Positions 1 through 64,000 of a stretch of DNA of 64,000 bases are shown here, in pieces. Origin of the DNA: a virus. Below the pieces are notes generated by a model that worked only from the letters and a program-made list of their open reading frames with translations, was not told where the DNA came from and searched no databases. The stretch lies in IMG/VR virus record IMGVR_UViG_3300029989_000006, one strand, 5' to 3'. The stretch's first letter is position 1. Every line of letters begins with the position of its first letter. The position numbers and the translations under genes were made by a program.

Positions 1-721
1 GGACAAGACATTGCAATGCAGCTAGTGTTGTACGTCATTTAGGTAGTTACTTTGATCTTTATAATGAAGGATCAATAATATTCAATTAAGTAATTTCTTA
101 TGGATAACCTTGATCTTAATGATAAATTCTCTAAAGCACAAAAAACTTTAGAGAGTTTGTCCTCTAAAAAATGTGGGTCCATAGATATTAGAAGGGCTCT
201 GGAAAATCTTAATAATGTGAGACAGCAGATTGCACAAACTAGGTTATTCAGAATTATTAATACTGAAGATCCAGAATATTTTACTGATGAATGAAACAAT
301 AGAATTTCAAACAAGAAATGGGTTAACATTGACAGCAACAATAATAAAAGAATATAATGGTGTAACTCTTGGCTTTTGTCGAGATAGATTAGTTACTATT
401 GATTCTTCTCATAATGAAATAAGATCAGTAGATGTGTTAAATTTATTTCCACTATTGACCTCCATAAATTAGCCAACTGACATGGTATAGCTAACCTTGT
501 TATATAATGTGATATATAAGTATAACTGCATAATTCTTGAGAATGAGTGGGTTTTACGAAGATTATCCGTCCTCAATGGATAAACAGTTGGTTTTCAAAA
601 ACTTTTAACCTAGTTTTGGTATAAACAGGTACACTTCCTAGTATTTTGTTAACATGAATATAAGTCTAAAGTGAAAAGAGGTGCGATACCTTACTATTAA
701 TAAATTTAAATCAAAAACATT

Positions 722-1063
722 ATGTGTGAAATATCTGAACAAACTAATGAATTGGCTGAAAAAGTTTATGAACTCGGGGAAATTGAAAAAGCAATAATTC
801 TCTTATATGAACATAAGTATCTAACAATTAACAATTTCGCATTTTTAATTGCAACATTTCTTATGAATCAAGTGGATTCCGTAGTTGTAATGACAATTGT
901 AAATGTAATTGATGAAAAATTCCCAGAAGTAATGGATGAATTATGTGTTAAGATGCGAACAATAGCAATGAAAAAAGCTATGGAAGTATTGGAAATAATT
1001 TCTTCAATAGAAGAAGTTGACCATATAAACAATTTATTTACTGTAATGGTAGCAAGGCAGTAA
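722..1063 (+). CDS. hypothetical protein
   Basis: 113 aa ATG ORF on the coding strand. Confidence 0.6.
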   Translation: MCEISEQTNELAEKVYELGEIEKAIILLYEHKYLTINNFAFLIATFLMNQVDSVVVMTIVNVIDEKFPEVMDELCVKMRTIAMKKAMEVLEIISSIEEVDHINNLFTVMVARQ

Positions 1064-1321
1064 TTAAACCATTGTAAATATGGATACTATTGAATACAAG
1101 GAATTTAAGAATAAAGTGGAGTTAAATGAGTTTTTTAGAACTAATAATATTACTCCAATAAATCTTTCTTTCTTTAATAGAAAGGTTGATGTAAGTACTC
1201 CTGGATGTACAGGTACCATTGAAATAATGTGTTATGATTGCGTTAAGATGTGGTACATACAACATCCTAAGGATTCTGGTATACCTTGTGAGTATTTTCC
1301 TCCTGGACATAGACAATAAAA

Positions 1322-1406
1322 CATTGCCTGTCGTCGTCAGCATAGGGTTTTGCAAATCCCATAGTTGTCAACCATTGAAATAGATAGGGTGCAACCCTAG
1401 GCAATG
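1322..1406 (+). ncRNA. tRNA-like element closed by acceptor-type stem with T-arm-like hairpin
   Basis: CATTGCCT...AGGCAATG terminal stem; TAGGG-TGCAA-CCCTA hairpin just before the 3' strand. Confidence 0.35.
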
Positions 1407-1591
1407 AATGTACTACAAGAAAAATACTAATATCATCAATGCCATACAAGCTGTTATTGAAGGCTTGGTTAGTACACTTATAAAGGAATTTCTGCAAGTT
1501 AGGTATGGATATTAGTGGTGAGCAAGTTTTTCTAATCTGAAAGGACACAGTAGATATAACTAGTCTGCTAAAATATTTAATCTATTACATT

Positions 1592-1948
1592 ATGAAAAAA
1601 GAATTTGTTTTATGTGCAGCTATCTGGATTAATGATGGTTTAATATATGATATGCAGCCTGATAACATTAAAACAGGTTTCATCATATGTGGTAGAAGAC
1701 ATAGTGATTGTTATCAAACAATTAAATCACTAACTGGCCAAACTCCTAGTGAAAGAATTGGGACTTTGATTAATTCAATGTCTGAGGAAGAAGTTAGAGA
1801 TTATCAAGGATTTATGACCTCAACTAATAGATATGTTAATCGTAAGGAAGGTTGGCAAATTGCCAAAGCTAATAATCAAATTCAATTTGGTTTGAAAGCA
1901 TCCGAGAATGAAGAAGATTCAATACTTATTAGTGAGAATCTGTATTAG
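1592..1948 (+). CDS. conserved phage hypothetical protein (paralog of 3229..3510)
   Basis: both share CAAI..., GxRH, QGFxTSxNRxVxRxE, LxSExLY. Confidence 0.8.
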   Translation: MKKEFVLCAAIWINDGLIYDMQPDNIKTGFIICGRRHSDCYQTIKSLTGQTPSERIGTLINSMSEEEVRDYQGFMTSTNRYVNRKEGWQIAKANNQIQFGLKASENEEDSILISENLY

Positions 1949-2041
1949 AATATTGAAGCAACTTATATGATGTCTAGACTAATCATGTAAGTCCAGCTTC
2001 TTTTACTTAATCATGTTGCATATGAGACATTTTTAAGTATC

Positions 2042-2114
2042 AGTACTTTGGCTCAGGTGGACAGAGTGCTACTCTGTGTGGGTAGAGGTCGTAGGTTCAA
2101 CTCCTACAAGTATC
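2042..2114 (+). tRNA. degenerate tRNA-like gene (GTG-centred loop)
   Basis: TGGCTCAGGTGGACAGAGT D-arm, GTAGG-TTCAACT-CCTAC T-arm, loop CTGTGTG is non-canonical. Confidence 0.5.
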
Positions 2115-2303
2115 ACAATTAAAATAGTGATGGTGATAAATGGCGTAACAATGTGAGTAGTTAACACACAGGTTTTTGAGTCATATATTAATGCTAACTG
2201 AAAAGAACAGCCATCATATAATTCAATTACACTTACATCATATGGAGTGCACAAAGTTCGTTAAAACGCGTATGCTTAATAATTACGATAGTTGAGTTAT
2301 ATA

Positions 2304-2373
2304 GGTACCTTGGCTCGGTGGTAGAGTGCTATCCTGAGGGATAGAGGTCGCAAGTTCAAATCTTGCAGGTACT
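2304..2373 (+). tRNA. degenerate tRNA-like gene with 6-nt anticodon loop
   Basis: GGTACCT/AGGTACT acceptor, GCAAG-TTCAAAT-CTTGC T-arm, CTATC-CTGAGG-GATAG arm; resembles 2042..2114. Confidence 0.5.
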
Positions 2374-2610
2374 TCAATTACAGTAACAAGAAACTCTGAG
2401 ATGGTAACCGATCGAATACTCAGACTTGTAATATCGGAAACTGTAAGGGCTGTTGTAATGACAGCCAAGTTTATTAAAAATAAACACAACAATCGGGTAT
2501 AGCTTTTTGCTTTCAAGGGATCAGAACTGAACACATTCCTGCTCGCTAGCGTCAGTCGTTGTGGACACCATTGTTATACCGGTTAACTATAATAATGGTG
2601 TTAAATCTAT

Positions 2611-2689
2611 AAATCATGTCTATCGACGGTATTCGTACCGTTGCGCGGGATCGCGAGCAATAGATACAAGGTGCAACCTTGCATGATTT
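2611..2689 (+). ncRNA. structured ncRNA candidate with terminal stem
   Basis: AAATCATG/CATGATTT stem enclosing CGACGGTA-TTCG-TACCGTTG and CAAGG-TGCAA-CCTTG hairpins. Confidence 0.4.
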
Positions 2690-3228
2690 TAACTTATTAA
2701 AGATTTTAGAGTAAAGGTTCAGGTCCAATCGGCCGTAATAGTATGTGAGGAAAGTGAGGTTGGAAATTCCTTCGCATTTGAATTGATAATGAAATATGTA
2801 TCAGCTATTACAACTCTAATTTATTAACTCCTCATCTTAGTGAATTGTTGTTGAAACGAATCGAATCGAACTAAGATGTGGAGTTTGAAAATTAAAGCCC
2901 TCTGCCTGTGCACAGATATGGATCGAAGATGGAGATATATAGATTGAAACTGCTCCCTAAATCGTTGGTTAGCATTGTTTGTCCGTTCAAGGGATATTAC
3001 AAAAACGGACTTTAAAATTAAACTATCTGCTGAAAGACAAACAGTAATTAATAGTATCCTAACGAGGATTGCAATTATAATCCTTAGCTAAGAGGATGTT
3101 GTTTGGGGTAAGATATTAATAAGATGGAGAGTCTGAATATTGATTAAGGCTGTTACCAGTAATATCAATAGTTAATATTCCACTTTAGCATTGTGGATAG
3201 ATAGTTTTTAATTTTTAAAAATAAAACA

Positions 3229-3510
3229 ATGAAAGAAAGAATAATTTGTGCTGCAATTCAGATAGTCAAGACAGGTAAAATTTATTATGGTCATAGACAT
3301 CCGCATTGTGTTGATGCCATGAATGGAGAATTATCTTGGACACTAAATCGCCAGCAAATTAGTAAGACAGAGAACATTCAAGGATTTGTTACAAGTGAGA
3401 ATAGATTTGTTGGAAGAGAAGAAGCATTAACAATTGCTTTAGAAAACGATCAGGTCCGTGATAAAGCTGATGTTCGAGGTGATAGATTACATTCTGAAGA
3501 TTTGTATTAA
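3229..3510 (+). CDS. conserved phage hypothetical protein (paralog of 1592..1948)
   Basis: shared motifs with 1592..1948. Confidence 0.8.
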   Translation: MKERIICAAIQIVKTGKIYYGHRHPHCVDAMNGELSWTLNRQQISKTENIQGFVTSENRFVGREEALTIALENDQVRDKADVRGDRLHSEDLY

Positions 3511-3919
3511 AAATAAAACAGCTAAACATTGAACTGTTATTCATACTTGATACCCGCAATACTACTCGATGGGCATAGGTGTAGTGTATGAATATAAAGA
3601 TGATAATCCTGATTTAACAGGATATTTATAGGTTATACTGACGAGGGGCCGCCCTATGACTCTTATAATACTAAAATGGAGTAATCCTATACGTGTTGTT
3701 TTCCTTGAGAAAGAGAATAGAATGAGAGACAGAATCCACTAACTTCTGTACAACGCGATATGTACTCAGCAAAGATGATCTAAAATTCCCTGCTTCTTTA
3801 ATGGGATAGCTTAAATAAGTCCGAGCATAAATAAAGCATTGATTGTCACGACCCTACTCTTATTTTGGTACTACTAATGTTGTGGTATGAGATTAAGAAA
3901 GAGGGTACTAATAAAAAAT

Positions 3920-4017
3920 ACTAAGGTTCCCACGTAATAAAGGTGAAGTGGTGAGGAAACAAGCCAAGACAACGAATAACGCTAACACTTTCACAGGTTC
4001 GAATCCTGTCCTTAGTT
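3920..4017 (+). ncRNA. tRNA-like RNA: acceptor plus T-arm enclosing non-tRNA insert
   Basis: ACTAAGG/CCTTAGT stem, ACAGG-TTCGAAT-CCTGT T-arm, no canonical anticodon arm. Confidence 0.55.
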
Positions 4018-4020
4018 CAA

Positions 4021-4162
4021 TAATCAAATGACGGAGTGGCCAAACGTGCTGGTGTGTACCTAAAAGAATGTAGAATGGGGAAAACCGGTGAACATACTTC
4101 AGACATGAGGAGTAGGAGATTATATCTTTAAATTTGCGCAGGTTCGACTCCTGCTTTGATTA
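4021..4162 (+). ncRNA. tRNA-like RNA with about 90-nt insert replacing the anticodon arm
   Basis: TAATCAA/TTGATTA acceptor, TGACGGAGTGGCCAAACGT D-arm, GCAGG-TTCGACT-CCTGC T-arm. Confidence 0.6.
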
Positions 4163-4190
4163 CAATTATTAATTCTTAAAAACAAAGCCC

Positions 4191-4913
4191 ATGGCGTTTA
4201 AAAGAGCTAGAGTACTTATGCTTCCTACTGAAGAAAAAAGCACAATATTTATCCAAACCAGAGATGTATTTGGTAAAGGAACTAAAAGATTACTTGAGTA
4301 TAGTAATAATGAAACTTATTTAAATAATATTCATTTAGTTAATTCAGGTAGAGCTAATACAAATGATCAAAGTAAGTATTCATTTTATCATCTTTATTTC
4401 TTATTAATAGAAGATATATATCCTGGGGATTATTGGGTATATCTTAATCCTCCTGAATTTGACCTTCCTAAAGATAGTGAAATTAGAGAGAACAATCTTC
4501 CTCATTCTTGGTTTGAAAACCTGTGGGATAAAGAGAATTATTATAAAGTCATTGCCTCAACAAAAACATCACTAGACTTATCTCAGCCCTCTGAAGGTTT
4601 TATTAATAAGTACATTGAAAAATGTAATAAAGGTGAAGAAATTAAAGAAGTTGATGTTGAATATGATTTATTTTGGAATAATAAAAGGTTTAAACACCAA
4701 CCATTTCCAGATGAATTTGCTACTGAAAAGGATAGGGTTTATGATTTAAAAGTAAATTCAAAAGATAATACTATTACTATTAAAAGTATTAAAAACTCTT
4801 GGACTAGAAAGGAGTGTATTATATTAATCAAACAATTTGGAAGAGACTTTGGTCTTTATGTTGATACAGTACAGTACAAGGAGATTAATCAATGGCTCAC
4901 CAAAAACTTATAG
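4191..4913 (+). CDS. hypothetical protein
   Basis: 240 aa ORF. Confidence 0.75.
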   Translation: MAFKRARVLMLPTEEKSTIFIQTRDVFGKGTKRLLEYSNNETYLNNIHLVNSGRANTNDQSKYSFYHLYFLLIEDIYPGDYWVYLNPPEFDLPKDSEIRENNLPHSWFENLWDKENYYKVIASTKTSLDLSQPSEGFINKYIEKCNKGEEIKEVDVEYDLFWNNKRFKHQPFPDEFATEKDRVYDLKVNSKDNTITIKSIKNSWTRKECIILIKQFGRDFGLYVDTVQYKEINQWLTKNL

Positions 4914-5478
4914 TTGTAGGTATACAGAGGAACCTTCTCGTTCTTATACTTAAGGATTTAACCGGCTCAAATAGTTTTCGCATTCTATTCGATTTAGATC
5001 CTTATTTCACATAAATTCAGTTCCATTGCTTGGATAGTTACTGATGGTTACAAGGTACAACCTTGCTGAATTCATATTGATTTGGTATTATATGCTAAAT
5101 CTTTGTTTAGTTTCCAAAGGGAGAGAATTACATTCTCTCCTGGCGGGAAACAAAGACATGTGTTGCTGTAAAGCAAACATCCGGCGAAAAAAAGTTTTTA
5201 ATAAGTTCTCTTTTTTCGTCTGTCCGAACATCCTTTAATTCTATGCAATCATATTAAAGGAACAGGGAGCAAAATAAAGATTGCCGTGTAGATTTCCACA
5301 GTTAAGCAAATCCTTTACCAACTAGGCACAATGTTGGAATAATAAAGTGAAAATTCAAACTTTGCAGTAATGATTTATAAAAGTTGTAAGACACTTCTTA
5401 TAAATGAGCTACCTTGGTAAGGTTACAACCACAATTGTATATTCTTAAACTCAATATAAATATTTAAAACTCAACAAA

Positions 5479-5730
5479 ATGTTTAAACACAAATTAGGTA
5501 TCATTGCAAAAGACAAAATTACTGGATTTGAAGGAATGGTAACTTCTAGAGTAGAATTTCTTACTGGTTGTAATAGGTATTGTATATAACCAACAGAATT
5601 AAAAGATGGAAAACCAATTGATCCACTATATTTTGATGAAGATTGTATATTCTTTGTTAAAGATGGGCTCAATCCTCAAGAAGTAACAGGTAAAACACCT
5701 GATGCTTGTTCTCCAAATCCAAGTAAGTAA
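5479..5730 (+). pseudogene. small phage protein interrupted by an in-frame TAA
   Basis: MFKHKLG...FLTGCNRYCI*PTELKDGKP...YFDE; frame stays open on both sides of TAA 5587-5589. Confidence 0.55.
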
Positions 5731-5775
5731 AGAAAAAATGGGGTGGTTCCCATTGTTTAAGGTTAGGTTTAGGTT

Positions 5776-5813
5776 GAAACTCGGCAGACTCCCCGTCTGT
5801 CGGGTTTCTTTTT
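5776..5813 (+). terminator. intrinsic terminator
   Basis: GAAACTCGGCAGAC/GTCTGTCGGGTTTC hairpin followed by T-tract. Confidence 0.7.
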
Positions 5814-6014
5814 CAAAACATGTTTAATATGGTTATAACTGAAAAACAAAAAATTGCTAATGCAAGAACAAAACATAGTTGGATTCCAACTGGAAATTTA
5901 AATGAAGCAAAGTGTTGTCATTGTGCTTTAGTTAGAATAAAGGGATTTCATAACAGATATTTACGAAATAATCAAGAAGTAGAGCAAGAAGGATGTATTA
6001 ATAAAAAATAAACA

Positions 6015-6443
6015 ATGAAAGAAAAAATTACACTGTTATTGACCTCATCAATATATAAGATTTGTGCGCATATTGAAAGGCTTTCTGATCTTAAATTTTA
6101 TTCAGCAGAATTAGGGATTCCTAAATTTAAGTATAATTGGTTAAAATATACTTATTTCTTTAAACCAATTTTTATTGGTTACACAGAAGGAAAACCAGAC
6201 AGATGGAGTGAATATGGTCCTGAAGATAATAATTATTATAAGGAATCCTATTTAAGAACTTTACCTTTTTATAAGATTAATGATGTAGATAAAACTGTAA
6301 CATGTAAACCTTCAGTTTATATATCACTTAATGATAATAAAAAAAATGAGAATTTTACATTTGAATCAAATGAAGAACTTTTTGATTTTATTTATGAAAT
6401 TAAAAGTATTTCAAAAGAGCCTTTTATAACCATTGAATCATAA
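6015..6443 (+). CDS. hypothetical protein
   Basis: 142 aa ORF. Confidence 0.7.
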   Translation: MKEKITLLLTSSIYKICAHIERLSDLKFYSAELGIPKFKYNWLKYTYFFKPIFIGYTEGKPDRWSEYGPEDNNYYKESYLRTLPFYKINDVDKTVTCKPSVYISLNDNKKNENFTFESNEELFDFIYEIKSISKEPFITIES

Positions 6444-6615
6444 AATGAGAAATATTATAAGATATTTATCAGGTGTAATGATTGGAATGATTGGAGAATA
6501 TCTCTATGGGGTTAATCTTAATATTTATGCAATCATTATTCTCCTTTTTTAATTATTTATATGTTTATTGATCTGACGTCAGATGAGTTAAAGAAACCTA
6601 TATCTTAGTATTATA

Positions 6616-6640
6616 TGCAAGGTAGAGCAGTAGGTAGCTT
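6616..6640 (+). pseudogene. orphan 5' half of an initiator-type tRNA
   Basis: TGCAAGGTAGAGCAGTAGGTAGCTT is acceptor 5' strand plus D-arm, directly upstream of the HNH gene. Confidence 0.55.
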
Positions 6641-6661
6641 AATAGATTAAAAACAAAAAGA

Positions 6662-7132
6662 ATGAAGAGTATTATTGATGAGTTAAGCGATGAACAATTT
6701 GCAGAGGTTATAAACAGTTCTGCAACTTGAAGAGAGATGGAACCTAAATTTGGGTATAAAAATAACATTTCTTCAAATTTAAAAGAAAAGATTAAAACAA
6801 GATGTGAGTTATTAGGATTAGTTTTAAATACTAGAACAACTAATACTACACCTTTAAAAACTAGAGGTAAGAAAGAATTGTTCGATTCTAGAAGTAATTG
6901 ACAGAGTGCTAGAAGTGGTATTACTAAAGATGCTAATAGAACTTATTTTAAACATAAAGAACAGAAATGTTTTATCTGTGGTTATGATAAACATATTGAA
7001 GTTGCCCATATCAAAGCTGTTGCTGATTTTGGTGATTTTGCAACAGTGGAAGAGATAAATGATATTAATAATTTGGTGGGGTTATGTCCTAACCATCATT
7101 GAGAATATGATAATGGATTATTAGTATTATAA
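6662..7132 (+). CDS. HNH endonuclease with 3 in-frame TGA codons (156 aa if TGA=Trp)
   Basis: SAT*REM, RSN*QSARS, CFICGYDKHIEVAHIK...NLVGLCPNHH*EYDNG; TGA at 6728, 6899, 7100; no TGG; missed by the ORF track. Confidence 0.85.
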
Positions 7133-7135
7133 GAT

Positions 7136-7203
7136 CGCGAGGAGGCGGGTGCCCACTGACCCTCATAAGGTTATGTTTTTGAGTTCAATTCTCAACCTCG
7201 CTA
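7136..7203 (+). tRNA. tRNA-Met(CAT), initiator-like, atypical D-arm
   Basis: CGCGAGG/CCTCGCT with 1:72 mismatch, TGACC-CTCATAA-GGTTA. Confidence 0.7.
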
Positions 7204-8298
7204 CTTTCCCTAACTTGGGGAAAAGTTGGCAGATCTCAATTGTCCGACAGCAATTTGTCGTAATAAATATTGCAACTTTTTATTATGTTTTGTTTTAGAA
7301 ACATGGTTTGTCTGACGTTACACAGACAGATGTATCAGTAGGAGTACTGATTGTAACTAAAGACCATTGAGTAAGATCAATGGTCGATAATATTTAAAAA
7401 ATTCCATAGCCTGTGGAATAGGAAGTTGATCCCTCTAGCCTATATCAGGCAGTGTAAACAACCGTTTTTGTTTATTTTTGGAGCGTTAAAAATGAAATAT
7501 GTTTTAACAATTTTTATGGAAGGACTTAGGCAGTTAAAAAATTGTGTTAATCAAGATGGATAAAAGATTTGCAAATCTTCCATCTTGATTTTTAAAATGA
7601 AATTATTAATTATTTATATATTATGGAAACAATTATTATTCCTGCAACAAAACCAAGATTTCCTGCATTAGGAAAATCAAATGATGAGGGTATGGTTGTA
7701 CTATTTTCTAATGAAACTAGTGGCACTGTAATTTCCTCAGGAAAAAGTATTACTGTTGTTGGTTTCTTTACAAAAGATTGGCAACCTGTTACAGATTCTA
7801 TAGTTTGGGAGATTCTCCCAGAAATTACAATTTATTTTAGAACTTAAAAATGAGTAAAAGACAAGACAGAAAAGCAGAAAGAGCTGGAAAGAAAGATAAG
7901 AACGGAATTTCATTAGCTTTATCTAGACCTCAACGTAGGGCAGCAAATAGATTAAACAGAGGAATTAGCCATTACAATGCTTTTCCTAAAAGTCCAGAAT
8001 CAGGACAAGGTAGACAACAACCAGGTTCACAACAACATTGGTAGATGTGGAAGATTTGCACTAATTGTGGGGCAATATATTATGATTCAAATATTTTATG
8101 TCCTAAATGTGGACATTATTCTATAAAAAACAAATAATTAGATTAAAAATGGGAACATTTATTTTATTGTTAGTTAGTGCATATTGTGTATACATTTACT
8201 TGAAGAAAAATCCTGAAAATATGGATGAAAGAGATTCAAAAACTCGTTATAGACTCGGCGAAGAATAGTTTTTAGTGTTAATATAAAAATTTAGTTAA

Positions 8299-8640
8299 AT
8301 GAAACATTTATTGTTTTTAGTGTTTGCAATGTTATTATTTGTGTCTTGTGAAGATACAAGTACTTCTAAGGCTCCCATGCAAATGGAACCTGAGGCATCT
8401 GTCTATGTACAGATTAAACTTAACCATGTAAATGGTGTTGATGTGTTATCAATTGAAAAAATTGTACACAATGAACAAGGTGTAGTTGTAAAAACTATTA
8501 CTAGTATTGATACTATTTCATCTTTGAGCTTGGTTAAAGATACTTTAGCTTTAGTTGATAAGAATGGTGAGCCAACTGACAAAGATTCCATTATGTGGCA
8601 TCCTAAAGATTATTCATTATTTATATCTGTGCAAAAATGA
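8299..8640 (+). CDS. putative lipoprotein
   Basis: signal peptide with lipobox LLFVSC. Confidence 0.7.
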   Translation: MKHLLFLVFAMLLFVSCEDTSTSKAPMQMEPEASVYVQIKLNHVNGVDVLSIEKIVHNEQGVVVKTITSIDTISSLSLVKDTLALVDKNGEPTDKDSIMWHPKDYSLFISVQK

Positions 8641-9209
8641 GAAGATATCTTGGATATATAATCGGAGGTGTTGGTCTTTTATTTTTTGTTTTTGTTCTAT
8701 TTTATTGTTCTACTTCACGTAGGCATTATAGAACAATGGCAGATTATGACCAACAACCAAATTACTACATTGATGATGGAATAGGGTATCAACAAGGAGG
8801 TTATTCTCCTTTTATGATTTTCCCTATAATGTCATTGGATTATTATGGTAGACCTTATTACCATTATAACTACATCTATCGGAGTCATTATGGTTATTAT
8901 AACAATTCTTATGGAGGCCATCGTGTAACTGTGAATCACACAATTATACATAATCGAAGTTTGACTAATTATAGAGCAAGAACTTCTCAACTTCAATCAC
9001 ATCGAGCTCAACAAATTGAAAGACGAAATCTAAACTCTTCAAGAAATGCAAGATCTAATTCTTATACCAAAAGTAAAAGTAATTTTACTCCGACAACAAA
9101 TCGTCGTCAGTCCTCAGGTAGTTCTTCTTCATACAATCGAAGTTCACGTTCCAGTAGTTCAGGTAGTTCATCTCGATCTTCTAGTTCATCCAGATCTAGT
9201 AGACGGTGA
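8637..9209 (+). CDS. membrane-anchored protein with Tyr-rich middle and Ser/Arg low-complexity tail
   Basis: N-terminal TM helix; SSRSSSS tail. Confidence 0.7.
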   Translation: MRRYLGYIIGGVGLLFFVFVLFYCSTSRRHYRTMADYDQQPNYYIDDGIGYQQGGYSPFMIFPIMSLDYYGRPYYHYNYIYRSHYGYYNNSYGGHRVTVNHTIIHNRSLTNYRARTSQLQSHRAQQIERRNLNSSRNARSNSYTKSKSNFTPTTNRRQSSGSSSSYNRSSRSSSSGSSSRSSSSSRSSRR

Positions 9210-9234
9210 TTATAAAATTCTTAAATAATTATTT

Positions 9235-9936
9235 ATGAGTTTAATACCTAAATGGATGCTTGAAAATCCAGAGGATGAAAAACCTATCTCTGGTACTGTT
9301 CCTCAACAACCTATTCAACAAGGTGCTCCTGTAATGAATACTCAAGTATTTGTACAACAAGTACCTGGACGTCCTGTGCAGATTTTTGCTTCTACTCCTT
9401 CTAGTTCCGTGCCATCAAGTGAAGATATTCAAAATATGGTTCAAAAGATCCATAAATATTTGGATTCTATTAACAAACCTGGCATTGACTTTTTGGAGTT
9501 TTGGAATGCTGTATTAGGAACTGATGGTGGTGCTACTCCTAACAATATCAAAACTGCATTTAAAATGATGCAGATGATGACAGGGAATACTATCACGAAA
9601 GAGATATTAATATCTACTGGTAATGCATATGTTAATGAATTAACAGCTGTAATTAATAAAGAAACAACTGCTAAAATTACAATTAAGCAGAATTTACAGA
9701 AACAATTGGAGCAAGAGAAATCTAACCTGGTTAACCAAGCACAAAACTTGGAAGCACAGATAGCTAAATTAACTATTGACCTATCTGATGCAAAAGCTTC
9801 TTTATTACAGATTGATAATAAATACTCTCCTCAAATGCAGGAAGCTGATCTTACAATCTCTACAGGTAATACTGCATTAGGTATTGTAACTGCTGATATT
9901 AATAATTTTATCCAATTAATTCAAACTAATATTTAA
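9235..9936 (+). CDS. coiled-coil protein, first gene of ABC operon
   Basis: 233 aa with C-terminal heptads; stop abuts next ATG. Confidence 0.8.
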   Translation: MSLIPKWMLENPEDEKPISGTVPQQPIQQGAPVMNTQVFVQQVPGRPVQIFASTPSSSVPSSEDIQNMVQKIHKYLDSINKPGIDFLEFWNAVLGTDGGATPNNIKTAFKMMQMMTGNTITKEILISTGNAYVNELTAVINKETTAKITIKQNLQKQLEQEKSNLVNQAQNLEAQIAKLTIDLSDAKASLLQIDNKYSPQMQEADLTISTGNTALGIVTADINNFIQLIQTNI

Positions 9937-11070
9937 ATGTACGAAACAAAAACGATTCAAAAATTGGAAGTACCAGCAGAAATGCAGAATTTACCCATAA
10001 TGCAATTTATTGGTGATTCATTACCTGCATCTACCCAAACACCTGAAGCAAAGAAAACTATATCTAAAATAATAGTATATGGTTCTTTTGTTGCCATTGC
10101 TGCTCTTTTTATTGCTAACCTAAAAACAATTACTGAAACAGTCAGTGGATTGATTGATTTTAGTGTTAAATTGGCTATACTTGGTCTTGTTGCTGGTGGA
10201 TTAGTTCTCATGGCTGTGTTAGGACCTGGGATAATCAATCTTCTTCATAAAGCTGGAGATATTCAGATTTTTAAATGGAGAAAGAAACAAATTGAGGATA
10301 ATCCTATTGAAAGTTTGGAGATGTTAATGCAGGAGCAAGACACTGTATTAAAAGAAGTTGATAAAAAGATCAATGAAGTTAGTGGGACTAGGGAAGGATT
10401 TACTCGTGATGCGCAGGACCTAGATTTAAGTGCTGAAAAGCAATTACAAATAGCTTTGAATCTTGCGAAGGATGCGAAGAAATTATCTGAAAGTGTACCT
10501 GATTTACAGCAAAAGGGATTAACTGAAAAAGCTAATCAAACTATTCGTGATGCTAAAGAAACTACAAATACAGCATATTTAGCAAAGACAGAAGCAATTG
10601 GTAAGAAAGATACTGCAGCAATGTTTGCACAATATTCTAATCAGTTTGGTAAGGTTATTGAAATCCTTAAGGATAATCGTAGTGCATTAAGAATTCAAAT
10701 GAGTGCTACTAAAACCAGTATCAACATGTTGGAACGTCAGTTATCTGCAACCAGTCGTATGAGAAATGCAACTGAAGGATTAGCTGCCGCATTCAATATG
10801 AATGATAGTTATGTTTTCGTTACTGCTATGAATAGTGCAAAAGCTACGATTAGTAATAATGTTGCATCAATTCGTAATAATATACAATTGTTAAATCAAA
10901 ACAAAGCCTTAAATGGTGGATCTACATCTGCAAACAAAGCAGAACTTGATTTATTTATCCAGCAAATGGAACAAGGACAAATTAAGAAACTGAATGTTTC
11001 TGAGATTGTAGACACAGAACATGACCTGACAACTGCTGAAAAAGTAGATGCAGGATTCAGTATTCTTTAA
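9937..11070 (+). CDS. two-TM coiled-coil protein (PspA-like inferred)
   Basis: two hydrophobic helices then long helical region. Confidence 0.75.
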   Translation: MYETKTIQKLEVPAEMQNLPIMQFIGDSLPASTQTPEAKKTISKIIVYGSFVAIAALFIANLKTITETVSGLIDFSVKLAILGLVAGGLVLMAVLGPGIINLLHKAGDIQIFKWRKKQIEDNPIESLEMLMQEQDTVLKEVDKKINEVSGTREGFTRDAQDLDLSAEKQLQIALNLAKDAKKLSESVPDLQQKGLTEKANQTIRDAKETTNTAYLAKTEAIGKKDTAAMFAQYSNQFGKVIEILKDNRSALRIQMSATKTSINMLERQLSATSRMRNATEGLAAAFNMNDSYVFVTAMNSAKATISNNVASIRNNIQLLNQNKALNGGSTSANKAELDLFIQQMEQGQIKKLNVSEIVDTEHDLTTAEKVDAGFSIL

Positions 11071-11107
11071 AAATTAAATATTTTAGATAACTTTTTCAAA
11101 AAGATTT

Positions 11108-12937
11108 ATGGAAACTACAACAAATTCTGCTCCTAAAAAGTTGAGCAAAAAAGGTAAAATGTTTATTATAATCATAGGGATTTTAATTATCTCTGGATTA
11201 TTTGCAGTTTTTAGCCCAGAAGTCAAGACTTATCTTTCAAAATCAGTGTCCTCAATTTCTGTGGATAAGGATCTTGTAAATAATACAATGACTTCTGCGA
11301 AAATTCCCTTCCCATCTGAAAAACTTACAGCAAATCCTACTCCTAAGGTTAGATTTCTTGGATATATGTGGAATGGTGCAACTGCCTGGAATGCTTCTAA
11401 TGGTGGACCTTTAACTACAAAAGGATCATTAATGGAAGGTGCTGGTGTTAATCTGGAATTAGTTCGACAGGATAATTTTGATAAGATTAGAGATGGAATA
11501 TTATTAGGTTTAAAAGAATTTAATGCAGGACAGAATTTTCCAACGACTGGTTATTCTGGTGCATGGTTTATGGGTGATGGTGGGGCATACTTTGTTTCTA
11601 CAACACAACCAATGATTGATAAAATCTATGGTAAAGGTAAATATCATGTGCAAGTAAATTGTGCATCTGGTTTATCATGTGGTGAAGATAAAGTAATTGG
11701 TTCTGCTGCAATGAAATTAAATCCTCAATTATTAAAAGGAGCTGTAATGTCAGCTGTTATTGGTGATGGAGATTGGGTTATTGCAGTCAACTATTGTGGC
11801 CAACTTGGAATTCCAGTAAATCCTGATCCAACAACTTATGATCCTAATGCATGTAACTTTGTTCAAGCAGAAGAAAGTGATTATATTAAAGCAGCACAAA
11901 TGCTTATTAAATCACAAAAAACTGGGTGGACAGTTCCTTTAAAATTAATGCAAAATGGTAAAAGAACTAATACTGTAGTTAATAAGAAAATTGATTGTAC
12001 CACAACTTGGTTTCCTGGTGACAAAATGGTTTATGATGAATTACCAGGATATGTTGATATTATTTCTACAAAAGAGTATAATAACCAAATGGCTTGTGTA
12101 TTAGTCACGATTACTGAATGGTCACAACAAAATTCAACATTATATCAAAATATGTTGAAAGCAATGTGTACAGCTGGTAATCAAATTAAACTTTATGATG
12201 ATTGGTTAAAATATGGATGTGCATGTAATGCAAAAACATTTAAATTTCAGGATGCCAATTATTGGTATAAAGCATTTAAAGGATATGTCTGGACTGATGT
12301 AACTGGTAGTACTGGTGATCTTCCACGCAATGTAGGAGGTACAAGAGCATTTAATTATGCAGATAATGAGCAATATTTTGGATTAAATGGGCCGTCGAGG
12401 TATGAATTAATTTATACTAAAGTTGCAAGTTATTTAGATGATTTAAATCCAATGGGTTACAAGGAAAATGTTGAAAGAACAATTCCATATAGTGAAGCTG
12501 TGAATTTTACATCATTGCAATCTATTAAATCAACTCTAAATACTGGTTCTGCTTACCAAGCAAACTATTCCTCAAACACAGGACAAGTTGTTGCAAAAGC
12601 TAATTATCATATTACGTTTAAAACTGGATCAGATGTTATTGAACCTGATGGTTTACAAGTTATCAAATCTATTTATGGAGCATTATCTTTTTCGGAAGAT
12701 ATGAAAGTCTCTGTAATTGGACATACTGATAACATTGGAAATCCTCAATCTAATTTGGATCTATCTAAACGGAGAGCACAGTCGGTTTTAAGAGCCTTAA
12801 TTTCATTAGGTGCTTCTAAAAATAGATTCGATACTGTCGATGGCATGGGAGATACTTCTCCTATTTCTGGGAATACAAATTCCAATGAAACAGAAAGATC
12901 GGCCAATCGTAGGGTTGAAATCAGTCTATTGAAATAG
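11108..12937 (+). CDS. ABC substrate-binding protein fused to C-terminal OmpA-like peptidoglycan-binding domain
   Basis: N-terminal TM anchor; C-terminal GHTDNIG..NLDLSKRRAQSV...ANRRVEI. Confidence 0.85.
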   Translation: METTTNSAPKKLSKKGKMFIIIIGILIISGLFAVFSPEVKTYLSKSVSSISVDKDLVNNTMTSAKIPFPSEKLTANPTPKVRFLGYMWNGATAWNASNGGPLTTKGSLMEGAGVNLELVRQDNFDKIRDGILLGLKEFNAGQNFPTTGYSGAWFMGDGGAYFVSTTQPMIDKIYGKGKYHVQVNCASGLSCGEDKVIGSAAMKLNPQLLKGAVMSAVIGDGDWVIAVNYCGQLGIPVNPDPTTYDPNACNFVQAEESDYIKAAQMLIKSQKTGWTVPLKLMQNGKRTNTVVNKKIDCTTTWFPGDKMVYDELPGYVDIISTKEYNNQMACVLVTITEWSQQNSTLYQNMLKAMCTAGNQIKLYDDWLKYGCACNAKTFKFQDANYWYKAFKGYVWTDVTGSTGDLPRNVGGTRAFNYADNEQYFGLNGPSRYELIYTKVASYLDDLNPMGYKENVERTIPYSEAVNFTSLQSIKSTLNTGSAYQANYSSNTGQVVAKANYHITFKTGSDVIEPDGLQVIKSIYGALSFSEDMKVSVIGHTDNIGNPQSNLDLSKRRAQSVLRALISLGASKNRFDTVDGMGDTSPISGNTNSNETERSANRRVEISLLK

Positions 12938-12947
12938 ATTGTCTTAT

Positions 12948-13754
12948 ATGGTAAAAAGTGATTCCGCATTAGTTCGATCATTTCGTCCTTTTGAGAAATT
13001 AACTGATAGTCAGACTTCATTATGGTATGTCTTGTGGCTAATTATATTAATTGCAGGTTGGATTAAAGTATCTGTTTATTCAGATGTTAAAATTATACCA
13101 TCTCCTTTAATGGTTTTAGGAGCAACTAAGAATTTATTTTCTGAAGGACTTGTAAGACAATTTGGTGCAAGTTTGGGATTGTGTGGTTTATCTACGCTTT
13201 ACGCATTGTTGGTATCACTTACAGTGGCGTATTTGTCCCCATTACCAATAATGAAGCCTCTGGCTCAAAGTATCAGTAAGTTAAGATATGTTCCTATGAT
13301 TGGGATCACTTATTACCTTACTGAACTTCAGCTTACTGGTAGACCATTGCAAGTAACAATTCTTTCCTTGTTTATGACTGTTTATTTTATAACTTCTATT
13401 ATGTCTATGATTGGTGATATTCCTCCAGAGGAGTATGATCTTGCAAGAACAATGGGATGTTCCCGATGGGAAATGTTATGGATAGTTGTTATTAAAGGAA
13501 GAATGGATTTTGTGATTGAAATATTAAAACAAAATTTAGCAATTACTTGGATGATGTTTGTATCAGTTGAGGTATTAGTTATCTCTACTGGTGGTGTTGG
13601 AATTCTTATGAAAAACTCGGAAAAAACTGGTAATCAGGAAAGAATATTTGCGATTCAAATTCTTATATTTTTATTAGGAGTTTTAACTGATTATTTATTA
13701 TCATTATTAAGATCCAATATGTTTAGATATTCTAAAACAGTAAAAGAATTATAA
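12948..13754 (+). CDS. ABC transporter permease (SsuC/TauC-like)
   Basis: multiple TM helices; IPSP; EAA-like loop EEYDLARTMGCSRW. Confidence 0.85.
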   Translation: MVKSDSALVRSFRPFEKLTDSQTSLWYVLWLIILIAGWIKVSVYSDVKIIPSPLMVLGATKNLFSEGLVRQFGASLGLCGLSTLYALLVSLTVAYLSPLPIMKPLAQSISKLRYVPMIGITYYLTELQLTGRPLQVTILSLFMTVYFITSIMSMIGDIPPEEYDLARTMGCSRWEMLWIVVIKGRMDFVIEILKQNLAITWMMFVSVEVLVISTGGVGILMKNSEKTGNQERIFAIQILIFLLGVLTDYLLSLLRSNMFRYSKTVKEL

Positions 13755-13756
13755 TC

Positions 13757-14593
13757 ATGGAATATACATTAACAAATACTTTATTAAAAGTAGAGAATGT
13801 TTCATTATCAGTTCCAGATATAAATGGAAATGGCATGAAATGTTTAATTCAAAATATCAATTTTGAAGAAAAAGATGTTGTTCGACCTGGGTTAACTCAG
13901 GGACAAATGATTGCAATTGTTGGGGACTCTGGAAGGGGAAAATCAACACTGTTTAAGGTATTATCTGGATTAGTAAAACCTACAACAGGACATGTCTGGA
14001 TTCCTGGTGAGAATGGTTTAGGTAGAGATGTTAAAGAAGGTGATGTTGGTTTGGTTGATCAGAAATATACATTATTTCGACACCAGACCTTATATCAATC
14101 ATTAATATTTGCTGCTAGTAAAGGAAAAACTCCTTCATCTGAGCGACATGATTTAGTGATGAGATATATTGTTGATTGGAAACTTGAGGAAGCTAAGGAT
14201 AATTATCCAAATGAATGCTCAGGTGGACAAAGACAACGTGCGGCAGCTATTCAACAGCTACTTTGTTCAAAACATTTCATCATTATGGATGAACCTTTCT
14301 CTGGTCTTAGTGTCAGAGGAGTGAAAAATCTCAAAGAAATTATTGAGAAAACATGTTCACAGGATGAGTTAAATACTATCATCTTTTCTACTCATGATTT
14401 AAATTTAGCGATTAGCATTGCAGATCAAATTTATGTTATTGGGTATCCAAAAGATGCAGATGGTAAATTAATTCGTACTGGGACAATTGTTTCTGAATAT
14501 GATTTAAAAGTCTTAGACTTAGCTTGGAGAGAATTTTCTCCTCAACATTTAGAATTAGTAAAACAAATTTCTGAGGATATAATTAATTCTTAG
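13757..14593 (+). CDS. ABC transporter ATP-binding protein (SsuB/TauB-like)
   Basis: Walker A GDSGRGKST, signature CSGGQRQR, Walker B IIMDEPF, H-loop STHD. Confidence 0.92.
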   Translation: MEYTLTNTLLKVENVSLSVPDINGNGMKCLIQNINFEEKDVVRPGLTQGQMIAIVGDSGRGKSTLFKVLSGLVKPTTGHVWIPGENGLGRDVKEGDVGLVDQKYTLFRHQTLYQSLIFAASKGKTPSSERHDLVMRYIVDWKLEEAKDNYPNECSGGQRQRAAAIQQLLCSKHFIIMDEPFSGLSVRGVKNLKEIIEKTCSQDELNTIIFSTHDLNLAISIADQIYVIGYPKDADGKLIRTGTIVSEYDLKVLDLAWREFSPQHLELVKQISEDIINS

Positions 14594-15019
14594 GAATAAG
14601 TTTATAACTGAATTTGTTGAAAAATATGGAAAATTGGATTTTACAAATATTTTTGTAGTAATTTTACAAAAGTTTTATAAAATCTAATTTCCATTGTTTT
14701 ATCTTTAAAAATTAAAAGGATTATGATAAATTTATTTAAGAAGAATCCAATCTTATTTAGCTTTGCTGTATTAATTATTTTAGCACTAGGTCTTACCTTG
14801 CTTAAGGTTATTTTTTCAGTAATTACATTTCTTTTACCAGTAATAATCATTTTATTGATTGTTGCTGTGGGTATTTTACTTTATATTTATTATAAGTAAA
14901 TAATATATGGCTAGGTGATGAAATGGCAGCCATGATAGACTTAGAAATGCCGCAAAATACTTTTAAATCTATAATTTAAATTTTTTTAACTTTTAACTGT
15001 TTGTCATAAATATTTTTTG

Positions 15020-15027
15020 TATCTTTG
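15020..15027 (+). promoter_or_regulatory. Bacteroidota-type -7 promoter element (TAnnTTTG) upstream of intron HNH
   Basis: TATCTTTG 18 nt before ATG 15046; same octamer at 60847. Confidence 0.5.
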
Positions 15028-15045
15028 TGTATTAATATATTTAAT

Positions 15046-15603
15046 ATGAAAAGTAGAAAATACACCGATGAACAATTCATAGAAGCTGCTAAAAGTAGTT
15101 TATCTATGGCTGAAATGATGAGAACCCTTGGACTTTATGTTGGAGGTTCTAATTATGAAACAGTAAGAAGAAAGATAAAAGAATTTAATTTAGATGTAAC
15201 ACATTTTACAGGAGCTGCCTGAAATCAAGGAGATAGGTATAAACCTGTTAAACCAGCTCAATCTTTAGATGAAATTTTAGTAGTGAATTCAACTTTTGTG
15301 AGTACAAACCACTTAAGAGAAAGATTACTAAAAGAACACGTAAAAGAGTGTAAATGTGAAATATGTAATAATTCTGAATGATTGTCAAAACCAATATCTT
15401 TGGAATTACATCATATTAATGGAATAAAAGATGATTTAAGGATTGAGAATTTACAAATTCTATGTCCCAATTGTCATTCCTTTACAGATAATTATAGAGG
15501 AAAAAATATAGGTTTGAGTGCTCAGGAAGAGATTCCTGATGTAGAATATCTGAATATCGGCGAATCCTTAACATGTAATGATGATGGTAACACCGAGGCA
15601 TAG
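15046..15603 (+). CDS. intron-encoded HNH endonuclease with 2 in-frame TGA codons
   Basis: HFTGAA*NQG (15220) and CEICNNSE*LSKPISLELHHING...NLQILCPNCH (15379); joins two ORF-track fragments in one frame. Confidence 0.85.
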
Positions 15604-15892
15604 GAAGTAATGTTCCAGCCGTAGAGACTAGATGCAGATACATCTGAAAAGATGAAGACATAGTCCAGACTACAAACAGAAATGGTAACGAAAGTTATAG
15701 TAGTAAGAAAATCTATTGATCCGTAAGGGTCGTGCAGGTTCAATTCCTGTTCTAGCTACATAGTTCCCTGCAAATCGTGGAATCATAGGAGTATTCAGGT
15801 ATAACTATGGCAAAGCCTGTGAGCGTATAAGGTTTAAACAATAAATCAATACAGGTAAAATCGTGACAGCTTGGAAAGACAGCAAATTATAT

Positions 15893-15964
15893 TGCGTGGT
15901 AATTCAGTGGTAGAAATTATGCCTCATAAGCCTAAAGTCACGGGTTCAATTCCCGTCTACGCTA
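15893..15964 (+). tRNA. tRNA-Met(CAT)
   Basis: cloverleaf, CTCATAA loop, 1:72 mismatch. Confidence 0.75.
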
Positions 15965-15972
15965 CTAATACA

Positions 15973-16057
15973 TGCGAGTTAGAGAAGTTGGTATCTCACC
16001 AGTCTCATAAGCTGGAATCTCCATAAGGGATCATTGGTTCGAGTCCAATACTCGCTA
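15973..16057 (+). tRNA. tRNA-Met(CAT) with long variable arm
   Basis: CCAGT-CTCATAA-GCTGG; extra arm ATCTC-CATAA-GGGAT. Confidence 0.75.
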
Positions 16058-16064
16058 CAAAATT

Positions 16065-16319
16065 ATGAATATGAAAGATATATTAACTACTTTTGTTGAT
16101 AGAATGACCAAACTTGGTATTGATGTAAAACTTGCAGGGAATTATCCTTGGGTTTATATTGATTCTATTAATGGTAAAAAAGTTAAAGAAAAGTTTGAAG
16201 GAAATCATGGTTTCACAATTGCATTTATTCCTATAAGGAAAGGACAGGAGATGAAATTCACTGAAATTCACTGATATTCATGAGATAATGAATTTAATTA
16301 GAAAATATGTAAGATCTTA
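16065..16319 (+). pseudogene. hypothetical protein, probably frameshifted near the 3' end
   Basis: near-tandem duplication TTCACTGAAA/TTCACTGATA shifts frame; removing 10 nt restores ...FTDIHEIMNLIRKYVRS. Confidence 0.45.
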
Positions 16320-16542
16320 AGATAATCAAATGGTTAGTTGAGTCATGCTAGCGACAATAGTACTACCTTGGGCTCGAATGATGAACTGCAAGTAATAATT
16401 CATTAATGTACTGAATAGATACGTAGACATTCAGTGATTATCTTAACTTTATTTAAATAAACCTATTTTAGATATGGATAGTATTGTATGGTGATCTCCA
16501 TATTGCCTTAGCAGGCTAATCATACAAGTGTTTATTTTTTTC

Positions 16543-16587
16543 GGGATATGTTTGTGAAACATTAAGAGTTCGAAACTCTGTATCCCA
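16543..16587 (+). ncRNA. minimal tRNA-like element lacking anticodon arm, just upstream of the tmRNA acceptor piece
   Basis: GGGATAT/GTATCCC stem, AGAG-TTCGAAA-CTCT T-arm, one small hairpin. Confidence 0.5.
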
Positions 16588-16652
16588 CGATGTTCGTTGA
16601 TATTTTTAATAAAAATGAAGAAGACCCGGCTTCAATGCCGGCAGCTCCACTA
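16588..16652 (+). ncRNA. ssrA: tmRNA acceptor piece (permuted two-piece tmRNA)
   Basis: GAC-CCGGC-TTCAAT-GCCGG-CAGCTCC-A; CAGCTCC pairs with downstream GGGGCTG giving G3.U70; GATGTTC pairs with GAACATC. Confidence 0.8.
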
Positions 16653-16932
16653 AATTCTAAAGTGATCGGAATGGAATTGCACCGATTTATGCCAGTGCCT
16701 TAAGTGTGAAATAACACAGGTTTGGGTGCAGCTTTAGAATTTTAAAATTTTCCAAGTAATTGAAAAGTTAGGGGCGTAGATTCCTGCTTAGGTTATATAG
16801 TTATATGTAATCGTCTGCGTCTAAACCTAGAATGCCTGTACCCTTGCATCCATGTTAATTAAATGGAGAAACTCGGATAAGTTCAACAGGTATATCATGA
16901 TATAAAAGGGTAATTGAATAAATGGTACATTC

Positions 16933-17078
16933 GGGGCTGACAGGTTATTGATTCGCATATAATAGACTAATGGAGAACATCAAGCTATGTAAATGGCAAC
17001 AAACAATTCAAAGCTTTTGGAGCTCAACCAGTTAGACTGGCAGCTTAAGCCGTACTTGCCCCACGTTATAGGGGCTAC
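16933..17078 (+). ncRNA. ssrA: tmRNA coding piece; tag (A)GNKQFKAFGAQPVRLAA at 16995-17048
   Basis: GGGGCTGACAGGTTATTGA 5' end; tag ends in LAA-TAA; 3' end approximate. Confidence 0.85.
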
Positions 17079-17080
17079 AT

Positions 17081-17153
17081 GGACTTGAAGCTAATCTGGT
17101 GAAAGCGTGGCCCTGAAGAGGCTGAGAGGTTGGATCAAAACCAACTGAGTCCA
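17081..17153 (+). tRNA. tRNA-Phe(GAA)
   Basis: TGGCC-CTGAAGA-GGCTG; GGACTTG/TGAGTCC. Confidence 0.75.
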
Positions 17154-17170
17154 CAAATTTTTATGTTCAT

Positions 17171-17641
17171 ATGTTTATAACAATTATTCAAGGACTAATA
17201 TTTGTCCTTTACGTATCGTTTTTATTAGTTAGATTTAAGAAACCATTACCATCAATCTCTGATTCATGGTATGAACTATCCGATCCTATCAACAATTTAT
17301 TTACATTATTTTGTTGGAGCATCGGATTTCTTATGTTCTTTCAGATGAATGGTTCTACTCCCTTTTTCTTTTTTTCAGGGGCAGGATTATGTTTTACAGG
17401 AGCTGCAAGAGCGTTCCGATTAGAAAAAACTACTGAACGAAGAGTTCATCTTATAGGTGCAGCTAGTTGTATTATTTTTGCATTGTTTGGCTTAATATTT
17501 GAAAGAAATTCTATTATTTCGGCCGGATTATTTGCAATAATTACTGGTTTATTAGTTATCTTTAATGTGAAAAATAAAACTTGGTGGATAGAAATTAGTG
17601 CATTTGCATGTATTTTATTAGGATTATTATTAACATCTTAA
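17171..17641 (+). CDS. multi-pass membrane protein
   Basis: several TM helices; PSISDSWY. Confidence 0.75.
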   Translation: MFITIIQGLIFVLYVSFLLVRFKKPLPSISDSWYELSDPINNLFTLFCWSIGFLMFFQMNGSTPFFFFSGAGLCFTGAARAFRLEKTTERRVHLIGAASCIIFALFGLIFERNSIISAGLFAIITGLLVIFNVKNKTWWIEISAFACILLGLLLTS

Positions 17642-17650
17642 TTATTAAGA

Positions 17651-18289
17651 ATGGGTATTAAGGAACAAATTAAACAGATTCCTGGAGTAGAAGCTATTTT
17701 ATCATTGGAAGAGACTATGAATAGTATTCTTTTTGGTAAGATTCATCCTTCATTAGATAATATTGCTTGTGTTATTTTTGATGAAAAAAAAGTAGTAAAA
17801 CAAGAAGAGATAACAACAGATGAAAAAGAAGTATTAAAAACAAAATGCACAGCAATTGAATGTGAAACTAAAGAACAATTTGATTTTCTTTGGTCTTATA
17901 TGACTAATACTGATTCTCCTTCTGGAGAGAATTTTAAGGATCCTGGCACTGAGGGAATATTAAATGCCATTGGTTTAACAGGAGCAATTGTTTTGAAAAG
18001 TAATATAGAATTCTTCAAAAAAGATGGGAATTATACATTATTTTCATTTTGGGATTATATTAATATGGTTGATAAAGCTGATAATTATTATTCTTATTTA
18101 CTTAATTTAGCACAAGCTAAAGGATATAAAGATGGTAAGTTTATAAGTAATCAAAAATATCATTATCCAGTAATGGTTGACGGTGAAATTAGTCCTCAAG
18201 ATTTAGGTTTATCAGATGAAAGTCAACGTGTGATCTATAGTGCAGATGGAGTTTGGTCAAAATTAGAAACTTCACTTCCTTATGAATAA
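17651..18289 (+). CDS. hypothetical protein
   Basis: 212 aa ORF. Confidence 0.7.
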   Translation: MGIKEQIKQIPGVEAILSLEETMNSILFGKIHPSLDNIACVIFDEKKVVKQEEITTDEKEVLKTKCTAIECETKEQFDFLWSYMTNTDSPSGENFKDPGTEGILNAIGLTGAIVLKSNIEFFKKDGNYTLFSFWDYINMVDKADNYYSYLLNLAQAKGYKDGKFISNQKYHYPVMVDGEISPQDLGLSDESQRVIYSADGVWSKLETSLPYE

Positions 18290-18534
18290 GATGGTCTATA
18301 GCAGGATTTATGTTTGGGATTATGATGAATTTAATATTTATATGTTTAGGTTTAAATGCTTAGATGGAGACCAAGTTGTAACTTATACAATAGATCGAGG
18401 AGATCTATTAGAAGAAAGGACAATTGAGGATATGAGTGTAAACTTCATACGTGTAGCAACTAAACAAGAATGTAGAGATTATATACAGTTTGAAATTGAA
18501 CATGGTTATTTCCATGAATTAAATAGTTTTTAGA

Positions 18535-18891
18535 ATGGAAGAAGTAAAGGCATTAAGCCTATTAAAAGCAAACAAATCAGTTAAGGAAAGAGCTGAGAAT
18601 TATTTAACTTTCATTAAAAGAGAGTTACAGAGAGAGATATTAGATTTATTGATCATTAAGAAAGAAAAGATTGAATCAGAGTTATTTGAATTAACTAACT
18701 TTACGTTAGACACTAATTTAAATTCTGGTTTATCTAGAATGACTAATGAAGATTGTAAGTCAAGGTTTAAGAAAATTATTGAAGCAGAATATGATTTAAC
18801 TTTAATTGATTTAGAGTTGAAAGCAAAACAAGCTTCATTTAATAAGTATTTTAGTCTTGATGGTGAGGGGGATTTTGTAGAATTGAAGTAA
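18535..18891 (+). CDS. coiled-coil hypothetical protein (possible paralog of 19500..19880)
   Basis: similar length and helical pattern. Confidence 0.65.
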   Translation: MEEVKALSLLKANKSVKERAENYLTFIKRELQREILDLLIIKKEKIESELFELTNFTLDTNLNSGLSRMTNEDCKSRFKKIIEAEYDLTLIDLELKAKQASFNKYFSLDGEGDFVELK

Positions 18892-19448
18892 TGGCCAGTG
18901 TTTATATTAGCTGTCCAACAAGTGTAAACGAAGATTTTCTTGATGATGTTTATAATCTCATTGAAGAGGAGTTAGATATTCGTGCATATTGTTGGGAGAG
19001 GACAACATTATATAGTGATTGGGAAGAAAGAAAAATTAAGGAATGTGTAGGATTTGTGTTAATTACACCAAATAATGAATTTCAAATTCCTTTAAACAAA
19101 ATTCCCAAAGGTTCTATGAAGGAATTAACTATAGCAAGGGAATCTGGATCTGATATATTTTTAGCCTATAAAGCTAAAGATGGAATTCATATTTATCCAG
19201 TAGAAATAACCAATGGAGTTTTCTCTGGTATAGCTAATTCTTCAAATAGAGATCTTGCTATATATAAAAAGGAAAATACTGTAACAGATAATTCTTGTAA
19301 TAAATCATGGCATACTAGTTCAAGTACTAATTTAAGTACTGTTACTATAGCAGATTCTAACATTTGTTCTACAATGACTACTGAAAGAATACCTTGTGGA
19401 GATACTCCTAAATCATATGAAGTTCGTTTACTTTTATTATTAAAATAA
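18891..19448 (+). CDS. TIR/nucleoside deoxyribosyltransferase-like fold protein (tentative)
   Basis: VYISCP N-terminal strand, IKECVGFVLI, GSMKELTIA. Confidence 0.45.
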   Translation: MASVYISCPTSVNEDFLDDVYNLIEEELDIRAYCWERTTLYSDWEERKIKECVGFVLITPNNEFQIPLNKIPKGSMKELTIARESGSDIFLAYKAKDGIHIYPVEITNGVFSGIANSSNRDLAIYKKENTVTDNSCNKSWHTSSSTNLSTVTIADSNICSTMTTERIPCGDTPKSYEVRLLLLLK

Positions 19449-19499
19449 CATAATATATTTGGTGATTAGGTTTTTATTTATTAAATAATTAGATTTTTT

Positions 19500-19880
19500 A
19501 TGACAGAATTAGAAGATTCAGTACAGGGTGCAACGGCTCAAGGAGCATTTGGTGCATCATTGAAAAGGAACAACAAGCAAATCCGTGATGATAGAGCAGA
19601 AGCAATATCTCGTAGTTCCAAGTTGAAATACAAAAGAAAAATTGAAGATCTGGAGGAATTACTGATCTCAATGAAAACTGAACGTGACAATATGTTGGAT
19701 TTATCTCCAACTACTGCTCAAAGTTTGGAACTTGCAAGCAATTTTGATGCCGATAAATTTGTTGCAAATGATGGTGAATTAAGTGTCAAAATTCGTGAAA
19801 CAACTATTCGTATGAATATTTGTAAACAACGGTACAATTACCTATTTGGCCAAACCTATGAAATAGAAGGGGAAATCTAA
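19500..19880 (+). CDS. coiled-coil hypothetical protein
   Basis: 126 aa, translationally coupled to the vWA gene. Confidence 0.75.
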   Translation: MTELEDSVQGATAQGAFGASLKRNNKQIRDDRAEAISRSSKLKYKRKIEDLEELLISMKTERDNMLDLSPTTAQSLELASNFDADKFVANDGELSVKIRETTIRMNICKQRYNYLFGQTYEIEGEI

Positions 19881-20776
19881 TGGGAAGTGGTGCATCTTAT
19901 TCAGTTTTTTCACGTTCAGCACGTGCAGTAGATGAAGGATATTTTACTAAAAGTACTCAGCAAGTCTTTAAAGAAAAAAAACTTCATCCCAAAATGGATC
20001 CAGCTCAAGCAACATTGCGTGAGTCTAGAGATTCTGAAAATCATCCGAATAGTTTAGCAATTATTATTGCTCTTGATGTAACTGGTTCAATGGGCCATAT
20101 ACCTCATGAATTATGTAAAGATGGTTTACCAACTATTGTTGAAACAATTATGAATGCAGGAGTGGAACATCCACAAGTGTTATTCTTAGGTATTGGAGAT
20201 CATGAATATGATGATGCTCCTTTACAAGTAGGGCAATTTGAAACCAGTGATGATCTTATGGATTTTTGGTTAACAAAAGTCTATCTCGAAGGAGGTGGAG
20301 GAGGTAATGCCGGGGAGAGTTATTCATTAGCTCATTATTTTGCTGGATATCACACCTCTATTGATTGCTTTGAAAAACGTGATCAGAAAGGTTTTCTATT
20401 TACAATTGGTGATGAACCTAATTTGTTAAGTTATCCTGCAAGGGCAATAAAGAACCTTATGGAAAAAGGTGAACATCATGATTATACAGCAGAAGAATTA
20501 GTTGAAAAAGCTAAAGAATCATATTATGTTTATCATATCCATCTTGCTTCAAGTAATTCTGATTATTCTGGAAGAATTACCAAAAATTGGAAACAATTGT
20601 TAGGACAAAATTACATTGTTCTTAATGATCAAAATGATATTCCAAAGACTATTGCGAAATTGATTATGGCTAACTACGATAATCAAATTCGTGAAACTAT
20701 TAACACTAATATAAGTTCAAGTAGTAAACCGGTGGATTCAACAGAACCTATAAAGGATTCTGTGACTCTGCTTTAA
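19880..20776 (+). CDS. vWA domain protein
   Basis: MIDAS-like IIALDVTGSM; GGGGGNAGESY; FTIGDE. Confidence 0.85.
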   Translation: MGSGASYSVFSRSARAVDEGYFTKSTQQVFKEKKLHPKMDPAQATLRESRDSENHPNSLAIIIALDVTGSMGHIPHELCKDGLPTIVETIMNAGVEHPQVLFLGIGDHEYDDAPLQVGQFETSDDLMDFWLTKVYLEGGGGGNAGESYSLAHYFAGYHTSIDCFEKRDQKGFLFTIGDEPNLLSYPARAIKNLMEKGEHHDYTAEELVEKAKESYYVYHIHLASSNSDYSGRITKNWKQLLGQNYIVLNDQNDIPKTIAKLIMANYDNQIRETINTNISSSSKPVDSTEPIKDSVTLL

Positions 20777-20788
20777 AAATCAATTATT

Positions 20789-20929
20789 ATGGGAGTATTT
20801 ATTCCAGAAGAAAAACCAGCATCAATGCCAGTAGAAGGTACTGAAGTAGCAACACAAACAGTTGAGGAAACTGCTGAGGTAACTGAGGAAGTTGCTGAAG
20901 TTGCCGAAGAAGTGACAGAAATATTCTAA
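20789..20929 (+). CDS. small acidic Glu/Val/Thr-rich peptide
   Basis: MGVFIPEEKP...EVAEVAEEVTEIF, 46 aa, below ORF-track cutoff. Confidence 0.5.
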   Translation: MGVFIPEEKPASMPVEGTEVATQTVEETAEVTEEVAEVAEEVTEIF

Positions 20930-21468
20930 TTTCTGCCTAGGGTTACCTAGTATTAGGATAATTACAAAATAATTATGGTAACTTGCGTTACCTAACCCAC
21001 AAATTTTTATTTACTAAATCTATAGATTATGAGAACAGTAGTTTTAACTATTCAAGAATTTTTTAATTTTAAACTTTTAGCCAAAAAGTTTCATTTTTGT
21101 TACCAATGTGAAATTAATTCACCAAATGTTAATGTTAGTGCTGATTCAGAAATTCTTAATAATTTAGGATATGAATAGTTATATTTATTTAATAATTTTG
21201 ATGATTGTATACGTAATCATTTCAATAGTTATTAATACAAAAGAAGCTAGACGTGCTCGGGAAAATCATATTAGGGATTTAGAATATCAAATAAAACTTA
21301 TTAATTTAGTTCGTGTCTTAAATGAGTATAAAGAATTTTTAGAAAAACAATATAATGAAGCAATGAATATTGCAAGTATACATCATTATGATTGTACTGA
21401 AGAAAATATACAAAAAGGTATACAACTAAGAGAAAAAATTAAAGAATTGGAATTAAAAATATTTGACA

Positions 21469-22548
21469 ATGAACAAAGCAGTAATTGATTTAGTATTTGG
21501 TGATGGAGGTAAGGGAGTAGTAACTAATTGGTTGGCTATGAAGGATCCTTCTGGTGTAGTTATTCGGTATTCTGGAGGACAGCAAGCAGGGCATACAGTA
21601 GTAAAAGATGGAGTTCACCATGTTTTTTCCAATTTTGGTTCAGGAACTTTAAATGGTAATCCAACTTATTGGTCAGAGTTCTGTACTGTAGATCCAGTTG
21701 GAATTATTAATGAATTAGAATTATTACAGAAAAAAGGATTTACTCCTAATATTATGTATCATTCTAAATGTCCTATTACTACTTCTTTAGAAAAGAAAAG
21801 AAATGAATCCTGCTACCGAGATCATGGTACTTGTGGTGTTGGTGTTGGATTAACTTGGGAGAGGGAATCAAAATTTTATTCATTATTAATGGAAGATTTA
21901 TATCATCCAAAAATTTTTGATATAAAGATTAAAATGATTGAAGAATATTATAATGATAAAGTTAGTGATGTTTTTAGATATTGTGTAGAAAAGCTTATTA
22001 CGTTATCTAACATTATGATTTATGATGATGCATATAAAAGATATAAAAATAAAATATTTGAAAGTTCCCAGGGTTTATTGTTAGATAAAGATTATGGATT
22101 TTTCCCACATGTAACTCGTTCTAATGTTGGAACTACTAATATTTTATCCATGGCTGATGATATGGAAGTTTTTCTTGTGACCAGGGGTTATCAAACAAGA
22201 CATGGTAAAGGTCCGATGACCAATGTTGGACTTCTTCCTACTCTGAATATTAAAAATGTAGAAACTAATGTTTTCAACAAATTTCAAGGAGAATTTCGTG
22301 TATCTTTGTTGGACTTAGATTTATTGAAATATTCTATCGCAAAAGATCCTTATATTAACAAACATAGGGATAATCTCGTAGTAACTTGTTTAGATCAAAT
22401 GGAAAATGATTTTAGAGTAACTCATCGAGGAAATATTTCTAATTTTACTGATAAATTAGAATTTGCTTCATTTATTGGTGAAATACTTGAAGTTTCCAAT
22501 GTATGGATAAACTGTTCTGAAGAATCTAATCTTGAAAAGGTATATTAA
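21469..22548 (+). CDS. divergent adenylosuccinate synthetase-like (PurA family) protein
   Basis: FGDGGKG, RYSGGQQAGHTV, HGTCGVGVG, FESSQGLLLD, FPHVTRS, TRHGKGP. Confidence 0.85.
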   Translation: MNKAVIDLVFGDGGKGVVTNWLAMKDPSGVVIRYSGGQQAGHTVVKDGVHHVFSNFGSGTLNGNPTYWSEFCTVDPVGIINELELLQKKGFTPNIMYHSKCPITTSLEKKRNESCYRDHGTCGVGVGLTWERESKFYSLLMEDLYHPKIFDIKIKMIEEYYNDKVSDVFRYCVEKLITLSNIMIYDDAYKRYKNKIFESSQGLLLDKDYGFFPHVTRSNVGTTNILSMADDMEVFLVTRGYQTRHGKGPMTNVGLLPTLNIKNVETNVFNKFQGEFRVSLLDLDLLKYSIAKDPYINKHRDNLVVTCLDQMENDFRVTHRGNISNFTDKLEFASFIGEILEVSNVWINCSEESNLEKVY

Positions 22549-22562
22549 ATATCTTTAGTAAT

Positions 22563-22633
22563 TGCCCTATAGTATAATGGTAATACGTATCCCTTTGGAG
22601 GATAAGTTTTTAGTTCGAACCTAGGTGGGGTAA
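22563..22633 (+). tRNA. tRNA-Gln(TTG)
   Basis: TATCC-CTTTGGA-GGATA. Confidence 0.8.
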
Positions 22634-22638
22634 CAAAT

Positions 22639-22719
22639 GCTGACGATGGTAAATGGGTTAAATCATGGGTCTGTAAAACCCTCGCTTCGGCTATGGCAGT
22701 TCAAATCTGTCCGGCAGCA
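22639..22719 (+). tRNA. tRNA-Tyr(GTA)
   Basis: GGGT-CTGTAAA-ACCC, variable arm. Confidence 0.75.
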
Positions 22720-23054
22720 CAATATTAATAATTTAAAAGTTCACATAAACTTATTATGTATGATGTATATTTTAACTAGAGAGAATAGCCAGGAATAGCC
22801 CGATCAGCTTTCAGTCCCAGTGTAAACCTGGGCGACGTCCTCGAAGAATCGTTGTAATGGTAATAGTTAAAAATCAAAAAGATCTAGGTAATCAATAGAA
22901 AAATACATGAGAACTGGAAACAAATTAAACTCATTCCTTAATGGTGAATGGGCAAGACACGTGAGGTATTGGGGTAAAAAATTTACATCACGTAAAAGAA
23001 GAACATTAGATAAGAAGTTAATAAGACAATTATTAACAGAATAAAAAAACAAAT

Positions 23055-23168
23055 GGGGAAGTAGCCAAATGGATAGGCAATTGAATTAGGATCAATCAAA
23101 AAAATAAGTAATTTTCTAAGTTACTTACAATACCTACAAAAATGTAAGTTCGAATCTTACCTTCCCCA
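23055..23168 (+). ncRNA. tRNA-Leu(TAG)-like scaffold with helix-ACAAU module in the variable region
   Basis: GGGGAAG/CTTCCCC, ATTGA-ATTAGGA-TCAAT, insert AAGTAATT/AGTTACTT-ACAATACC. Confidence 0.75.
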
Positions 23169-23174
23169 CAAAAT

Positions 23175-23249
23175 AGTCGTTTAGCTCAGTTGATTTAGAG
23201 CATTTGTTTTACACACAAAAGGTCACTGGTTTGAATCCAGTCACGACTA
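23175..23249 (+). tRNA. tRNA-Val(TAC)
   Basis: TTTGT-TTTACAC-ACAAA. Confidence 0.85.
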
Positions 23250-23269
23250 CAAAAAATTCGAAAAAACAT

Positions 23270-23380
23270 GGGGGACAAGCCGACGGTAGGCATCAAATCT
23301 TGAAATTTTGACAAAAAATTAGTAACTTCGAAAGTTACTTACAATACCTTTAAAATGTGGTTCGACTCCACGTTCCCCCA
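23270..23380 (+). ncRNA. tRNA-Ser(TGA)-like scaffold with helix-ACAAU module in the variable region
   Basis: GGGGGAC/GTTCCCC, CTTGAAA loop, insert AGTAACTT-CGA-AAGTTACT-TACAATACC, GTGG-TTCGACT-CCAC. Confidence 0.75.
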
Positions 23381-23384
23381 CAAC

Positions 23385-23446
23385 AAGACACTTACAATAA
23401 TTTATAAATAAATCACTTCAATTATGTAATTAAATTTCAGTGTCTT
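23385..23446 (+). ncRNA. helix-ACAAU module, terminal-stem form
   Basis: AAGACACT-TACAAT...AGTGTCTT. Confidence 0.65.
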
Positions 23447-23455
23447 CAACTTATT

Positions 23456-23511
23456 AAGTTACTTACAATAAATATACTTTAAATTTTTGGTAAATTAAAA
23501 TCAAGTAACTT
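23456..23511 (+). ncRNA. helix-ACAAU module, terminal-stem form
   Basis: AAGTTACTT-ACAAT...AAGTAACTT. Confidence 0.65.
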
Positions 23512-23572
23512 CCCACACAAGACATTAAATATGTCTTTTTATTATGTGTTTATTATTAATACTTTAGAACTT

Positions 23573-25405
23573 ATGTTGCAAGTAAAAACAAAAAAGAATG
23601 ACAATCCATTCTATGGAATGAGAAATTGTCTAAATTTATTTCAGAATGCAGGGAAAGGAACAATTTCCACTGTACTACTTGATGCATGTTGGAATGAGGT
23701 TAAGAACAGCAAAGAGGGCAAAGAGATGTTCTTCTCAATGTTATTCTCCATTGGAGATATAACAGCGAGAAAACATAATATCTTTGGTGCTGCTAAACCA
23801 GATTCTGGCGGTAATGCTGCAAGAGAGAACTTCAGAACTATAATGAATTGGATGAAGAAAACTTCATCAAAACAATTTACTAAGTTCATGAATGCAAGAT
23901 TGTTTAATGAGTTTACCTCGTTTGATAATCTATTAGCTATGAGAATAAAAACCGTAGCTAAATCAAAGAAAATAATTGGTATTATTGACCAAGTTGCTGG
24001 TAATGATGATATTGCAAAATATATTGCATATATTATTCAACATGGAAATCCTTTTGATAAATTCTTAGTGGCTAAGTTTTTATCACGTCCACGTCTTTCT
24101 AAAAGATCTAAACATAAAGTATTACTGCCAGAAACAAAGACAATAATGAAAGCCAAAGAGGAGTTCATTAAAAAGATTTGTGATATCTTAGGTTTTGCTT
24201 ATGAGAAAAGAAATGGTTATATTCACTTTACTGATTTCTATAACTGGAAAAAGGAGTACAATGGAGAATTAGAAAGTGTTTTGTTTTCCTCAGGGAAGAT
24301 TAAAGAGTTTGATCAACAAGGTTTCCTTGCTTGGTTGGATAAACTTCCTTCTTCTGCTCGCTTCAGGGTAAGATGTCGTGTGTTAAAAGCTGACAATACT
24401 GTTAAAGACAAATGGGGACCGATTGGTACCTGGTTTCTTGAATGGGAAAAATTCAAGGAAGGTAAACAAACAGAACAACGTGTTATCGAGGAAAAAGTCC
24501 GTCAGGGAACTGCTACTGAAAAGGAAGTAGTTAAACTTGAGCAGGTTAAGAAAGAAGCTAAGGTTACTGTTGGTGCAGTTAATTTTACTCAACTCTTTAA
24601 AGAAATCCTTACCAATACAGCCGATTTGTTAAAAATTCAGCCGTTCTTGGATAAAGTAAATCTTCCATACAATACTTTGATATTTGCAGATGATTCTGGT
24701 TCTATGCAAAGTAATTGGGGTTGGAGTTCTTCTCATGGATATACTCCATTTGATATGGCAGCATTCATTGCTACTATTTGTATTATGAAGAACCCTGATG
24801 ACACTGGTAGAAGCTTGATGGGACTATTCTCAATAGGTACACGAATGTTTACTGGTATTGATTCTGTAAGAATTTCACCAAATTCTTTCATGAAGGGAAG
24901 TGTAAGGAATATTGCTGCACCATTCTATAGTCCTCAACTAGATTTTAAACAAAATCTGGAGAATATGAGAGGTTTCTTAAAAGCCCATCAAACTGGTAAT
25001 AGTACTAACATCGCTTCTATCCCTGAAGCAATTCATGCTTGGACAAAAGGAGATAGTGCTTTAATTGAGCAACTACAAAATTTCCCTGTTTGGACTATTA
25101 TTACTGATGGTAATTTTAATCAAATGGGTAATGCTACTGCATCTATTGGGGATTTCATGAAGAAGTGTGAAAAATACTTCGGATTTAGACCTTATATTGT
25201 TGCAATTGATGTATCTGAGAGCAGTTCACAGATGGCAGAAAACTTCTCAGGAGTGGAGAACTTTATGTTCCTTCCACCAAATCCTGCACAAATTGAACAA
25301 TTCTTAACGAATTTTAAAGATATTGATGTTATGGATGTTTATACACCATTACAATCAATTCATCGTTCTAACCGTTATGAATTGGTAAGAGCAAATGTTT
25401 TATAA
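23573..25405 (+). CDS. DUF2828/TROVE(Ro60)-like helical domain plus C-terminal vWA protein
   Basis: CLNLF...LFSIGDIT...GGNAARENFR..MNWM N-terminal pattern; vWA LIFADDSGSM, STNI, PVWTIITDGNFN; start 23573 preferred because 23531 lies inside a hairpin. Confidence 0.7.
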   Translation: MLQVKTKKNDNPFYGMRNCLNLFQNAGKGTISTVLLDACWNEVKNSKEGKEMFFSMLFSIGDITARKHNIFGAAKPDSGGNAARENFRTIMNWMKKTSSKQFTKFMNARLFNEFTSFDNLLAMRIKTVAKSKKIIGIIDQVAGNDDIAKYIAYIIQHGNPFDKFLVAKFLSRPRLSKRSKHKVLLPETKTIMKAKEEFIKKICDILGFAYEKRNGYIHFTDFYNWKKEYNGELESVLFSSGKIKEFDQQGFLAWLDKLPSSARFRVRCRVLKADNTVKDKWGPIGTWFLEWEKFKEGKQTEQRVIEEKVRQGTATEKEVVKLEQVKKEAKVTVGAVNFTQLFKEILTNTADLLKIQPFLDKVNLPYNTLIFADDSGSMQSNWGWSSSHGYTPFDMAAFIATICIMKNPDDTGRSLMGLFSIGTRMFTGIDSVRISPNSFMKGSVRNIAAPFYSPQLDFKQNLENMRGFLKAHQTGNSTNIASIPEAIHAWTKGDSALIEQLQNFPVWTIITDGNFNQMGNATASIGDFMKKCEKYFGFRPYIVAIDVSESSSQMAENFSGVENFMFLPPNPAQIEQFLTNFKDIDVMDVYTPLQSIHRSNRYELVRANVL

Positions 25406-25422
25406 TTTATAAATAATTAAAA

Positions 25423-25881
25423 ATGAGAATTAATTTTACAACAGAACATCAAGTAAGGTTGCAAACCCTTGCTTTAGGTATGCTCTTCGGAGGTACTAAG
25501 GTAAAAGGATTAATTGGCACAGAGATTAATGTGTATCAATTGATCAATGAAACTACTATACAGACGTTAACAACGCTTTATGGTAATCTAAAAAAAGAAT
25601 TGGATAAAATCCAGTCTTTGGATGAGTGGTCAATGACTGAATATCAACAAAGAAAAGCAGAGGAATTAAAAACCGTTGCTGAATTGGTAAATCTTACCAT
25701 TGGTTATAAACGTCACCAGGCTCAACTTTATCAAGAAAAAGCTGAAATTTCAGAGTTGAAAGCTCAATTGAAACAGCTTAAAGAATCTACTCTTACTCCT
25801 GCTGATCGTATTGCAGCTCTTGAAAAACAGATCCAAGGTATGGGTGGGGATATTGAAGCAGAACCTGCAAAAGTAGAATAA
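25423..25881 (+). CDS. coiled-coil hypothetical protein
   Basis: 152 aa directly downstream of the vWA gene. Confidence 0.75.
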   Translation: MRINFTTEHQVRLQTLALGMLFGGTKVKGLIGTEINVYQLINETTIQTLTTLYGNLKKELDKIQSLDEWSMTEYQQRKAEELKTVAELVNLTIGYKRHQAQLYQEKAEISELKAQLKQLKESTLTPADRIAALEKQIQGMGGDIEAEPAKVE

Positions 25882-25892
25882 ATAAAAAAGAT

Positions 25893-25999
25893 AGGATACT
25901 TACAAAATACAAATTACGTTTAGCTCAGTTGGTAGAGCATCCGCCTTAAAAGCAGAGTGTAATTGGTTCAATTCCAATAATGTAAGCCGAAAGTATCCT
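25893..25999 (+). ncRNA. helix-ACAA module enclosing a complete cloverleaf (TAA loop)
   Basis: AGGATACTT-ACAAAAT...AAGTATCCT around TTACGTT/AATGTAA cloverleaf 25914-25985. Confidence 0.75.
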
Positions 26000-26023
26000 T
26001 CTTTTTAACCTTAAAAAAATATT

Positions 26024-26563
26024 ATGCGAAATATAGAACAATATGGTAATGAATTAACAATTACTGGAGTTTTAGTTGGTAATGCTAAAGAGACTGAAAT
26101 AATTATGTTTCCAAGTGAAGTACTTTATTCCCCAGTAGTTTCCACCCTTTATCCAACTCAAGAAGAATTGTTAAAAATATTCAATCAAATGGATACTTTA
26201 GCAATTACTAATAATGCTAAGGTTGTTCTTCGTAAATCTCAAAGACAAATTGATCAAGATATTTCTTGGCAAGTCTTTAGAAGAGATGATTTTACCTGTG
26301 CATATTGTGGTAATAATCATACTCCAATGACAGTAGATCATTTAGTTCTTTGGGAAAACTTAGGAGATTCTGTTCCTGGTAATTTATTATCAGCTTGTAG
26401 AAAATGTAATAAGACTAGAGGAAATCAACCATTGGATGAATTCTTAGAATCATATTATTACAAAACATTGCCTAAACATGGATATGGATTATTAAAAGAA
26501 ACAATTTTGATAATGTATGAAAAAGCAAAACAATTACCTTTAAGAAAAGAAAGGTCAAGATAA
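26024..26563 (+). CDS. HNH nuclease (standard code)
   Basis: VFRRDDFTCAYCG...TVDHL...NLLSACRKCNKTRG. Confidence 0.85.
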   Translation: MRNIEQYGNELTITGVLVGNAKETEIIMFPSEVLYSPVVSTLYPTQEELLKIFNQMDTLAITNNAKVVLRKSQRQIDQDISWQVFRRDDFTCAYCGNNHTPMTVDHLVLWENLGDSVPGNLLSACRKCNKTRGNQPLDEFLESYYYKTLPKHGYGLLKETILIMYEKAKQLPLRKERSR

Positions 26564-26571
26564 AATTAAAC

Positions 26572-26684
26572 AAGTTACTTACAATCCTTCCAAATTTGTA
26601 TTTTTAGCTCAGTTGGTTGAGCGAAAAACTGTTAATTTTTAGGTCGTCGGTTCAACTCCGACAAAATACGTCATAAAGTAATTT
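26572..26684 (+). ncRNA. helix-ACAAU module enclosing a tRNA-Asn(GTT)-like cloverleaf
   Basis: AAGTTACTT-ACAAT...AAGTAATTT around TGTATTT/AAATACG cloverleaf 26597-26670. Confidence 0.75.
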
Positions 26685-26703
26685 TTTATTCAAAAACAAA
26701 ATG

Positions 26704-26790
26704 GGGGGGAACACTTCGGTTAGTGATCTAGTATCTAAGATTAGATACTTATAATACATTAAAAATTGGGTTCGATTCCCAGTTCCCCCG
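26704..26790 (+). ncRNA. tRNA-like scaffold with anticodon arm replaced by helix-AUAAU module
   Basis: GGGGGAA/TTCCCCC, TGGG-TTCGATT-CCCA T-arm, AGTATCTA-AGAT-TAGATACT-TATAATAC. Confidence 0.7.
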
Positions 26791-26794
26791 CGAC

Positions 26795-26863
26795 AAGACA
26801 CATACAATTAATTAAGAGTTCTATCAGAACACTTGCCTGTTAAGCAAACAAAATTTGTGTCTT
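26795..26863 (+). ncRNA. helix-ACAAU module enclosing an isolated anticodon-like hairpin
   Basis: AAGACACA-TACAAT...TGTGTCTT; internal TTGC-CTGTTAA-GCAA. Confidence 0.65.
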
Positions 26864-27762
26864 TCAACTAATAAATTATAGCATGAAAACAATAATGCTT
26901 GAAATAACTCTTGATTACATGGGACAACATGGTCAAGAGAAAGAAGTAACAGAGTTGGTCAACCAAGGAGAAATTCTTGAATGTCTAACTTCTGAAGTAA
27001 AATATTTAATTTTAAAAGATGAGTAAAGTTTTAGCAAAAGTTAAGATTGAGTTTGAAGTTACAGATGAACTTCTTAAAGAAAGAAATGTGGAAGAGCTTT
27101 TTAATACAAGTTCTATAGAAGAAAGAGAAGAATATCTAATGGATTGCATTGTTGATTATATTATAATGGGTATAGATCTTTATGAAAAAGTTAAATTTAA
27201 TTTAGAAGAAAAGGATGGAAAATGAAAAAGATAAGAGGTTTGTATTATATATTATTATACTATTTGTGGTTATGGTAGTATATGGATATTTAGGTTATTT
27301 ATCATTAATGTTATAAAGTTTTGATGATACATTGGTATAATGGTTTTGCATTAATAATAATACTTATTTTATTAAACTTCACCTTTAAAGATCATTCTGA
27401 TGGAGGCAGTAGCTATGGTGATATAAGCATTCTTGTAAATGTATTTTGGTGTCTAATACTTCTATTGTTTTTAGCAATATGGGGTGGAATATTTTGGTGG
27501 TAAATTTTAATTAAAACTATATGAATTTAGAAACTAAACTTAAATTTGAACAATTAAAAGAAAAAGCTTTTAAGGTTCCTTCGTTTGGAATCGCTTATGA
27601 ATCTATGAGAAGTAGAATCTACAGTGATTATGATATTTTTGATGGATTAACTGAATTAGAATTTCCTCCTTATATTATTTTGCTTATTGGAGATTTATTA
27701 ATACAAGAAGATCAAGAGAATATTCTTAAGAGTACTTCTTTAAAAGATTTAAAGAATTAGTT

Positions 27763-28263
27763 ATGGGAAGACCTAATAAACGATATGAAACAGAGGATGG
27801 TCCAATATTTGCTTCAAGATCTATAACAGTTAATGCTATTATTCTGAATTTTATAAAAAGTTGTACTGGTTTTAATACTTATGTTGTATTAACAAGGAGA
27901 TCACAATTTATGATGGATTCTCCAGGAAAATGGTGTATTCCATCTGGATATCTTGATTGGGATGAAACTATTTATGAAGCAACTATTAGAGAAGTAAAAG
28001 AAGAAATTGGTTTGGATTTAAATGAATTAATAGATAATTTCTACACTGAATTAAATTTTAAAATTAATGATGTACCAATAAGAAAACAAAACATAGAATT
28101 TTCTTCTATATTTTGGATTGATAATCTTAATTTAAATGATTTTAATTTTAAGTTAGATCCTTTAGAAGTTGCTGAAGTAAAATTAGTACATGTGGAAGAT
28201 TTACATATGTATGATATTGCATTTGATCATGCAGATCTTATTAGAGAAGCTGCAGAAATATAA
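27763..28263 (+). CDS. NUDIX hydrolase
   Basis: Nudix box GYLDWDETIYEATIREVKEEIGL; C-terminal AFDH. Confidence 0.9.
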   Translation: MGRPNKRYETEDGPIFASRSITVNAIILNFIKSCTGFNTYVVLTRRSQFMMDSPGKWCIPSGYLDWDETIYEATIREVKEEIGLDLNELIDNFYTELNFKINDVPIRKQNIEFSSIFWIDNLNLNDFNFKLDPLEVAEVKLVHVEDLHMYDIAFDHADLIREAAEI

Positions 28264-28272
28264 TAGTAAAAT

Positions 28273-28353
28273 ACCCTGATGTTGGAATGGTAGACAGGGC
28301 AGCCTTAGAAACTGTTGCCGAAGGGCGTGTGGGTTCGATACCCACTTGGGGTA
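28273..28353 (+). tRNA. tRNA-Leu(TAG)
   Basis: CTTAGAA loop, variable arm, GTGGG-TTCGATA-CCCAC. Confidence 0.8.
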
Positions 28354-28608
28354 CGAGGGGTTGACATTCCTCAAAAATTGTTCTAATGAACACGCCATCT
28401 TCGTTGTAAGAGAGATTGGACTTGTAGTTTTCACATCAGAGAAACTACTGTAACTTAACAAACAACGGAAGGTTTGTTAGAGGCAATGCAAGTGATATGT
28501 CTCAAAGATTCGTCATCAAACACTTGCACCTAACTAAGAGGGGAATAGTCCTAGGACACTGTCCCTTCTTAGTTATAAATTATCTTACTAATAAAGTAAG
28601 GTTTAAAT

Positions 28609-28679
28609 GGCGGGTTCGTCTATCGGTAGGACGTCAGGTTTTCAACCTGCAAAGACGGGTTCGACTCCCGTACTCGCTA
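28609..28679 (+). tRNA. tRNA-Glu(TTC)
   Basis: CAGG-TTTTCAA-CCTG. Confidence 0.85.
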
Positions 28680-29485
28680 CAAATTTCTAATTTATAAATA
28701 TGTTATCAGATTGTTTAAAATGTTGGGATACACCATGTAGTTGTGGTTGGGAATACAAAGATTATAAGCCAAATAATTTAAGTGTTTTTATTGCTAAAAT
28801 TGTTCAGTATCGAGCTAAACAAGAAGCAATTGAAATAATTGCTACAGCTTTAGATTTAGTTGCAACAAATACAAATTTTATAGAGAAAAACAATGAGTTG
28901 GGGAATTGATTTTACAGCAAATATTTTTTTAAGTAGACAGGATTACAATAAGAATGAAAGTCTTGTAAAAGATAAAATAAATGAAGAAGATATAGAAATT
29001 AGTAATATAAAGATGAAATTGGCAATGTTAGTTGGTGCTACTCCTAATACTATAATTGGTGAGGAATGGAAAGATGATATTCTTAATGGTATTACTAATG
29101 AACTAATTATATTGTTGGATGATTTACAAGAATTGCTCGTTGATAAATATAAATTAGTATTATATTTAAAATATTTAGATAATAAATAAAAAGAATTTTA
29201 AAATATTTTCGTGACTGAAAATTGTTTTTCATAGATTTTCAAGAAAAAATCTATCTGTCAGGTTGATAACCTGACGTAGATACCCTTTGTCAGGGAAATA
29301 ATCTTTTAAATTGATGGATAAGAGATGTGCACAATCTTTATCTATCAATTTATTATAAAATATTAAAATGTTGTCCCTTGAGAAAGGAAAGTTTATGTTC
29401 AGAAGTAGAGGGTTTGTTACTTAATTGGCTACAATTATGTTGCAGCGACTCCTTACAACATTTAGTGGCTTCTCACCACTTATTT

Positions 29486-29559
29486 GCCCCTATAGCTCAG
29501 CTGGTTAGAGCGTTTGTTTTGTACTCAAAAGGTCGTCGGTTCGAGTCCGGCATGGGGCT
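29486..29559 (+). tRNA. tRNA-Thr(TGT)
   Basis: TTTG(T)-TTTGTAC-(T)CAAA, canonical D and T arms. Confidence 0.8.
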
Positions 29560-29864
29560 CAAGTTTAATTATTAAATTTAAAATTATGAAAAAGATTGAA
29601 GTTGTTTTTATCGTGTCTGATGATCTTTATAACGCAGAATTTAAAGAAGATGCAGAAACTCTTGTAGAGGAAATTGTTAGTGAAATGTTAGATGATTATC
29701 CCGGAGAACATTTAGAAATGACATTATCTATAACGGATATTTAAAATTATAGTGTCAATCCTACACTATCTTAGGGTTTTATCTTAAAATGGGGTAAGAT
29801 TACCGCAGGTTCTATAGAGAAGAAACCGAAAAATCTAGTCAAAACAGTACACTTTGGCGAATTT

Positions 29865-29936
29865 GCAGGATATAGCTTAATTGATAAAGCATCTGGCCTC
29901 CAACCAGAGGAAGCGGTTTGAGTCCGATATTCTGCT
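29865..29936 (+). tRNA. tRNA-Gly(TCC)
   Basis: TCTGG-CCTCCAA-CCAGA, GCAGGAT/ATTCTGC, U73. Confidence 0.75.
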
Positions 29937-30004
29937 CTATAGAGGGGAAACTATTAAAAGTCACCGCGTTTTAACCTTTTTCGAAATGAAAATAAAAGGT
30001 AACT

Positions 30005-30030
30005 GGAAGAATACTCAAGTGGTTAAGAGG
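30005..30030 (+). pseudogene. orphan 5' half of a tRNA-Ser
   Basis: GGAAGAATACTCAAGTGGTTAAGAGG directly upstream of the endonuclease. Confidence 0.6.
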
Positions 30031-30047
30031 ATTATTAATAAGTAAAA

Positions 30048-30512
30048 ATGAATACAAAAAGGATTGGAAATGTGGGAGAGGCAGTGACTATTGCAGAATT
30101 TGTAAAAAGACAAATTCCAATATATGTTTCTTTCGGGGAAAATGAGCATTGTGATTTAATTGCAGATTTTAATGGTAAATTAAATAGAGTTCAATGTAAA
30201 ACTTCTCAAATAATAAAAGATAATAAATTAATTTGAAGTATCTCCACTACTACAACTGGAGTGGGTGGTAAAGCAACTAGATATAAATATACCAAAGATG
30301 ATGTAGATTATTTTGCGTTATATAATATAGAAGCAAATTTGTTATTATTAGTTTCCATTGATTCCATTTTAAATGATACTTATATAAGTTTTAATTATCC
30401 TTTTAAAAAGAATACAAATGGAGCAATTGCCCACAATTGAGAAGAATTTATTTTAGAAAAAGTAATAAATATGGAGAGTATAATCAGTGAGGATACTGAG
30501 ACTGCCTGCTAA
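30048..30512 (+). CDS. PD-(D/E)XK endonuclease with 2 in-frame TGA codons; 3' end overlaps tRNA-Ser
   Basis: GNVGE...CDLIAD...RVQCKT...DVDYFALY; TGA at 30234 and 30438; TAA falls in the tRNA anticodon loop. Confidence 0.8.
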
Positions 30513-30559
30513 GCAGATCGTTCATGCAAATGGATCCATGTCGGATATGGATCTCTCCT
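30473..30559 (+). tRNA. tRNA-Ser(GCT), atypical D and T loops
   Basis: GGAGAG/CTCTCC, CTGC-CTGCTAA-GCAG, variable arm. Confidence 0.65.
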
Positions 30560-30601
30560 CGATGTTATGTTTATGTTAATATTAAAAATGAAAAGTAGAA
30601 A

Positions 30602-31393
30602 ATGAAAAAGTTAAACACGTTATTGGCCGTTACTGATGCTTTAAAAGCTAAGTACAAAAGAATGGTTGAGGATTTTACGAAATTCTTTACTAATTCACAG
30701 GGAGCATTTTTAGGTGAAAGGAATACTTATATTCCTAAAGAAGGTACAATTGATGAACCTTCAAAAAGAAAGTATACCAAAGTCATCACTACAGTAGATG
30801 AGAAAATTGATTGGTTCTTACAGGAATCAAAAGATTTCGTTGATGCACTGTTTTCTCAAGAGAAGACTAATGCTTCTGGATTAGCGAAAGCTCATTTGGT
30901 TGTGAATGGAGAAGATTGGGGAGAGTTTACTTCCCTTGAACTTTTAAGGTTAAAGACATTACTTGAGGGTAATGATATGGGTAATCTAGAAAGTCTTCTT
31001 GCAAACATACCGGTAAAATCTGATGCTGCAATTTGGGATCCATCTACATTGGAAGAACATAATGGAAGAAGAATTTTTCAATCTCCTCTTGTATCAGGTG
31101 TTTCAAAAACAACTGTAAAAGAAGAGTATATTCTGGAAGATCCAAATCTCCGTCATGGTGTGACAAATTACACTCCTCAGAAAGCTTTCAGAACTATTCC
31201 TCAGGATCTTGGGGATTATACATTGCAAACATTCTCTGGACAATGGTCACAAAGAGAAAGAGCTGGAGCTTTGAAGAGAAGAAGTGATCTTATTGTTGCA
31301 GTTACTGGAGCATTAAAAGATTGTAATGATTGCGTTGCAGTTGAATCTGAATTAACAGCCGAGAAAATCTACGGATTTATCTTTAAAGGTTAA
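30602..31393 (+). CDS. conserved phage/bacterial protein of unknown function
   Basis: 263 aa well-formed ORF followed by a structured RNA cluster. Confidence 0.8.
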   Translation: MKKLNTLLAVTDALKAKYKRMVEDFTKFFTNSQGAFLGERNTYIPKEGTIDEPSKRKYTKVITTVDEKIDWFLQESKDFVDALFSQEKTNASGLAKAHLVVNGEDWGEFTSLELLRLKTLLEGNDMGNLESLLANIPVKSDAAIWDPSTLEEHNGRRIFQSPLVSGVSKTTVKEEYILEDPNLRHGVTNYTPQKAFRTIPQDLGDYTLQTFSGQWSQRERAGALKRRSDLIVAVTGALKDCNDCVAVESELTAEKIYGFIFKG

Positions 31394-31402
31394 TTATTAT
31401 AT

Positions 31403-31615
31403 GCGCTTGTGGCGGAATTGAGTAGACGCACCTAGTAAATGGGCACACAAGAAGTCGGGATTAACCGACGGAGAAACAAATACCATAATGCATATTACTT
31501 AATGAAGAGGAAGTTACCCGAAAGGATATTGTACTTAACATTTAAAAGGAAAACCCTTGGGTTAGTACGATATGAGAGAAAGTTTCGTATGGGGGTTCGA
31601 ATCCCTCCAAGCGCA
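31403..31615 (+). ncRNA. tRNA-Leu-like scaffold with about 150-nt insert
   Basis: GCGCTTG/CAAGCGC, TGGCGGAATTGAGTAGACGC D-arm, GGGGG-TTCGAAT-CCCTC T-arm. Confidence 0.7.
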
Positions 31616-31719
31616 CAATATTTGGTCAAGCCTGAGTTTTAACATTAGCTTAATTATTCGCCACGAATATTAACTTTAGTGTTGTCCAAACAAACTTAGC
31701 TTGATTTTTATACGTATAT

Positions 31720-31856
31720 ATCATCAGGAGGAAAAAAACTATAACATCGCGGGTTCGAATCCCGTCGGGGCCTCAATTAATATAAAAATGGCCCCGTCGT
31801 CAAGTGGTTAAGACAATTATATAAATAGCTTTAAACTAAAGATCCCTGAATATGAT
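31720..31856 (+). ncRNA. circularly permuted tRNA-like RNA (T-arm, loop-closed acceptor, D-arm), YrlA-type topology
   Basis: GCGGG-TTCGAAT-CCCGT, CGGGGCC...GGCCCCG, TCGTCAAGTGGTTAAGAC; outer ATCATCAGG/CCTGA..ATGAT stem. Confidence 0.7.
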
Positions 31857-31905
31857 TATACAAAAGTTCTCCCAATCGAAGGAAATTGAACCTGGGAGAA
31901 CGCAT

Positions 31906-31976
31906 GGGAAAGTGATGCAATGGTAGACGTATATTACGTGGCAATATTTGTGGAGGTTCGAATCCTCCCTTTCCCA
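31906..31976 (+). tRNA. tRNA-His(GTG)-like
   Basis: ATATT-ACGTGGC-AATAT, GGGAAAG/CTTTCCC. Confidence 0.65.
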
Positions 31977-31980
31977 CAAT

Positions 31981-32064
31981 GGAAGTATGACAGAGTGCTA
32001 ATGTACCTGACTTGAAATCAGAGGTGCCAGGAATGGTGCGTGGGTTGAACCCCTACTACTTCCT
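31981..32064 (+). tRNA. tRNA-Ser(TGA)
   Basis: CTGA-CTTGAAA-TCAG, variable arm. Confidence 0.75.
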
Positions 32065-32087
32065 CAATTATTTATTAAACTTATAAA

Positions 32088-32414
32088 ATGAAAGATTCAT
32101 TTACTATTGAAACCGCTATGTTAGCAAAAGAAAAAGGATATCCACAGATATTTGCAGGATGTACTATTAATGGATATTATTTTAAAAATGCTGATACATA
32201 TTTACAAGATACTCAGGCAAGATTATAAAAATGGTTGAGAGATGTGCATAATATTAAAGTTTATCTTTTATGGTATGATGATAAAATAACTAATCCTAGA
32301 TGGAGTGTGTATATTCATTATCCTCCAGTTTATAAACACTATTATATTAATGGTATTGAAGATTATGAAGAAGGTTTAGAAATAGGATTACAAACAGCTT
32401 TAAAATTAATTTAA
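32088..32414 (+). pseudogene. paralog of 37832..38251 with in-frame TAA
   Basis: LAKEKGY...TQARL*KWLRDVHNI...YEEGLEIGLQTALKLI; TAA at 32226. Confidence 0.65.
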
Positions 32415-32857
32415 TTATGGGATTTTCAATTATTTTATGTGAAATTTTGTTACTTTGTTCTTTGGGATTATTTTTATCATTTGTAAAAGATACAAGCACT
32501 CCCCCAACTCACCAAACTTGGATATTTATATCTATCTTAAAATTTATAGGTATTATTATTATTGCATTTATTTCATTTATATTAGGTCATGTTTTCTAAT
32601 AAAATTTCAAAAGAAAAAGAGTTATTAATTAGACTAGCAACTGATAAGAATGGAAATATAAAATTTAAATCTAAATTATTATATAATAATCCTTATTTAT
32701 ATTCTTCTAATGAGGACTTACGTTATTATTTATGGATGATTGAATTAAGTATTTATATTGGGGATAATTTAGACTGTTCTTCAATTCATTGTTCATTTGA
32801 TGTATTAAATATTAACAAATTAGAAAATGAATTATTGTATATAATAAATAAAATTAA

Positions 32858-33214
32858 ATGATAGAGGCATTTTTATTAATTTGCATTCATTGGATTGCAG
32901 ATTTTGTTTGTCAAAATAAGAAATTGGCTACTAGTAAATGGAATAGTTTTGATAAACTGACAGATCATACAGTTATTTATAGTGTGGTATTAGGATTACT
33001 AGTTTTTATAGTTCCTGTATTACAATTTAAAAATATTTCTGCACTGTTTTTATTTATAAGTTTAAACCTAATTCTTCATACTATAATTGATTATTTTACA
33101 AGTAAAATTGTGCATAAGAAATTTGAAAATAAACAATATGGTGCATTTAGAGTTATAGGATTTGATCAGGTATTACATTATGGATGTTTGTTTTTTACCT
33201 ATTCAATTTGTTAG
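32858..33214 (+). CDS. DUF3307-like membrane protein
   Basis: HWIADFVCQ...H...HTIIDY...GFDQVLH. Confidence 0.8.
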   Translation: MIEAFLLICIHWIADFVCQNKKLATSKWNSFDKLTDHTVIYSVVLGLLVFIVPVLQFKNISALFLFISLNLILHTIIDYFTSKIVHKKFENKQYGAFRVIGFDQVLHYGCLFFTYSIC

Positions 33215-33222
33215 ATATAAAT

Positions 33223-33294
33223 GATAAGTGGGGTGGTTGTATCACTTTTTGTCTGCAAAACAAAGTAAAAAGAGTTAGATTCTCTTACTTATCT
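33223..33294 (+). tRNA. tRNA-Cys(GCA)
   Basis: TTTGT-CTGCAAA-ACAAA, GATAAGT/ACTTATC, U73. Confidence 0.7.
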
Positions 33295-33322
33295 CAGAGA
33301 TTATTAATTTAAAAATTTAATT

Positions 33323-34081
33323 ATGTTTAAAATTATTTGGCCTTGGAGTAAAACTTCAAAGGAAATGCAAGAGTTTCAAGAGTGGAAAGAAAAAAGATCA
33401 GTTGAAAATAAAAATCCTGAGATGATTGTAATGGATCCTAATGGAGAATTAAGTAAAGATTATCTTTATGATTTTCTAGGATGGGAAGCTAGTTATGGTA
33501 ATTATAACCGATATTCAGAAACTATTTTTGCACCAGGTTCTCCTCAACTAGAAGCTCTTAAAATGAAGATTACAGTTAAACCAATAGATGTTGTAAATCA
33601 ATTGGAAACTGCTCCAACATTTTTTGATTTAGCTTGTATTGAGGAAAAAATTCAACTTGTTCTTTCAAAAAAAGAATTGATTAATAATCAATATTCTAAA
33701 AGAGAAGTTAATGGATTATTAGAATGTCTTGAAAATAGAAAAAAATATACTGAATTTAAAGAATATTTTGAGGGATTTCAAGTCACTACTGATGAAAAAA
33801 TTGGAGAAGTTTTGGATAAACATTTATTAGTCCGCAAAGCTGTTGAAATTTTCATTCCTGATTTCCCTGTTGAAGCTATAAAAACAATGCAAACTTATAC
33901 TGATAAAGTGATGGAAGTTTGTGGTAAAAAACCTATTTTTTATGTTATTGCAGAAGATGATAACTTTAAGAAAGCATATGGAAAAAGAGATCCAATTCTT
34001 TTAGCTCAAAGTCCATTTGGTTTCTATTGGTATATTCTCGGTGCATGGGATAAAGAGATGTTACTTCTTTCTGAATTTTAA
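33323..34081 (+). CDS. conserved hypothetical protein
   Basis: 252 aa, C-terminal DPILLAQSPFGFYWYILGAWD. Confidence 0.8.
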   Translation: MFKIIWPWSKTSKEMQEFQEWKEKRSVENKNPEMIVMDPNGELSKDYLYDFLGWEASYGNYNRYSETIFAPGSPQLEALKMKITVKPIDVVNQLETAPTFFDLACIEEKIQLVLSKKELINNQYSKREVNGLLECLENRKKYTEFKEYFEGFQVTTDEKIGEVLDKHLLVRKAVEIFIPDFPVEAIKTMQTYTDKVMEVCGKKPIFYVIAEDDNFKKAYGKRDPILLAQSPFGFYWYILGAWDKEMLLLSEF

Positions 34082-34090
34082 GATTTTATT

Positions 34091-34510
34091 ATGAAAATTT
34101 TATTTTGTATTTTACTTTTATTCTGTACAATAACAATGGCAGAAGTAAAAGTTATTAAACTTCCTATAAAAGAGAAATTAAAAAAATCTCTGGTTGTAAC
34201 TGCAACTACTTATACTATAAAAAACCGTAGTACTATTGATTTTTATACGAAAAGTGGTTTTAAAATAACTAAAACAAATCCAAAACTGGATAGAGTTATT
34301 GCTGTTAGTCATGATTTAAAGAAACTCTTTAATTATGGTGATTCAGTGTTGATTCAAGGTATTGGAAAACATAGTGGTGTTTATTATATAAGAGATTTAA
34401 TGGATTCAAAATGGAAAAATAGGATTGATATTCTATTAAATCCTAATGATTTATTAATAACTTATTACAAAGTAAAAATTATTTTAATGAATAAAAAAGA
34501 GGTACAATAA
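34091..34510 (+). CDS. 3D-domain (peptidoglycan lytic-type) protein
   Basis: signal peptide, VTATTY, IAVSHDL, RDLM...RIDIL. Confidence 0.75.
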   Translation: MKILFCILLLFCTITMAEVKVIKLPIKEKLKKSLVVTATTYTIKNRSTIDFYTKSGFKITKTNPKLDRVIAVSHDLKKLFNYGDSVLIQGIGKHSGVYYIRDLMDSKWKNRIDILLNPNDLLITYYKVKIILMNKKEVQ

Positions 34511-34525
34511 GTACCTCTTACAAAT

Positions 34526-34597
34526 TCTCCTATGGCAAACAGGTGTAGGCAACGCCCTTTTAAGGCGTGGGGCAAGGATCGTTACCTTGTAGGAGAA
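34526..34597 (+). tRNA. tRNA-Lys(TTT)
   Basis: ACGCC-CTTTTAA-GGCGT. Confidence 0.75.
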
Positions 34598-35492
34598 CAA
34601 ATATTTAAACTATGAAGAAAGCAATTTTTAAGCTAAACGGAGGACAAGGTGCATTACTCTGTTCTCAATGTCATGTTATCATTACAACAGGAAGATATTT
34701 TACAGATAAACAATGGTTAGCAGCGAAAGGAGAAATTAAATTACCTCCACAATTCTGTGATAGATGTACAAGTAACCATTTATATAAGAAATTAGAAGAT
34801 AAAGTTTATAAATATCCTACTAAAAGTAAATATGGTTTTCATAATGATGAATTAGAAACTCTTTTAAAAGATTATCCTGATATTAATATGGATAAATTTA
34901 ATGAAGCCATGATGGGTAATACCTGTATGATAGATGAAGGAGGAGTAATTATGTATCATTGTGATATATTTGTCGCTTTAAAATGTGGAATAGAAAACAG
35001 AGAATTAACTATTGAAGAATGGGACTAATTATGGAAGAGAAAAAATGTGCAAGTTGTAGAATGATACACTTATTTATAGTGTGTCCATTTTGTGGATCAA
35101 TTGTATCTATTCCTATGGAAGATTGAAAATGAAAATTTTAAAATTTGAATGGGATAATGCTATTGGCTGTGAATGGAATGGTAAAAGTGTTTTAATAGGC
35201 CAATATTTACCAAATAGGGAAAATAATGAAATCTCACATATAGAGATTTATGGTTTTGCTTTAAGTATAGCAGATATAAATAAAGATTTTCAATTACATG
35301 AATATTCTTGTTTTGGTGGTAATATTTGCGGTGAAGTATCTGAGATTTCAAAAGAAGATGCAAGAAAATTATTGTATGAAGAAATTGATAAATCTTTAAA
35401 TATTTTATTTGATCAAGGTGAAATGAATATGATTAATCAAAAACTTAACGTCGCAGAATCAGTTTATGAAGATAACGATGAAGATTGAAAAC

Positions 35493-35687
35493 TATTAATA
35501 ACTTAAAATGGATTCGAGTGCCATTGCGAAAATGTCCCTACCGTAAGTAAACACTGATGTCGACAATTAACAGAAGTTTAACTCGGAGGAAATCTATAAC
35601 ATATAAGGATTAGAAATCTAATATGAAAGAAGAAAGTACAGAACATAAGACTTTAATGGGGATTATGTACGGGAGAGTTATTAATAG
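35493..35687 (+). ncRNA. structured ncRNA candidate
   Basis: 13-bp terminal stem CTATTAATAACTT/GAGTTATTAATAG enclosing several hairpins; no ORF. Confidence 0.4.
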
Positions 35688-35698
35688 TTTAAATTAAT

Positions 35699-35776
35699 AG
35701 GAATGTATTCCCTCTGCCTGATAAGCAGTAGAAAGGATAATTTGGTTACATATGGGTTCAAGTCCCATCTTTCCTA
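35699..35776 (+). tRNA. atypical tRNA-Ile(GAT)-like RNA with no D-arm 5' of the anticodon
   Basis: CTGC-CTGATAA-GCAG, ATGGG-TTCAAGT-CCCAT, AGGAA/TTCCT. Confidence 0.55.
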
Positions 35777-35941
35777 CACTCGTGTTGCCCTACCTCGGGC
35801 ACGTATAAAATAATAGATTCTAATAAGCAACCTAGTTGAGGCTTCGTGAACGTTTTGATAATATTCACCAGCACGTACTGGAAAAAAATTATCCACATAT
35901 CCTATTATAGGCCTTAGTAAAACTATAATGAGGATATACAT

Positions 35942-36012
35942 GGAGATAGCCTGGTGGCACGCCCTGATAGGGTTTTACTAGTTGTTTGAGGTTCAACTCC
36001 TCTTTATCTCCC
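35942..36012 (+). tRNA. atypical tRNA-Ile(GAT)-like
   Basis: GGAGATA/TATCTCC, minimal D-arm, CTGATAG loop, GAGG-TTCAACT-CCTC. Confidence 0.5.
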
Positions 36013-36382
36013 AAATATTAATAAAATTTAAAATGAGTAAACATTTAATTTATGATTTAATGGAAGCATGTTCTGGAGTTAATGAACTTCGACATGCAAT
36101 AGTAGTAATGAAAGAACTTGGTATCACTTATCAACATCGAACACCTCAAACAATGGGAGAATGTTGGTGGTTTTGGAATTGTGAAAATTTACCAGAAAAA
36201 TTACCAAGTTATTTAACACCACTTGATCTTGACCCAATGGAATGTATTGGATATGGATTAAGTCAAGAAGATGCAGAAAAGATACGTGATTATAAATATT
36301 AAATCTCATGATGGCAGGACGTGTATAGCTGGCAATTGTCCAAGTTAGAACCTTCGGGTACTATGCGTGGGATTTATTTAAT

Positions 36383-36457
36383 GCATAAGTGCTCGAGTGA
36401 TCCAAGAGGACGGTCTCCAAAACCGTAAAACCGTGAGTTTGAATCTTACCTTATGTG
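36383..36457 (+). tRNA. tRNA-Trp(CCA)
   Basis: ACGGT-CTCCAAA-ACCGT. Confidence 0.8.
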
Positions 36458-36905
36458 CAATTATTTATTAAAAAATTATGTTATGAGTTATCAAAAATTT
36501 GAAACTGTTGAAAGTAAAATTAATGAAGTTATTTCTACTTTATATGGAGATGAATTTCAAGTTCCTGAATTGCAGGATTCATTAAAAGCTGTTGGATGTC
36601 CTTATGCTTTAGTCATACCACCAATTTTGAAAAAAGCGGGAGTCATAAAAATGGATGGTGTAACTAAACTTTCCAGATTTGTAGTTGAAAGAATTAATTA
36701 TTCTGTCATAAAAGATTTATTTGAAGAAGCAATTCAAGTTTATCAGCATAAGTCTAAAAATATAAATCCATCTGTATATGAAGAAAAGATTATACAAGGA
36801 GAAAGAACTGCAGATGAAGATAGAGCTATAAAACTATTAAAATCTTTAGGTTATATTATTCAAAAAAAGATTATCACTGAATCAATTATAGAAATATAGT
36901 TTTAA

Positions 36906-36980
36906 GGGTCCTTAGCTTAGTTTGGTTAAAGCAAATCCCTCATAAGGATGAGAGCCACAGTTCAAGTCTGTGAGGGCCCA
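36906..36980 (+). tRNA. tRNA-CAT (Ile2 or Met)
   Basis: GGGTCCT/AGGGCCC, ATCC-CTCATAA-GGAT. Confidence 0.8.
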
Positions 36981-37380
36981 CTAATTTTTAAAATAATTAA
37001 TAAAATGGAAAGACTTCAAAAAATTCAAAAAATTGTTATTCAGATGATGTATCTTTTGGATTAGATGTAATAGTTAAAGTTTCTTTTGTTATACCAAAAG
37101 GATACACTTCAATGACTCCAGATGAACTTATTAAGGACTGGTTCCAAAGACATCATTTAACATTAGAAGGATATAGCCATGCTTTTAGAGATGGATCAAT
37201 GGTTGGGAACTCTGAAGAAATTATTGATGTAACAATTATTAATAAAGAATAAAAAATTAACTAATTTACAAATAGTATAAATCTGAATTATTATGTAGGT
37301 GAAACACCTTCCTGAGTGCAAGGATAAAAATAATAAAGATAATCATAATTATCTAAGATATTGTAAATTAGTTTTAAAAT

Positions 37381-37454
37381 GGGGTCGTAGCTCAGTTGAT
37401 TAGAGTATCACACTTGCAATGTGAATGTCAAGGGTTTGAGTCCCTTCTTCTCCA
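37381..37454 (+). tRNA. tRNA-Ala(TGC)
   Basis: TCACA-CTTGCAA-TGTGA, G3.U70. Confidence 0.8.
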
Positions 37455-37831
37455 CAAACTAATAATAAATCACATGGAAAAAGTAATGATTGCAATAGTT
37501 CTATTATGTGGATTACTCTATATAATAGGAAAAGTTAAAGAGTGCAGTGATAATCCAGAATATGAAGCATGGATTACGCAGGACAAAGCAAAATACCCAG
37601 AATTATATAAAAAGAAATAATGGATGAAATAAAATTAGAAGATTATTGGACAAAGAAGTTTCCTAATGGACATTTGCCTTCTTATGCTAAAGAAATGATG
37701 CTTGAATTTGCATCAGATATTCTTCAATTAGCTACTGAAAATGCCTCAATAAAAACTGAAGTATGTATGGGAGTTGTAATAGATCATAATATTGACAGAG
37801 ATTCTATTCTTAACACAATAAATCAAATAGA

Positions 37832-38251
37832 ATGAAAAATTTATTTGTACCATATGAATTAGCTTTAAAGCTAAAAGAGAAAGGATTTAATGAACCTTGT
37901 TTTGCTGTATATGTGAGACATAAATTACTTATGATTGGTCAACCAAATGATCTTCAAATTTATACTACTGAAGATTTTGAAGATGATATAAAAAGTGAAG
38001 ATATTATTGCTCCTCTTTATCAACAAGTAACAGATTGGTTTAGAGAGGAACATAATATACATATTCATATATCAAGAATGTATTGCTATGTAGGAGATAA
38101 GCCAAGAACCTTCGATGGTTGGTGCGTCTATATTGATAATGGGGTTGAAGATTCTGATTTAGAATGTAATTCCATATTCATTAAAATGTTCTATCCTACT
38201 TATTATGAAGCTTTAATAAAGGCTATTGAAGAAGCATTAAAACTTATTTAA
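37832..38251 (+). CDS. conserved phage hypothetical protein
   Basis: FVPYELALKLKEKGF...APLYQQVTDWFREEH. Confidence 0.8.
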   Translation: MKNLFVPYELALKLKEKGFNEPCFAVYVRHKLLMIGQPNDLQIYTTEDFEDDIKSEDIIAPLYQQVTDWFREEHNIHIHISRMYCYVGDKPRTFDGWCVYIDNGVEDSDLECNSIFIKMFYPTYYEALIKAIEEALKLI

Positions 38252-39481
38252 TGAAAAAAGGAGTATCACGAATAGTTTTTAAAATAGGAAAATTTGCAAT
38301 AAAAATTCCTAATCATTCATTTAATCACGAACATTTTCTACTTGGATGTTGGGCAAATTGTTCAGAAAGAAACTGGTATAAATGTACTAATAAAATAGCT
38401 GAATATAAAGATAAGATGGCACCTTCTCTATTTTGTTCATGGTTTGGTTTAATTCAAATTCAATATTGGTGTAATCCTATTGATAGAGATTTAACAGATG
38501 AAGAACTTAAATATTTTGATAATATTAGAAATGGAGAACAAAAATCTGAAAACTTTGGATATTATAATAATAGAATGGTTTGTTTAGATTATGCACAATA
38601 GATATAATTAATATTTGATTTATATTAATGGAAAAATTATTATGAAAAAATGGATTATTAAATTATTTAATAAATTTATTATATTGATCAATACTGACTC
38701 ATATGATGATGGAACAGGTTGGGGATGAAGAAAGAACTTAATTTCTATTTCTATATTCTTTTTGGCAGATGTCAATTAATGTTGGATTATTGTTTAAATG
38801 AAAATTATTATGGAAGAATTAGAAAAGAAAGTTGAAGAAGCTGCTAAAAAGTATATAAAAGACTATTATAGTGAGCAAATAATGCCTAAGTGTGTAAAAG
38901 ATGCTTTTATTAATGGCGCTAAATCTCCTGAAGCTAAAGAATATTGGCAACAAGAAAAAAAACTTAAGAATATTATCTTCTCTGATGATATTGATACAAT
39001 TGGTAAATGTGCTAAGTGTGGAGTTGAATTTCATATACATAAATTAGAACAACAAGGAATGTATACTGAAGAAGATTTAAGAGATGCTTTTAATACAGCA
39101 CAAAAACAAGCATCTGCAAGTACAGATCAATGTGGAAATGTAGAAGTAAATCATACAGAAACATTTGAAGAATGGTTTGAACAAAATAAAAAGAAATCAT
39201 GAAGACTAAAAAAATTGCTAAAGAATTAACGAGTCAAGAACTTATAGAAAGAATTTATAATTATACAGTTCAGATTGAAAAGCTCCAAACTATGCGACTT
39301 ATTTTTACAAAGGAAATAATTAAACGAAAGAAAAGAAAAATTAAATTATGAAAATAAATTTTAAAACAATGAGACTTGATATCCAAAGGTTAAAAGATGC
39401 TATGGGCAGTGAATATACTTGTGAAAGATGTTTAGGAAACAGATGTCATCCAGAGACTTGTAATTGTTGGTGTCATAATTA

Positions 39482-39555
39482 GGAGATATAGCTCAATTGT
39501 ATAGAGTTCTAAATTACGAATTTAGAAGTTGCAGGTTAGAATCCTGCTATCTTCA
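39482..39555 (+). tRNA. tRNA-Arg(ACG)
   Basis: CTAAA-TTACGAA-TTTAG. Confidence 0.75.
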
Positions 39556-39748
39556 CTAAAAATAAAAAAAATTATGAGAACATTATTTAATTATTTCAGA
39601 CAGGTATTTTGTAAACATGAATTTGAAGTAGAAATTGTAGAATCAACCGAAAGAGATATATATTCAGGTGCTAGTAAACAAGGAGAAAAACGTTCTCTAT
39701 ATTGTCCTAAATGTGGATATCATTCTTGGCATTGGAAGAGTTTTTAAT

Positions 39749-40030
39749 ATGGCAATGTTTGGAAGCTCTTGGTCAGAGGGCACTGAAGGAGAAGAAATAG
39801 GACCATTTAGTCATTGGTTAGAAGATTCAATTGAAGATGATGGGCCTATGGTACCTTCATCTTGGAAAGAAGAAGTTCCTACGAATGCATTTGACTTATG
39901 TATGGAATTAAAAAGAAAAACAGGTATGGGATTATTAAGTGCCAAACGTTGTTTACAAGATAATACTTGGGATATTGATAAAGCAAATGAAAACCATCAC
40001 ACTTATATGTGGGATGGTAAATTGAAATAA
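39749..40030 (+). CDS. small protein with EF-Ts N-terminal (UBA-like) motif
   Basis: ELKRKTGMGLLSAKRCLQDNTWDIDKA. Confidence 0.6.
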   Translation: MAMFGSSWSEGTEGEEIGPFSHWLEDSIEDDGPMVPSSWKEEVPTNAFDLCMELKRKTGMGLLSAKRCLQDNTWDIDKANENHHTYMWDGKLK

Positions 40031-40164
40031 ATATTCATCACATGGATACCGCATGGTTGAGTCAAATTTGAACTCTTCACCTCTTCGGCCGGTTAAACGA
40101 TTAGGTATGAATATAAATAGTTTTAAGGCATCTGAATTCTATTCAAAAATAATGGTGCCACCAC

Positions 40165-40251
40165 GTCTCGGTTGCCTTAGTTGGTCGAAAGGTCTAGGCT
40201 GTTAACCTAGTGAGTTTTACTCCACCGTGGGTTCGAATCCCACCCCTGACT
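40165..40251 (+). tRNA. tRNA-Asn(GTT) with long variable arm
   Basis: CTAGG-CTGTTAA-CCTAG; extra arm GAGT-TTT-ACTC; imperfect acceptor. Confidence 0.65.
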
Positions 40252-40351
40252 CTAAACAAGTAAGTTCTATAAGACAGATCTCGTGTACACGACATAAATT
40301 AGAACAGAAACTAATCTGTCAAGGCTACAAGCAAAGTACTTGTTTTTAAAT

Positions 40352-40436
40352 GGTAATTGTAGCCGGTAATGGTCTCCGAACAGATTGTGGTTCTGTAATG
40401 CGAAAGCTAATGCGGGTTCGAGTCCCGTCTTTTACC
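40352..40436 (+). tRNA. tRNA-His(GTG) with long variable arm
   Basis: ACAGA-TTGTGGT-TCTGT; extra arm GC-GAAA-GC. Confidence 0.65.
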
Positions 40437-41131
40437 CTAAATTTTAAATAAATGATAAATATTTGTAAAATTAGAAAATTTCCTGACTGGCATTATTTTG
40501 TTTATTATTTATCTAAACAAGATAGAGGAAAATGGTTAAATGTTTGGTTTCAAGAAGAAGATTGTTTATATAAAGGAAAAAAATATTCTCCTAATAATTA
40601 TTGTACCTTAAAAGAAGTTGATAAAGAATCTATGTTTCATTTATATGGAAGAAGGTTTAATCCAGTTTCTATCTTTATTATTAATTCTTATAAAAAAGAA
40701 AATCCTTTTTCTATGAAAGTTATGATACATTCAGTAGATGATAGTTCTTATGGTATATGGTTTGATTTTCCATTAGAAGGATTAGAATGTAGAAGATTGT
40801 TAATAATGAAATGGATTTCAGAGAGAAGTATAATAAATGGAGAAAAACTCCTTGATTATTGTGAATCTTTGGGAGGAGAAGACAGAGATTATAATTAATT
40901 ATGGCAAAGGATAAAGAATTTGAAAAAAAATATAAAGCTGAGCGAATTATGAGAAAAACAGTTCGGAAGGCTAAGAGACAATTAAGGAATAATGGGATGT
41001 GCAAATGTGGTATTAACCACAAAACAGATTGGCACTCTTGTCCTTATGATGAGGATATGAATGGCAATTATGAAAAAAATTGTAGATGCTGTTCTGATTG
41101 CACACACAATTGTGCAATGGATATTTAAGAT

Positions 41132-41187
41132 TGCGAGGTAGCTCAGTGGTAGAGCGATTGTCGGGCGTTCGATTCGTTCCCTCGCTA
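41132..41187 (+). ncRNA. anticodon-less tRNA-like RNA
   Basis: TGCGAGG/CCTCGCT; canonical D-arm TAGCTCAGTGGTAGAGC joined by 7 nt to the T-arm. Confidence 0.65.
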
Positions 41188-41549
41188 CAAATTTAAAAAA
41201 ATGAAAAGTATTATAAAAGAAATTTTAAGAATAGAAAAACAATTATCTGATACTTCTTTAAAATTAAGTAATAATAATTTTCTTTTAAAAGCTTCAAAAG
41301 ATGCAGTTGAAAAAGAGAAACAGAAACAGTCAGATTTTAAAGCAAGTTTAATATTATTAACTGGACAATGGGATAATCAATATAAGATTTTATTAAACTA
41401 TTTTAAGACCAGGGAAAGAATAAGTTGGCATATTCAATATTTGAGAGAATGTATCACTGAATTGGAGCTTTATGAATCAGATTGGTTTGATTATGTTTAT
41501 AAAGAAAATATTGAATTAGAAGAATTAGAGCAATTATATAAAAAAATTA

Positions 41550-41933
41550 ATGGGACAATTACAAAACAGAATTGAAAAGGATTTGCATAATTCTATTTTA
41601 AATAGAAATGATGCTAAAAAAGATATTTTAAGAGTTATTTACTCTGATATGAATAAAATTGGAAGAGATGTTACTGATGAACAAGTTATTAAAATTATCA
41701 AGAAACAGATTGAAGATTCTAGAGCTTGTCATACAGAAGAAGAAATTCCTTTAATAGAGGTTTATCTTCCAGCCGAAATGTCAGATGTTGAGATGAAGAT
41801 GAACTTAACAATTATGTTATCTGAACAATGTATTTCTAAAACTGATATACCTAATGCAATGAAGGCTGCAAAGACTTTTTTAGGTTCTGATTTTGATGGA
41901 AAAAGAGTTTCAGCAATTTTAAAAACATTATAA
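41550..41933 (+). CDS. GatB/YqeY-like protein
   Basis: ILRVI...DEQVIKIIKKQI...EEEIPLIEVYLP..MSD..M...DGKRVS. Confidence 0.75.
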   Translation: MGQLQNRIEKDLHNSILNRNDAKKDILRVIYSDMNKIGRDVTDEQVIKIIKKQIEDSRACHTEEEIPLIEVYLPAEMSDVEMKMNLTIMLSEQCISKTDIPNAMKAAKTFLGSDFDGKRVSAILKTL

Positions 41934-42283
41934 TGAAATGGGGATATAAAGTTATTATTGAAGACATGTCTATTTATCAATTAATTGAAATATTAAATAT
42001 AAATGGAAAACTTGGCTGGGAATTAGTTAATAATGTAGTAACTGATTCCTCAATGTTTAGTAAAACTTATGTATTAATTTTCAAGAAAGTTCTTTAAAAC
42101 ATTAATATTATACCTATATGTATGCAACTGATGGGTGAAGACATTGCAGTAGATGGATTACGGATATCCTGCGACTCTGTTTAGCAACAGAGGATAATTG
42201 TGAGTAACTTATTCCGCCATCGTCTAATAAAACAATAATATTAATTAAAAACTTATCAGCGTATACACTGGTAAGTTTAATAT

Positions 42284-42359
42284 AGTCTCAGGGCCTGCTA
42301 GGGTGGGCGATAGCTTGTCACGCTATTCAATCAGGAGGGTTCGAATCCCTTTGGGACTG
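42284..42359 (+). tRNA. tRNA-Asp(GTC)
   Basis: ATAGC-TTGTCAC-GCTAT, G73. Confidence 0.75.
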
Positions 42360-42376
42360 CAAAAAGATAATAAAAT

Positions 42377-42450
42377 GCTCTCATGGTGTAACTGCATAAC
42401 ATAACTCACTTCTAATGAATTGACTGGGGGTTGGAATCCCTCTGGGGGTA
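42377..42450 (+). tRNA. tRNA-Arg(TCT)
   Basis: TCA-CTTCTAA-TGA. Confidence 0.7.
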
Positions 42451-42636
42451 CTAAATTAAAAATATGAAACAAAAAATTGAAAAACTTTTAGAATCATTAA
42501 TACCTTTAGGTATTGGTTTAATTTCTAGTAGTTTATGGTGGACACATAATGATAATTGGAAGACTTATTTACCAATTGTATTATTACTAATGGCAATACA
42601 AAGATTATTTGATAAATATAATAAATATAATAAATA

Positions 42637-42918
42637 ATGGGAGAATTAACATTTATAAATTCGAACTCTGATAAAAATAATCCAACATTACTTGGTTTAC
42701 ACCATGTTCTTGGATTTGGTAAATATAGAAACAAAAGAATAGATACTATTATAGAAATAGACCCAGGATACCTTCTTTGGTTAGTTGACAGTGAATGTTA
42801 TAAGTTTTATAATGACGAAGTTTATAAAAAAGTTAGCAGAGTAGCTAGTAAGAAAAGTTCAGAGAAGTATAAAGCAACTTATTATCCTTGGAGTAAAGGA
42901 AGAACTAAATTATATTAA
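42637..42918 (+). CDS. DUF3820/ExoX C-terminal-like protein
   Basis: LGFGKYRNKRIDTIIEIDPGYLLWL. Confidence 0.65.
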   Translation: MGELTFINSNSDKNNPTLLGLHHVLGFGKYRNKRIDTIIEIDPGYLLWLVDSECYKFYNDEVYKKVSRVASKKSSEKYKATYYPWSKGRTKLY

Positions 42919-42929
42919 TAGATATAAAT

Positions 42930-43005
42930 CGAGATGTTGGGGAGTCCGGTACCCCGCTTGCTTTGGGAGCAAGAGAACTCGCAGGTTCGAATCCTGCCAT
43001 CCCGA
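42930..43005 (+). tRNA. tRNA-Pro(TGG)
   Basis: CTTGC-TTTGGGA-GCAAG. Confidence 0.85.
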
Positions 43006-43269
43006 CGTGATACTACGTAAAGCCTCTTCTAAAGAATGTAACGTAGTTATAGCAAAAGCCTTTCGGGTTAAAGGTATAAGCACCACCAGTTCCTTTCTAA
43101 AAGGAAAAAAACTTTAGGTGACGTACTAGGATAAGGCTGCCTAGTAAAATATAAGTAAACTAAAATTCTAAATGATAAGTAATTTTTAATAAAGTCTTTT
43201 GAAGATTAAAAATGATGATCCACGATGCGGCCAGAGAAAAGACCTTGGGGTTATTTAGTTACTTAATTT

Positions 43270-43304
43270 ATAAGGACATCGAAAGGTGTCCTTATTTTAT
43301 TTTT
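43270..43304 (+). terminator. intrinsic terminator ending the tRNA region
   Basis: ATAAGGACATC-GAAA-GGTGTCCTTAT then T-rich tract. Confidence 0.75.
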
Positions 43305-46056
43305 AACAAATTGTAAATTAAATACTTATGAGATATGAAATAGACAAAACAAAAAAAGAGATAACTCTTTTAGAACCAACACTTTTAAAGGATTTGTTTG
43401 AAGAATTGGGAGGATTAGATCTATCAGAAGAGTGGATAATAAAAGGAAAAACTGATTTTAATATTGCTCCTCTTTATCCAATATATCCTACTTTTCCTCA
43501 GTTTCCCCAACCAGTTATTCCACAACAACCTGTTTACCCTTGGTGGGATCAACCTTATTACACTGTTAATTGCACAGTAAAGCAATAATTATTATTAATC
43601 TTAAAGTCACTTACAAAATGAGCGCAGAAAAAGTTACATCGAAAGACAAAGCAAAGGAAAAACGTTATCCCCCAGTGGATACAGCAAATGATTCCCAAAT
43701 GGTTAGTGAAGGATTACGTCCTCCATTATTTATCCAGGATCCGGAATGGCATAGACAGACTGGCCCAGAAAGAATTGCCTTAGGAAGGATGAAAAAGATT
43801 AAGGGTTTAAGGCCCTCAGCTCCTCCTACTTTTAGAAGGATTACTCCTCATCGGATTACTGTTCACTTGAAAAATTTGAAACAGCAACCAGATTTCAAAA
43901 CTACTTATTCTGATACTATATATCAGGATGAAATTGGTAGTTATTTAGATCTGTTCTTTTCACATATGAAAGAAGAGATCAAGGTTGTTTACTTTAATGG
44001 TAAGAAGATCCGTGAAAATTAAACCAAATAAACTAATAACTAAATACAAGGTATTAGTTTTTAGTAATAAGAAAAGAGAATTAAATTCTCGCACACAACA
44101 TGTTAAGGATACAGTTAGATTTGTAAAAACTAATCTAAATGTAAGTTCTTCAATAATGTTTGATAAACATGCCGACAAATGTTTATTTCGTAATCTTATA
44201 GATGATATAGAATTTACTCTAGAAGATAACAGATTAATTGCTGTCGGTAAAGTTCCAATTGATGTACCTATCTCAATTTCTGTAAAACAGGAAATACTAC
44301 GTCATGTTAATAGAGTTCTTAAATCTAGAGAGTTACAATTTAAGAATAAATACGAAACTCAAGTTTCAAAATTAATTAATAATTTAAATGATACAGTGGA
44401 TCAATCAACTTCGGTGTTGGTGGAGTAAACAGTTTTTTGATATTCATAAATCAATGGATGATATAAAAGGAATTCCTGATCATTTTAATGAATATAAATG
44501 TCAAAGATGTGGTAAAATTTTTAAGTTATGACTTATAAAATAGGTAATAAATTTAAAATTATTGATAAGGATGTAAAAGAAGAAGTTTATATTTTATGTA
44601 AACCCAATAGATTTGAATTATGTCTTATTAATATTGAAACTGGACTGCGATGGGATGCCTCCGTTGGATATGAAGATAGTCAGTTTCTTATTCCGGAAAA
44701 TATAATAGAAATGTTATTTAATTTTCAAAATAAAGAAAAATGGAAAGAAGTTTTTACTTTAATACAATAATAAAATGAAAGAATTGTTAAAATTAGAAGA
44801 TGTGGGATCAAAAGTCCTTGTGGAGTATTATCGGGAAAAAGAAAAACATGTTCCTGTTTTGATACAAATTGAAGATGATGTTTATGAAAGAAATTCCATA
44901 GTGATTAAAGGTAAACCAATTGGAGTTGTTATTGCAATTGCTCCAGGTGTTATTGGTTGGTCATTATGTAATAATGATGATGTATTTTCAAAAGAAAAAG
45001 CAATTGACTTAGCATTAAGTCGTGCTTTTCTTGCAGAAAATATGAACCATGAAGTTCGTAATAAGTTTTATGCAAAAATACCGAGATCTTTAGATAAACT
45101 GTTTGCAAAAATGGATGAAAGATCTCAATTATACTTTAATGATGATACTGATTAAGGATCATGATTTTGAAATGGAGCAGGTAAAATCTGCTCCATTTTT
45201 TGATTTAAGCATATTGTCTCCAGTAAATGAGGGGAAGGAAAATGAAAGATATGAAATGAAATTAGTTGGATATGGAATGACTTTTGAACATTGTATGAAG
45301 ACTATGGTTATTCATCGTCTCTCACAATTAGAAGAAGTTTTTACTGTTTCAGAATATGTTCAAAGATATGCTGAAGAGGTTAAGAAATTTGCATCAAATA
45401 TGAAAATTACTTCTATTCAGAAAGCAACTGTAAAGGAGGAAAATGATGGAGATAATTGAGAAAGATTTTAAAATTACACATAATGGATATTGTTTTGTTC
45501 TTCATTTATTAAAATCTAAAAAAGAATTAAAAGAATCCCAAGAATCTCCTGAGTTGAAAGATTTAGAAGATAAAGAAGAGAAAGAAGATAAGTTTAAAAT
45601 TGGTGGGTATTATAGTTTTATAGATCATGCTTTTAGTGGTGCAAATGATTTTAGAAATGGGAAAAAATATCCTTTTTCTGAGTCAAAAACTGAGTTAAAA
45701 ATCCAGATTCAGAAGTATAAATTAATTACTAATGAGTTTAATAGATATTTATCGGTAATGAATTTACCTATTACTTTATTAGCAAAAAAGGTGTTAAATG
45801 GAATACGGAATATTTAATATAGGAATAAAGGATGGAATTCTTATAGTTAAATGTAAAAAACATTCTGTAACTTTACAGGATGTTAAAGAAATTAGAGATC
45901 AAATGCAAGAATCTACTGGCTTAGTTTATGACTATGTTATCTGGGATTCTTTACTTGGTTATTACAATGGATATGATTTTAATTTAAAGAATTATATCTT
46001 TTGTGGAAGTTTAAATGAGTCTTATAATATTAACAAAGTTAAAGCTTATATTAAAA

Positions 46057-46617
46057 ATGATGACTAAAATATTTTTTGATACAGAATTTACAGGGTTAAA
46101 ACAAGATGCTGATCTTATTTCTATAGGTTTGGTATCTGAGTGTGGAAAAACATTCTATGCAGAGTTTACTGATTATAATTTTGTAAAATGTGATGATTGG
46201 ATTTTTGAAAATATTATTAAAAAATTAGTTTTTAATGATTATCCAAAATCTGGAATTATTATATCAAATGATCCCGCTGTATTTAGAATGAAGGCTAATT
46301 CTCTATCTATTAAAGAGCAATTAGAAAAATGGTTTTCTCAGTTTGATAAAGTAGAAATTTGGAGTGATTGTTTAGCATATGATTGGGTATTATTTTGTGG
46401 ATTATTTGGGCATGCTTTTAATATTCCTAAAAATATTTACTACATTCCATTTGATATTTGTACTTTATTTAAAATTAAAGGTATTGATCCTGATATAAAT
46501 AGAGAAGAATATGCTGATATGAATTCAGAAATATTAAAACATAATGCTTTATGGGATGCACAAGTGATTAAAAAATGTTATAATAAATTAATGTCTAATG
46601 AAATGGTTTGTGAGTGA
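46057..46617 (+). CDS. DEDDh 3'-5' exonuclease
   Basis: IFFDTEFTGL, AYDW, HNALWDA. Confidence 0.88.
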   Translation: MMTKIFFDTEFTGLKQDADLISIGLVSECGKTFYAEFTDYNFVKCDDWIFENIIKKLVFNDYPKSGIIISNDPAVFRMKANSLSIKEQLEKWFSQFDKVEIWSDCLAYDWVLFCGLFGHAFNIPKNIYYIPFDICTLFKIKGIDPDINREEYADMNSEILKHNALWDAQVIKKCYNKLMSNEMVCE

Positions 46618-47257
46618 TCCACATTACGGGCATGTAAATTTGTGTTCTGCTACATCAGTATGGCAAGACCAGGATAGATGTAGGAAATTTAAGTCACTTG
46701 AAACAATGAATGATTGGATTGTTAATAGAATTAATTCTGTTGTTAAACAAGATGATGAACTTTATTGTTTAGGTGATTGGTCTTTTGGAGGTATTGAAAA
46801 TATTTGGAATTTTAGGAACAGAATTATTTGTAGAACAGTTTATGAAATTTTAGGAAATCATGACGATCATATTAGAAATGATAGACAACTTCCTAATTGT
46901 AAATTTGATGATTGTTTTCCAGGTGAAGATTCTTTCTTTGACAATTTTAATTTAAATGCTCAAGAGATATTTACATCTGTTCAATCTTTATTAGAATTAG
47001 TTGTTGATAAACAACTAATAATTCTATTTCATCATCCAATAGATCATTGGAGAGATGCGGAAAAAGGATCTATTATGTTACATGGTCATTTGCACGGTAA
47101 ATTAAATAACTGTGAAACTAATCTGAAATATAGAAGAAAGGATGTTGGCATTGATTGTGGAGGTCCATTTTCTCTTGATGAGATTTTAGAAGAAATGAAT
47201 AAACGTGAAACTTATAAAAGATCAAATGATGAACTTATTAGTATTAACCAATCATGA
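46598..47257 (+). CDS. calcineurin-like metallophosphoesterase
   Basis: SDPHYGH, LGD, GNHD, HGHLH. Confidence 0.9.
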   Translation: MKWFVSDPHYGHVNLCSATSVWQDQDRCRKFKSLETMNDWIVNRINSVVKQDDELYCLGDWSFGGIENIWNFRNRIICRTVYEILGNHDDHIRNDRQLPNCKFDDCFPGEDSFFDNFNLNAQEIFTSVQSLLELVVDKQLIILFHHPIDHWRDAEKGSIMLHGHLHGKLNNCETNLKYRRKDVGIDCGGPFSLDEILEEMNKRETYKRSNDELISINQS

Positions 47258-47469
47258 TTTAAGAATGGGCTATAAAAATACTCCTGATTGTGATGTAGAA
47301 CTAAATCATATTCGTTATAATTGTACATCTCTTATTAAAGAAGCAGAAGTTGTCTTATTTGTTGGTAAAAAAAGAATAAAAGTTTTAAAAAATAATTTAG
47401 GACATCGTGATATAGTATTTCCATTTGGTTGGGAATCTAATGATATTATTGAGTTTTGTAAATTTAAAA

Positions 47470-47889
47470 ATGAGTAAAGATATTTCTATATACTGCGATG
47501 GTGCCTATTCTTCCTTACGTGATAAGGGAGGATGGGCATTTGTTGTTTTAGAAAATGGGATTAAGATTTATTCTAAATTTTATTTCAAAAATAATACAAC
47601 TAATAATAGAATGGAGATACAAAGTTGTATTGAGGCCTGTAGCTGGGCAATTCAACAATCCTATTCTGAAATTACAATCTATTCTGATTCTATGTACTTG
47701 ATAGGGACAATGACTAAAGGATGGAAAAAGAATAAGAATCATGATCTTTGGATTTTAATGGACCAGATAAGTAAGAAATTAAAAATTAACTTTGAACATG
47801 TTAAAGGTCATGCAGGAAACGTTTATAATGAATTATGTGATGCACTTGCAAATCAAGGAAGTCATTTAGAAATTGATGAAAATGGGTAA
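47470..47889 (+). CDS. rnhA: ribonuclease HI
   Basis: IYCDGA, TTNNRME, YSDS, HVKGHAGNVYNELCDALA. Confidence 0.92.
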   Translation: MSKDISIYCDGAYSSLRDKGGWAFVVLENGIKIYSKFYFKNNTTNNRMEIQSCIEACSWAIQQSYSEITIYSDSMYLIGTMTKGWKKNKNHDLWILMDQISKKLKINFEHVKGHAGNVYNELCDALANQGSHLEIDENG

Positions 47890-48134
47890 ATTAGGACAAG
47901 GGCCTGCATATCCTATACAAACTAGGATTTATAAAGGTGGTCAAACAGAATTAGGAGAAATTGATGACACTTATTATGGTATGTCTATTCGATTACAATT
48001 AGCAGGAATGGCAATGCAAGGAATACTGTCTAATCCAAATACTGTATGTGATACTGAAGAAGAATTAGATGAACTTTTTAATGCCTTTGCTATACTTTCT
48101 TTTAAAGCAGCGGATTTATTATTAAAAAAAGAAT

Positions 48135-48527
48135 TTGATGAATAAATTAAGATGTTATTATGCACATACAATGTTGTCTTATGGTTCAACTATTGAAGCA
48201 CAAGATGTTGCATTGTTAGAATTTTTAGGGTTTGAGGTTGTTAATCCAAATAGCCAAGAAATTGAAGCTGGCGTTCAAACATATATTTTAGAACGTGGTA
48301 AAGAAAACTGCATGGATTTTTTTAAAGAAATCATAGATTATTGTGATTTGATTGCGTTTAGAGGTATGCCTAATGGAGAAATCTTAAGCGGTGTAGCTTT
48401 TGAAGTTAATTACGCTCAAAGTATTGGGCGACCAGTAATTGAGTTACCTTGTAATGTTAAGAGGCGTAGTTTAGACTATTTAGCTACAAAACAAATATTA
48501 ATAGAATTGGGACATTATAAAGTATGA
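48135..48527 (+). CDS. nucleoside 2-deoxyribosyltransferase-like protein
   Basis: YYAH...FEVVNP...CDLIAF...SGVAFEVNYA..GRPV. Confidence 0.65.
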   Translation: MMNKLRCYYAHTMLSYGSTIEAQDVALLEFLGFEVVNPNSQEIEAGVQTYILERGKENCMDFFKEIIDYCDLIAFRGMPNGEILSGVAFEVNYAQSIGRPVIELPCNVKRRSLDYLATKQILIELGHYKV

Positions 48528-48792
48528 CGGGAATAGAATTAATTGCACAAGAAAGGCATGAACAAATCTATAAACATGGATGGCCATTAGAAAAATATTT
48601 GGAAGGTGAATTGATTAAAGGTGCATTATTTGCCATTAATCCAGATGTATTTGAATGGCCTTATTATTGGTTAGAACATTATAGAGATAAGATTATCAAT
48701 AAACCAAACCGAATTGAAAGATTGAAAATAGCTGGAGCATTTATTGCTGCAGAAATTGATAGGATTCAATACGAAGAATCAAATAATGAAAT

Positions 48793-49374
48793 ATGATACA
48801 AAGAACAGTAGTAGAGAATAGTTCCAAGAATATGGTCATTATGGATGTATTTTCCAAATTGGCACAAGAGAGAATCATCTTTATTGATGATGTAATTACT
48901 GAAGAATTAGCTAATGGAGTAATTGCTCAGATGTTATATCTAGATTCAGTTGATTCTAAAAAATTTATTAATATTTATATTAATAGTCCAGGTGGAACAA
49001 TATTAGATGGATTAGCAATTTATGATGTTTCAAAGATTATTAAATCTCCTATAAGAACTACCTGTATAGGTGGTGCAGAAAGTATGGGAGCTATTTTAAT
49101 GTTGATGGGACAGGAGAGGATTGGATTACCTCATTGTAGATTAATGTTACATGAAGCTTCTGGATATATTATAGGTAAAACTGCTTCAGTTAAAATTGAT
49201 TTTGAATTACAATTATCTCTTCAGAAGGATATTTTTGACATTGTAAAAGAGCATACTACAATAACTAATATTGATGAGGTTTTGAAATTTGATAAATGGT
49301 TTAATGCAAAGGAAGCTTTGGAATGTGGACTTTTAACAAAGATTGCATCCTATGTCGAAAAAGATAACGGATAA
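48793..49374 (+). CDS. clpP: ClpP protease subunit
   Basis: YINSPGG, AESMG (Ser), MLHE (His), DKWFNAKEA (Asp). Confidence 0.92.
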   Translation: MIQRTVVENSSKNMVIMDVFSKLAQERIIFIDDVITEELANGVIAQMLYLDSVDSKKFINIYINSPGGTILDGLAIYDVSKIIKSPIRTTCIGGAESMGAILMLMGQERIGLPHCRLMLHEASGYIIGKTASVKIDFELQLSLQKDIFDIVKEHTTITNIDEVLKFDKWFNAKEALECGLLTKIASYVEKDNG

Positions 49375-49652
49375 TCCTATTGTTTATATTAAAAACAAAA
49401 GGACTGTATTTATTGAAGATACATTTATCTATGAAGTAACCATATGTGCATATTTTCCTAATTATTTTTCAGTAGTTAATACAACATATTTTTCCTGTAA
49501 ACATGAGATCCCATTTATTGTGGAATCATTTTGGAAAAATCCACATACTGAAATTTGTTGTGAATTATATGCAGCACCATTAAATTGGTTATTAGATAAC
49601 GGGTTTACTGTTTATATTAAACCTGAGAAGAAACGAATAACAAAAAAGAATA

Positions 49653-50162
49653 ATGACGAATCGAAAACTATCATTACTTAGTACTGAGTTAAAGGATTTG
49701 TTAGTTAAACAAATAGCACATGAATTAAAGAATCATAATCTATATTTAAGTATAGCAAACTTCTTTAGTGTTGAGGCTATTTCAGATCTGCAGACATATT
49801 ATGAGAAAAGAGCGCATGAAGAATGGAATCATCATAAATGGATTATGGACTATCTTTCTGATGCTGATGTAAAATTTGTTTACCCAGCTGTGGAAATAAA
49901 TACTGAGACATTTGATTCAAGTTACACTGCTCCTTTTACTGCGACAGTTGATAGAGAAATTCAAACAACTCAATTGATTTATGCAATTTATGAACAAGCT
50001 GTATCTGAAAAAGATTTTATGACTGCTAGTTGGTTATACGATAAATTAATCAAAGAACAGATTGAGGAAGAAAATGTTTCCCGTATGGCAAGAACTATTA
50101 TGGAGGAGCCAGGAGATATATTTATAAAAGCAGAACAAGTACTTGATTTATTAGAAAACTAA
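49653..50162 (+). CDS. ferritin
   Basis: QIAHEL..Y, AHEEWNH, DRE, EQIEEE ferroxidase ligands. Confidence 0.88.
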   Translation: MTNRKLSLLSTELKDLLVKQIAHELKNHNLYLSIANFFSVEAISDLQTYYEKRAHEEWNHHKWIMDYLSDADVKFVYPAVEINTETFDSSYTAPFTATVDREIQTTQLIYAIYEQAVSEKDFMTASWLYDKLIKEQIEEENVSRMARTIMEEPGDIFIKAEQVLDLLEN

Positions 50163-50643
50163 TGTATTTAATTAAAACTCCAGAAGGAGAACTTGATGAC
50201 GTTGTTCCTTTTACTTTAGAAGAAGTAACTGCTTTTGAAAAATCCCATCCCGGATGGACAGTTGAGGAATTTGATGAAGAGGATTTTATAGATGAGAATA
50301 TGTTAACAGATGAATATGGAAGTGCTGATGCCCTCCCATGGTAGAACGAATAGAAGAAGTACAATTAGTAGCATGTAGGGAATCTAATTACACAATGTAT
50401 GTTTTTAAAAAAATAAATTCATCAGAATTTATAATGTGTACTAGATTACCTAATTGGCAAGTTCCAGATATAAAAATGCTTGATGTAGGATTTTTACAAT
50501 ATCATATTGTAAAAGCTGGAGATGTATATTTTGATCCGAAACTTGAAACAACTACTAAATATAATTATTCTAATGTTTATTTTATAAATTTTATATTAAA
50601 AACAGAGGTTTTACAAACAAATAACGAAATAATATTATAAGAT

Positions 50644-51501
50644 ATGAATACTACATTACTTGAAAATAAATTATCAGAAGCTATTGAGCAGAAGAGAACA
50701 GATATAAACTCTTTCATTTGGAAGGGTAACAAAACATTAGATAGTGCTGGAAAATATAAACAGTCAGAGAAGAAATTAACTGCAATGACTGAATTTGAGA
50801 TTAATGAATGTTATAATCATTGTAAAACAATGTTGTTCAACAAAAGTATTCAAAATCCGGGAAGGTATCTCGTATTAGAATTAATTACTGAACAAAAAGA
50901 TCATTGTGGTGCAGAATTATTTCTTCGTTTTCTTGAAACAAATAACAAACTTAGTAGATTCAATTTAATTGGAGCTATTAATGATTTCCTTGCTGCAAAC
51001 AAAGAAGCGTTAAAAGGAAATAAAGTTAACATGAGTACTATCTTTAATGGGGTCCCCAATGAGTTTGAAAAAATTCCTTTAAGCTTAGTGATGGATGGTT
51101 GTTTAGATCGTTTAGGTGTGTTTAATAAGAAACACATAACAAGAACTTTTATTTTAAAACAGGGTATTTGGTTAACTCCTGCTGAATCTAAGGATTTAGT
51201 GGAGTATGATCAAGAAGGTAATTTAGTAGATCGTATTGAAGTTATTCGTGATAGACTTGGAATAAAAGAAATTGAGAGATTATATATCAATTCTAAAGGA
51301 TTGAATTTCACTCAAATGAGAGCTATGTTGAATATCAAACCTAATAAGAAATATAAAGATTTGACAACATCTCAATTAGAGACTCTTAGAAATAGGATAT
51401 TATTCAGTTTGGAAGAAACAGTTAAAAGCCATATTCAATCTTGGGAACAAAGAATGTTTGAAATTGAATTAGTGGCTGAGTATAAAGGGTTTAAGTTGTA
51501 A
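50644..51501 (+). CDS. conserved hypothetical protein
   Basis: 285 aa ORF in the replication region. Confidence 0.8.
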   Translation: MNTTLLENKLSEAIEQKRTDINSFIWKGNKTLDSAGKYKQSEKKLTAMTEFEINECYNHCKTMLFNKSIQNPGRYLVLELITEQKDHCGAELFLRFLETNNKLSRFNLIGAINDFLAANKEALKGNKVNMSTIFNGVPNEFEKIPLSLVMDGCLDRLGVFNKKHITRTFILKQGIWLTPAESKDLVEYDQEGNLVDRIEVIRDRLGIKEIERLYINSKGLNFTQMRAMLNIKPNKKYKDLTTSQLETLRNRILFSLEETVKSHIQSWEQRMFEIELVAEYKGFKL

Positions 51502-51505
51502 ATTA

Positions 51506-51853
51506 ATGAAACGATTTTTAATAAATTTATCTACTAATTGGTGCGGAGAAGATCAAGATTATTCTGCGTGGGCTGAGGATGAATTTGAGCTAGAAGCTCA
51601 TGCTAATCTAGATGTACATTCATATGATAATTTTGATAGCTTTGGTGGTTTTGAAGCAATGTTGGAAGAAATGTATGGAACATCAGATAGAGATGAATTA
51701 ACTGACGAACAAATTACTGAAGCAGAAAATAATGAGGGTAGTTATTACTCTTATACTATTGAGCCTTGGGATGAAGATCGTGATGAAGAAGAATGGAAAT
51801 GGTATGAGTTAATTTACGACGGAAGAGAAAAGAAAGAGGAAAATGCTATATAA
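51506..51853 (+). CDS. highly acidic protein
   Basis: Asp/Glu-rich 115 aa. Confidence 0.7.
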   Translation: MKRFLINLSTNWCGEDQDYSAWAEDEFELEAHANLDVHSYDNFDSFGGFEAMLEEMYGTSDRDELTDEQITEAENNEGSYYSYTIEPWDEDRDEEEWKWYELIYDGREKKEENAI

Positions 51854-52214
51854 TATTTATGCAGGATTAGGTGGTGGTTTTGGTAGCAACTTAGAAGAAG
51901 TTGAAAGTGAAGTAGATTTTGCTTGTGAATCAGATGCATGGGAAGCAGCTTGGGAAGCAGCTTGTGAGATATATGAAGGTTATATTGGAACAGATGATAG
52001 TATAAGATCTGTTGCTCAAATTATTGAGGATGATCTTAAAACTGATCCTGAGTATGCTGAAGCAACTGAAGAAGAACTTGAAAAAGTTGCAATAGAAATC
52101 TTTGAAGAAGAAAGAGAAGGTTGGCTTGAATATAATGTCGAGGAATGCCTTGAAGATGAAGATAATATGTGGGAAGATGATGTAGAAGAAGAGGAAGAAG
52201 AGGAGGATTTATAA
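51843..52214 (+). CDS. highly acidic protein
   Basis: Asp/Glu-rich 123 aa with poly-E tail. Confidence 0.7.
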   Translation: MLYNIYAGLGGGFGSNLEEVESEVDFACESDAWEAAWEAACEIYEGYIGTDDSIRSVAQIIEDDLKTDPEYAEATEEELEKVAIEIFEEEREGWLEYNVEECLEDEDNMWEDDVEEEEEEEDL

Positions 52215-52216
52215 TA

Positions 52217-54199
52217 ATGATTTTTTTAGTAACTAATCAAGTTTCTTTTTTTAATCCAGAATGGTTTAAAATTATAAGCTTAGAAGAAGGAATTAATTTA
52301 CTTCAGGGATATGATGAGTTAGGAATTGACACAGAAACTACCGGGTTAGATTGCTATACTAAACAATTATTATTAGTACAAATCGGAAATGCAAAATTTC
52401 AAGTATTATTTGATATTTCAAGTTATGATGGAGTAATTCCCAAACCTTTGAAAGATTATTTAAATACAACTAATACTCTATTACTTCTACAAAATGCGAA
52501 ATTTGATTTAAAGTTTTTATTTCATCAAGGAGTAATCCTTACAAAAGTATATGACACCTTCTTAGCAGAGGTTATCATTACTAATGGTTTACAGTATGCA
52601 GGGCGAGATTTAGAATCCCTTGCATTAAAATATTGTCAAAAGCAGTTAGATAAATCTGTAAGAGGTGAAATTATTAAAAGAGGATTAAGTGATCGTGTTT
52701 TAGTTTACGCTGCGGAAGATGTTGAATTTCTTCCACAAATAAAAAGAATGCAGCTTGCAATAGCAAAGGATTTAAATCTTCTAAATGCAATAGCTTTAGA
52801 TAATTCTTTTGTTATTGTACTTGCATATGTAGAATATTGTGGTATCAAACTTGATTATGATAAATGGGTAAAAAGAACTGCTAAAAATGTTGAGGAAGCT
52901 TATGAATTAAAACTTAGGTTAGAAGAACAATTATTAAAAGATGACAAATCTCAATGTTTTTCTGGCATGTCTGATCTTTGGTCTGGCAAACAGGATTGTA
53001 TTGTTAATTGGGATTCTCCAAAACAAGTTCTTAAAGTTCTTGAAAGTTATGGAGTAAAAGTAACTGTAAGAGAAAAAGGAATTGAGAAGAAATCTATTGA
53101 TGCTAAGGTGTTAGATCCTCAGCGAGATAAATTCTCAATTCTTCCATTTTATCTTGATTATAAAGCTAAGCAGAAGGATATCTCTACTTATGGAACATCT
53201 TGGAAGAATAAAATTAACCCTATAACTGGAAGAATACATACTACCTTTAAGCAGTTGATGGATACGGGCCGCCTATCTTGTGGAAACAAGGATGATGGTA
53301 CCCCAAATTTGCAGAACCTGCCCTCAGGATATGAAACAAGAAGTTGTTTTATTTCTGAAAAGGGAAATATTATGATAGATGCCGATTATTCAAGTCAAGA
53401 GCAAATTATATTAGCTAACTTTAGTAAAGAGGAGAATTTAATTAACTTCTATGCTAAGGGATTTCATGATATGCATAGCTATATTGCATTTTTAATGTTT
53501 CCTAATATTAGGAAATATTCATTAGAAGAATTGACTCCTGATAAATTAGAATATATTAAGAAAGAGTATGCTGATAAAAGATTTTTAGCTAAGAAGGCAG
53601 GGTTTTCGATAAATTATGGGGGAAATGGATCTACAATTGCTCAAAATTGTAATATATCTAAGAAAGAAGGAGAATTTGTATACAAATCATACTTTGATTC
53701 TTTTCCAAAGCTACGCGAATATTTTGATTTGGTGTTAAGAAAAGCATGTCATTTTGGATATATTCAGTTTAATAATATAACTGGTAGAAAATATTTCTTT
53801 AATATTGCAGAAAATCATTATTTTCAATTAAGAGATCAAGTTGAAGATCCTTATTTTTGGCAACATGAACCAAATGCTCGAGAGATTTTTAGAAAATATA
53901 GCTCTGCTCAAAATGAGATGAGTCGTATTGCTCAGAACTTTCCAATTCAGGGTTCAGCTTCTGATATAACAAAATATGCATGTATTCTATTCTTTAAAGT
54001 CATTTTAGCAAACAAATGGTGGATGAAGGTTAAAATTGTTAATCTCATTCATGATGAAATTTTAGTAGAATGTCCTGAGGAAATGTTAGAGGAAGTAAAG
54101 CCTATATTATTAAAATGTATGGAAGATGCAGGTAAGCCATTTTGTGAGATTGTATCATTGAAAGCTTCTGCAGAATCAGGATTATATTGGGTTCATTAA
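52217..54199 (+). CDS. polA: family A DNA polymerase with 3'-5' exonuclease
   Basis: IDTETTGL, QNAKFD, YAAED; TGRLS, PNLQN, ADYSSQE, KKAGFSINYG, NFPIQG, IHDE. Confidence 0.95.
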   Translation: MIFLVTNQVSFFNPEWFKIISLEEGINLLQGYDELGIDTETTGLDCYTKQLLLVQIGNAKFQVLFDISSYDGVIPKPLKDYLNTTNTLLLLQNAKFDLKFLFHQGVILTKVYDTFLAEVIITNGLQYAGRDLESLALKYCQKQLDKSVRGEIIKRGLSDRVLVYAAEDVEFLPQIKRMQLAIAKDLNLLNAIALDNSFVIVLAYVEYCGIKLDYDKWVKRTAKNVEEAYELKLRLEEQLLKDDKSQCFSGMSDLWSGKQDCIVNWDSPKQVLKVLESYGVKVTVREKGIEKKSIDAKVLDPQRDKFSILPFYLDYKAKQKDISTYGTSWKNKINPITGRIHTTFKQLMDTGRLSCGNKDDGTPNLQNLPSGYETRSCFISEKGNIMIDADYSSQEQIILANFSKEENLINFYAKGFHDMHSYIAFLMFPNIRKYSLEELTPDKLEYIKKEYADKRFLAKKAGFSINYGGNGSTIAQNCNISKKEGEFVYKSYFDSFPKLREYFDLVLRKACHFGYIQFNNITGRKYFFNIAENHYFQLRDQVEDPYFWQHEPNAREIFRKYSSAQNEMSRIAQNFPIQGSASDITKYACILFFKVILANKWWMKVKIVNLIHDEILVECPEEMLEEVKPILLKCMEDAGKPFCEIVSLKASAESGLYWVH

Positions 54200-54564
54200 T
54201 AATAAAATAAAATTATGAAAAAAGGTGATTTAATAAAACTTACCAAAGTAAGTGATGATTTTTTCAACGGAAATCATCCAAATGGTATTTATGAAGGTTA
54301 TACAAGAATTGGAGAACTTCAGGATGATATTACAGTTGGAAAACGTTGTCATATTGTTCACCCACTTACTGGCGAATATTTATCAACCAGTGATGTTGTT
54401 AGTTTTGATGGAGAATTTATGATAACAACATATTCTACTTATAAAGCTGAATTGTTAAAAGATTCTGAGGAAGATAAAAATTCTGCAATTTTATAAAAAT
54501 TTTTTTAGTACTTTTATACTCTTATACCGTTTAGAAAATGTATGTAAAAATGAAATTATAAAGA

Positions 54565-57153
54565 ATGGGTTTAAGTAGGACTGGGCGTCAAAAACTTGGA
54601 GTAAAGAAATGGATGGAATTTGGTGGAAGAGGCACGTTTGTATGGGCTACTGGAGTTGGAAAAACTCGTGGAGCTATAATGGCAATTAAATCTTTTCTTA
54701 CAAAAAATAAAGGAAAGACTATAGTAGTTATAGTTCCAACTGAAGTTTTAAAACTTCAATGGATTAAAGAACTTGTTAAGTTTGAGTTATTCTTTGATGT
54801 ATCTATAGAGATTATTAATTCTGCTGTTAAAAAAACAGATAAGATTGATTTTATAATACTCGATGAGTGTCACAAATATGCCGGAAACCATTTTTATTCA
54901 ATCTTTACTCAAAGAACTCCGAAATTAATTCTGGGATTATCTGCTACTTTTGAAAGATTAGATGGTGCACAAATTTTATTGGAACAATATTGTCCAGTTT
55001 GCGATGTAATTACTTTACCTGAAGCAATTGCAAATAAATGGGTATCTCCATATAAGGAGTATAAAGTTTTAATAGAAGCACCAGATATTGAATTGTATAG
55101 AGAATATAATCAAAAATTTATCAATTCTTTCAGCTTCTTCAATTTTGATTTTGATACTGCAATGAAATGCTTGACTGATATTGTTTATAGAAGAACTTTT
55201 GCCAAAACAATGGGACTTCCACCAGGAGAGATTGACGCAGTTACTTTCACTTGGGGAAGAATGTTAAAAGCAAGAAAATATTTTGTTATGGATCATCCGA
55301 AAAAGGTGGAGATAACAAGAAAAATTCTTGATTATAGACCTAATAGTAAAGCAATTACATTTTCTCCAACAAAGAAACAGGCAGATGAAATCAAAAGAGG
55401 ATATGTAGTTCATTCTGGTAAAACAAAGAAAAAGAATGCAATAACAATTGAAGAATTTTCTAAGTTAAAAACTGGTGTATTACATGGAGTTAAAGGATTG
55501 AATGAAGGTACTGATATTGATGGTATAAATCTTGCAATTATCTTATGTAATAACTCATCTACTCAGGAAAAAACTCAAAGGGTAAAATTTTAAATTTATC
55601 CCATTATAATTTTTATATTTTTATAAAAACATATAATATACAAAGTCTTTGAATTATTTTGTGTAAATTTATAGTTATTAATTTAACTAATATTTATTAT
55701 GAATACATCAAAACTTTATGTATTAAAAGACCCGGAAACATTAGAAATTCGTTATGTCGGGATAACAATCAGAACTTTACAAAAAAGATTATCAGGACAT
55801 ATTTGCGATGCAAAATGCAGACCTGAACTTAATTACCATAAAATAAATTGGATAAAATCTATTTTAAAAAAGGGATTAAAACCTATTATTGAATTAGTTT
55901 TAGAATATGATTCTTTAGATTTAGCAAAACAAGCAGAAATGGATTATATTGCTAAATATAAACAAGAATATAAATTAACAAATTGTACTATTGGGGGAGA
56001 CCATTTAGGAGAAAGATCTCATTCTCGAGAATCTATACTTAAAAAATCTACAACAAGAGCTATTTGTCAATATAATATTTTTGGAGAATTACTTAGGGAA
56101 TTTGAAATTACTGAAGATGCTGCTAGATTTTTAAATTTATCATCTGCTTCTAAAATAACAATGTGCTGTAAGAAATTAAGACCTCATAGTCATGGTTATA
56201 TATGAAGATATAAAGGAGATGAATTAGGTGATATATCTAATATTGATGTCTTTTCTTTATCGTTTAATAGATTGGTTCAATTTGATTTAGAAGGTAATTA
56301 TATTGCAGATTATGATTCTTATTTAGCTGCATCTCTTATTGTTGGAGATCATTCTAAAGGAGGGAATATTGTTTCTGCATGTAAAGGAATACAAAAACAT
56401 TGTAAAGGATTTCAATGGAAACTAGAACCTAATTTTGAATATTTAGATGAATCATTTCTTTTAATAAATAATGATCCATCAATTAAAAAAAGTCTTATAG
56501 GTAAGTCTGGTAAAAAAGTAAATCAATATGATATAAACAATAATTTTTTAAAAACTTTTAATTCTATTTCAGATGCTTCAATAGAAGTATTAGGTACAAT
56601 TAATGGCAGAAAAAAAATAGTTGAATGTTGTGAAGATTTTGATTTAAAATATAAAAATTATAAATGGCAATACTGCCCACTAGAAGAGTAATTTTCTAGA
56701 AAAAATATTCCTGAATATCGGTGAATCCTTAACGTGTAATGACGATGGTAATACCGAGGCATAGGCTACACTAAAGTGTAGATTCAGCCGTAGAGACTTA
56801 AATGCAGGAACTCCTAGAAATAGGATGAAGATATAGTCCAGACCACAAACAATAAATCAGTAAGAATTCCATGGGAGGTGAGATATGCATGTCAAGTCCT
56901 ACAAGTCTGATGATTGGTGATGAAAATTATAGTGGTACGAGGTCGAGTGATTAGATTTGAAGAAAATAAAGAAGCTGAAATATTTACCTTAGTAATAAAA
57001 GGTACAGTAGAAGAAGCATGGTATAATACTTCCACAAATGGAAAGAATTATATAGAGATTACTGAAGAAGAATTAGATATAATTCTAGCAGGAGGTGAGT
57101 TGGAAAACTTGGAAAGAACTGCAGAAAAAAGTGATGTATTATTTAGGTTATAA
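54565..57153 (+). CDS. SF2 helicase, spliced (exons 54565-55583 and 56940-57153)
   Basis: ATGVGKT, DECH, SAT; splicing restores motif VI QRV|GRVIR. Confidence 0.9.
55584..56939 (+). mobile_element. group I intron in helicase motif VI
   Basis: U| start, G| end; core CTGAATATCGG...CAGCCGTAGAGACT...AAGATATAGTCC. Confidence 0.88.
55699..56691 (+). CDS. intron-encoded GIY-YIG-like endonuclease with NUMOD1 repeats, 1 in-frame TGA
   Basis: LYVLKDP..IRYVGIT...RL..H; three QY/FD..G repeats ending GYI*RY (TGA 56203), GFQWK, NYKWQY. Confidence 0.82.
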
Positions 57154-57419
57154 TTATGACAGTACAAGAATTAATTGATGAATTGCAATTAGTAGATGAT
57201 AAAACTATGGAAGTTTTAGTATATAATTGTTCAGATGGTGAGAATATGGTTATTGAAAATATTGATGTTTTAGATGGCCATGTTGATTTAAATATGGAAT
57301 ATTAGATCAAGTTTACTTATAGATAATTTTTATTAACAATATGAATTACCCAATTTAGTTAAATATCCCATAACGGATTAATTACCCAAAGTAAGTAAGT
57401 GGTTCAAAATACAGCATAA

Positions 57420-58034
57420 ATGCAACATTTTGAACTATCTCTAAATGAAGAGATTAATGTTTACATTAACAGTGGTATGACTCCTACTGAACTTTTTATT
57501 CTAAGGTTGCTATTTTTGGCGGCTGATGGAGATCAACGATATTTAATTAATTATATATCAAATATCTCTGATGGTAAGAAAATCTTAAGACAAGTTTTAG
57601 AATCATTAAAAGTAAAAAAAGTCATAAACTCCACCTTTAACATTCCTAAAGAAGGTGAAGCTTTAAATTTTAAGAATATTCCTTTTAATAAGGTAACTCT
57701 TAAAACATACATTAGGGAATCCAATGAATTAGGTAAAGAATTTTTCGATAATTATCCCATGTTTGTATCAATTAATGGGAAAATGTGTAGTTTAAGAAAT
57801 TTTACAAAAGGAAATTTTCAATCATTAGAACAGTTTTGTATTCATTATTCTGCACAAATTAAAAATTGTGGCGTAACTCATGAACGTATAATGGCTGCAG
57901 TTACCTTTGGAAGGGAAAATAATTTAATCCATTATACTATTTTAGAATTTATTGCCTCTCAGAAATGGATAGAATTAGAACACATAAAAAATTCTGACAA
58001 TATTAATGGCTATAACAACATGGAGTTATTATAA
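57420..58034 (+). CDS. hypothetical replication-region protein
   Basis: 204 aa upstream of DnaB-like gene. Confidence 0.7.
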   Translation: MQHFELSLNEEINVYINSGMTPTELFILRLLFLAADGDQRYLINYISNISDGKKILRQVLESLKVKKVINSTFNIPKEGEALNFKNIPFNKVTLKTYIRESNELGKEFFDNYPMFVSINGKMCSLRNFTKGNFQSLEQFCIHYSAQIKNCGVTHERIMAAVTFGRENNLIHYTILEFIASQKWIELEHIKNSDNINGYNNMELL

Positions 58035-58036
58035 AT

Positions 58037-59179
58037 ATGAAAAAATTAACAACAGAAGAATTTATAGATAAAGCAATTAAAATACATAGTAGTACTTATG
58101 ATTATTCAAAAGTTGTATATCAAAATACTAAAACTGCAGTTAATATAATTTGTCAGAAACATGGAGAATTTTTACAAAATCCTGTAATACATTTAGGAGG
58201 TTCAGGATGTCCTAAATGTTGAGGAAATCGATGCACATCAAAAGAATCTTTCATAGAAAAAAGTAACATTATACATAAAAACAAATATGACTACTCAAAA
58301 GTGATTTATTTAGGAAGTAAGGAAAAAGTATGTATAATTTGTTTAGAACATGGAGATTTCTGACAAACTACTAATAATCATTTAAAGGGAAAAGGTTGTC
58401 CTGTATGTGGTAGATTAAAATGTGATCTAGCAAGAATTAAATCAAAAGATTCTTTTATTGATGATTGCCACATAATTCATAATTATAAGTATGATTACAC
58501 TTTAGTAAACTATAAGACTAGAAAAGATAAAATTAAAATTGTCTGCCCTATTCATGGAGAGTTTATACAAGAAGCCAGTAGTCATTTAGCAGGACATGGT
58601 TGTCCTTTATGTAGCTGAGAAATTTTATCTGAAGATAGGGCTTTCTCTTGGGAGTTTGTTAAAGAACAGTGTAAGGAAATTCATAAAGGTTTATATAGTT
58701 ATCCTAATCAAGAATATAAAAATAGTAGATCTAAGATTGAAATTATCTGTAAAAATCATGGTGTATTTTTACAATCAATCACGAATCACCTACAGGGACA
58801 AGGTTGCCCTATTTGTAGATCTTCTAAAGGAGAACTATTGATTCACAACTGATTGAAAGAAAATAATATTCCTTTTAGAACTCAATTTGAATTAATTACA
58901 ACTGAAATTGCTAGAAATACTAATTTGATGAAGATTGATTTCTTTGTTAAATTTAATAATAAACAGTATTTTATAGAGTTTGATGGGATTCAGCATTTTC
59001 AATATGTCCCTATTTTTCATAAAGGAGGAATTATTGATTTTGAAAAAGAACAGAGAAGGGATAAAATTTTAAATGAATTTTGTGAATTGCATAAAGATAA
59101 AATAACTTTAGTTAGATTCAATTATAAACAAAATAATGAAGAAATAATTAAAGAATTAAATAAAATATTTATAAATTAA
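58037..59179 (+). CDS. free-standing endonuclease: four Zn-ribbon repeats plus PD-(D/E)XK/Vsr-like domain, 4 in-frame TGA codons
   Basis: repeat YxY..ICxxHGxFxQ...HL.G.GCPxC x4; IDFF...IEFDGIQHF; TGA at 58220, 58361, 58616, 58850. Confidence 0.85.
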
Positions 59180-60258
59180 TGTCGGTAACACAATTATTTG
59201 AAAATATTCAAAAAGGTAGGCGAGGAAATAATATTGGTATTAGTACTGGTTTACCTAAATTAGATTCTATTATATATGGAATACAACGTAAATACTTATA
59301 TGTAATTGCAGCCGATCAAGGTGGAGGTAAGACTTCCTTTGCTCTGGATGTATTTGTTTATAATTTATTTAAAAATAAAGAAAACCATGCTATAAATATC
59401 CTTTATTATTCTTTTGAAATGGCTGGTGATGTATTATATGCAAAACTTTTATCTAGATATATTTATGATACATTTAATAAAGTTATCACCTATGAAGAGA
59501 TTCTCTCTTTGACTTTTCCAATATCTGATGAAAATTTCATTTATATAGAAAAATCTAAAGATTGGTTGTTGGAACTTCAAAAATGTTTTACCATATATGA
59601 TAAGCCTTTATCTCCACCAGCTATATATGCTACTTGTAAAGGATGGCTAAGTAATTTTGGCACATTTGAACAAGTTGGAGACCATAAAGAAAATTATATT
59701 GAACATGATCCAACTTCCTATAAAATAGCTTTAATAGATCATATAAGACTAATTTCTGGCAATGATGCAGTAAAAACTAAAATAGATTTAGTATGTGATT
59801 ATTTTGTATATTTTAGAAATAAGTGTAATATGACTGGTGTTTTAATACAGCAGATTAATAGAAATTCTAAAAGTGTAGAAAGACGTCAGGGAGGATATGA
59901 ACTACTTCAATTAGATGATTTAGCTGATTCTTCGGGACCAGCACAATCCGCAGAAGTAATTATTATGCTTTATTACCCTTACAGAGAAAAAGTATCTTCA
60001 TGTGAAGGTTTTCCTATAAAAAATGTGTTAAAACACAAAGGAAGAATTATTCAAATTAATAAGAATAGATTTGGTAGATCAGATTTAAATATCGGCAGTG
60101 TATTTCATGGAGAGATTGGTATGTTTATTGAGCTTCCAAAACCCTCTGAAATTGCAGATTATGAACCATATCTAAATTTAATGACAACAGATATAGTTAA
60201 ATCAAAAGAAATAATAAGAGAAGATGATAAAGAAGAAAACAATATATTTAAGTTATAA
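59179..60258 (+). CDS. DnaB-like replicative helicase
   Basis: GISTGLPKLD, ADQGGGKT, SFEM, IDHI, QQINR, KNRFG. Confidence 0.88.
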   Translation: MSVTQLFENIQKGRRGNNIGISTGLPKLDSIIYGIQRKYLYVIAADQGGGKTSFALDVFVYNLFKNKENHAINILYYSFEMAGDVLYAKLLSRYIYDTFNKVITYEEILSLTFPISDENFIYIEKSKDWLLELQKCFTIYDKPLSPPAIYATCKGWLSNFGTFEQVGDHKENYIEHDPTSYKIALIDHIRLISGNDAVKTKIDLVCDYFVYFRNKCNMTGVLIQQINRNSKSVERRQGGYELLQLDDLADSSGPAQSAEVIIMLYYPYREKVSSCEGFPIKNVLKHKGRIIQINKNRFGRSDLNIGSVFHGEIGMFIELPKPSEIADYEPYLNLMTTDIVKSKEIIREDDKEENNIFKL

Positions 60259-60261
60259 AAT

Positions 60262-61896
60262 ATGGCGGAATTAGGCGCAATAGTTGGTGAAGCTGGATCT
60301 GGTAAATCAACTAGTTTAAGAAATTTAGACCCCACAAGAACATTTATTATTAATGTTGCAGGAAAGAATCTTCCTATTAAAGGTTTTAAAAAGAATTTCA
60401 AAGCATTGGTTCAAGATCCTGGATCTAAAGAATTTGTTGGAAATTTATATAATACTAGCAATGTTGATAAAATTATCCAAGTAATAAAGTTGGTCAGTGC
60501 AAAGATGCCTCAAATTAAACAAATTATTATTGATGATAGTCAATATTTAATGGCATTTGAAGCAATGGATAGAGCTACTGAGAAGGGGTGAATAAACATG
60601 CCCAAACCAATCTAACTGCGGGGATAACCTTAGAGTCTTTTTAACCAAACAATAGTAGTAATACATATTGTGGCTTTCAGTAATGATGAAAGGTATGGTA
60701 AAATCAAAAAGAATTGGTCAATTCGCATCCAAGTTTCCAAATTAAATTTGGAAAAAGGTTCAACGACTATCTCCGTGAAGGAGAGTACATTAAGATTATT
60801 TATAATCTTTTTGGAAACGGTTGGGATTTTTATAAAAATTATTCGCTATCTTTGTAAATTATAATTTATTAAAATAGCATATGGAAAAAATTAAAGGAAA
60901 AAGTAAAATGCCAGAATATACACAATGGAAATCTATGAAATCCAGGTGTTATTCACCGTCGGCAACAAAAGGAAAGTATAAAGAGAATAATATTCAGGTT
61001 TGTCCTGAATGGATGAATTCTTTTGAGACTTTTTATTTAGATTTAGGTAATTGTCCAGAAGGATTTACTTTAGAAAGACTTGATAATCTCAAGGATTATT
61101 CTAAAGAGAATTGCATTTGGGCAAATAGAACTACACAAAGTAAAAATAGAGAAGATTTTAATGATATAGTTACCTATAATGGGAAAACTATGGTATTAAA
61201 AGATTGGGCTAAAGAATTTGATATTAAGTACACGACCTTATATCAGAGAATTTACAGAAGTGGTTTATCTTTTGAACAAGCTATACAAAAAGATCCATTT
61301 AAGAAATTAATAACTATTGGAGAAGAGTCTAAAACTCTTAAACAATGGTGTGAATTTTATAATATGGAGTTTGAGTTAGTTAACAATAGGGTATCTAAAC
61401 ATAAATGGGCTCCTCTTGAAGCTTTAACTATTCCAAAAGGAATAAAAAGAAGTAAGAATTAAGATATAGTCTGAACTTTATAGAAATATAAAGAATTGTA
61501 CATTATGTACATAATAACAAAATTGATGAAAAATTTACTCAAATGGCTCAACATTTTTATTCTATACTTAAAGAAGCAATGAATGCTCGTGAAGATCTTA
61601 AGGTTTTCATTTTAGCACATTCTGAAAATATAGGTGATGTTTTAAATCCTTCTTATAAGATTAAAACTCTTGGTAAGATGATTGATAATATGATTACAGT
61701 AGAGGGATTATTTACCTATGTATTATTTACCTGTAAAAGAATGACAGATGAAGGTATATTGGAATATAAATTTATCACTAATTCAGATGGTACAAATACT
61801 GCAAAAACACCAATGGGATGTTTTTCTGAATTATACATAGATAATGATTTACAATATGTTTTTGATCAGATTGATCAATATAATAGTGGAGAATAG
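60262..61896 (+). CDS. AAA_24/Sak4-like P-loop ATPase, spliced (exons 60262-60589 and 61526-61896)
   Basis: GEAGSGKST, IIDDSQY; splicing restores RATEKG|YEKFTQMA. Confidence 0.88.
60847..60854 (+). promoter_or_regulatory. Bacteroidota-type -7 element upstream of intron endonuclease
   Basis: TATCTTTG, identical to 15020. Confidence 0.5.
60881..61462 (+). CDS. intron-encoded HNH-type endonuclease (standard code)
   Basis: WKSMKSRC, VCPEW..SFETF..D.G, TLERLDN..DYSKENCIWA; Trp coded by TGG. Confidence 0.85.
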   Translation: MEKIKGKSKMPEYTQWKSMKSRCYSPSATKGKYKENNIQVCPEWMNSFETFYLDLGNCPEGFTLERLDNLKDYSKENCIWANRTTQSKNREDFNDIVTYNGKTMVLKDWAKEFDIKYTTLYQRIYRSGLSFEQAIQKDPFKKLITIGEESKTLKQWCEFYNMEFELVNNRVSKHKWAPLEALTIPKGIKRSKN

Positions 61897-61898
61897 AA

Positions 61899-62459
61899 AT
61901 GATTAAAGGTGTTACAGTAACTTTTAACTTTGAAACAGAAACATCAGTTGTTACTGATGTAAAATGTTCTGTTGATGGAATGGTTAAGAAAACAAGAGCT
62001 ACAACAAAGAAATCTCATGTAGTCGAAGAAATGGCTTCGGAAAGTATAATTACTTTAGAAGAAAATAAACTATGCTTTAATAATAAAGCAGTTGCTGAAA
62101 TGGAACTGGTTTACGAGGATAGGATTGTTATTATATTTGAACCAGAAGGTCCAAAAAAGAATAAGATATTGATTCCCACAATTGGTAAAGATACTTCTTT
62201 CGACCAACCGGGATCTGGAAATAAGCTTACTAAAACAAATTCAATTGGGTATAAAGGAAAACAAAATGCTGTGCTGGCTGAGTTTGGAACTGAATTTACC
62301 CTAGAACCTTTTAAAGAAGGAATTTGGAAGTTAATTTCTAAAAATGGTGTAGAGAAAACTCTACAAGAAAAAATTGAGATTGTTGAAAAAGAAGAACCTA
62401 TAGTTATTATAGATGCAGATGAAACAGTACAAATAGATGAATTTGCATTTAATCTTTAA
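61899..62459 (+). CDS. hypothetical protein
   Basis: 186 aa ORF. Confidence 0.7.
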   Translation: MIKGVTVTFNFETETSVVTDVKCSVDGMVKKTRATTKKSHVVEEMASESIITLEENKLCFNNKAVAEMELVYEDRIVIIFEPEGPKKNKILIPTIGKDTSFDQPGSGNKLTKTNSIGYKGKQNAVLAEFGTEFTLEPFKEGIWKLISKNGVEKTLQEKIEIVEKEEPIVIIDADETVQIDEFAFNL

Positions 62460-62470
62460 TATATAATAAT

Positions 62471-63193
62471 ATGAGTGGTTTTTCATTCGGAGCAACAGCT
62501 GGCGCATCACAGAGCACAGCTAAACCAAAATTAGTTGGAAATAGTTTACACGTTGTTAAATTTGACGAATGTGTTTCAGATGATATCGTTGGGGTTAAAG
62601 ATCCCACAATTACATATAAAGTTTTAAAGCTTAGATTCTCTAATGATGATGGAGCTTTTGAACACACAGTTTTTGAACCAAAAGCTGAAGATTTTGCAAG
62701 AAAAGAAAATGAGATAACAGATAAGAATGGTAATAAACAAAAGATTCCTCAACCTTCAAATGTAGAATCTATGATGCTTTTATTTAAGCATGTTATTGAC
62801 GTTGTTAATCCTACAGTTGCAGGACAAATTGATAGAGAAGAAAAGAATCTTTCTGCACCTTCTTGGGATGTATTAAGAACATTGGTTATTTCTATTTTAA
62901 CTCCTGGAAAAGGAACTAAAACTACCATTAAATTATTGAAAAATAAAAATGGAGAAGCAGTTTTTCCTGGATTCTTTGCAGGATTAACTAAAGAAGGTAA
63001 AGCTTATGTCAGAAATAATTTTATTGGTGATAAAGTAGCATTTAGTGCTTATGAAGTTGATAGAATTAAAAATGAAGCAAATGCTATTGTAACCAAAACT
63101 AATAATTTTGCAGGAAATTCTACATCTGATTTTACTATTGATACTCCTAATGGTGAAGCTTTAGATATGAATTTTGAAGTAACAGGATTGTAA
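62471..63193 (+). CDS. putative single-stranded DNA-binding protein
   Basis: position between AAA ATPase and primase; flexible acidic tail. Confidence 0.55.
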   Translation: MSGFSFGATAGASQSTAKPKLVGNSLHVVKFDECVSDDIVGVKDPTITYKVLKLRFSNDDGAFEHTVFEPKAEDFARKENEITDKNGNKQKIPQPSNVESMMLLFKHVIDVVNPTVAGQIDREEKNLSAPSWDVLRTLVISILTPGKGTKTTIKLLKNKNGEAVFPGFFAGLTKEGKAYVRNNFIGDKVAFSAYEVDRIKNEANAIVTKTNNFAGNSTSDFTIDTPNGEALDMNFEVTGL

Positions 63194-63222
63194 AAAATAT
63201 TTTGGAGTAAAACAATTTATTT

Positions 63223-64000
63223 ATGTATGAATTAGATATTACTCCAAGAATTACTAAAGAACTTTTACTTAGCAGGCATACTCAAGAAGATTATTTTGAA
63301 TATTATCTTGGTGTGCCTGTTAAGAAAGGGTTATTTTGTAGTCCTTCTATAATTAGGAATGATACAAATCCAACTTGTTCATTTTATAAAAATTCTAAAG
63401 GAGATTTATTGTTTAAAGATTTTGCTGGTCCATCATTTAATTTTATTGGATGTGTAATGTATATATTTAGTTGTAATTACTATAATGCATTGCAGGTAAT
63501 AGCAAATGATTTTGGATTTAAATCTATAAGTAAATTAAAAATTAATCCACCAAGAATTCCTTTTACTGGTATAGTTTTAAAAGAGACTAATAAAGCTAGA
63601 ATTCAGGTTGAATCAAAGGAATTTAGTCCTAAGGAATTAGAATGGTGGGAGAACTTTGGAATATCTAAAACAACTTTAAAGAAATATAATGTATTTTCTA
63701 TTAAATCAGTTTTCTTAAATGGAAATTATTTTAACAGTTCCTCTGAAAAATCTCCATTTTTTGGATATTATGGAGGAGAGAATTCTGATGGAGATGAACT
63801 ATGGAGAATTTATATGCCAATGAAAAGAAATTATAGATTTCTTAGTAATTGGGATAGTATAATGATCCAAGGGGCAAAACAATTATCAAAGTCAGGAGAA
63901 TATATTATATTAACTAAAGCTCTTAAGGATGTTATGGTTTTACATGAATCAGGTATTCCAGCAATAGCCCCTAATAGTGAAAACACTTTTATAACTGATA
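63223..64000 (+). CDS. DNA primase (partial, runs off window)
   Basis: CSP..RNDTNPTCSF...FKDF N-terminal region; TOPRIM-like IILTKALKDVMVL..GIPAIAPNSE. Confidence 0.8.
   Translation, partial: MYELDITPRITKELLLSRHTQEDYFEYYLGVPVKKGLFCSPSIIRNDTNPTCSFYKNSKGDLLFKDFAGPSFNFIGCVMYIFSCNYYNALQVIANDFGFKSISKLKINPPRIPFTGIVLKETNKARIQVESKEFSPKELEWWENFGISKTTLKKYNVFSIKSVFLNGNYFNSSSEKSPFFGYYGGENSDGDELWRIYMPMKRNYRFLSNWDSIMIQGAKQLSKSGEYIILTKALKDVMVLHESGIPAIAPNSENTFITD

Follow-up and report, generated by a model that had tools for sequence, protein, structure and literature searches.

Endonuclease genes that use the late genetic code of a crAss-like phage within its standard-code early arm

Introduction

Why would endonuclease genes carry in-frame TGA codons in an arm of a phage genome where TGA is used as a stop codon? 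The question is raised by the 64,000-nt stretch of DNA that was analyzed here over its full length (the window), which falls within the early/replication arm, on the plus strand, of the 172-kb genome of a crAss-like phage. Most endonuclease genes of this arm are written in the code of the late genes, and it is rather likely, as far as can be judged from sequence, that their translation depends on a suppressor tRNA and is hence delayed.

Results

Two codes in one genome

In this genome TGA is a stop codon in the plus-strand early arm and a Trp codon in the minus-strand late arm. The late arm, which lies beyond the window and encodes TerL, the portal and giant proteins, contains 171-189 in-frame TGA codons, and its Trp codons comprise 171 TGA versus 98 TGG. 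TerL (phrog_6681, E = 2.8e-62) and the portal protein (phrog_6547, E = 1.4e-50) have nine and four in-frame TGA codons, respectively, and both genes are open under code 4. When TerL is aligned with relatives at 25-45% identity the support for Trp is weak, with Trp in the nearest relative (45% identity) at two of the nine TGA columns and Phe or Tyr at three more. In the plus arm TGA terminates 29 of the 126 ORFs, ATGA overlaps occur, including the one at 8637-8640 that the initial annotation had pointed to among core genes, and mid-gene TGA codons are found only in six nuclease genes. The late arm needs TGA as Trp and the nuclease-hosting arm uses it as a stop. The further claim that in-frame TGA is confined to endonuclease genes holds for the plus-strand early/replication arm and fails genome-wide, given the TGA content of the late arm. 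Genes with TAG readthrough were also sought and none was convincing, and many TAG stops are followed by TAA within a few codons.

The suppressor tRNA that the initial annotation had suggested looking for is present. A gene for tRNA(UCA) on the minus strand at genome positions 60008-60081, 10.5 kb upstream of the window, was identified by ARAGORN and by the Rfam tRNA model (56.2 bits; gathering score 29), and it lies upstream of TerL with TGA-poor genes (PhoH, nuclease, HTH) as its neighbors. Its discriminator, G73, is the same as that of the phage tRNA-Trp(CCA) located inside the window (36383-36458, plus strand).

The TerL matches also bear out the initial guess that the phage is crAss-like. 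A tblastn search with TerL gave 115 records, mostly crAss-like and at 25-45% identity, that include Bacteroides, Flavobacterium and uncultured crAss phages, and the identity is 45% to the nearest record of the phage collection and approximately 29% to named Crassvirales. By megablast, a segment of the window had no match in the same collection, and deposited phages are thus only remotely related to this lineage.

Twelve TGA codons in five endonuclease genes

The initial annotation listed five endonucleases of different folds with 12 in-frame TGA codons, many of them at sites where Trp is expected, and with no other lesion, and these claims stand. The Pfam domains are HNH_2, HNH, PDDEXK_5, GIY-YIG with NUMOD1, and DUF4379 treble-clef repeats; the five ORFs contain 3 + 2 + 2 + 1 + 4 TGA codons, are open when translated with code 4, and have no TAA, TAG or frameshift lesions within them. 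Alignments to homologues place 11 of the 12 TGA codons on Trp columns (HNH_2, 3/3, all invariant; HNH, 2/2; PDDEXK_5, 2/2; zinc-ribbon, 3/4; GIY-YIG, 1/1, the last being assigned by an orthologue and paralogues). The possibility that TGA is read as a residue other than Trp is ruled out by the invariant Trp columns.

All five genes are on the plus strand. The HNH_2 gene (6662-7132; 156 aa) has TGA at 6728, 6899 and 7100, was aligned with 14 homologues, and ends in TAA. The HNH gene (15046-15603, open from 15025; 185 aa) lies in a tRNA-Leu intron, the core of which is overlapped by the 3' end of the gene; it has TGA at 15220 and 15379 and ends in TAG, and among its predicted Trp residues W112 is invariant while 10 of the 12 homologues have Trp at the position of W59. 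Directly 3' of a tRNA-Gly is the gene for the PD-(D/E)XK enzyme of the PDDEXK_5 type (30048-30512; 154 aa; TGA at 30234 and 30438), the nearest homologues of which have Trp at both TGA positions, with W131 being Trp in most. None of these three genes contains TGG, as the initial annotation had also noted. The intron-encoded GIY-YIG/NUMOD1 gene (55699-56691; 330 aa) has a single TGA (56203) and three TGG codons; its orthologue in relative L032 (66% identity) is at the same site and uses TGA for all four Trp codons, and its paralogues have the motif G[FY][IV]W[RK][YF] in common. The free-standing zinc-ribbon gene (58037-59179; 380 aa) has TGA at 58220, 58361, 58616 and 58850 and one TGG, and the TGA codon that falls outside the Trp columns is that of W62, where homologues have no conserved Trp. 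This enzyme, with DUF4379/DUF723 repeats and a Vsr-like C-terminus, belongs to a DUF723/Vsr-like family in which homologues contain DUF723, some together with DUF559 (PF04480), and several are named very-short-patch-repair endonuclease in their sources. The gene is inserted exactly at the orf204/dnaB junction, which lacks it in eight related loci. Catalytic motifs are kept in the zinc-ribbon gene and in the HNH_2 and HNH (15046) genes.

A sixth recoded gene, also of the GIY-YIG type, is located outside the window, and all six recoded nuclease genes terminate with TAA or TAG. All six of the plus-arm genes with mid-gene TGA fall among the eight endonuclease-like genes in a total of approximately 132 genes (hypergeometric P = 4e-9). 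Within the six, TGA accounts for 16 of the 21 Trp codons (76%), a share that matches the A-ending share of the other two-fold codons (76-88%) and that suggests long evolution under TGA as Trp. Since the nuclease genes use the late code and the surrounding arm uses the standard code, they represent islands of late code in the early arm. From these features it seems probable that the six are intact homing-endonuclease genes, two of them within group I introns and at least one free-standing.

The association is not without exceptions. The list of window endonucleases with TGA is right for the five genes and incomplete as a description of the window, as two endonuclease-like genes on the plus strand contain no TGA, one with an HNH domain (PF01844; 26024-26563; 179 aa, two TGG) and the other an intron ORF for an HNH endonuclease (phrog_3377; 60881-61462; 193 aa, six TGG). 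These come from Pfam or PHROG scans of approximately 55 window ORFs of about 120 aa or more, a census in which a small TGA-free endonuclease could be missed. One LAGLIDADG ORF of relative L033 also has no TGA, and these TGA-free genes indicate that gating is not obligatory.

Introns and the genes that they split

Three genes of the window, all on the plus strand, are split by group-I-type introns, namely a helicase, tRNA-Leu(UAA) and a gene for a 232-aa protein, and joining the exons in silico restores all three. The helicase (DEAD/ResIII) has its first exon at 54565-55583, which is without TGA and ends in U at a point across which the intron-less allele of relative L025 is continuous; the intron (55584-56939; 1356 nt) ends in G, and the second exon (56940-57153) encodes a protein segment with 95.7% identity to the L025 C-terminus. 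The intron with the GIY-YIG gene is absent from the loci of five relatives and present in that of L032. The class II tRNA-Leu(UAA) is split between a 5' exon (14909-14942) that ends in U34 and a 3' exon (15708-15759) with the long variable arm and discriminator A. ARAGORN recognizes the sequence spliced in silico as tRNA-Leu(taa) and, with introns allowed, reports a split tRNA at 14909-15759. The intron in between (14943-15707; 765 nt) ends in G and carries the conserved J8/7-P7 motif GAAGACATAGTCC, and its core is homologous to that of the helicase intron, as approximately 160 nt are 85-93% identical to 56711-56855 and the 6-bp P3 covaries between the two (TATCTG/CAGATA versus TTCCTG/CAGGAA). 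The third intron (60590-61525; 936 nt) splits the conserved 232-aa gene into exons at 60262-60589 and 61526-61896, and its core motifs GGTTCAACGACTA and AAGATATAGTCTGAAC are common to introns of relatives L040 and L035 that are scored by Rfam. Here too the 5' exon ends in U and the intron in G, a rule that holds for all three introns.

The Rfam group I model (RF00028) has no match at E <= 1 anywhere in the window, and ORF inserts of roughly 0.5-1 kb may be the cause. The same model scores the PolA introns of L035 and L040 at 72-103 bits, and these have core motifs in common with the window introns; with RF00028 silent in the window, the intron calls rest on exon comparison, core motifs and the introns of relatives. 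Inspection of the helicase intron by eye led to no assignment of P1 or of an internal guide sequence. TGA is absent from the helicase exons and from PolA, DnaB and orf204, and is present in the ORFs inserted into or beside them.

The same pattern in related phages

The pattern recurs in relatives, where nine ORFs that split PolA, DnaB or helicase genes have an endonuclease domain recognized by Pfam (LAGLIDADG or GIY-YIG); in-frame TGA is found in eight of the nine and in none of the exons. The HNH_2 family was compared across IMG/VR relatives that use different codes. In a TAG-recoded relative, the TerL gene of which has 13 TAG codons, the homologue has in-frame TAG at Gln columns; in a TGA-recoded phage with three TGA codons in TerL it has TGA at a Trp column; and in a standard-code phage it has neither codon in-frame. 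The recoded codon of this family thus follows the code of each phage, which favors recoding in place over import.

Discussion

Proposed delay of translation and rival explanations

We propose that the meaning of TGA is what would control the endonucleases. TGA acts as a stop for genes of the plus-strand arm and is read as Trp in the minus-strand late arm by means of the phage tRNA(UCA). Before this tRNA accumulates, ribosomes would halt at the first TGA of a nuclease gene, and the full-length enzyme would be produced only after accumulation, such that synthesis of full-length nucleases probably has to wait for the suppressor tRNA that the phage itself encodes. For the intron-borne ORFs, such gating may also bar ribosomes from the core of the ribozyme during splicing of the host gene or tRNA. 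When the suppressor is expressed, and whether the delay is of any benefit, are inferences. Of the two alternatives raised by the initial annotation, gating by opal suppression is supported, so far as sequence goes, by the Trp columns, the tRNA(UCA) and the two-code arms, and the other, in which the genes were imported under code 4 and silenced, is not supported.

If the genes were plain pseudogenes, their nonsense mutations would be TGA by accident. Nothing beyond the code-11 stops themselves points this way, and such a reading is barely credible, as all 12 stops are TGA (a probability of approximately 2e-6 given equal odds for each of the three stop codons), 11 of them lie on Trp columns, there are no frameshifts, and relatives show the same pattern. 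It is also very improbable that the genes came from relatives or hosts with TGA as Trp and are untranslatable passengers here. Transfer among TGA-recoding phages is plausible in itself, as the closest HNH_2 homologue (69% identity) is also TGA-recoded, but these genes are readable in a phage that encodes tRNA(UCA) and recodes its late arm, they show conserved catalytic motifs and no decay by TAA, TAG or frameshift, and the family takes up TAG as Gln where the phage recodes TAG and neither codon where the phage keeps the standard code. Both readings are rejected.

A more serious question is whether the delay, if it occurs, was selected. In a genome of 29% G+C with an opal suppressor, TGG-to-TGA changes would be harmful in genes needed early and harmless in selfish endonucleases, for which activity at any one stage of the cycle is enough and which would hence drift to the late code, their translation depending on the suppressor and being delayed without a selected function. 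Neutral drift would also give the equilibrium share of TGA seen in the six genes, equal to the share of A over G in the other two-fold codons; orthologues exchange TGG and TGA freely, as in the GIY-YIG gene with one of four Trp codons as TGA here and all four in L032; some endonuclease genes lack TGA altogether; and TAG at Gln columns of the same family in a TAG-recoded phage is expected under either suppressor. We nevertheless regard such tolerated drift as rather unlikely, because it leaves unexplained why none of the approximately 119 other, dispensable-looking small genes of the plus arm has a mid-gene TGA, and because the delayed translation of T4 endonucleases, intron-borne and in some cases free-standing (PMC2988022), is a precedent for selected delay. 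The wider form of the selected, suppressor-dependent delay is put forward tentatively, and we would not yet lean toward it. Endonucleases representing five or more folds, both free-standing and intron-borne ones, may regularly adopt the resident late code of two-code crAss-like phages (TGA as Trp or TAG as Gln) while the host genes keep the standard code, in which case the recoding might be a selected translational gate that, up to the appearance of the suppressor tRNA, spares early replication genes and intron ribozymes, including that of a tRNA intron, from nucleases and ribosomes, and a general rule for the coexistence of mobile elements and phages.

Use of the late code explains why nuclease genes in the early arm look broken in recoded gut phages, and an annotation pipeline limited to a single code for each genome will mis-call either the recoded nuclease genes or their neighbors. 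What had been a single published case now includes a crAss-like lineage, several folds of nuclease and the recoding of TAG as well as TGA, and the idea that the genetic code serves as a timer for selfish elements becomes testable by comparison and experiment. If true, the resident-late-code rule would describe a general coexistence of mobile elements and phages beyond that case.

Comparison with known systems

The present genome has features in common with those described for crAss-like phages in which stop codons are reassigned in late genes. In the parts of Yutin et al. 2021 (PMC7886860) and of the report on the Zeta-group phage Lera (PMC12386605) considered here, genomes of 145-192 kb have two opposed gene blocks, TGA as Trp or TAG as Gln occurs mostly in late genes, suppressor tRNAs are present along with many other tRNAs, and the replication block is dense in introns, inteins and homing endonucleases. 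In the same parts, Lera is described with both tRNA-Sup(TCA) and tRNA-Sup(CTA) (PMC12386605), and Yutin et al. describe PolB with TGA in both exons and intron ORFs (PMC7886860). Nowhere in those portions is recoding within the standard-code block said to be limited to endonuclease ORFs.

Late translation of endonucleases is also the outcome in phage T4, where I-TevI, I-TevII, I-TevIII and segB, as well as mobE of Aeh1, are embedded in early or middle transcription units and are translated late (PMC2988022). [quoted passage not shown] T4 relies on late promoters and on hairpins by which the ribosome-binding site is masked in early transcripts (PMC2988022). Unlike in T4, the block proposed here would be imposed by in-frame TGA codons and relieved by a suppressor tRNA.

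A group I intron in tRNA-Leu(UAA) is known from cyanobacteria and plastids. As in that intron, the in-silico splice site of the phage tRNA is between U34 and A35 of the anticodon, but the intron described here is phage-borne, has an HNH ORF inside it and has a core related to that of the helicase intron of the same phage, with splicing being predicted.

One case of an intron endonuclease with proposed code gating, that of the Agate phages, is already published, and the present genome adds another member. The Agate study of Borges et al. reportedly appeared later in Nature Microbiology in 2022. In it, the endonuclease gene of a group I intron, lodged in an early gene of a gut phage with TGA recoding, was found to prefer TGA over TGG for Trp, and the in-frame stops were proposed to delay endonuclease production to late infection (Borges et al., bioRxiv 10.1101/2021.08.26.457843). 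The Agate case comes from another clade of phages and is restricted to a single gene family, whereas the recoded genes of this crAss-like phage number six and represent four or five folds (HNH_2, HNH, PD-(D/E)XK, GIY-YIG and zinc-ribbon/Vsr-like, to which relatives add LAGLIDADG). Also unlike the Agate case, the recoded genes described here are both free-standing and intron-borne, one of them residing in a tRNA intron, and a related phage recodes TAG.

Genome Organization and Code Usage

The window corresponds to bases 70614–134613 of a single virus record of 172,188 bp (28.9% G+C, 100% complete by CheckV) in which the minus strand carries the long ORFs as far as ~62 kb and from ~155 kb onward, and the plus strand those in between (genome coordinates). 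The minus or late arm codes for TerL (phrog_6681) and portal (phrog_6547), and tblastn with TerL matched 115 phage records, almost all of them crAss-like, with a best identity of 45% and ~29% to named Crassvirales. The plus or early/replication arm, which includes the window, contains ~25–30 tRNA genes together with genes for DNA polymerase A, a DEAD/ResIII helicase, a DnaB-like helicase, RNase H, ClpP and similar proteins. When read with code 4, in which TGA is Trp, the minus arm resolves into a series of directly adjoining genes, the longest of 2899 aa, with 1–23 in-frame TGA codons each, and the Trp codons of 37 late genes comprise 171 TGA vs. 98 TGG. Hence the proposal in the initial annotation that in-frame TGA is confined to endonuclease genes is incorrect for the genome as a whole but holds within the standard-code arm, where 29 of 126 ORFs use TGA as a stop codon and where the predicted ATGA overlap is found at 8637–8640. 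Late-arm recoding is itself patchy, since eight TGA-free genes at genome 26169–38598 (minus strand, segments L003 and L004), with up to 10 TGG each, are flanked by heavily recoded genes. Four of the eight, of 362–548 aa, are adjacent, and PHROGs identified no function for any of them.

Endonuclease Genes With In-Frame TGA

Five ORFs in the window, at 6662 (HNH_2), 15046 (HNH), 30048 (PDDEXK_5), 55699 (GIY-YIG) and 58037 (zinc-ribbon nuclease), are open under code 4, in which only TGA is read differently, and they contain 3, 2, 2, 1, and 4 such codons, respectively. Their endonuclease domains agree with those initially assigned, the first three lack TGG, and the Trp contexts noted previously (CPNHH-W-E, SE-W-LSKPI, GYI-W-RY, and HGDF-W-Q) are all borne out. 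In the HNH_2 gene all three TGA codons coincide with invariant Trp residues (14 homologues, 53–69% identity), and of the two in the HNH gene, one falls on an invariant Trp column and the second on a column with Trp in 10 of 12 homologues. Both in PDDEXK_5 align with Trp of the nearest homologues, and three of the four in the zinc-ribbon nuclease fall on consensus Trp columns, the remaining one aligning with Tyr, Met or Ser. The TGA of the GIY-YIG gene lies within a G[FY][IV]W[RK][YF] motif in which paralogues use TGG, and all four Trp codons of its orthologue in a related phage locus (L032, 66% identity) are TGA. As 11 of the 12 TGA codons are thus on Trp columns and the ORFs are free of internal TAA or TAG and of frameshifts, decay of the nuclease genes is excluded.

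A census of all plus-arm code-4 ORFs with TGA, with N-terminal extensions and true stops set aside, found mid-gene TGA in just six genes, the five described above and a GIY-YIG gene at genome 151987–152718. The arm has eight endonuclease-like genes, and the two without TGA are an HNH gene (26024–26563) and an ORF with six TGG (60881–61462, phrog_3377). By chance, all six genes with mid-gene TGA would fall within these eight, out of ~132 genes, with a probability of 4e-9. Three further endonuclease-like genes without TGA are present near the suppressor tRNA on the minus strand. All six recoded genes end in TAA or TAG, and TGA makes up 16 of their 21 Trp codons, a share equal to that of A-ending codons in the other two-fold sets (76–88%). 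This equilibrium-like value suggests that the genes have long been read with TGA = Trp. The sixth gene (L007:17488–18219) has three internal TGA codons and another just before its TAA, and it shares 11 nt with the start of a TGA-free Peptidase_M15_4 endolysin-like gene outside the window (genome 152708–153223; L007:18209–18724).

Introns and Mobility

Mobility was assessed by comparison with 17 related loci retrieved via the DnaB-like protein. Eight of these have orf204 directly next to dnaB, the junction that the zinc-ribbon gene occupies exactly here. The helicase gene is divided into two exons, 54565–55583 and 56940–57153 (95.7% protein identity to the uninterrupted allele of the related locus L025), by a 1356-nt insert that contains the GIY-YIG ORF. 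This intron obeys the group I rule, with U ending the 5′ exon and G ending the intron, and it has a J8/7-P7-like motif (GAAGATATAGTCC). Approximately 160 nt of its 3′ core is repeated (85–93% identity) at the end of and directly after the HNH gene at 15046, and the two copies show covariation in a 6-bp P3 pairing. That HNH ORF lies inside a second intron of 765 nt (14943–15707) that splits a class-II tRNA (14909–15759). Joining the exons at U/...G gives a tRNA-Leu(UAA) that is accepted by ARAGORN and was found independently by ARAGORN with introns allowed. The split point is between U34 and A35, which is also where the classical cyanobacterial and plastid tRNA-Leu intron is inserted, and the shared core suggests the transfer of an intron between a tRNA gene and a protein-coding gene. 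A third intron (60590–61525), with a TGA-free HNH-like ORF, interrupts a conserved gene of 232 aa. The Rfam group I model gave no score within the window and 72–103 bits on PolA introns of relatives having the same core motifs; the group I identity of the window's introns is likely, if not fully established.

Two other features of this region merit mention. The non-coding stretch 56711–56765, which follows the GIY-YIG ORF within the helicase intron, would translate as LNIGESLTCNDDGNTEA followed by a stop, which is the C-terminal tail of the tRNA-Leu-intron HNH protein, and this tail is kept as protein in HNH homologues. The stretch may have been left by an HNH ORF that the GIY-YIG ORF displaced, or it may be RNA core with a second role as coding sequence. 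The DnaB-like protein (59179–60258) has just 59% identity to its counterpart in L025, the closest relative, vs. 79–95% for its neighbors (PolA 88%, helicase 91–97%, orf204 79%, and orf109 85%), and this may reflect allele replacement by co-conversion beside the inserted zinc-ribbon endonuclease gene.

Recoding in Related Phages

In relatives, PolA, DnaB and helicase genes are interrupted by inserts with LAGLIDADG or GIY-YIG endonuclease ORFs. Eight of the nine insert ORFs with a Pfam endonuclease domain have 1–5 in-frame TGA codons and few TGG, and the exons and neighboring genes have none. Many large phage contigs have a member of the HNH_2 family. The homologue in a 165.5-kb crAss-like phage (TerL with 13 in-frame TAG) has in-frame TAG at two Gln columns and uses TGG for Trp, and on a near-identical contig of 167.9 kb that carries this homologue, the nine neighbors of the gene are free of in-frame TAG. 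The homologue in a 176-kb phage (TerL with three TGA) has TGA on a Trp column, and that in a 189.8-kb standard-code phage has neither in-frame TGA nor TAG. The recoding pattern of inserted endonucleases is a lineage trait, and since the HNH_2 homologues match the resident late code, the genes are recoded in place. This argues against simple import of these elements from code-4 relatives, as had been considered initially.

Suppressor and Other tRNA Genes

In a search of the rest of the genome, both the Rfam tRNA model (56.2 bits) and ARAGORN placed a tRNA(UCA) at genome 60008–60081 (minus strand), a position 10.5 kb upstream of the window. The discriminator base G73, a Trp identity element in bacteria, is present in both this tRNA and the phage tRNA-Trp(CCA). 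The neighbors of tRNA(UCA), upstream of TerL, are TGA-poor (HTH protein, HNH, PhoH, and PD-(D/E)XK nuclease), and hence its expression is possible without a need for suppression. It is directly upstream of a TGA-free HNH endonuclease gene (together genome 59420–60081, minus strand; L001:4421–5082), which is a paralogue of the tRNA-intron HNH (34% identity over 67 aa), and the two may form a tRNA-plus-endonuclease cassette.

ARAGORN, at relaxed settings only, also reports a tRNA-like gene of the amber-suppressor type at 26704–26789, with anticodon CTA, a long variable arm and an Rfam tRNA-Sec score of 32 bits. Many genes stop at TAG and then have TAA within 1–4 codons, as described for phage Lera (PMC12386605), and a search of this genome for genes with in-frame TAG yielded none that is convincing. 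Additional tRNA-type calls by Rfam or ARAGORN are at 16591–17048, 17081–17153, 23055–23168, 31981–32064, and 35047–35777. Rfam tRNAs missed by default ARAGORN are Phe(GAA), Ser(TGA), and one with a ~42-nt insert; a permuted tmRNA match is sub-threshold (40.3 bits vs. a gathering score of 47). The candidate split tRNA at 35047–35777 (ARAGORN with introns allowed) surrounds an ORF (35081–35488) that has no family match. Lastly, a PurZ-like adenylosuccinate synthetase (21463–22548; phrog_1211, E = 5.8e-51), a gene with a dATP/dGTP diphosphohydrolase N-terminal domain (PF18909; genome 153228–153611, L007:18729–19112) and the family A polymerase hint that adenine may be replaced by 2-aminoadenine in the phage DNA.

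Expression of the Recoded Endonucleases

Judged from their coding sequences, full-length translation of the nuclease ORFs is impossible without opal suppression, and the phage supplies a suppressor tRNA for which the genes around the nucleases have no need. Of the earlier suggestion that expression is gated by suppression, for example late in infection, the dependence on suppression therefore stands, and the timing is what we infer: the suppressor would become effective only after the early phase, and the nucleases would accordingly be made late. For the HNH ORF in the tRNA-Leu intron, whose last ~18 codons overlap the intron core, ribosomes that terminate at codon 59 or 112 would not enter that core.

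Such a delay of nuclease synthesis might have been selected, or the TGA codons might represent drift that is tolerated in these genes. Drift would be in accord with a TGA share that is at equilibrium and with the existence of TGA-free endonuclease genes. The complete absence of mid-gene TGA from the ~119 other plus-arm genes fits selected delay and drift alike, and sequence by itself does not separate the two.

Comparison With Known Systems

In crAss-like phages, late genes are known to be recoded, suppressor tRNAs occur, and introns and endonucleases are dense (PMC7886860, PMC12386605). Control of homing endonuclease synthesis is illustrated by the RBS-hiding hairpins of T4 I-TevI, segB and Aeh1 mobE (PMC2988022), and the tRNA-Leu-intron HNH would follow the same logic, except that the proposed block here is an in-frame TGA. 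Code-gated late endonuclease expression has been proposed once before, for one intron endonuclease of Agate phages (Borges et al., bioRxiv 10.1101/2021.08.26.457843), and ours is the same proposal. What is new is that the phage is crAss-like, that a broad range of nuclease folds carries the reassigned codon, that free-standing genes and an ORF within a tRNA intron are included, and that TGA or TAG tracks the resident code across relatives.

What the first reader, a model, noticed from the sequence alone, without database searches (positions are those of the whole stretch)
30005..30559. Second tRNA-splitting endonuclease whose coding 3' end forms the 5' half of tRNA-Ser(GCT)
Seen: canonical tRNA-Ser 5' half (30005-30030), then a PD-(D/E)XK ORF that, with TGA read through, runs into the downstream tRNA-Ser and stops at TAA in its anticodon loop (30510-30512). 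The architecture matches 6616-7203 with an unrelated nuclease fold. Inference: a convergent tRNA-targeted homing strategy; RNase P processing of the tRNA would cut the nuclease mRNA before its stop codon, making a non-stop substrate for tmRNA and a built-in off switch.
Basis: partly seen in the sequence, partly recalled or inferred. Interest (0 to 1): 0.72.

Follow-up and report, generated by a model that had tools for sequence, protein, structure and literature searches.

The report
Homing nuclease gene overlapping replacement tRNA-Ser
A selfish DNA-cutting enzyme gene sits in the wreck of a serine tRNA gene of a gut crAss-like phage and runs straight into a second, odd-looking serine tRNA that it seems to have brought as a replacement; related phages show the same package, so it is a real variant of a known kind of selfish element.

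Summary
Window 30005-30030 is the first 26 nt of a canonical tRNA-Ser(GCT) gene. A 154-codon ORF (30048-30512) belongs to the I-Ssp6803I (PDDEXK_5) family. Its two TGA codons fall on conserved Trp positions, in a phage that reads TGA as sense in its late genes. Its last 40 nt are the 5' part of an 87-nt tRNA-Ser(GCT)-like gene (30473-30559), and the stop TAA lies in the anticodon loop.

It is not an intron. The remnant lacks nt 27-35 and no group I core is present.

Relatives repeat the design. Five lineages have the nuclease ORF running 9-47 nt into a downstream tRNA-Ser(GCT). One of those tRNAs (L093) is fully canonical and has a remnant that also ends at nt 26. All ten tRNA-Ser(GCT)-linked nucleases fall in one clade of 11 with L023 (support 98/93).

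Best reading: a free-standing homing endonuclease cassette with a linked, divergent, probably cleavage-resistant tRNA ("cut and rescue"). The orphan half is the scar of the resident gene.

- Whether the window's odd tRNA works is open, because ARAGORN and Rfam both miss it.
- The RNase P/tmRNA off-switch is untested.
- No empty site was found.

This scan has reported the same design on other DNA. The closest published analogue is T4 SegB.

The parts
30005..30030 (+). Orphan 5' remnant (nt 1-26) of a canonical tRNA-Ser(GCT) gene, taken as the scar of the resident gene
   Evidence: 25/26 identical to the first 26 nt of the intact tRNA-Ser(GCT) of L149. Its 18-nt D-arm word continues as tRNA-Ser(GCT) in 61 of 80 metagenome hits. 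22 identical positions with the 5' part of the L093 tRNA-Ser(GCT); none of 5000 random genome 26-mers scored as well. It lacks nt 27-76.
30031..30047 (+). AT-rich leader of the nuclease cassette (ATTATTAATAAGTAAAA)
   Evidence: The word ATTATTAAT also precedes the ATG of the closest homologue in L003. L093 and the HNH element have similar AT-rich leaders right after their remnants.
30048..30512 (+). PD-(D/E)XK homing endonuclease gene of the I-Ssp6803I / PDDEXK_5 family; 154 aa with TGA read as Trp
   Evidence: Pfam PF11645 E 2.6e-19; phrog_5018. The family profile hits PDB 2OST at E 2e-11. The AlphaFold model (pLDDT 85) matches 2OST best, TM 0.66-0.70. The residues invariant across the family (D36, Q49, K51) and E11 are present. 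103 homologues were found.
30234..30236 (+). In-frame TGA, codon 63, read as Trp
   Evidence: Aligns with W in the closest homologues (P0004, P0005, P0007, P0018). That codon is TGG in L003 and L004.
30438..30440 (+). In-frame TGA, codon 131, read as Trp
   Evidence: Aligns with the family-consensus NW motif. That codon is TGG in L003.
30473..30559 (+). Divergent tRNA-Ser(GCT)-like gene. Acceptor GGAGAG/CTCTCC; D arm TCAGT-GAGGAT-ACTGA; anticodon arm ACTGC-CTGCTAA-GCAGA; long variable arm TTCAT-GCAA-ATGGA; T arm TCCAT-GTCGGAT-ATGGA; U73.
   Evidence: Sequence. RNAalifold with five homologous downstream tRNAs gives a cloverleaf plus variable arm with 30 pairs, 18 of them with compensatory changes. 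MFE fold. Not detected by ARAGORN or Rfam.
30473..30512 (+). 40-nt dual-coding overlap: the C-terminal tail (M)ESIISEDTETAC plus the stop is also tRNA nt 1 to anticodon-loop position 38
   Evidence: The tail is absent from 141-aa homologues and is predicted disordered, with pLDDT falling from 56 to 44.
6616..7204 (+). Sibling element with an unrelated nuclease: 5' remnant of an initiator-like tRNA (6616-~6640), HNH ORF 6662-7132 (three TGA=W), and a tRNA-Met(CAT)-like gene at 7136-7204
   Evidence: (HNH_2, E 2.9e-9).

Best explanation
This is a free-standing, intron-less homing endonuclease cassette lodged in the tRNA-Ser(GCT) gene of a TGA-recoded crAss-like phage.

The nuclease belongs to the I-Ssp6803I family, whose one characterised member cuts the anticodon region of a tRNA gene. 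It is inferred to cut canonical tRNA-Ser(GCT) genes of co-infecting phages that lack the cassette. Repair from the cassette-bearing genome then copies in the nuclease gene together with its linked, sequence-divergent tRNA-Ser(GCT). That tRNA is presumed to resist cutting and to replace the destroyed gene ('cut and rescue'). The orphan 26-nt 5' piece upstream is what remains of the resident gene.

The nuclease ORF has no stop codon of its own before the tRNA, so it reads into the tRNA until the first in-frame stop. In this phage that is 40 nt in, at TAA in the anticodon loop. The extra 12-13 residues are a disordered tail.

Both Trp codons are TGA, so full-length enzyme can be made only once the phage's tRNA(UCA) suppressor is active, that is, late in infection.

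Shown here: the anatomy, family membership and fold, TGA=Trp, recurrence of the architecture, and a tRNA-Ser(GCT)-specific nuclease clade.

Inferred: the cleavage target, resistance of the linked tRNA, actual homing, and whether the odd tRNA is functional (about even odds).
For: Anatomy.

Family and fold. The family-invariant residues D36, Q49 and K51, and E11, are present.

Genetic code: late minus-strand genes are full of in-frame TGA, for example 23 in a 1469-codon ORF, while large plus-strand genes have none. A tRNA(UCA) lies at genome c60008-60081. Both TGA codons sit on conserved Trp.

Remnant: it equals the start of a canonical tRNA-Ser(GCT) gene.

Recurrence of the design [remnant]-[nuclease]-[whole tRNA-Ser(GCT) overlapped by the ORF end]:
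- L093: remnant also ends at nt 26, canonical tRNA found by default ARAGORN, 47-nt overlap.
- L013: 21-nt remnant, 10-nt overlap.
- L012: 9-nt overlap.
- L014 and L021: 22-nt overlap.

Mirror forms: L003 has an intact tRNA-Ser(GCT), then the nuclease, then an orphan 3' half that begins at the same 'TAA GCAGATCG'.

Phylogeny: all 10 tRNA-Ser(GCT)-linked nucleases plus L023 form one clade (98/93). tRNA-Asn-linked and tRNA-Lys-linked nucleases form other clades.

Downstream tRNAs: stems covary.

Stability: the locus is identical over 6.4 kb in an independent JGI contig, and the exact protein is on 6 contigs.

Precedent: T4 SegB is a free-standing nuclease in a tRNA cluster that cuts tRNA genes and drives inheritance of neighbouring tRNA genes (PMC2330249). 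A TGA-recoded intron nuclease in an early gene of recoded phages has been noted (bioRxiv 10.1101/2021.08.26.457843).
Against: - No cassette-free relative of this phage was found, so presence/absence polymorphism at this site, and hence mobility, is not shown.
- The window's tRNA is the most aberrant of its group. It has 4 nt instead of 2 between the acceptor and D stems, a T loop GTCGGAT (G54/G58), and a T-A pair at 53-61. ARAGORN and Rfam both miss it, and its MFE z-score is only -1.6. It may no longer work.
- The remnant could come from random decay of one of two redundant tRNA copies rather than from a cut. L003 and the window look like complementary decays of [canonical tRNA]-[nuclease]-[odd tRNA].
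- Cleavage specificity is unknown.
Confidence: 0.72

Rival explanations
1. Decaying wreck. The nuclease landed in the tRNA cluster long ago, and both the orphan half and the downstream tRNA-like sequence are pseudogenes drifting to extinction. The ORF-tRNA overlap and the long read-through only reflect loss of the TAA at tRNA nt 7-9, with no function for either partner.
For: ARAGORN and Rfam do not detect the downstream tRNA. It has a 2-nt insertion in the 8-9 linker relative to its homologues and a non-consensus T loop. L023 and L091 show that the tRNA pieces can be lost altogether. Phage tRNAs are often dispensable.
Against: The nuclease ORF is intact, with the family-invariant D36, Q49 and K51 and E11 present and a confident fold. 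All four stems and the variable arm of the tRNA still pair. They differ from homologues by compensatory changes. The anticodon loop CTGCTAA is perfect. It is the phage's only tRNA for AGY, which make up 27-29% of its Ser codons. It shares the unusual U73 with the phage's other tRNA-Ser.
Confidence: 0.2
2. Built-in off switch. The stop codon is kept inside the tRNA on purpose. RNase P cuts at the tRNA 5' end (30472/30473) and removes the stop from the nuclease mRNA. Ribosomes then stall and tmRNA tags the nuclease for degradation, which limits its dose. This would add to the main explanation rather than replace it.
For: In five lineages the nuclease core ends 3-5 codons before tRNA G1 and no stop codon precedes the tRNA. 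Overlaps are 9, 10, 22, 40 and 47 nt. Rfam tmRNA hits lie close to homologous nucleases in L003 and L032.
Against: There is no expression or processing data. The overlap length and reading frame vary, as expected from simple read-through into whatever follows. In intron-borne relatives the ORF likewise runs into the ribozyme core, so reading into the flank is a family habit without RNase P. Rfam at gathering found no tmRNA in the window.
Confidence: 0.12
3. Intron. The orphan 5' half and the downstream 3' part are exons of one tRNA-Ser(GCT) gene, and the nuclease gene lies in a spliced intervening sequence, as I-Ssp6803I does in tRNA-fMet.
For: The family prototype is intron-encoded. Many phage homologues do sit in group I introns within tRNA anticodon loops. 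In L072 Rfam Intron_gpI matches at E 0.0025.
Against: The remnant stops at nt 26 and lacks the 5' strand of the anticodon stem and nt 32-35. Its acceptor strand GGAAGAA pairs poorly with TCTCTCC (2 mismatches and a G-U), whereas the ORF-embedded GGAGAG pairs perfectly. Only 17 nt lie outside the ORF on the 5' side and none on the 3' side. There is no Intron_gpI signal even at E<=10. ARAGORN intron mode finds nothing spanning the ORF.
Confidence: 0.02
4. Dead nuclease gene. The TGAs are real stops, and the 'ORF' is two or three fragments of a pseudogene.
For: Under table 11 the frame breaks at 30234 and 30438. Neighbouring plus-strand genes use TGG only.
Against: Both TGAs fall exactly on conserved Trp, and the ORF has no TGG, no frameshift and no other stop. 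The genome recodes TGA and has a tRNA(UCA). The other mobile nuclease genes of the plus arm show the same pattern.
Confidence: 0.03

Closest known systems
I-Ssp6803I (PDB 2OST), the PD-(D/E)XK homing endonuclease of the Synechocystis tRNA-fMet group I intron; Pfam PF11645 PDDEXK_5
   Same: Same protein family and fold. The family-invariant D36, Q49 and K51 and E11 are present in the window protein. Similar size, about 150 aa. The target is a tRNA gene, with the insertion or junction in the D/anticodon region. From PMC3384342: it acts as a tetramer on a 23-bp pseudo-palindromic site.
   Different: It is not in an intron, because no ribozyme core is present. It is in a phage rather than a cyanobacterium. 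It targets tRNA-Ser(GCT). It is linked to a whole replacement tRNA, and its ORF overlaps that tRNA. It is TGA-recoded. Identity to 2OST is only about 20%.
T4 SegB, a free-standing GIY-YIG homing endonuclease in the T4 tRNA gene cluster (PMC2330249)
   Same: It is a free-standing nuclease gene among phage tRNA genes. [quoted passage not shown]
   Different: Different fold. SegB recognises the conserved T-arm motif and cuts at the 3' ends of many tRNA genes. SegB does not leave tRNA halves and does not overlap a tRNA. Homing is shown experimentally for SegB only.
Stop-codon-recoded phages with code-gated late genes; a TGA-rich intron endonuclease in an early gene of Agate phages (Borges et al., bioRxiv 10.1101/2021.08.26.457843)
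   Same: The nuclease gene lies in the standard-code (early) arm, yet its Trp codons are TGA, so production should wait for the suppressor tRNA.
   Different: Here the nuclease is free-standing, sits in a tRNA cluster, and overlaps a tRNA.
Integrative elements that insert in tRNA genes and carry a copy of the displaced tRNA part. The analogy is drawn from general knowledge. Earlier scan note e1-4039051 also names mobile endonuclease ORFs of fungal mitochondria.
   Same: The logic of rebuilding the target gene on insertion and leaving a displaced partial copy as a scar.
   Different: The presumed mechanism here is double-strand-break repair driven by a nuclease, not an integrase. In this case the 5' part, or the whole tRNA, is supplied.

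Membership tests
PDDEXK_5 / I-Ssp6803I homing endonucleases | Sequence match to the family model above the curated cut-off | tested here: met
   PF11645 scores 70.1 bits against a cut-off of 26.1, E 2.6e-19. The profile of 24 homologues hits 2OST at E 2e-11.
PDDEXK_5 / I-Ssp6803I homing endonucleases | Restriction-endonuclease-like fold with the conserved acidic, Gln and Lys positions | tested here: met
   The model (pLDDT 85) has 2OST chains A-D as its top four PDB matches, TM 0.60-0.70. D36, Q49 and K51 are invariant in alignment A1 and E11 is present. That these residues are the catalytic set is my recollection of the 2OST work, not tested here.
PDDEXK_5 / I-Ssp6803I homing endonucleases | Site-specific cleavage of an intron-less or cassette-less tRNA gene | not testable with these tools
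   This needs an enzyme assay. It is supported only indirectly, by the nuclease clades specific for one tRNA identity.
Group I intron-encoded endonuclease | ORF embedded in a group I ribozyme that interrupts a gene whose exons are otherwise complete | tested here: not met
   No Intron_gpI match at E<=10. The 5' piece lacks nt 27-35. Only 17 nt of non-ORF sequence are present. Intron-borne relatives do show core sequence.
Free-standing homing endonuclease (SegB-like intron-less homing) | Nuclease gene between or within genes, and its presence varies among close relatives | tested here: inconclusive
   The gene is free-standing and in a tRNA cluster. No close relative without it was found: the best neighbour-gene relatives are only 65% identical and are arranged differently. 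All six contigs that carry the exact nuclease protein therefore have the gene; the one shown is identical over 6.4 kb.
Free-standing homing endonuclease (SegB-like intron-less homing) | Preferential inheritance with co-conversion of flanks in mixed infection | not testable with these tools
   An experiment is required.
Canonical elongator tRNA (the downstream gene at 30473-30559) | Recognised by tRNA covariance or heuristic models | tested here: not met
   ARAGORN at default and at -ps80, and Rfam RF00005 at E<=10, find nothing. The homologues in L012 and L093 are found at default settings.
Canonical elongator tRNA (the downstream gene at 30473-30559) | Cloverleaf with a 7-nt anticodon loop (U33, purine 37) and, for Ser, a long variable arm; stems supported by covariation | tested here: met
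   The loop is CTGCTAA. The variable arm is a 5-bp stem with a GCAA loop. There are 30 consensus pairs, 18 with compensatory changes across 6 sequences.
Canonical elongator tRNA (the downstream gene at 30473-30559) | Conserved T loop (T54 Psi55 C56 ... A58), G53-C61 pair, and a 2-nt 8-9 linker | tested here: not met
   The T loop is GTCGGAT, the 53-61 pair is T-A, and the linker is ATAA. The GTCGGRN loop occurs only in tRNA pieces next to Ser-clade nucleases.
TGA-recoded (code 4-like) phage | In-frame TGA in long conserved genes, a suppressor tRNA(UCA), and TGA at conserved Trp positions | tested here: met
   Minus-arm ORFs of 300 codons or more hold 166 TGA against 96 TGG.

The most novel reading that the evidence does not exclude
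The stop codon is kept inside the tRNA as a selected throttle. RNase P maturation of the linked tRNA strips the stop from the nuclease mRNA, so only unprocessed transcripts give free enzyme and the rest give tmRNA-tagged, degraded product. Together with the TGA gate, this would put a selfish nuclease under two layers of translational control borrowed from tRNA biology. The design would be shared by a whole clade of phage I-Ssp6803I-like nucleases.
Probability: 0.12. Interest if true: 0.75.

Novelty: new variant of a known kind. Interest (0 to 1): 0.5.

Why it matters
- It extends the I-Ssp6803I family. A 2012 review (PMC3384342) described that family as essentially cyanobacterial, with intron-borne members. 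Here it appears as a large set of gut-phage nucleases whose clades track single tRNA identities (Ser-GCT, Asn, Lys) and which switch between intron-borne and free-standing forms.
- It shows a way for a selfish nuclease to invade a gene without an intron: bring a divergent replacement copy, as in synthetic 'cleave and rescue' gene drives.
- It may help explain orphan tRNA halves and odd-looking tRNAs in phage tRNA clusters, which annotation pipelines miss or miscall.
- It provides natural same-strand protein/tRNA dual coding of 40-47 nt.
- The overlap makes a specific hypothesis directly testable: RNase P versus translation, with non-stop decay.

Tried and rejected
1. Group I or other intron. 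Rejected: no core is present, the remnant is truncated at nt 26, and the acceptor strands do not match.
2. Split or trans-joined tRNA from the orphan half. Rejected for the same reasons.
3. Pseudogene with real TGA stops. Rejected: the TGAs fall on conserved Trp and the genome recodes TGA.
4. Empty-site search. GenBank phages gave only tRNA hits. Neighbour gene DUF7873 in IMG/VR gave 4 loci of 65% identity or less with a different arrangement. Two exact words from the remnant gave 0 hits in IMG/VR. An 18-nt word in metagenomes gave many intact tRNA-Ser(GCT) genes, but none syntenic with this phage; tblastx gave no hits.
5. Looking for the matching 3' strand TTCTTCC of the orphan half nearby. 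None was found on the + strand within about 7 kb.
6. Testing whether the GTCGGRN T loop is a general trait of these phages' tRNAs. It is not. It occurs only beside Ser-clade nucleases. This is unexplained; it could reflect decay or immunity.
7. The order of events could not be resolved. The remnant may be a cut-site scar, or one of two redundant tRNA copies may have decayed at random.

Full report
**Context.** The window carries about 30 tRNA genes.

The genome has two coding regimes. Large minus-strand genes are full of in-frame TGA, for example 10 in a 2900-codon ORF and 23 in a 1469-codon ORF. Large plus-strand genes have none and use TGG. A tRNA with anticodon UCA lies at genome c60008-60081. 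This matches the published pattern of stop-codon-recoded phages with code-gated late genes (bioRxiv 10.1101/2021.08.26.457843).

The stretch 30005-30030 (GGAAGAATACTCAAGTGGTTAAGAGG) has a 7-nt acceptor strand, U8 A9, and a 3-bp D stem CTC/GAG around AAGTGGTTAA. Its 18-nt D-arm word was fetched in 80 metagenome stretches. Of these, 61 continue as tRNA with anticodon GCT and 11 as Ser GGA. The intact tRNA-Ser(GCT) of L149 matches it at 25 of 26 positions. The piece stops exactly at nt 26, and an AT-rich leader follows.

The ORF 30048-30512 gives 154 aa under code 4, with TGA at codons 63 and 131 and no TGG. It matches Pfam PDDEXK_5 (E 2.6e-19) and phrog_5018. A profile of 24 homologues hits PDB 2OST, I-Ssp6803I, at E 2e-11. 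An AlphaFold model (pLDDT 85) has the four 2OST chains as its best PDB matches, with TM 0.60-0.70. D36, Q49 and K51 are invariant in the family alignment and E11 is present.

Both TGA codons align with Trp in the nearest homologues, and those codons are TGG in phages that do not recode TGA. TGA therefore means Trp here, and the ORF ends at TAA 30510-12.

**The downstream tRNA.** From 30473 the sequence forms these arms:
- acceptor GGAGAG/CTCTCC
- D arm TCAGT-GAGGAT-ACTGA
- anticodon arm ACTGC-CTGCTAA-GCAGA (anticodon GCT at 30508-10)
- a long variable arm, TTCAT-GCAA-ATGGA
- T arm TCCAT-GTCGGAT-ATGGA
- discriminator U73 at 30559

ARAGORN and Rfam do not detect it, even at relaxed thresholds. 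Three features are aberrant: 4 nt between the acceptor and D stems, G54/G58 in the T loop, and a T-A pair at 53-61.

It is nonetheless homologous to tRNA-Ser(GCT) genes that sit in the same place in relatives. With those it gives a consensus cloverleaf of 30 pairs, 18 of which show compensatory changes. It is the phage's only tRNA for AGY codons, which make up 27-29% of Ser codons. It shares U73 with the phage's tRNA-Ser(TGA). I put the odds that it still works at about even.

**It is not an intron.** The orphan half lacks nt 27-35. Its acceptor strand pairs poorly with TCTCTCC, whereas the ORF-embedded GGAGAG pairs perfectly. Only 17 nt lie outside the ORF. No group I signal appears at E<=10.

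**Relatives.** The protein has 103 homologues. All 80 IMG/VR loci fetched lie in phage tRNA clusters. Four arrangements occur.

- (A) Nucleases inside group I introns in the anticodon loops of tRNA-Asn, tRNA-Lys and a UUA-anticodon suppressor. Core sequences flank the ORF, and the ORF tail 'CVETLHE' reads into the core (Rfam Intron_gpI E 0.0025 in L072).
- (B) An intact tRNA, then the nuclease, then an orphan 3' half starting in the anticodon loop. Examples are L024 (Asn), L075, L064 and L077 (Lys), and L003 (Ser-GCT).
- (C) The window's design: an optional 5' remnant, the nuclease, then a whole tRNA-Ser(GCT) that the ORF runs into.
- (D) A tRNA-Ser(GCT) gene cleanly split at 35/36 by a 446-nt insert that is almost all ORF (L004, L005, L008, L009, L010).

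The members of design (C):

| Locus | 5' remnant | ORF-tRNA overlap | Notes |
|---|---|---|---|
| L093 | ends at nt 26 | 47 nt | canonical tRNA found by default ARAGORN; stop lies after the anticodon |
| L013 | 21 nt | 10 nt | |
| L012 | none | 9 nt | stop TAA = tRNA nt 7-9, GGAGAGTAA |
| L014, L021 | none | 22 nt | |
| Window | 26 nt | 40 nt | |

Where relatives have GGAGAGTAA, the window has GGAGAGTATAA. Its long read-through to the anticodon loop therefore looks secondary.

A maximum-likelihood tree places all ten tRNA-Ser(GCT)-linked nucleases plus L023 in one clade (98/93). Its neighbours are tRNA-Asn-linked clades, and the tRNA-Lys-linked clade is separate. Nuclease lineage therefore tracks tRNA identity across arrangements B, C and D. 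This is the strongest indirect evidence that these enzymes target tRNA genes of one identity.

The window's nearest relative is L003, at 56% identity. The two share the leader word ATTATTAAT and the ORF end 'TG[CT] TAA GCAGATCG'.

**Mechanism proposed.** This is a free-standing homing cassette made of leader, nuclease and a divergent tRNA-Ser(GCT). The nuclease cuts canonical tRNA-Ser(GCT) genes. Repair copies the cassette in, so the resident gene is destroyed, leaving nt 1-26, and is replaced by the linked variant. The variant differs from canonical genes at nearly every stem position. For example, the anticodon stem is ACTGC/GCAGA against GCAGT/ACTGC in L003-upstream, L149 and L175. It is therefore plausibly immune to cutting.

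The TGA codons should delay full-length enzyme until the suppressor tRNA is present. The tRNA-encoded tail is predicted to be disordered.

What is shown here is the anatomy, family, fold, code, recurrence and clade structure. Cleavage, immunity, homing and tRNA function are inferred.

An alternative history is an ancestral [canonical tRNA]-[nuclease]-[odd tRNA] that lost one redundant half in each lineage, the window and L003 being complementary outcomes. This cannot be excluded. However, the remnants end at nt 26 in the window and in L093, and at about nt 25-26 in the HNH sibling, which favours a cut-related scar.

No stop codon precedes the tRNA in five lineages. RNase P cleavage would therefore yield a non-stop nuclease mRNA. 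Rfam tmRNA hits lie close to homologues in L003 and L032. This is compatible with a throttle, but nothing tests it. Reading into the flank is also seen in the intron-borne relatives. I give it about 0.12.

**Convergence.** The element at 6616-7204 repeats the layout with an HNH nuclease (HNH_2, E 2.9e-9) whose three Trp codons are all TGA, followed 3 nt later by a tRNA-Met(CAT)-like gene. Further nuclease-type ORFs of the plus arm also carry TGA.

**Known or new.** Published relatives:
- T4 SegB, a free-standing nuclease in a tRNA cluster that cuts tRNA genes and drives their inheritance (PMC2330249).
- I-Ssp6803I, the same family, in an intron of tRNA-fMet. A 2012 review said its relatives are generally encoded in cyanobacteria (PMC3384342).
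- A TGA-recoded intron nuclease in an early gene of recoded phages.

Literature searches found no description of a nuclease-plus-replacement-tRNA package with an ORF/tRNA overlap. The library is incomplete, however. Earlier follow-ups of this scan describe the same 'cut and rescue' design with other nucleases and tRNAs on other DNA (e1-5365577, e1-337761, e1-4039051).

I class this as a new variant of a known kind, of moderate interest.

**Limits.** No empty site was found. There are no expression data. The window's tRNA is the least canonical of its group. The alignment behind the covariation has only six sequences.

Noticed in passing
L004:2954-3485; L008 and L009:1454-1988: In three different phages, tRNA-Ser(GCT) genes are split cleanly at anticodon position 35/36 by a near-identical 446-nt insert. 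426 nt of the insert are the nuclease ORF. The exons are intact and mutually complementary. The insert ends are not group-I-like (no U before it, no G at its end), and a T-arm-like hairpin (TTAGG-TTCGATT-CCTAA) sits in the ORF 3' end. This is either a very recent tRNA-killing insertion or an unknown way of removing the insert.
   Followed up: partly
L007, L020, L032-L035, L066, L069, L072, L073, L084 (about 1350-2060 in each): The same nuclease family sits inside group I introns in the anticodon loops of phage tRNA-Asn, tRNA-Lys and UUA-anticodon (TAA-suppressor) tRNAs. The ORF's C-terminal 'CVETLHE' tail is the translation of the intron core. Rfam misses these introns at gathering because the ORF splits them.
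   Followed up: partly
window 6662-7132, 15010-15600, 30048-30512, 58016-59176: In the otherwise TGA-free plus arm, in-frame TGA codons are concentrated in mobile nuclease-type genes: two HNH, the PDDEXK_5 gene, and a DUF4379 zinc-finger protein with 4 TGA. These genes have almost no TGG. This fits code-gated late expression of selfish nucleases.
   Followed up: partly
window 30540-30546; L003:3454; L012:1146; L014 and L015:1480: The unusual T loop GTCGGRN (G54/G58) was found almost only in tRNA genes or halves that directly flank Ser-clade nucleases. It lies downstream in the window and L003, and upstream (in a tRNA-Ser(TGA)) in L012, L014 and L015. The cause is unknown. It could be immunity to a T-arm-reading nuclease or shared ancestry of cassette-borne pieces.
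   Followed up: partly
window 23055-23168: Rfam scores a 114-nt tRNA at 53 bits. ARAGORN in intron mode reads it as a tRNA with a 42-nt insertion at 37/38 of the anticodon loop.
   Followed up: no
window 31981-32065 and 30473-30559: Both serine tRNAs of this phage have U73 as discriminator. The homologous tRNA-Ser(GCT) genes of L012, L013, L014 and L093, and the metagenomic tRNA-Ser genes, have G73.
   Followed up: no
L003:1428-1947; L032:2179-2462: Rfam tmRNA matches above gathering (76 and 61 bits) lie within 1-1.5 kb of the nuclease genes in two related phages.
   Followed up: no
L091:1380-1500: A complete but non-canonical tRNA-Ser(GCT) (D arm AAC-CTGAGGGGATC-AGG, T loop ATCGTAT) lies directly upstream of the nuclease, with no remnant downstream. 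The same odd D arm is the orphan remnant in L093. Several tRNA-Ser(GCT) allele types therefore seem to swap the roles of 'resident' and 'replacement'.
   Followed up: partly

What the first reader, a model, noticed from the sequence alone, without database searches (positions are those of the whole stretch)
30602..31860. YrlA-topology permuted tRNA mimic downstream of a conserved 263-aa gene
Seen: T-arm, then acceptor 3' strand CGGGGCC, a 17-nt linker, acceptor 5' strand GGCCCCG, then the D-arm, with no anticodon arm. The unit is nested in an outer stem and preceded by short repeats (TTAACATTAGC, TTAACTTTAGT, AAACTTAGC). Established: YrlA Y RNAs have this T, closed acceptor, D order. It lacks the ACAAU module. 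Inference: a second, distinct protein-RNA pair with 30602-31393, the repeats being protein-binding sites.
Basis: partly seen in the sequence, partly recalled or inferred. Interest (0 to 1): 0.7.

Follow-up and report, generated by a model that had tools for sequence, protein, structure and literature searches.

The report
Back-to-front tRNA mimic RNA with DUF7873
The flagged stretch is the core of a real, roughly 290-base folded phage RNA built around a tRNA look-alike whose two halves are in swapped order. The RNA follows one uncharacterised gene (DUF7873) in about 60 phage sequences, so the two are probably an undescribed RNA-protein pair related to bacterial Y RNAs.

Summary
Window 31749-31814 holds a T-arm, a 3' acceptor strand, a 17-nt linker, a 5' acceptor strand and a D-arm.

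It is not a relic. An equivalent element lies downstream of the DUF7873 gene in every related locus that extends far enough, about 60 loci, with protein identity down to 24%. All four tRNA helices covary (92.7% paired, 21 of 21 pairs with double changes, 0 of 500 shuffles).

The element is the core of a ~290-nt RNA (31617-31901). The parts are:
- a 5' pseudoknot made from UUAGC-type repeats;
- a 5-bp anticodon-stem equivalent with no anticodon loop;
- a 3' hairpin with a conserved GAAGGAUAUUGA loop.

The acceptor 3' strand is followed by T-C-A-A, the same N-C-[A/T]-A trailer as 27 of 28 true tRNA genes here. The linker varies from 16 to 403 nt. The RNA is therefore probably cut by tRNA-processing enzymes into two base-paired pieces, as reported for M. 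smegmatis YrlA.

It fails the membership tests for YrlA, tmRNA and permuted tRNA genes, and it is absent from Rfam 15.

This scan has already noted the same DUF7873-RNA pair in at least 34 other genomes. Its function is unknown. My best guess is a Ro60-independent RNP that presents a tRNA mimic.

The parts
30602..31393 (+). DUF7873 gene (263 aa), the conserved neighbour of the RNA
   Evidence: Pfam PF25283, E 3.6e-34. There are 352+ homologs, all unnamed. AlphaFold2 model pLDDT 89.5 with no informative PDB, BFVD or Atlas match.
31617..31901 (+). Whole structured ncRNA, about 285-290 nt
   Evidence: MFE -76.5 kcal/mol, z -5.0 against shuffles. Conserved blocks run along its full length in 24 relatives. 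It starts at the CAA trailer of the upstream tRNA-like gene and ends 4 nt before tRNA-His.
31621..31625 (+). H1 5' strand (TTTGG)
   Evidence: Pairs with CCAAA at 31686-31690. Relatives carry CTGAT/ATCAG, CACTC/GAGTG and TTGACC/GGTCAA. 6 of 6 pairs show double changes. Cognate duplexes beat non-cognate ones, p<=0.0005.
31626..31639 (+). H2 5' strand (TCAAGC...AGTTT)
   Evidence: Pairs with 31692-31704 and crosses H1, which makes an H-type pseudoknot. Cognate duplex mean -9.6 against -5.8 kcal/mol for non-cognate, p<=0.0005. The fixed-column count is weaker, 60.8% paired, because the register shifts between sequences.
31640..31685 (+). H3, an imperfect hairpin built from TTAGC/TTAGT repeats
Evidence: Predicted in the MFE fold. 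Cognate versus non-cognate test p<=0.0005.
31686..31690 (+). H1 3' strand (CCAAA), preceded by the conserved TTAGTGTTG
31692..31704 (+). H2 3' strand (AAACT..GCTTGA)
31715..31728 (+).
   Evidence: Pairs with 31845-31860. Relatives carry TCGGGTAT/ATACCCGA, TTGAAAGG/CCTTTCAA and CTACAAGTA/TACTTGTA. 6 of 7 pairs show double changes. p<=0.0005.
31740..31744 (+). P2 3'-side strand (TATAA), the anticodon-stem equivalent, followed by the 4-nt variable loop CATC
   Evidence: Pairs with TTATA at 31817-31821. All 5 pairs show double changes among 29 relatives.
31749..31765 (+). T-arm
   Evidence: 100% paired in 29 sequences, with a TTCGAAT-type loop.
31766..31772 (+). Acceptor 3' strand (CGGGGCC)
   Evidence: 7 of 7 complementary to 31790-31796. 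99-100% paired, 7 of 7 pairs with double changes, more than 25 different acceptor sequences.
31773..31789 (+). Linker. It begins with T73-C74-A75-A76.
   Evidence: C74 is invariant in 29 elements. 27 of 28 true tRNA genes of the window have the same trailer. Linker length is 16-403 nt in relatives.
31790..31796 (+). Acceptor 5' strand (GGCCCCG)
31799..31814 (+). D-arm with a GG-containing loop
   Evidence: 94.8% paired, 4 of 4 pairs with double changes.
31817..31821 (+). P2 5'-side strand (TTATA)
31822..31844 (+). Junction J, holding the conserved AUAGCUUUAA motif
   Evidence: Conserved columns in A4. It does not covary with the H2 5' strand (p 0.79).
31845..31860 (+). H5 3' strand (CCTGAATATGATTATA), followed by ACAAAAG
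31866..31901 (+). H6 terminal hairpin (9 bp) with the loop AUCGAAGGAAAUUGAACC
   Evidence: Loop consensus YGAAGGAUAUUGA, with AGG nearly invariant. A U-run follows the hairpin in relatives that have no downstream tRNA.

Best explanation
The flagged element is the tRNA-like core of a ~290-nt non-coding RNA (31617-31901). The RNA belongs to a widespread family that is not in Rfam 15 and that travels with the DUF7873 protein gene.

Shown here:
- The RNA folds into a 5' H-type pseudoknot domain made of UUAGC-type repeats.
- A long-range clamp helix (H5) and a 5-bp anticodon-stem equivalent (P2) connect to a complete tRNA top half: T-arm, 7-bp acceptor stem and D-arm with elbow nucleotides.
- The tRNA top half is circularly permuted.
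- The RNA ends in a 3' hairpin with a conserved loop.

Inferred:
- The RNA is transcribed with the tRNA cluster and processed like a tRNA. RNase P would cut 5' of G1. RNase Z or exonucleases plus the host CCA-adding enzyme would finish the 3' acceptor end.
- This removes the variable linker and leaves two RNA pieces held together by the acceptor stem, P2 and H5.
- The mature molecule assembles with DUF7873 into a ribonucleoprotein that does not need Ro60. It presents a tRNA-shaped handle with no anticodon to tRNA-recognising host factors.
- It would act as an adaptor or decoy in phage-host conflict over tRNA and RNA integrity. It would not decode.
For: - An element with the same order of parts lies downstream of DUF7873 in all related loci with enough downstream DNA. 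These are viral, metagenomic and MAG contigs, with protein identity down to 24%.
- DUF7873 is the only conserved neighbouring gene.
- T, acceptor, D and P2 helices: 92.7% paired, 21 of 21 pairs with double changes, 0 of 500 shuffles, slid controls 34-47% paired.
- H1, H2, H3 and H5 are supported by the cognate versus non-cognate duplex test (p<=0.0005; negative controls p 0.03-0.79) and by fixed-column counts.
- Whole-RNA fold z -5.0.
- Signs of tRNA-type processing: C74 is invariant in 29 elements; the trailer T-C-A-A matches the N-C-[A/T]-A of 27 of 28 true tRNA genes in the window; the linker varies from 16 to 403 nt.
- Both partners are present in Lak megaphages and in cultured Rhizobium phage RHph_TM16.
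- No TROVE or DUF2828 hit in at least four complete genomes that carry the pair.
Against: - There is no transcript, processing or binding datum. The protein-RNA link rests on gene order and co-occurrence only.
- In Lak phages the two lie 180 kb apart.
- The DUF7873 fold gives no hint of RNA binding.
- This phage has a Ro60-like protein 6 kb upstream. DUF2828 proteins occur in 6 of 13 relatives searched. The own-genome Ro60-like protein escapes both HMMs, so an empty search does not show that Ro60-like proteins are absent elsewhere.
- An earlier check in this scan priced the Ro60-independent RNP reading at only about 22 in 100.
Confidence: 0.5

Rival explanations
1. It is a divergent Y RNA in the strict sense. 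Its partner would be the phage's Ro60-like protein (23531-25405, or DUF2828 proteins in relatives). DUF7873 would be an accessory factor or only a neighbour.
For: - The topology equals that of YrlA.
- The own genome encodes a protein whose nearest ESM Atlas clusters are TROVE + vWA_Ro60 (score 0.97, 27 of 30 hits), on the same strand 6.2 kb upstream.
- DUF2828 hits lie 5-7 kb from the DUF7873 locus in 3 relatives.
- In some relatives the H6 loop reads GNCGAAG, like the proposed Ro-binding motif.
Against: - The conserved linkage is to DUF7873, not to the Ro60-like gene.
- No TROVE or DUF2828 hit in G001, G007, G008 and RHph_TM16, all complete genomes that carry the RNA.
- No GNCGAA motif in the window RNA.
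- Only the tRNA-like part matches the YrlA model, at 19.8 bits against a threshold of 69.
- The RNA is about three times longer than Y RNAs (80-130 nt).
Confidence: 0.17
2. It is a two-piece, tmRNA-like RNA. After processing, the CCA end would be aminoacylated and the RNA would enter ribosomes, either to tag proteins or to block host trans-translation.
For: - The gene plan matches permuted tmRNA: pseudoknot, P2 3' strand, T-arm and acceptor 3' end, then an excised segment, then acceptor 5' strand, D region, P2 5' strand and a hairpin with a UGA in its loop.
- The discriminator is never A (U in 22, G in 6 and C in 1 of 29), which hints at selection on that position.
- In several sequences an open frame ends E-G-Y-stop in the H6 loop.
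- A tag-less tmRNA-like RNA of phage DS6A has been reported to inhibit tmRNA (PMC11915505).
Against: - No G3:U70 pair in any of 29 elements.
- The tmRNA_permuted model scores 14.5 bits against a threshold of 47, although its authors say it retrieves all known permuted tmRNAs.
- ARAGORN calls no tmRNA.
- The distance from the conserved ACAC anchor to the loop UGA is 23-27 nt and falls in all three phases (7/4/4). Several relatives lack the UGA or have a stop two codons before it.
- The element has a true D-stem, unlike tmRNA.
- The phage encodes no SmpB.
Confidence: 0.07
3. It is a cis-acting 3' element of the DUF7873 transcript or of the tRNA operon. It would serve as a processing, stability or termination signal that borrows a tRNA shape so that RNase P and RNase Z punctuate the transcript, and it would have no trans function.
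For: - In most loci it starts within about 20 nt of the stop codon, with no obvious promoter.
- It ends in a terminator-like hairpin or directly at the next tRNA.
- It carries the tRNA-type trailer.
Against: - About 290 nt of covarying structure, including a pseudoknot and conserved loops, is far more than punctuation needs.
- In the window a tRNA-like gene separates it from DUF7873. In L013 two ORFs do so. In Lak phages the RNA is 180 kb from the gene yet fully conserved.
Confidence: 0.12
4. It is a genuine circularly permuted tRNA gene that matures into a decoding tRNA.
For: The 3' half lies upstream of the 5' half, the acceptor strands match perfectly, and a 5-bp anticodon stem is present. 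The residues flanking P2 are often A-rich on the 5' side and often carry a U at the position equivalent to 33.
Against: - There is no anticodon loop. P2 opens into a junction and the H5 helix.
- U33 is not conserved; CA, AC and AG occur at the equivalent positions in several sequences.
- No bulge-helix-bulge motif is present. The tRNA genes are of bacterial type, and bacteria are not known to have the archaeal/eukaryotic splicing endonuclease (my knowledge).
- No group I intron signal at E<=10.
- The flanking domains are conserved as structure, not discarded.
Confidence: 0.03
5. It is a decayed remnant: two unrelated tRNA fragments, or a broken tandem tRNA pair.
For: Tandem tRNAs with the same acceptor stem do occur in these phages and score up to about 55 bits with my model.
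Against: The element occurs in about 60 loci with more than 25 different but always complementary acceptor stems, conserved flanking domains, and neither a missing 5' half upstream nor a missing 3' half downstream.
Confidence: 0.01

Closest known systems
YrlA (Y RNA-like A, Rfam RF02553), especially the M. smegmatis form (Chen et al. 2014, PMC4201824)
   Same: - Same order: T-arm, acceptor stem closed by a loop, D-arm.
- The anticodon-stem position continues into a helix formed by the flanking sequence.
- The tRNA elbow nucleotides are kept.
- The M. smegmatis RNA has a 7-bp acceptor, is cut by RNase P in vitro, and is cleaved and given CCA in vivo, which leaves two pieces.
- YrlA also occurs in phages.
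   Different: - About 290 nt, against 80-130 nt.
- Has a 5' pseudoknot or repeat domain and a 3' hairpin with a conserved loop that YrlA lacks.
- No GNCGAAN0-1G motif.
- Only the tRNA-like part matches the model (19.8 bits, threshold 69).
- The linked gene is DUF7873, not Ro60/Rsr.
Two-piece (circularly permuted) tmRNA of Alphaproteobacteria, Betaproteobacteria and cyanobacteria (Rfam RF04321; PMC11915505)
   Same: - Permuted gene whose transcript is cut by tRNA-processing enzymes into two base-paired pieces.
- A pseudoknot lies upstream of the T-arm.
- A long interrupted helix joins the two pieces.
- The second piece ends in a hairpin.
   Different: - No G3:U70 pair.
- A real D-stem is present.
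- No conserved tag reading frame.
- 14.5 bits against a threshold of 47.
- The phage has no SmpB gene.
Circularly permuted tRNA genes of Cyanidioschyzon merolae and some archaea (from my own knowledge: Soma et al. 2007)
   Same: The 3' half is encoded upstream of the 5' half, and the acceptor ends are joined by a short linker that tRNA end-processing removes.
   Different: Those genes rebuild a normal anticodon loop through a bulge-helix-bulge splice and circular intermediate, and the product decodes. This RNA has no anticodon loop, no BHB motif, and its flanks are conserved structure.
Plant-virus 3' tRNA-like structures with an upstream pseudoknot domain, e.g. TMV (from my own knowledge; reviewed in PMC5723415)
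   Same: A pseudoknot domain lies immediately 5' of a tRNA mimic that would end in CCA after processing. Both are viral mimicry of tRNA without decoding.
   Different: Those are 3' ends of RNA virus genomes, they build the acceptor arm from a pseudoknot, and they are aminoacylated. This is a separate small RNA of a DNA phage with a canonical acceptor helix made of two strands.

Membership tests
YrlA (RF02553) | tRNA-like domain in the order T-arm, acceptor-like stem-loop, D-arm | tested here: met
   Rfam alignment over model positions 29-81. Covariation of all three helices.
YrlA (RF02553) | Scores at or above the Rfam gathering threshold (69 bits) over the whole model | tested here: not met
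   19.8 bits, E 0.19, and only positions 29-81 of 114 are matched.
YrlA (RF02553) | Encoded within 4 kb of a Ro60/TROVE gene on the same strand (criterion of Chen et al. 2014) | tested here: not met
   No Pfam TROVE hit in the genome. The only Ro60-like candidate (23531-25405, by ESM Atlas features) ends 6.2 kb upstream. No TROVE or DUF2828 hit in four complete relatives that carry the RNA.
YrlA (RF02553) | GNCGAAN0-1G motif near the 5' end (proposed Ro60 contact) | tested here: not met
   No GNCGAA in 31617-31905 (read). A partial CGAAGG lies in the 3' hairpin loop only.
YrlA (RF02553) | Length 80-130 nt | tested here: not met
   Conserved structure spans about 285 nt in the window, and about 280-310 nt (linker excluded) in the relatives aligned.
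Two-piece tmRNA (RF04321) | Permuted tRNA-like domain with an intervening segment between the acceptor strands | tested here: met
Two-piece tmRNA (RF04321) | G3:U70 alanine identity pair | tested here: not met
   The 3:70 pair is C:G, U:A or G:C. There is no G:U in 29 sequences (columns 38/77).
Two-piece tmRNA (RF04321) | Conserved tag reading frame with a stop codon | tested here: not met
   The loop UGA is out of phase with the upstream conserved motif (mod 3 = 7/4/4) and is absent in several relatives.
Two-piece tmRNA (RF04321) | Scores at or above the gathering threshold (47 bits); called by ARAGORN | tested here: not met
   14.5 bits. ARAGORN makes no tmRNA call in the window or in 7 relatives.
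Circularly permuted tRNA gene | 3' half upstream of 5' half, with complementary acceptor strands | tested here: met
Circularly permuted tRNA gene | Termini that rebuild a 7-nt anticodon loop (U33, anticodon) through a splice motif | tested here: not met
   P2 opens into junction J and helix H5. The position equivalent to 33 is not conserved. No group I intron hit.
DUF7873-associated tRNA-mimic RNA (unpublished grouping seen by this scan) | Permuted tRNA-like core with a repeat-rich 5' domain, located downstream of a DUF7873 gene | tested here: met
   Earlier notes describe the same pair in at least 34 other genomes.

The most novel reading that the evidence does not exclude
The RNA is cut in its linker, receives CCA and is then aminoacylated; its discriminator is U or G but never A. 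With DUF7873 in the role that SmpB plays for tmRNA, the two-piece tRNA mimic would be delivered to EF-Tu or the ribosome. That would make it a phage-encoded ribosome-directed system that is neither tmRNA nor Y RNA.
Probability: 0.07. Interest if true: 0.9.

Novelty: new variant of a known kind. Interest (0 to 1): 0.7.

Why it matters
tRNA mimics with swapped halves are known in only two settings: with Ro60 (Y RNAs) and with SmpB (two-piece tmRNA). This would be a third. It is a larger RNA with its own pseudoknot domain and its own conserved protein of unknown fold.

It is found across large phages: this 172-kb phage, Lak megaphages and a cultured Rhizobium phage. In this window and in several relatives it sits inside or next to a tRNA gene cluster. 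That placement suggests an undescribed way for phages to engage or shield the host's tRNA machinery. It also gives DUF7873 a first functional context.

Because RHph_TM16 is in culture, the pair can be tested directly. The finding also matters for annotation. ARAGORN and Rfam miss the RNA, and tandem tRNAs can be mistaken for it.

Tried and rejected
- **Rfam 15.** Gathering threshold on the whole window, and E<=10 on 31350-32100. Only weak partial YrlA and tmRNA hits, no ribozyme or intron.
- **Nucleotide search of INPHARED phages.** No match.
- **DUF7873 protein.** No PHROGs, NCBIfam, PADLOC or PDB-sequence match. The first AlphaFold2 model from 5 sequences was poor (pLDDT 60). The second, from 40 sequences, was good (89.5), but Foldseek on PDB and BFVD, VIA-align wide (best Z 7.9 at rmsd 6.4) and the Atlas gave nothing informative. 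Weak 'collar protein' and Cas7 rows were disregarded.
- **Tag reading frame.** A frame ending E-G-Y-stop in the H6 loop looked tmRNA-like, but it is out of phase across relatives.
- **Possible pairings.** Junction J with the H2 5' strand, and the H6 loop with the 5' domain, showed no covariation.
- **Permuted group I intron idea.** Resemblances to P3/J3-4 and J8/7 motifs recalled from memory were not backed by any Rfam hit. Dropped.
- **Phage-encoded helpers.** No CCA-adding enzyme, SmpB or RtcB in the genome.
- **GAAGGAUAUUG-like motif in the neighbouring 'cargo' tRNA.** Not above chance.
- **Papers.** Burroughs and Aravind 2016 and Sim et al. 2020 could not be read because they are not held. 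I therefore could not check the claim that a Ro-independent tRNA-like RNA was proposed in print.
- **Profile search.** Scans with the 40-sequence alignment failed for lack of conserved words.
Full report
**Setting.** The window is bases 70614-134613 of a 172-kb IMG/VR virus record. It carries DNA polymerase and helicase genes and at least 28 tRNA genes scattered among small ORFs. Earlier agents called the phage crAss-like. I did not test that.

**Observation.** The sequence at 31749-31814 reads as follows:
- T-arm GCGGG/TTCGAAT/CCCGT
- acceptor 3' strand CGGGGCC
- a 17-nt linker
- acceptor 5' strand GGCCCCG, then TC
- D-arm GTCAAGTGGTTAAGAC

ARAGORN calls nothing there. Rfam gives only a partial YrlA match (19.8 bits, threshold 69, model positions 29-81) and a weaker permuted-tmRNA match (14.5 bits, threshold 47). 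A normal tRNA-Glu in another viral contig has an identical T-arm and acceptor 3' strand and closely similar acceptor 5' strand and D-arm. The core therefore probably descends from a Glu-type tRNA.

**Conservation.**
- The upstream ORF 30602-31393 is Pfam DUF7873 (E 3.6e-34).
- I collected its homologs from viral contigs (32 loci), metagenome contigs (38) and MAGs (4).
- A pattern scan and a covariance model built from 29 of them (R1) find the same permuted element downstream in every locus that extends about 250 nt or more past the gene (the four loci with linkers above about 150 nt were found only by the pattern scan). The element usually begins 125-200 nt after the stop codon. This holds for proteins only 24-28% identical.
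- No other protein gene is conserved in the neighbourhood.
- DUF7873 was found in only 2 of 401 sampled genomes of the phylum of the Chitinophaga MAG that holds L077. It is therefore mainly a phage gene in this lineage.
- In the phage's own genome R1 scores the element at 81.9 bits. The next hit, 41 bits, is a tandem tRNA-Met pair.

**Structure of the core.** On a plain MAFFT alignment of 29 elements (A3), the T, acceptor, D and anticodon-stem-like (P2) helices are 92.7% paired. All 21 pairs show changes on both sides, no shuffle out of 500 reaches the observed values, and slid controls drop to 34-47% paired. The acceptor stem takes more than 25 different sequences and stays complementary. So there is an anticodon stem (window 31740-31744 with 31817-31821) but no anticodon loop.

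**The whole RNA.** Conserved sequence and structure extend from 31617 to about 31901 (A4, 24 sequences).
- The 5' domain starts with AAUAUUUG.
- H1 (31621-31625 with 31686-31690) and H2 (31626-31639 with 31692-31704) cross each other, which makes an H-type pseudoknot. Between their strands sits a long imperfect hairpin, H3, built from UUAGC/UUAGU repeats.
It clamps the 5' and 3' domains around the tRNA-like core.
- A terminal hairpin H6 (31866-31901) carries a conserved loop, consensus YGAAGGAUAUUGA. In relatives without a downstream tRNA it is followed by a U-run.
- H1, H2, H3, H5 and P2 all pass a cognate versus non-cognate duplex test (p<=0.0005). Control segment pairs do not (p 0.03-0.79).
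- Fixed-column counts give 6 of 6 pairs (H1) and 6 of 7 pairs (H5) with double changes. H2 is weaker (60.8% paired) because its quasi-palindromic AGCUUUAGCU motif shifts register between sequences.
- The window RNA folds at -76.5 kcal/mol, z -5.0.

**Evidence that the linker is cut out.** This is inference, not demonstration.
- The base after the discriminator is C in all 29 aligned elements, and the trailer is mostly N-C-N-A.
- In the window, 27 of 28 true tRNA genes have C74, 24 have A or T at position 75, and 25 have A76. The element has T-C-A-A.
- Linker length ranges from 16 to 403 nt, and one linker holds a small ORF.
- The acceptor is a full 7 bp. Chen et al. name this as the determinant that lets RNase P cut M. 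smegmatis YrlA in vitro; in vivo that RNA is cleaved and gains CCA, giving 65-nt and 82-nt fragments (PMC4201824).

I therefore expect a two-piece mature RNA held together by the acceptor stem, P2 and H5. The discriminator is U (22), G (6) or C (1) and never A, although A is the commonest discriminator in the phage's own tRNAs (17 of 28).

**Which protein partner?**
- DUF7873 has a confident model (pLDDT 89.5) made of long helices and long beta-hairpins. No informative structural or family match was found.
- The phage also has a Ro60-like protein at 23531-25405. The Pfam TROVE and DUF2828 models do not detect it, but its nearest ESM Atlas clusters are TROVE + vWA_Ro60 (0.97).
- DUF2828 proteins occur in 6 of 13 related genomes searched. 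They are not detected in G001, G007, G008 or RHph_TM16, which are complete genomes that carry the RNA.
- Detection is imperfect, because the own-genome copy escapes both HMMs. The Y-RNA rival therefore stays alive at about 0.17.

**Wider distribution.** Lak megaphages encode DUF7873 (40-42% identity) but have no RNA next to it. The complete RNA, with pseudoknot domain and permuted core, lies 180 kb away (R1 76.1 and 67.6 bits). Cultured Rhizobium phage RHph_TM16 has a 23%-identical homolog, followed 339 nt downstream by an unannotated element that ends in GCCA.

**Rivals tested.**
- tmRNA-like: there is no G3:U70 pair, the model scores are low, the phage encodes no SmpB, and a frame ending E-G-Y-stop in the H6 loop is not kept in phase.
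- True permuted tRNA: there is no anticodon loop, U33 is not conserved, and there is no splice motif or intron signal.
- Relic: excluded by the covariation.
- Pure cis element: unlikely, given the amount of structure and the unlinked copy in Lak phages.

**Comparison and novelty.** The RNA works like YrlA, and most like the cleavable M. smegmatis form. It fails the YrlA membership tests on score, Ro60 adjacency, the GNCGAA motif and size. It also fails the tmRNA tests. I found no paper that describes it.

This scan has already recorded the same DUF7873-RNA pair in at least 34 other genomes. Those notes agree with my reading but are not independent evidence.

I rate it a new variant of a known kind. 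The existence and architecture of the RNA are secure. The RNP and decoy mechanism is a hypothesis, at about 0.5.

Noticed in passing
window, all tRNA genes (e.g. 31906-31977, 29865-29937): 27 of 28 tRNA genes encode N73-C74-[A/T/G]75-A76 (CAA, CTA or CGA) instead of CCA or a random trailer. C74 and A76 are kept and C75 is avoided. This may be tuned to RNase Z and CCA-adding enzyme processing.
   Followed up: partly
window 31400-31617: A tRNA-like gene sits directly between DUF7873 and the RNA. It has acceptor GCGCTTG/CAAGCGC, a D-arm and a T-arm, and about 135 nt inserted where the anticodon arm should be. ARAGORN and Rfam both miss it. It folds with z -2.6. Its insert contains GAAAGGATATTG, which resembles the H6 loop motif, but that match is not above chance.
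   Followed up: partly
window 31981-32064: tRNA-Ser(TGA) with a long variable arm. Rfam finds it (44.4 bits) but ARAGORN misses it.
   Followed up: no
window 23120-26808 and 23531-25405: The 12-mer GWYACWTACAAW occurs exactly 8 times in the window. Seven of these cluster around a 624-aa gene whose nearest ESM Atlas clusters are Ro60/TROVE + vWA, although the Pfam TROVE and DUF2828 models do not detect it. This looks like a separate Ro60-like RNP locus.
   Followed up: partly
L089 (MK250016.1, Lak-A1, about 215.9-216.3 kb, minus strand); L090 (Lak-B5): Lak megaphages carry the complete RNA family member 180 kb from their DUF7873 gene, directly upstream of a tRNA-Lys.
   Followed up: partly
L088/L091 (MN988459.1, 65323-65429): Cultured Rhizobium phage RHph_TM16 has an unannotated permuted tRNA-like element with an encoded GCCA. 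It lies between hypothetical protein EVB27_107 (DUF7873-like) and tRNA-Thr.
   Followed up: partly
L013 5593-5995; L007 4987-5189: The linker between the acceptor strands is 403 nt in one relative, with a 57-codon lysine-rich ORF, and 203 nt in another. The linker looks like a tolerated insertion site.
   Followed up: no
L015 3254-3310, L020 3231-3315, window 15924-16010: Tandem tRNA genes with identical acceptor stems, 5-8 nt apart, mimic the permuted layout and score 41-55 bits with model R1. This is a false-positive class to screen out.
   Followed up: partly
L041 about 2283-2320: In one relative, a T-arm plus a short acceptor-like helix (a minihelix) lies right after the DUF7873 stop codon, ahead of the RNA's 5' domain.
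   Followed up: no
A4 columns 372-392 (H6 loop) in L010, L045, L047, L077, L078: In some relatives the H6 loop reads GNCGAAG, the motif proposed as the Ro60 contact in YrlA. It is absent in the window (AUCGAAGG).
   Followed up: no
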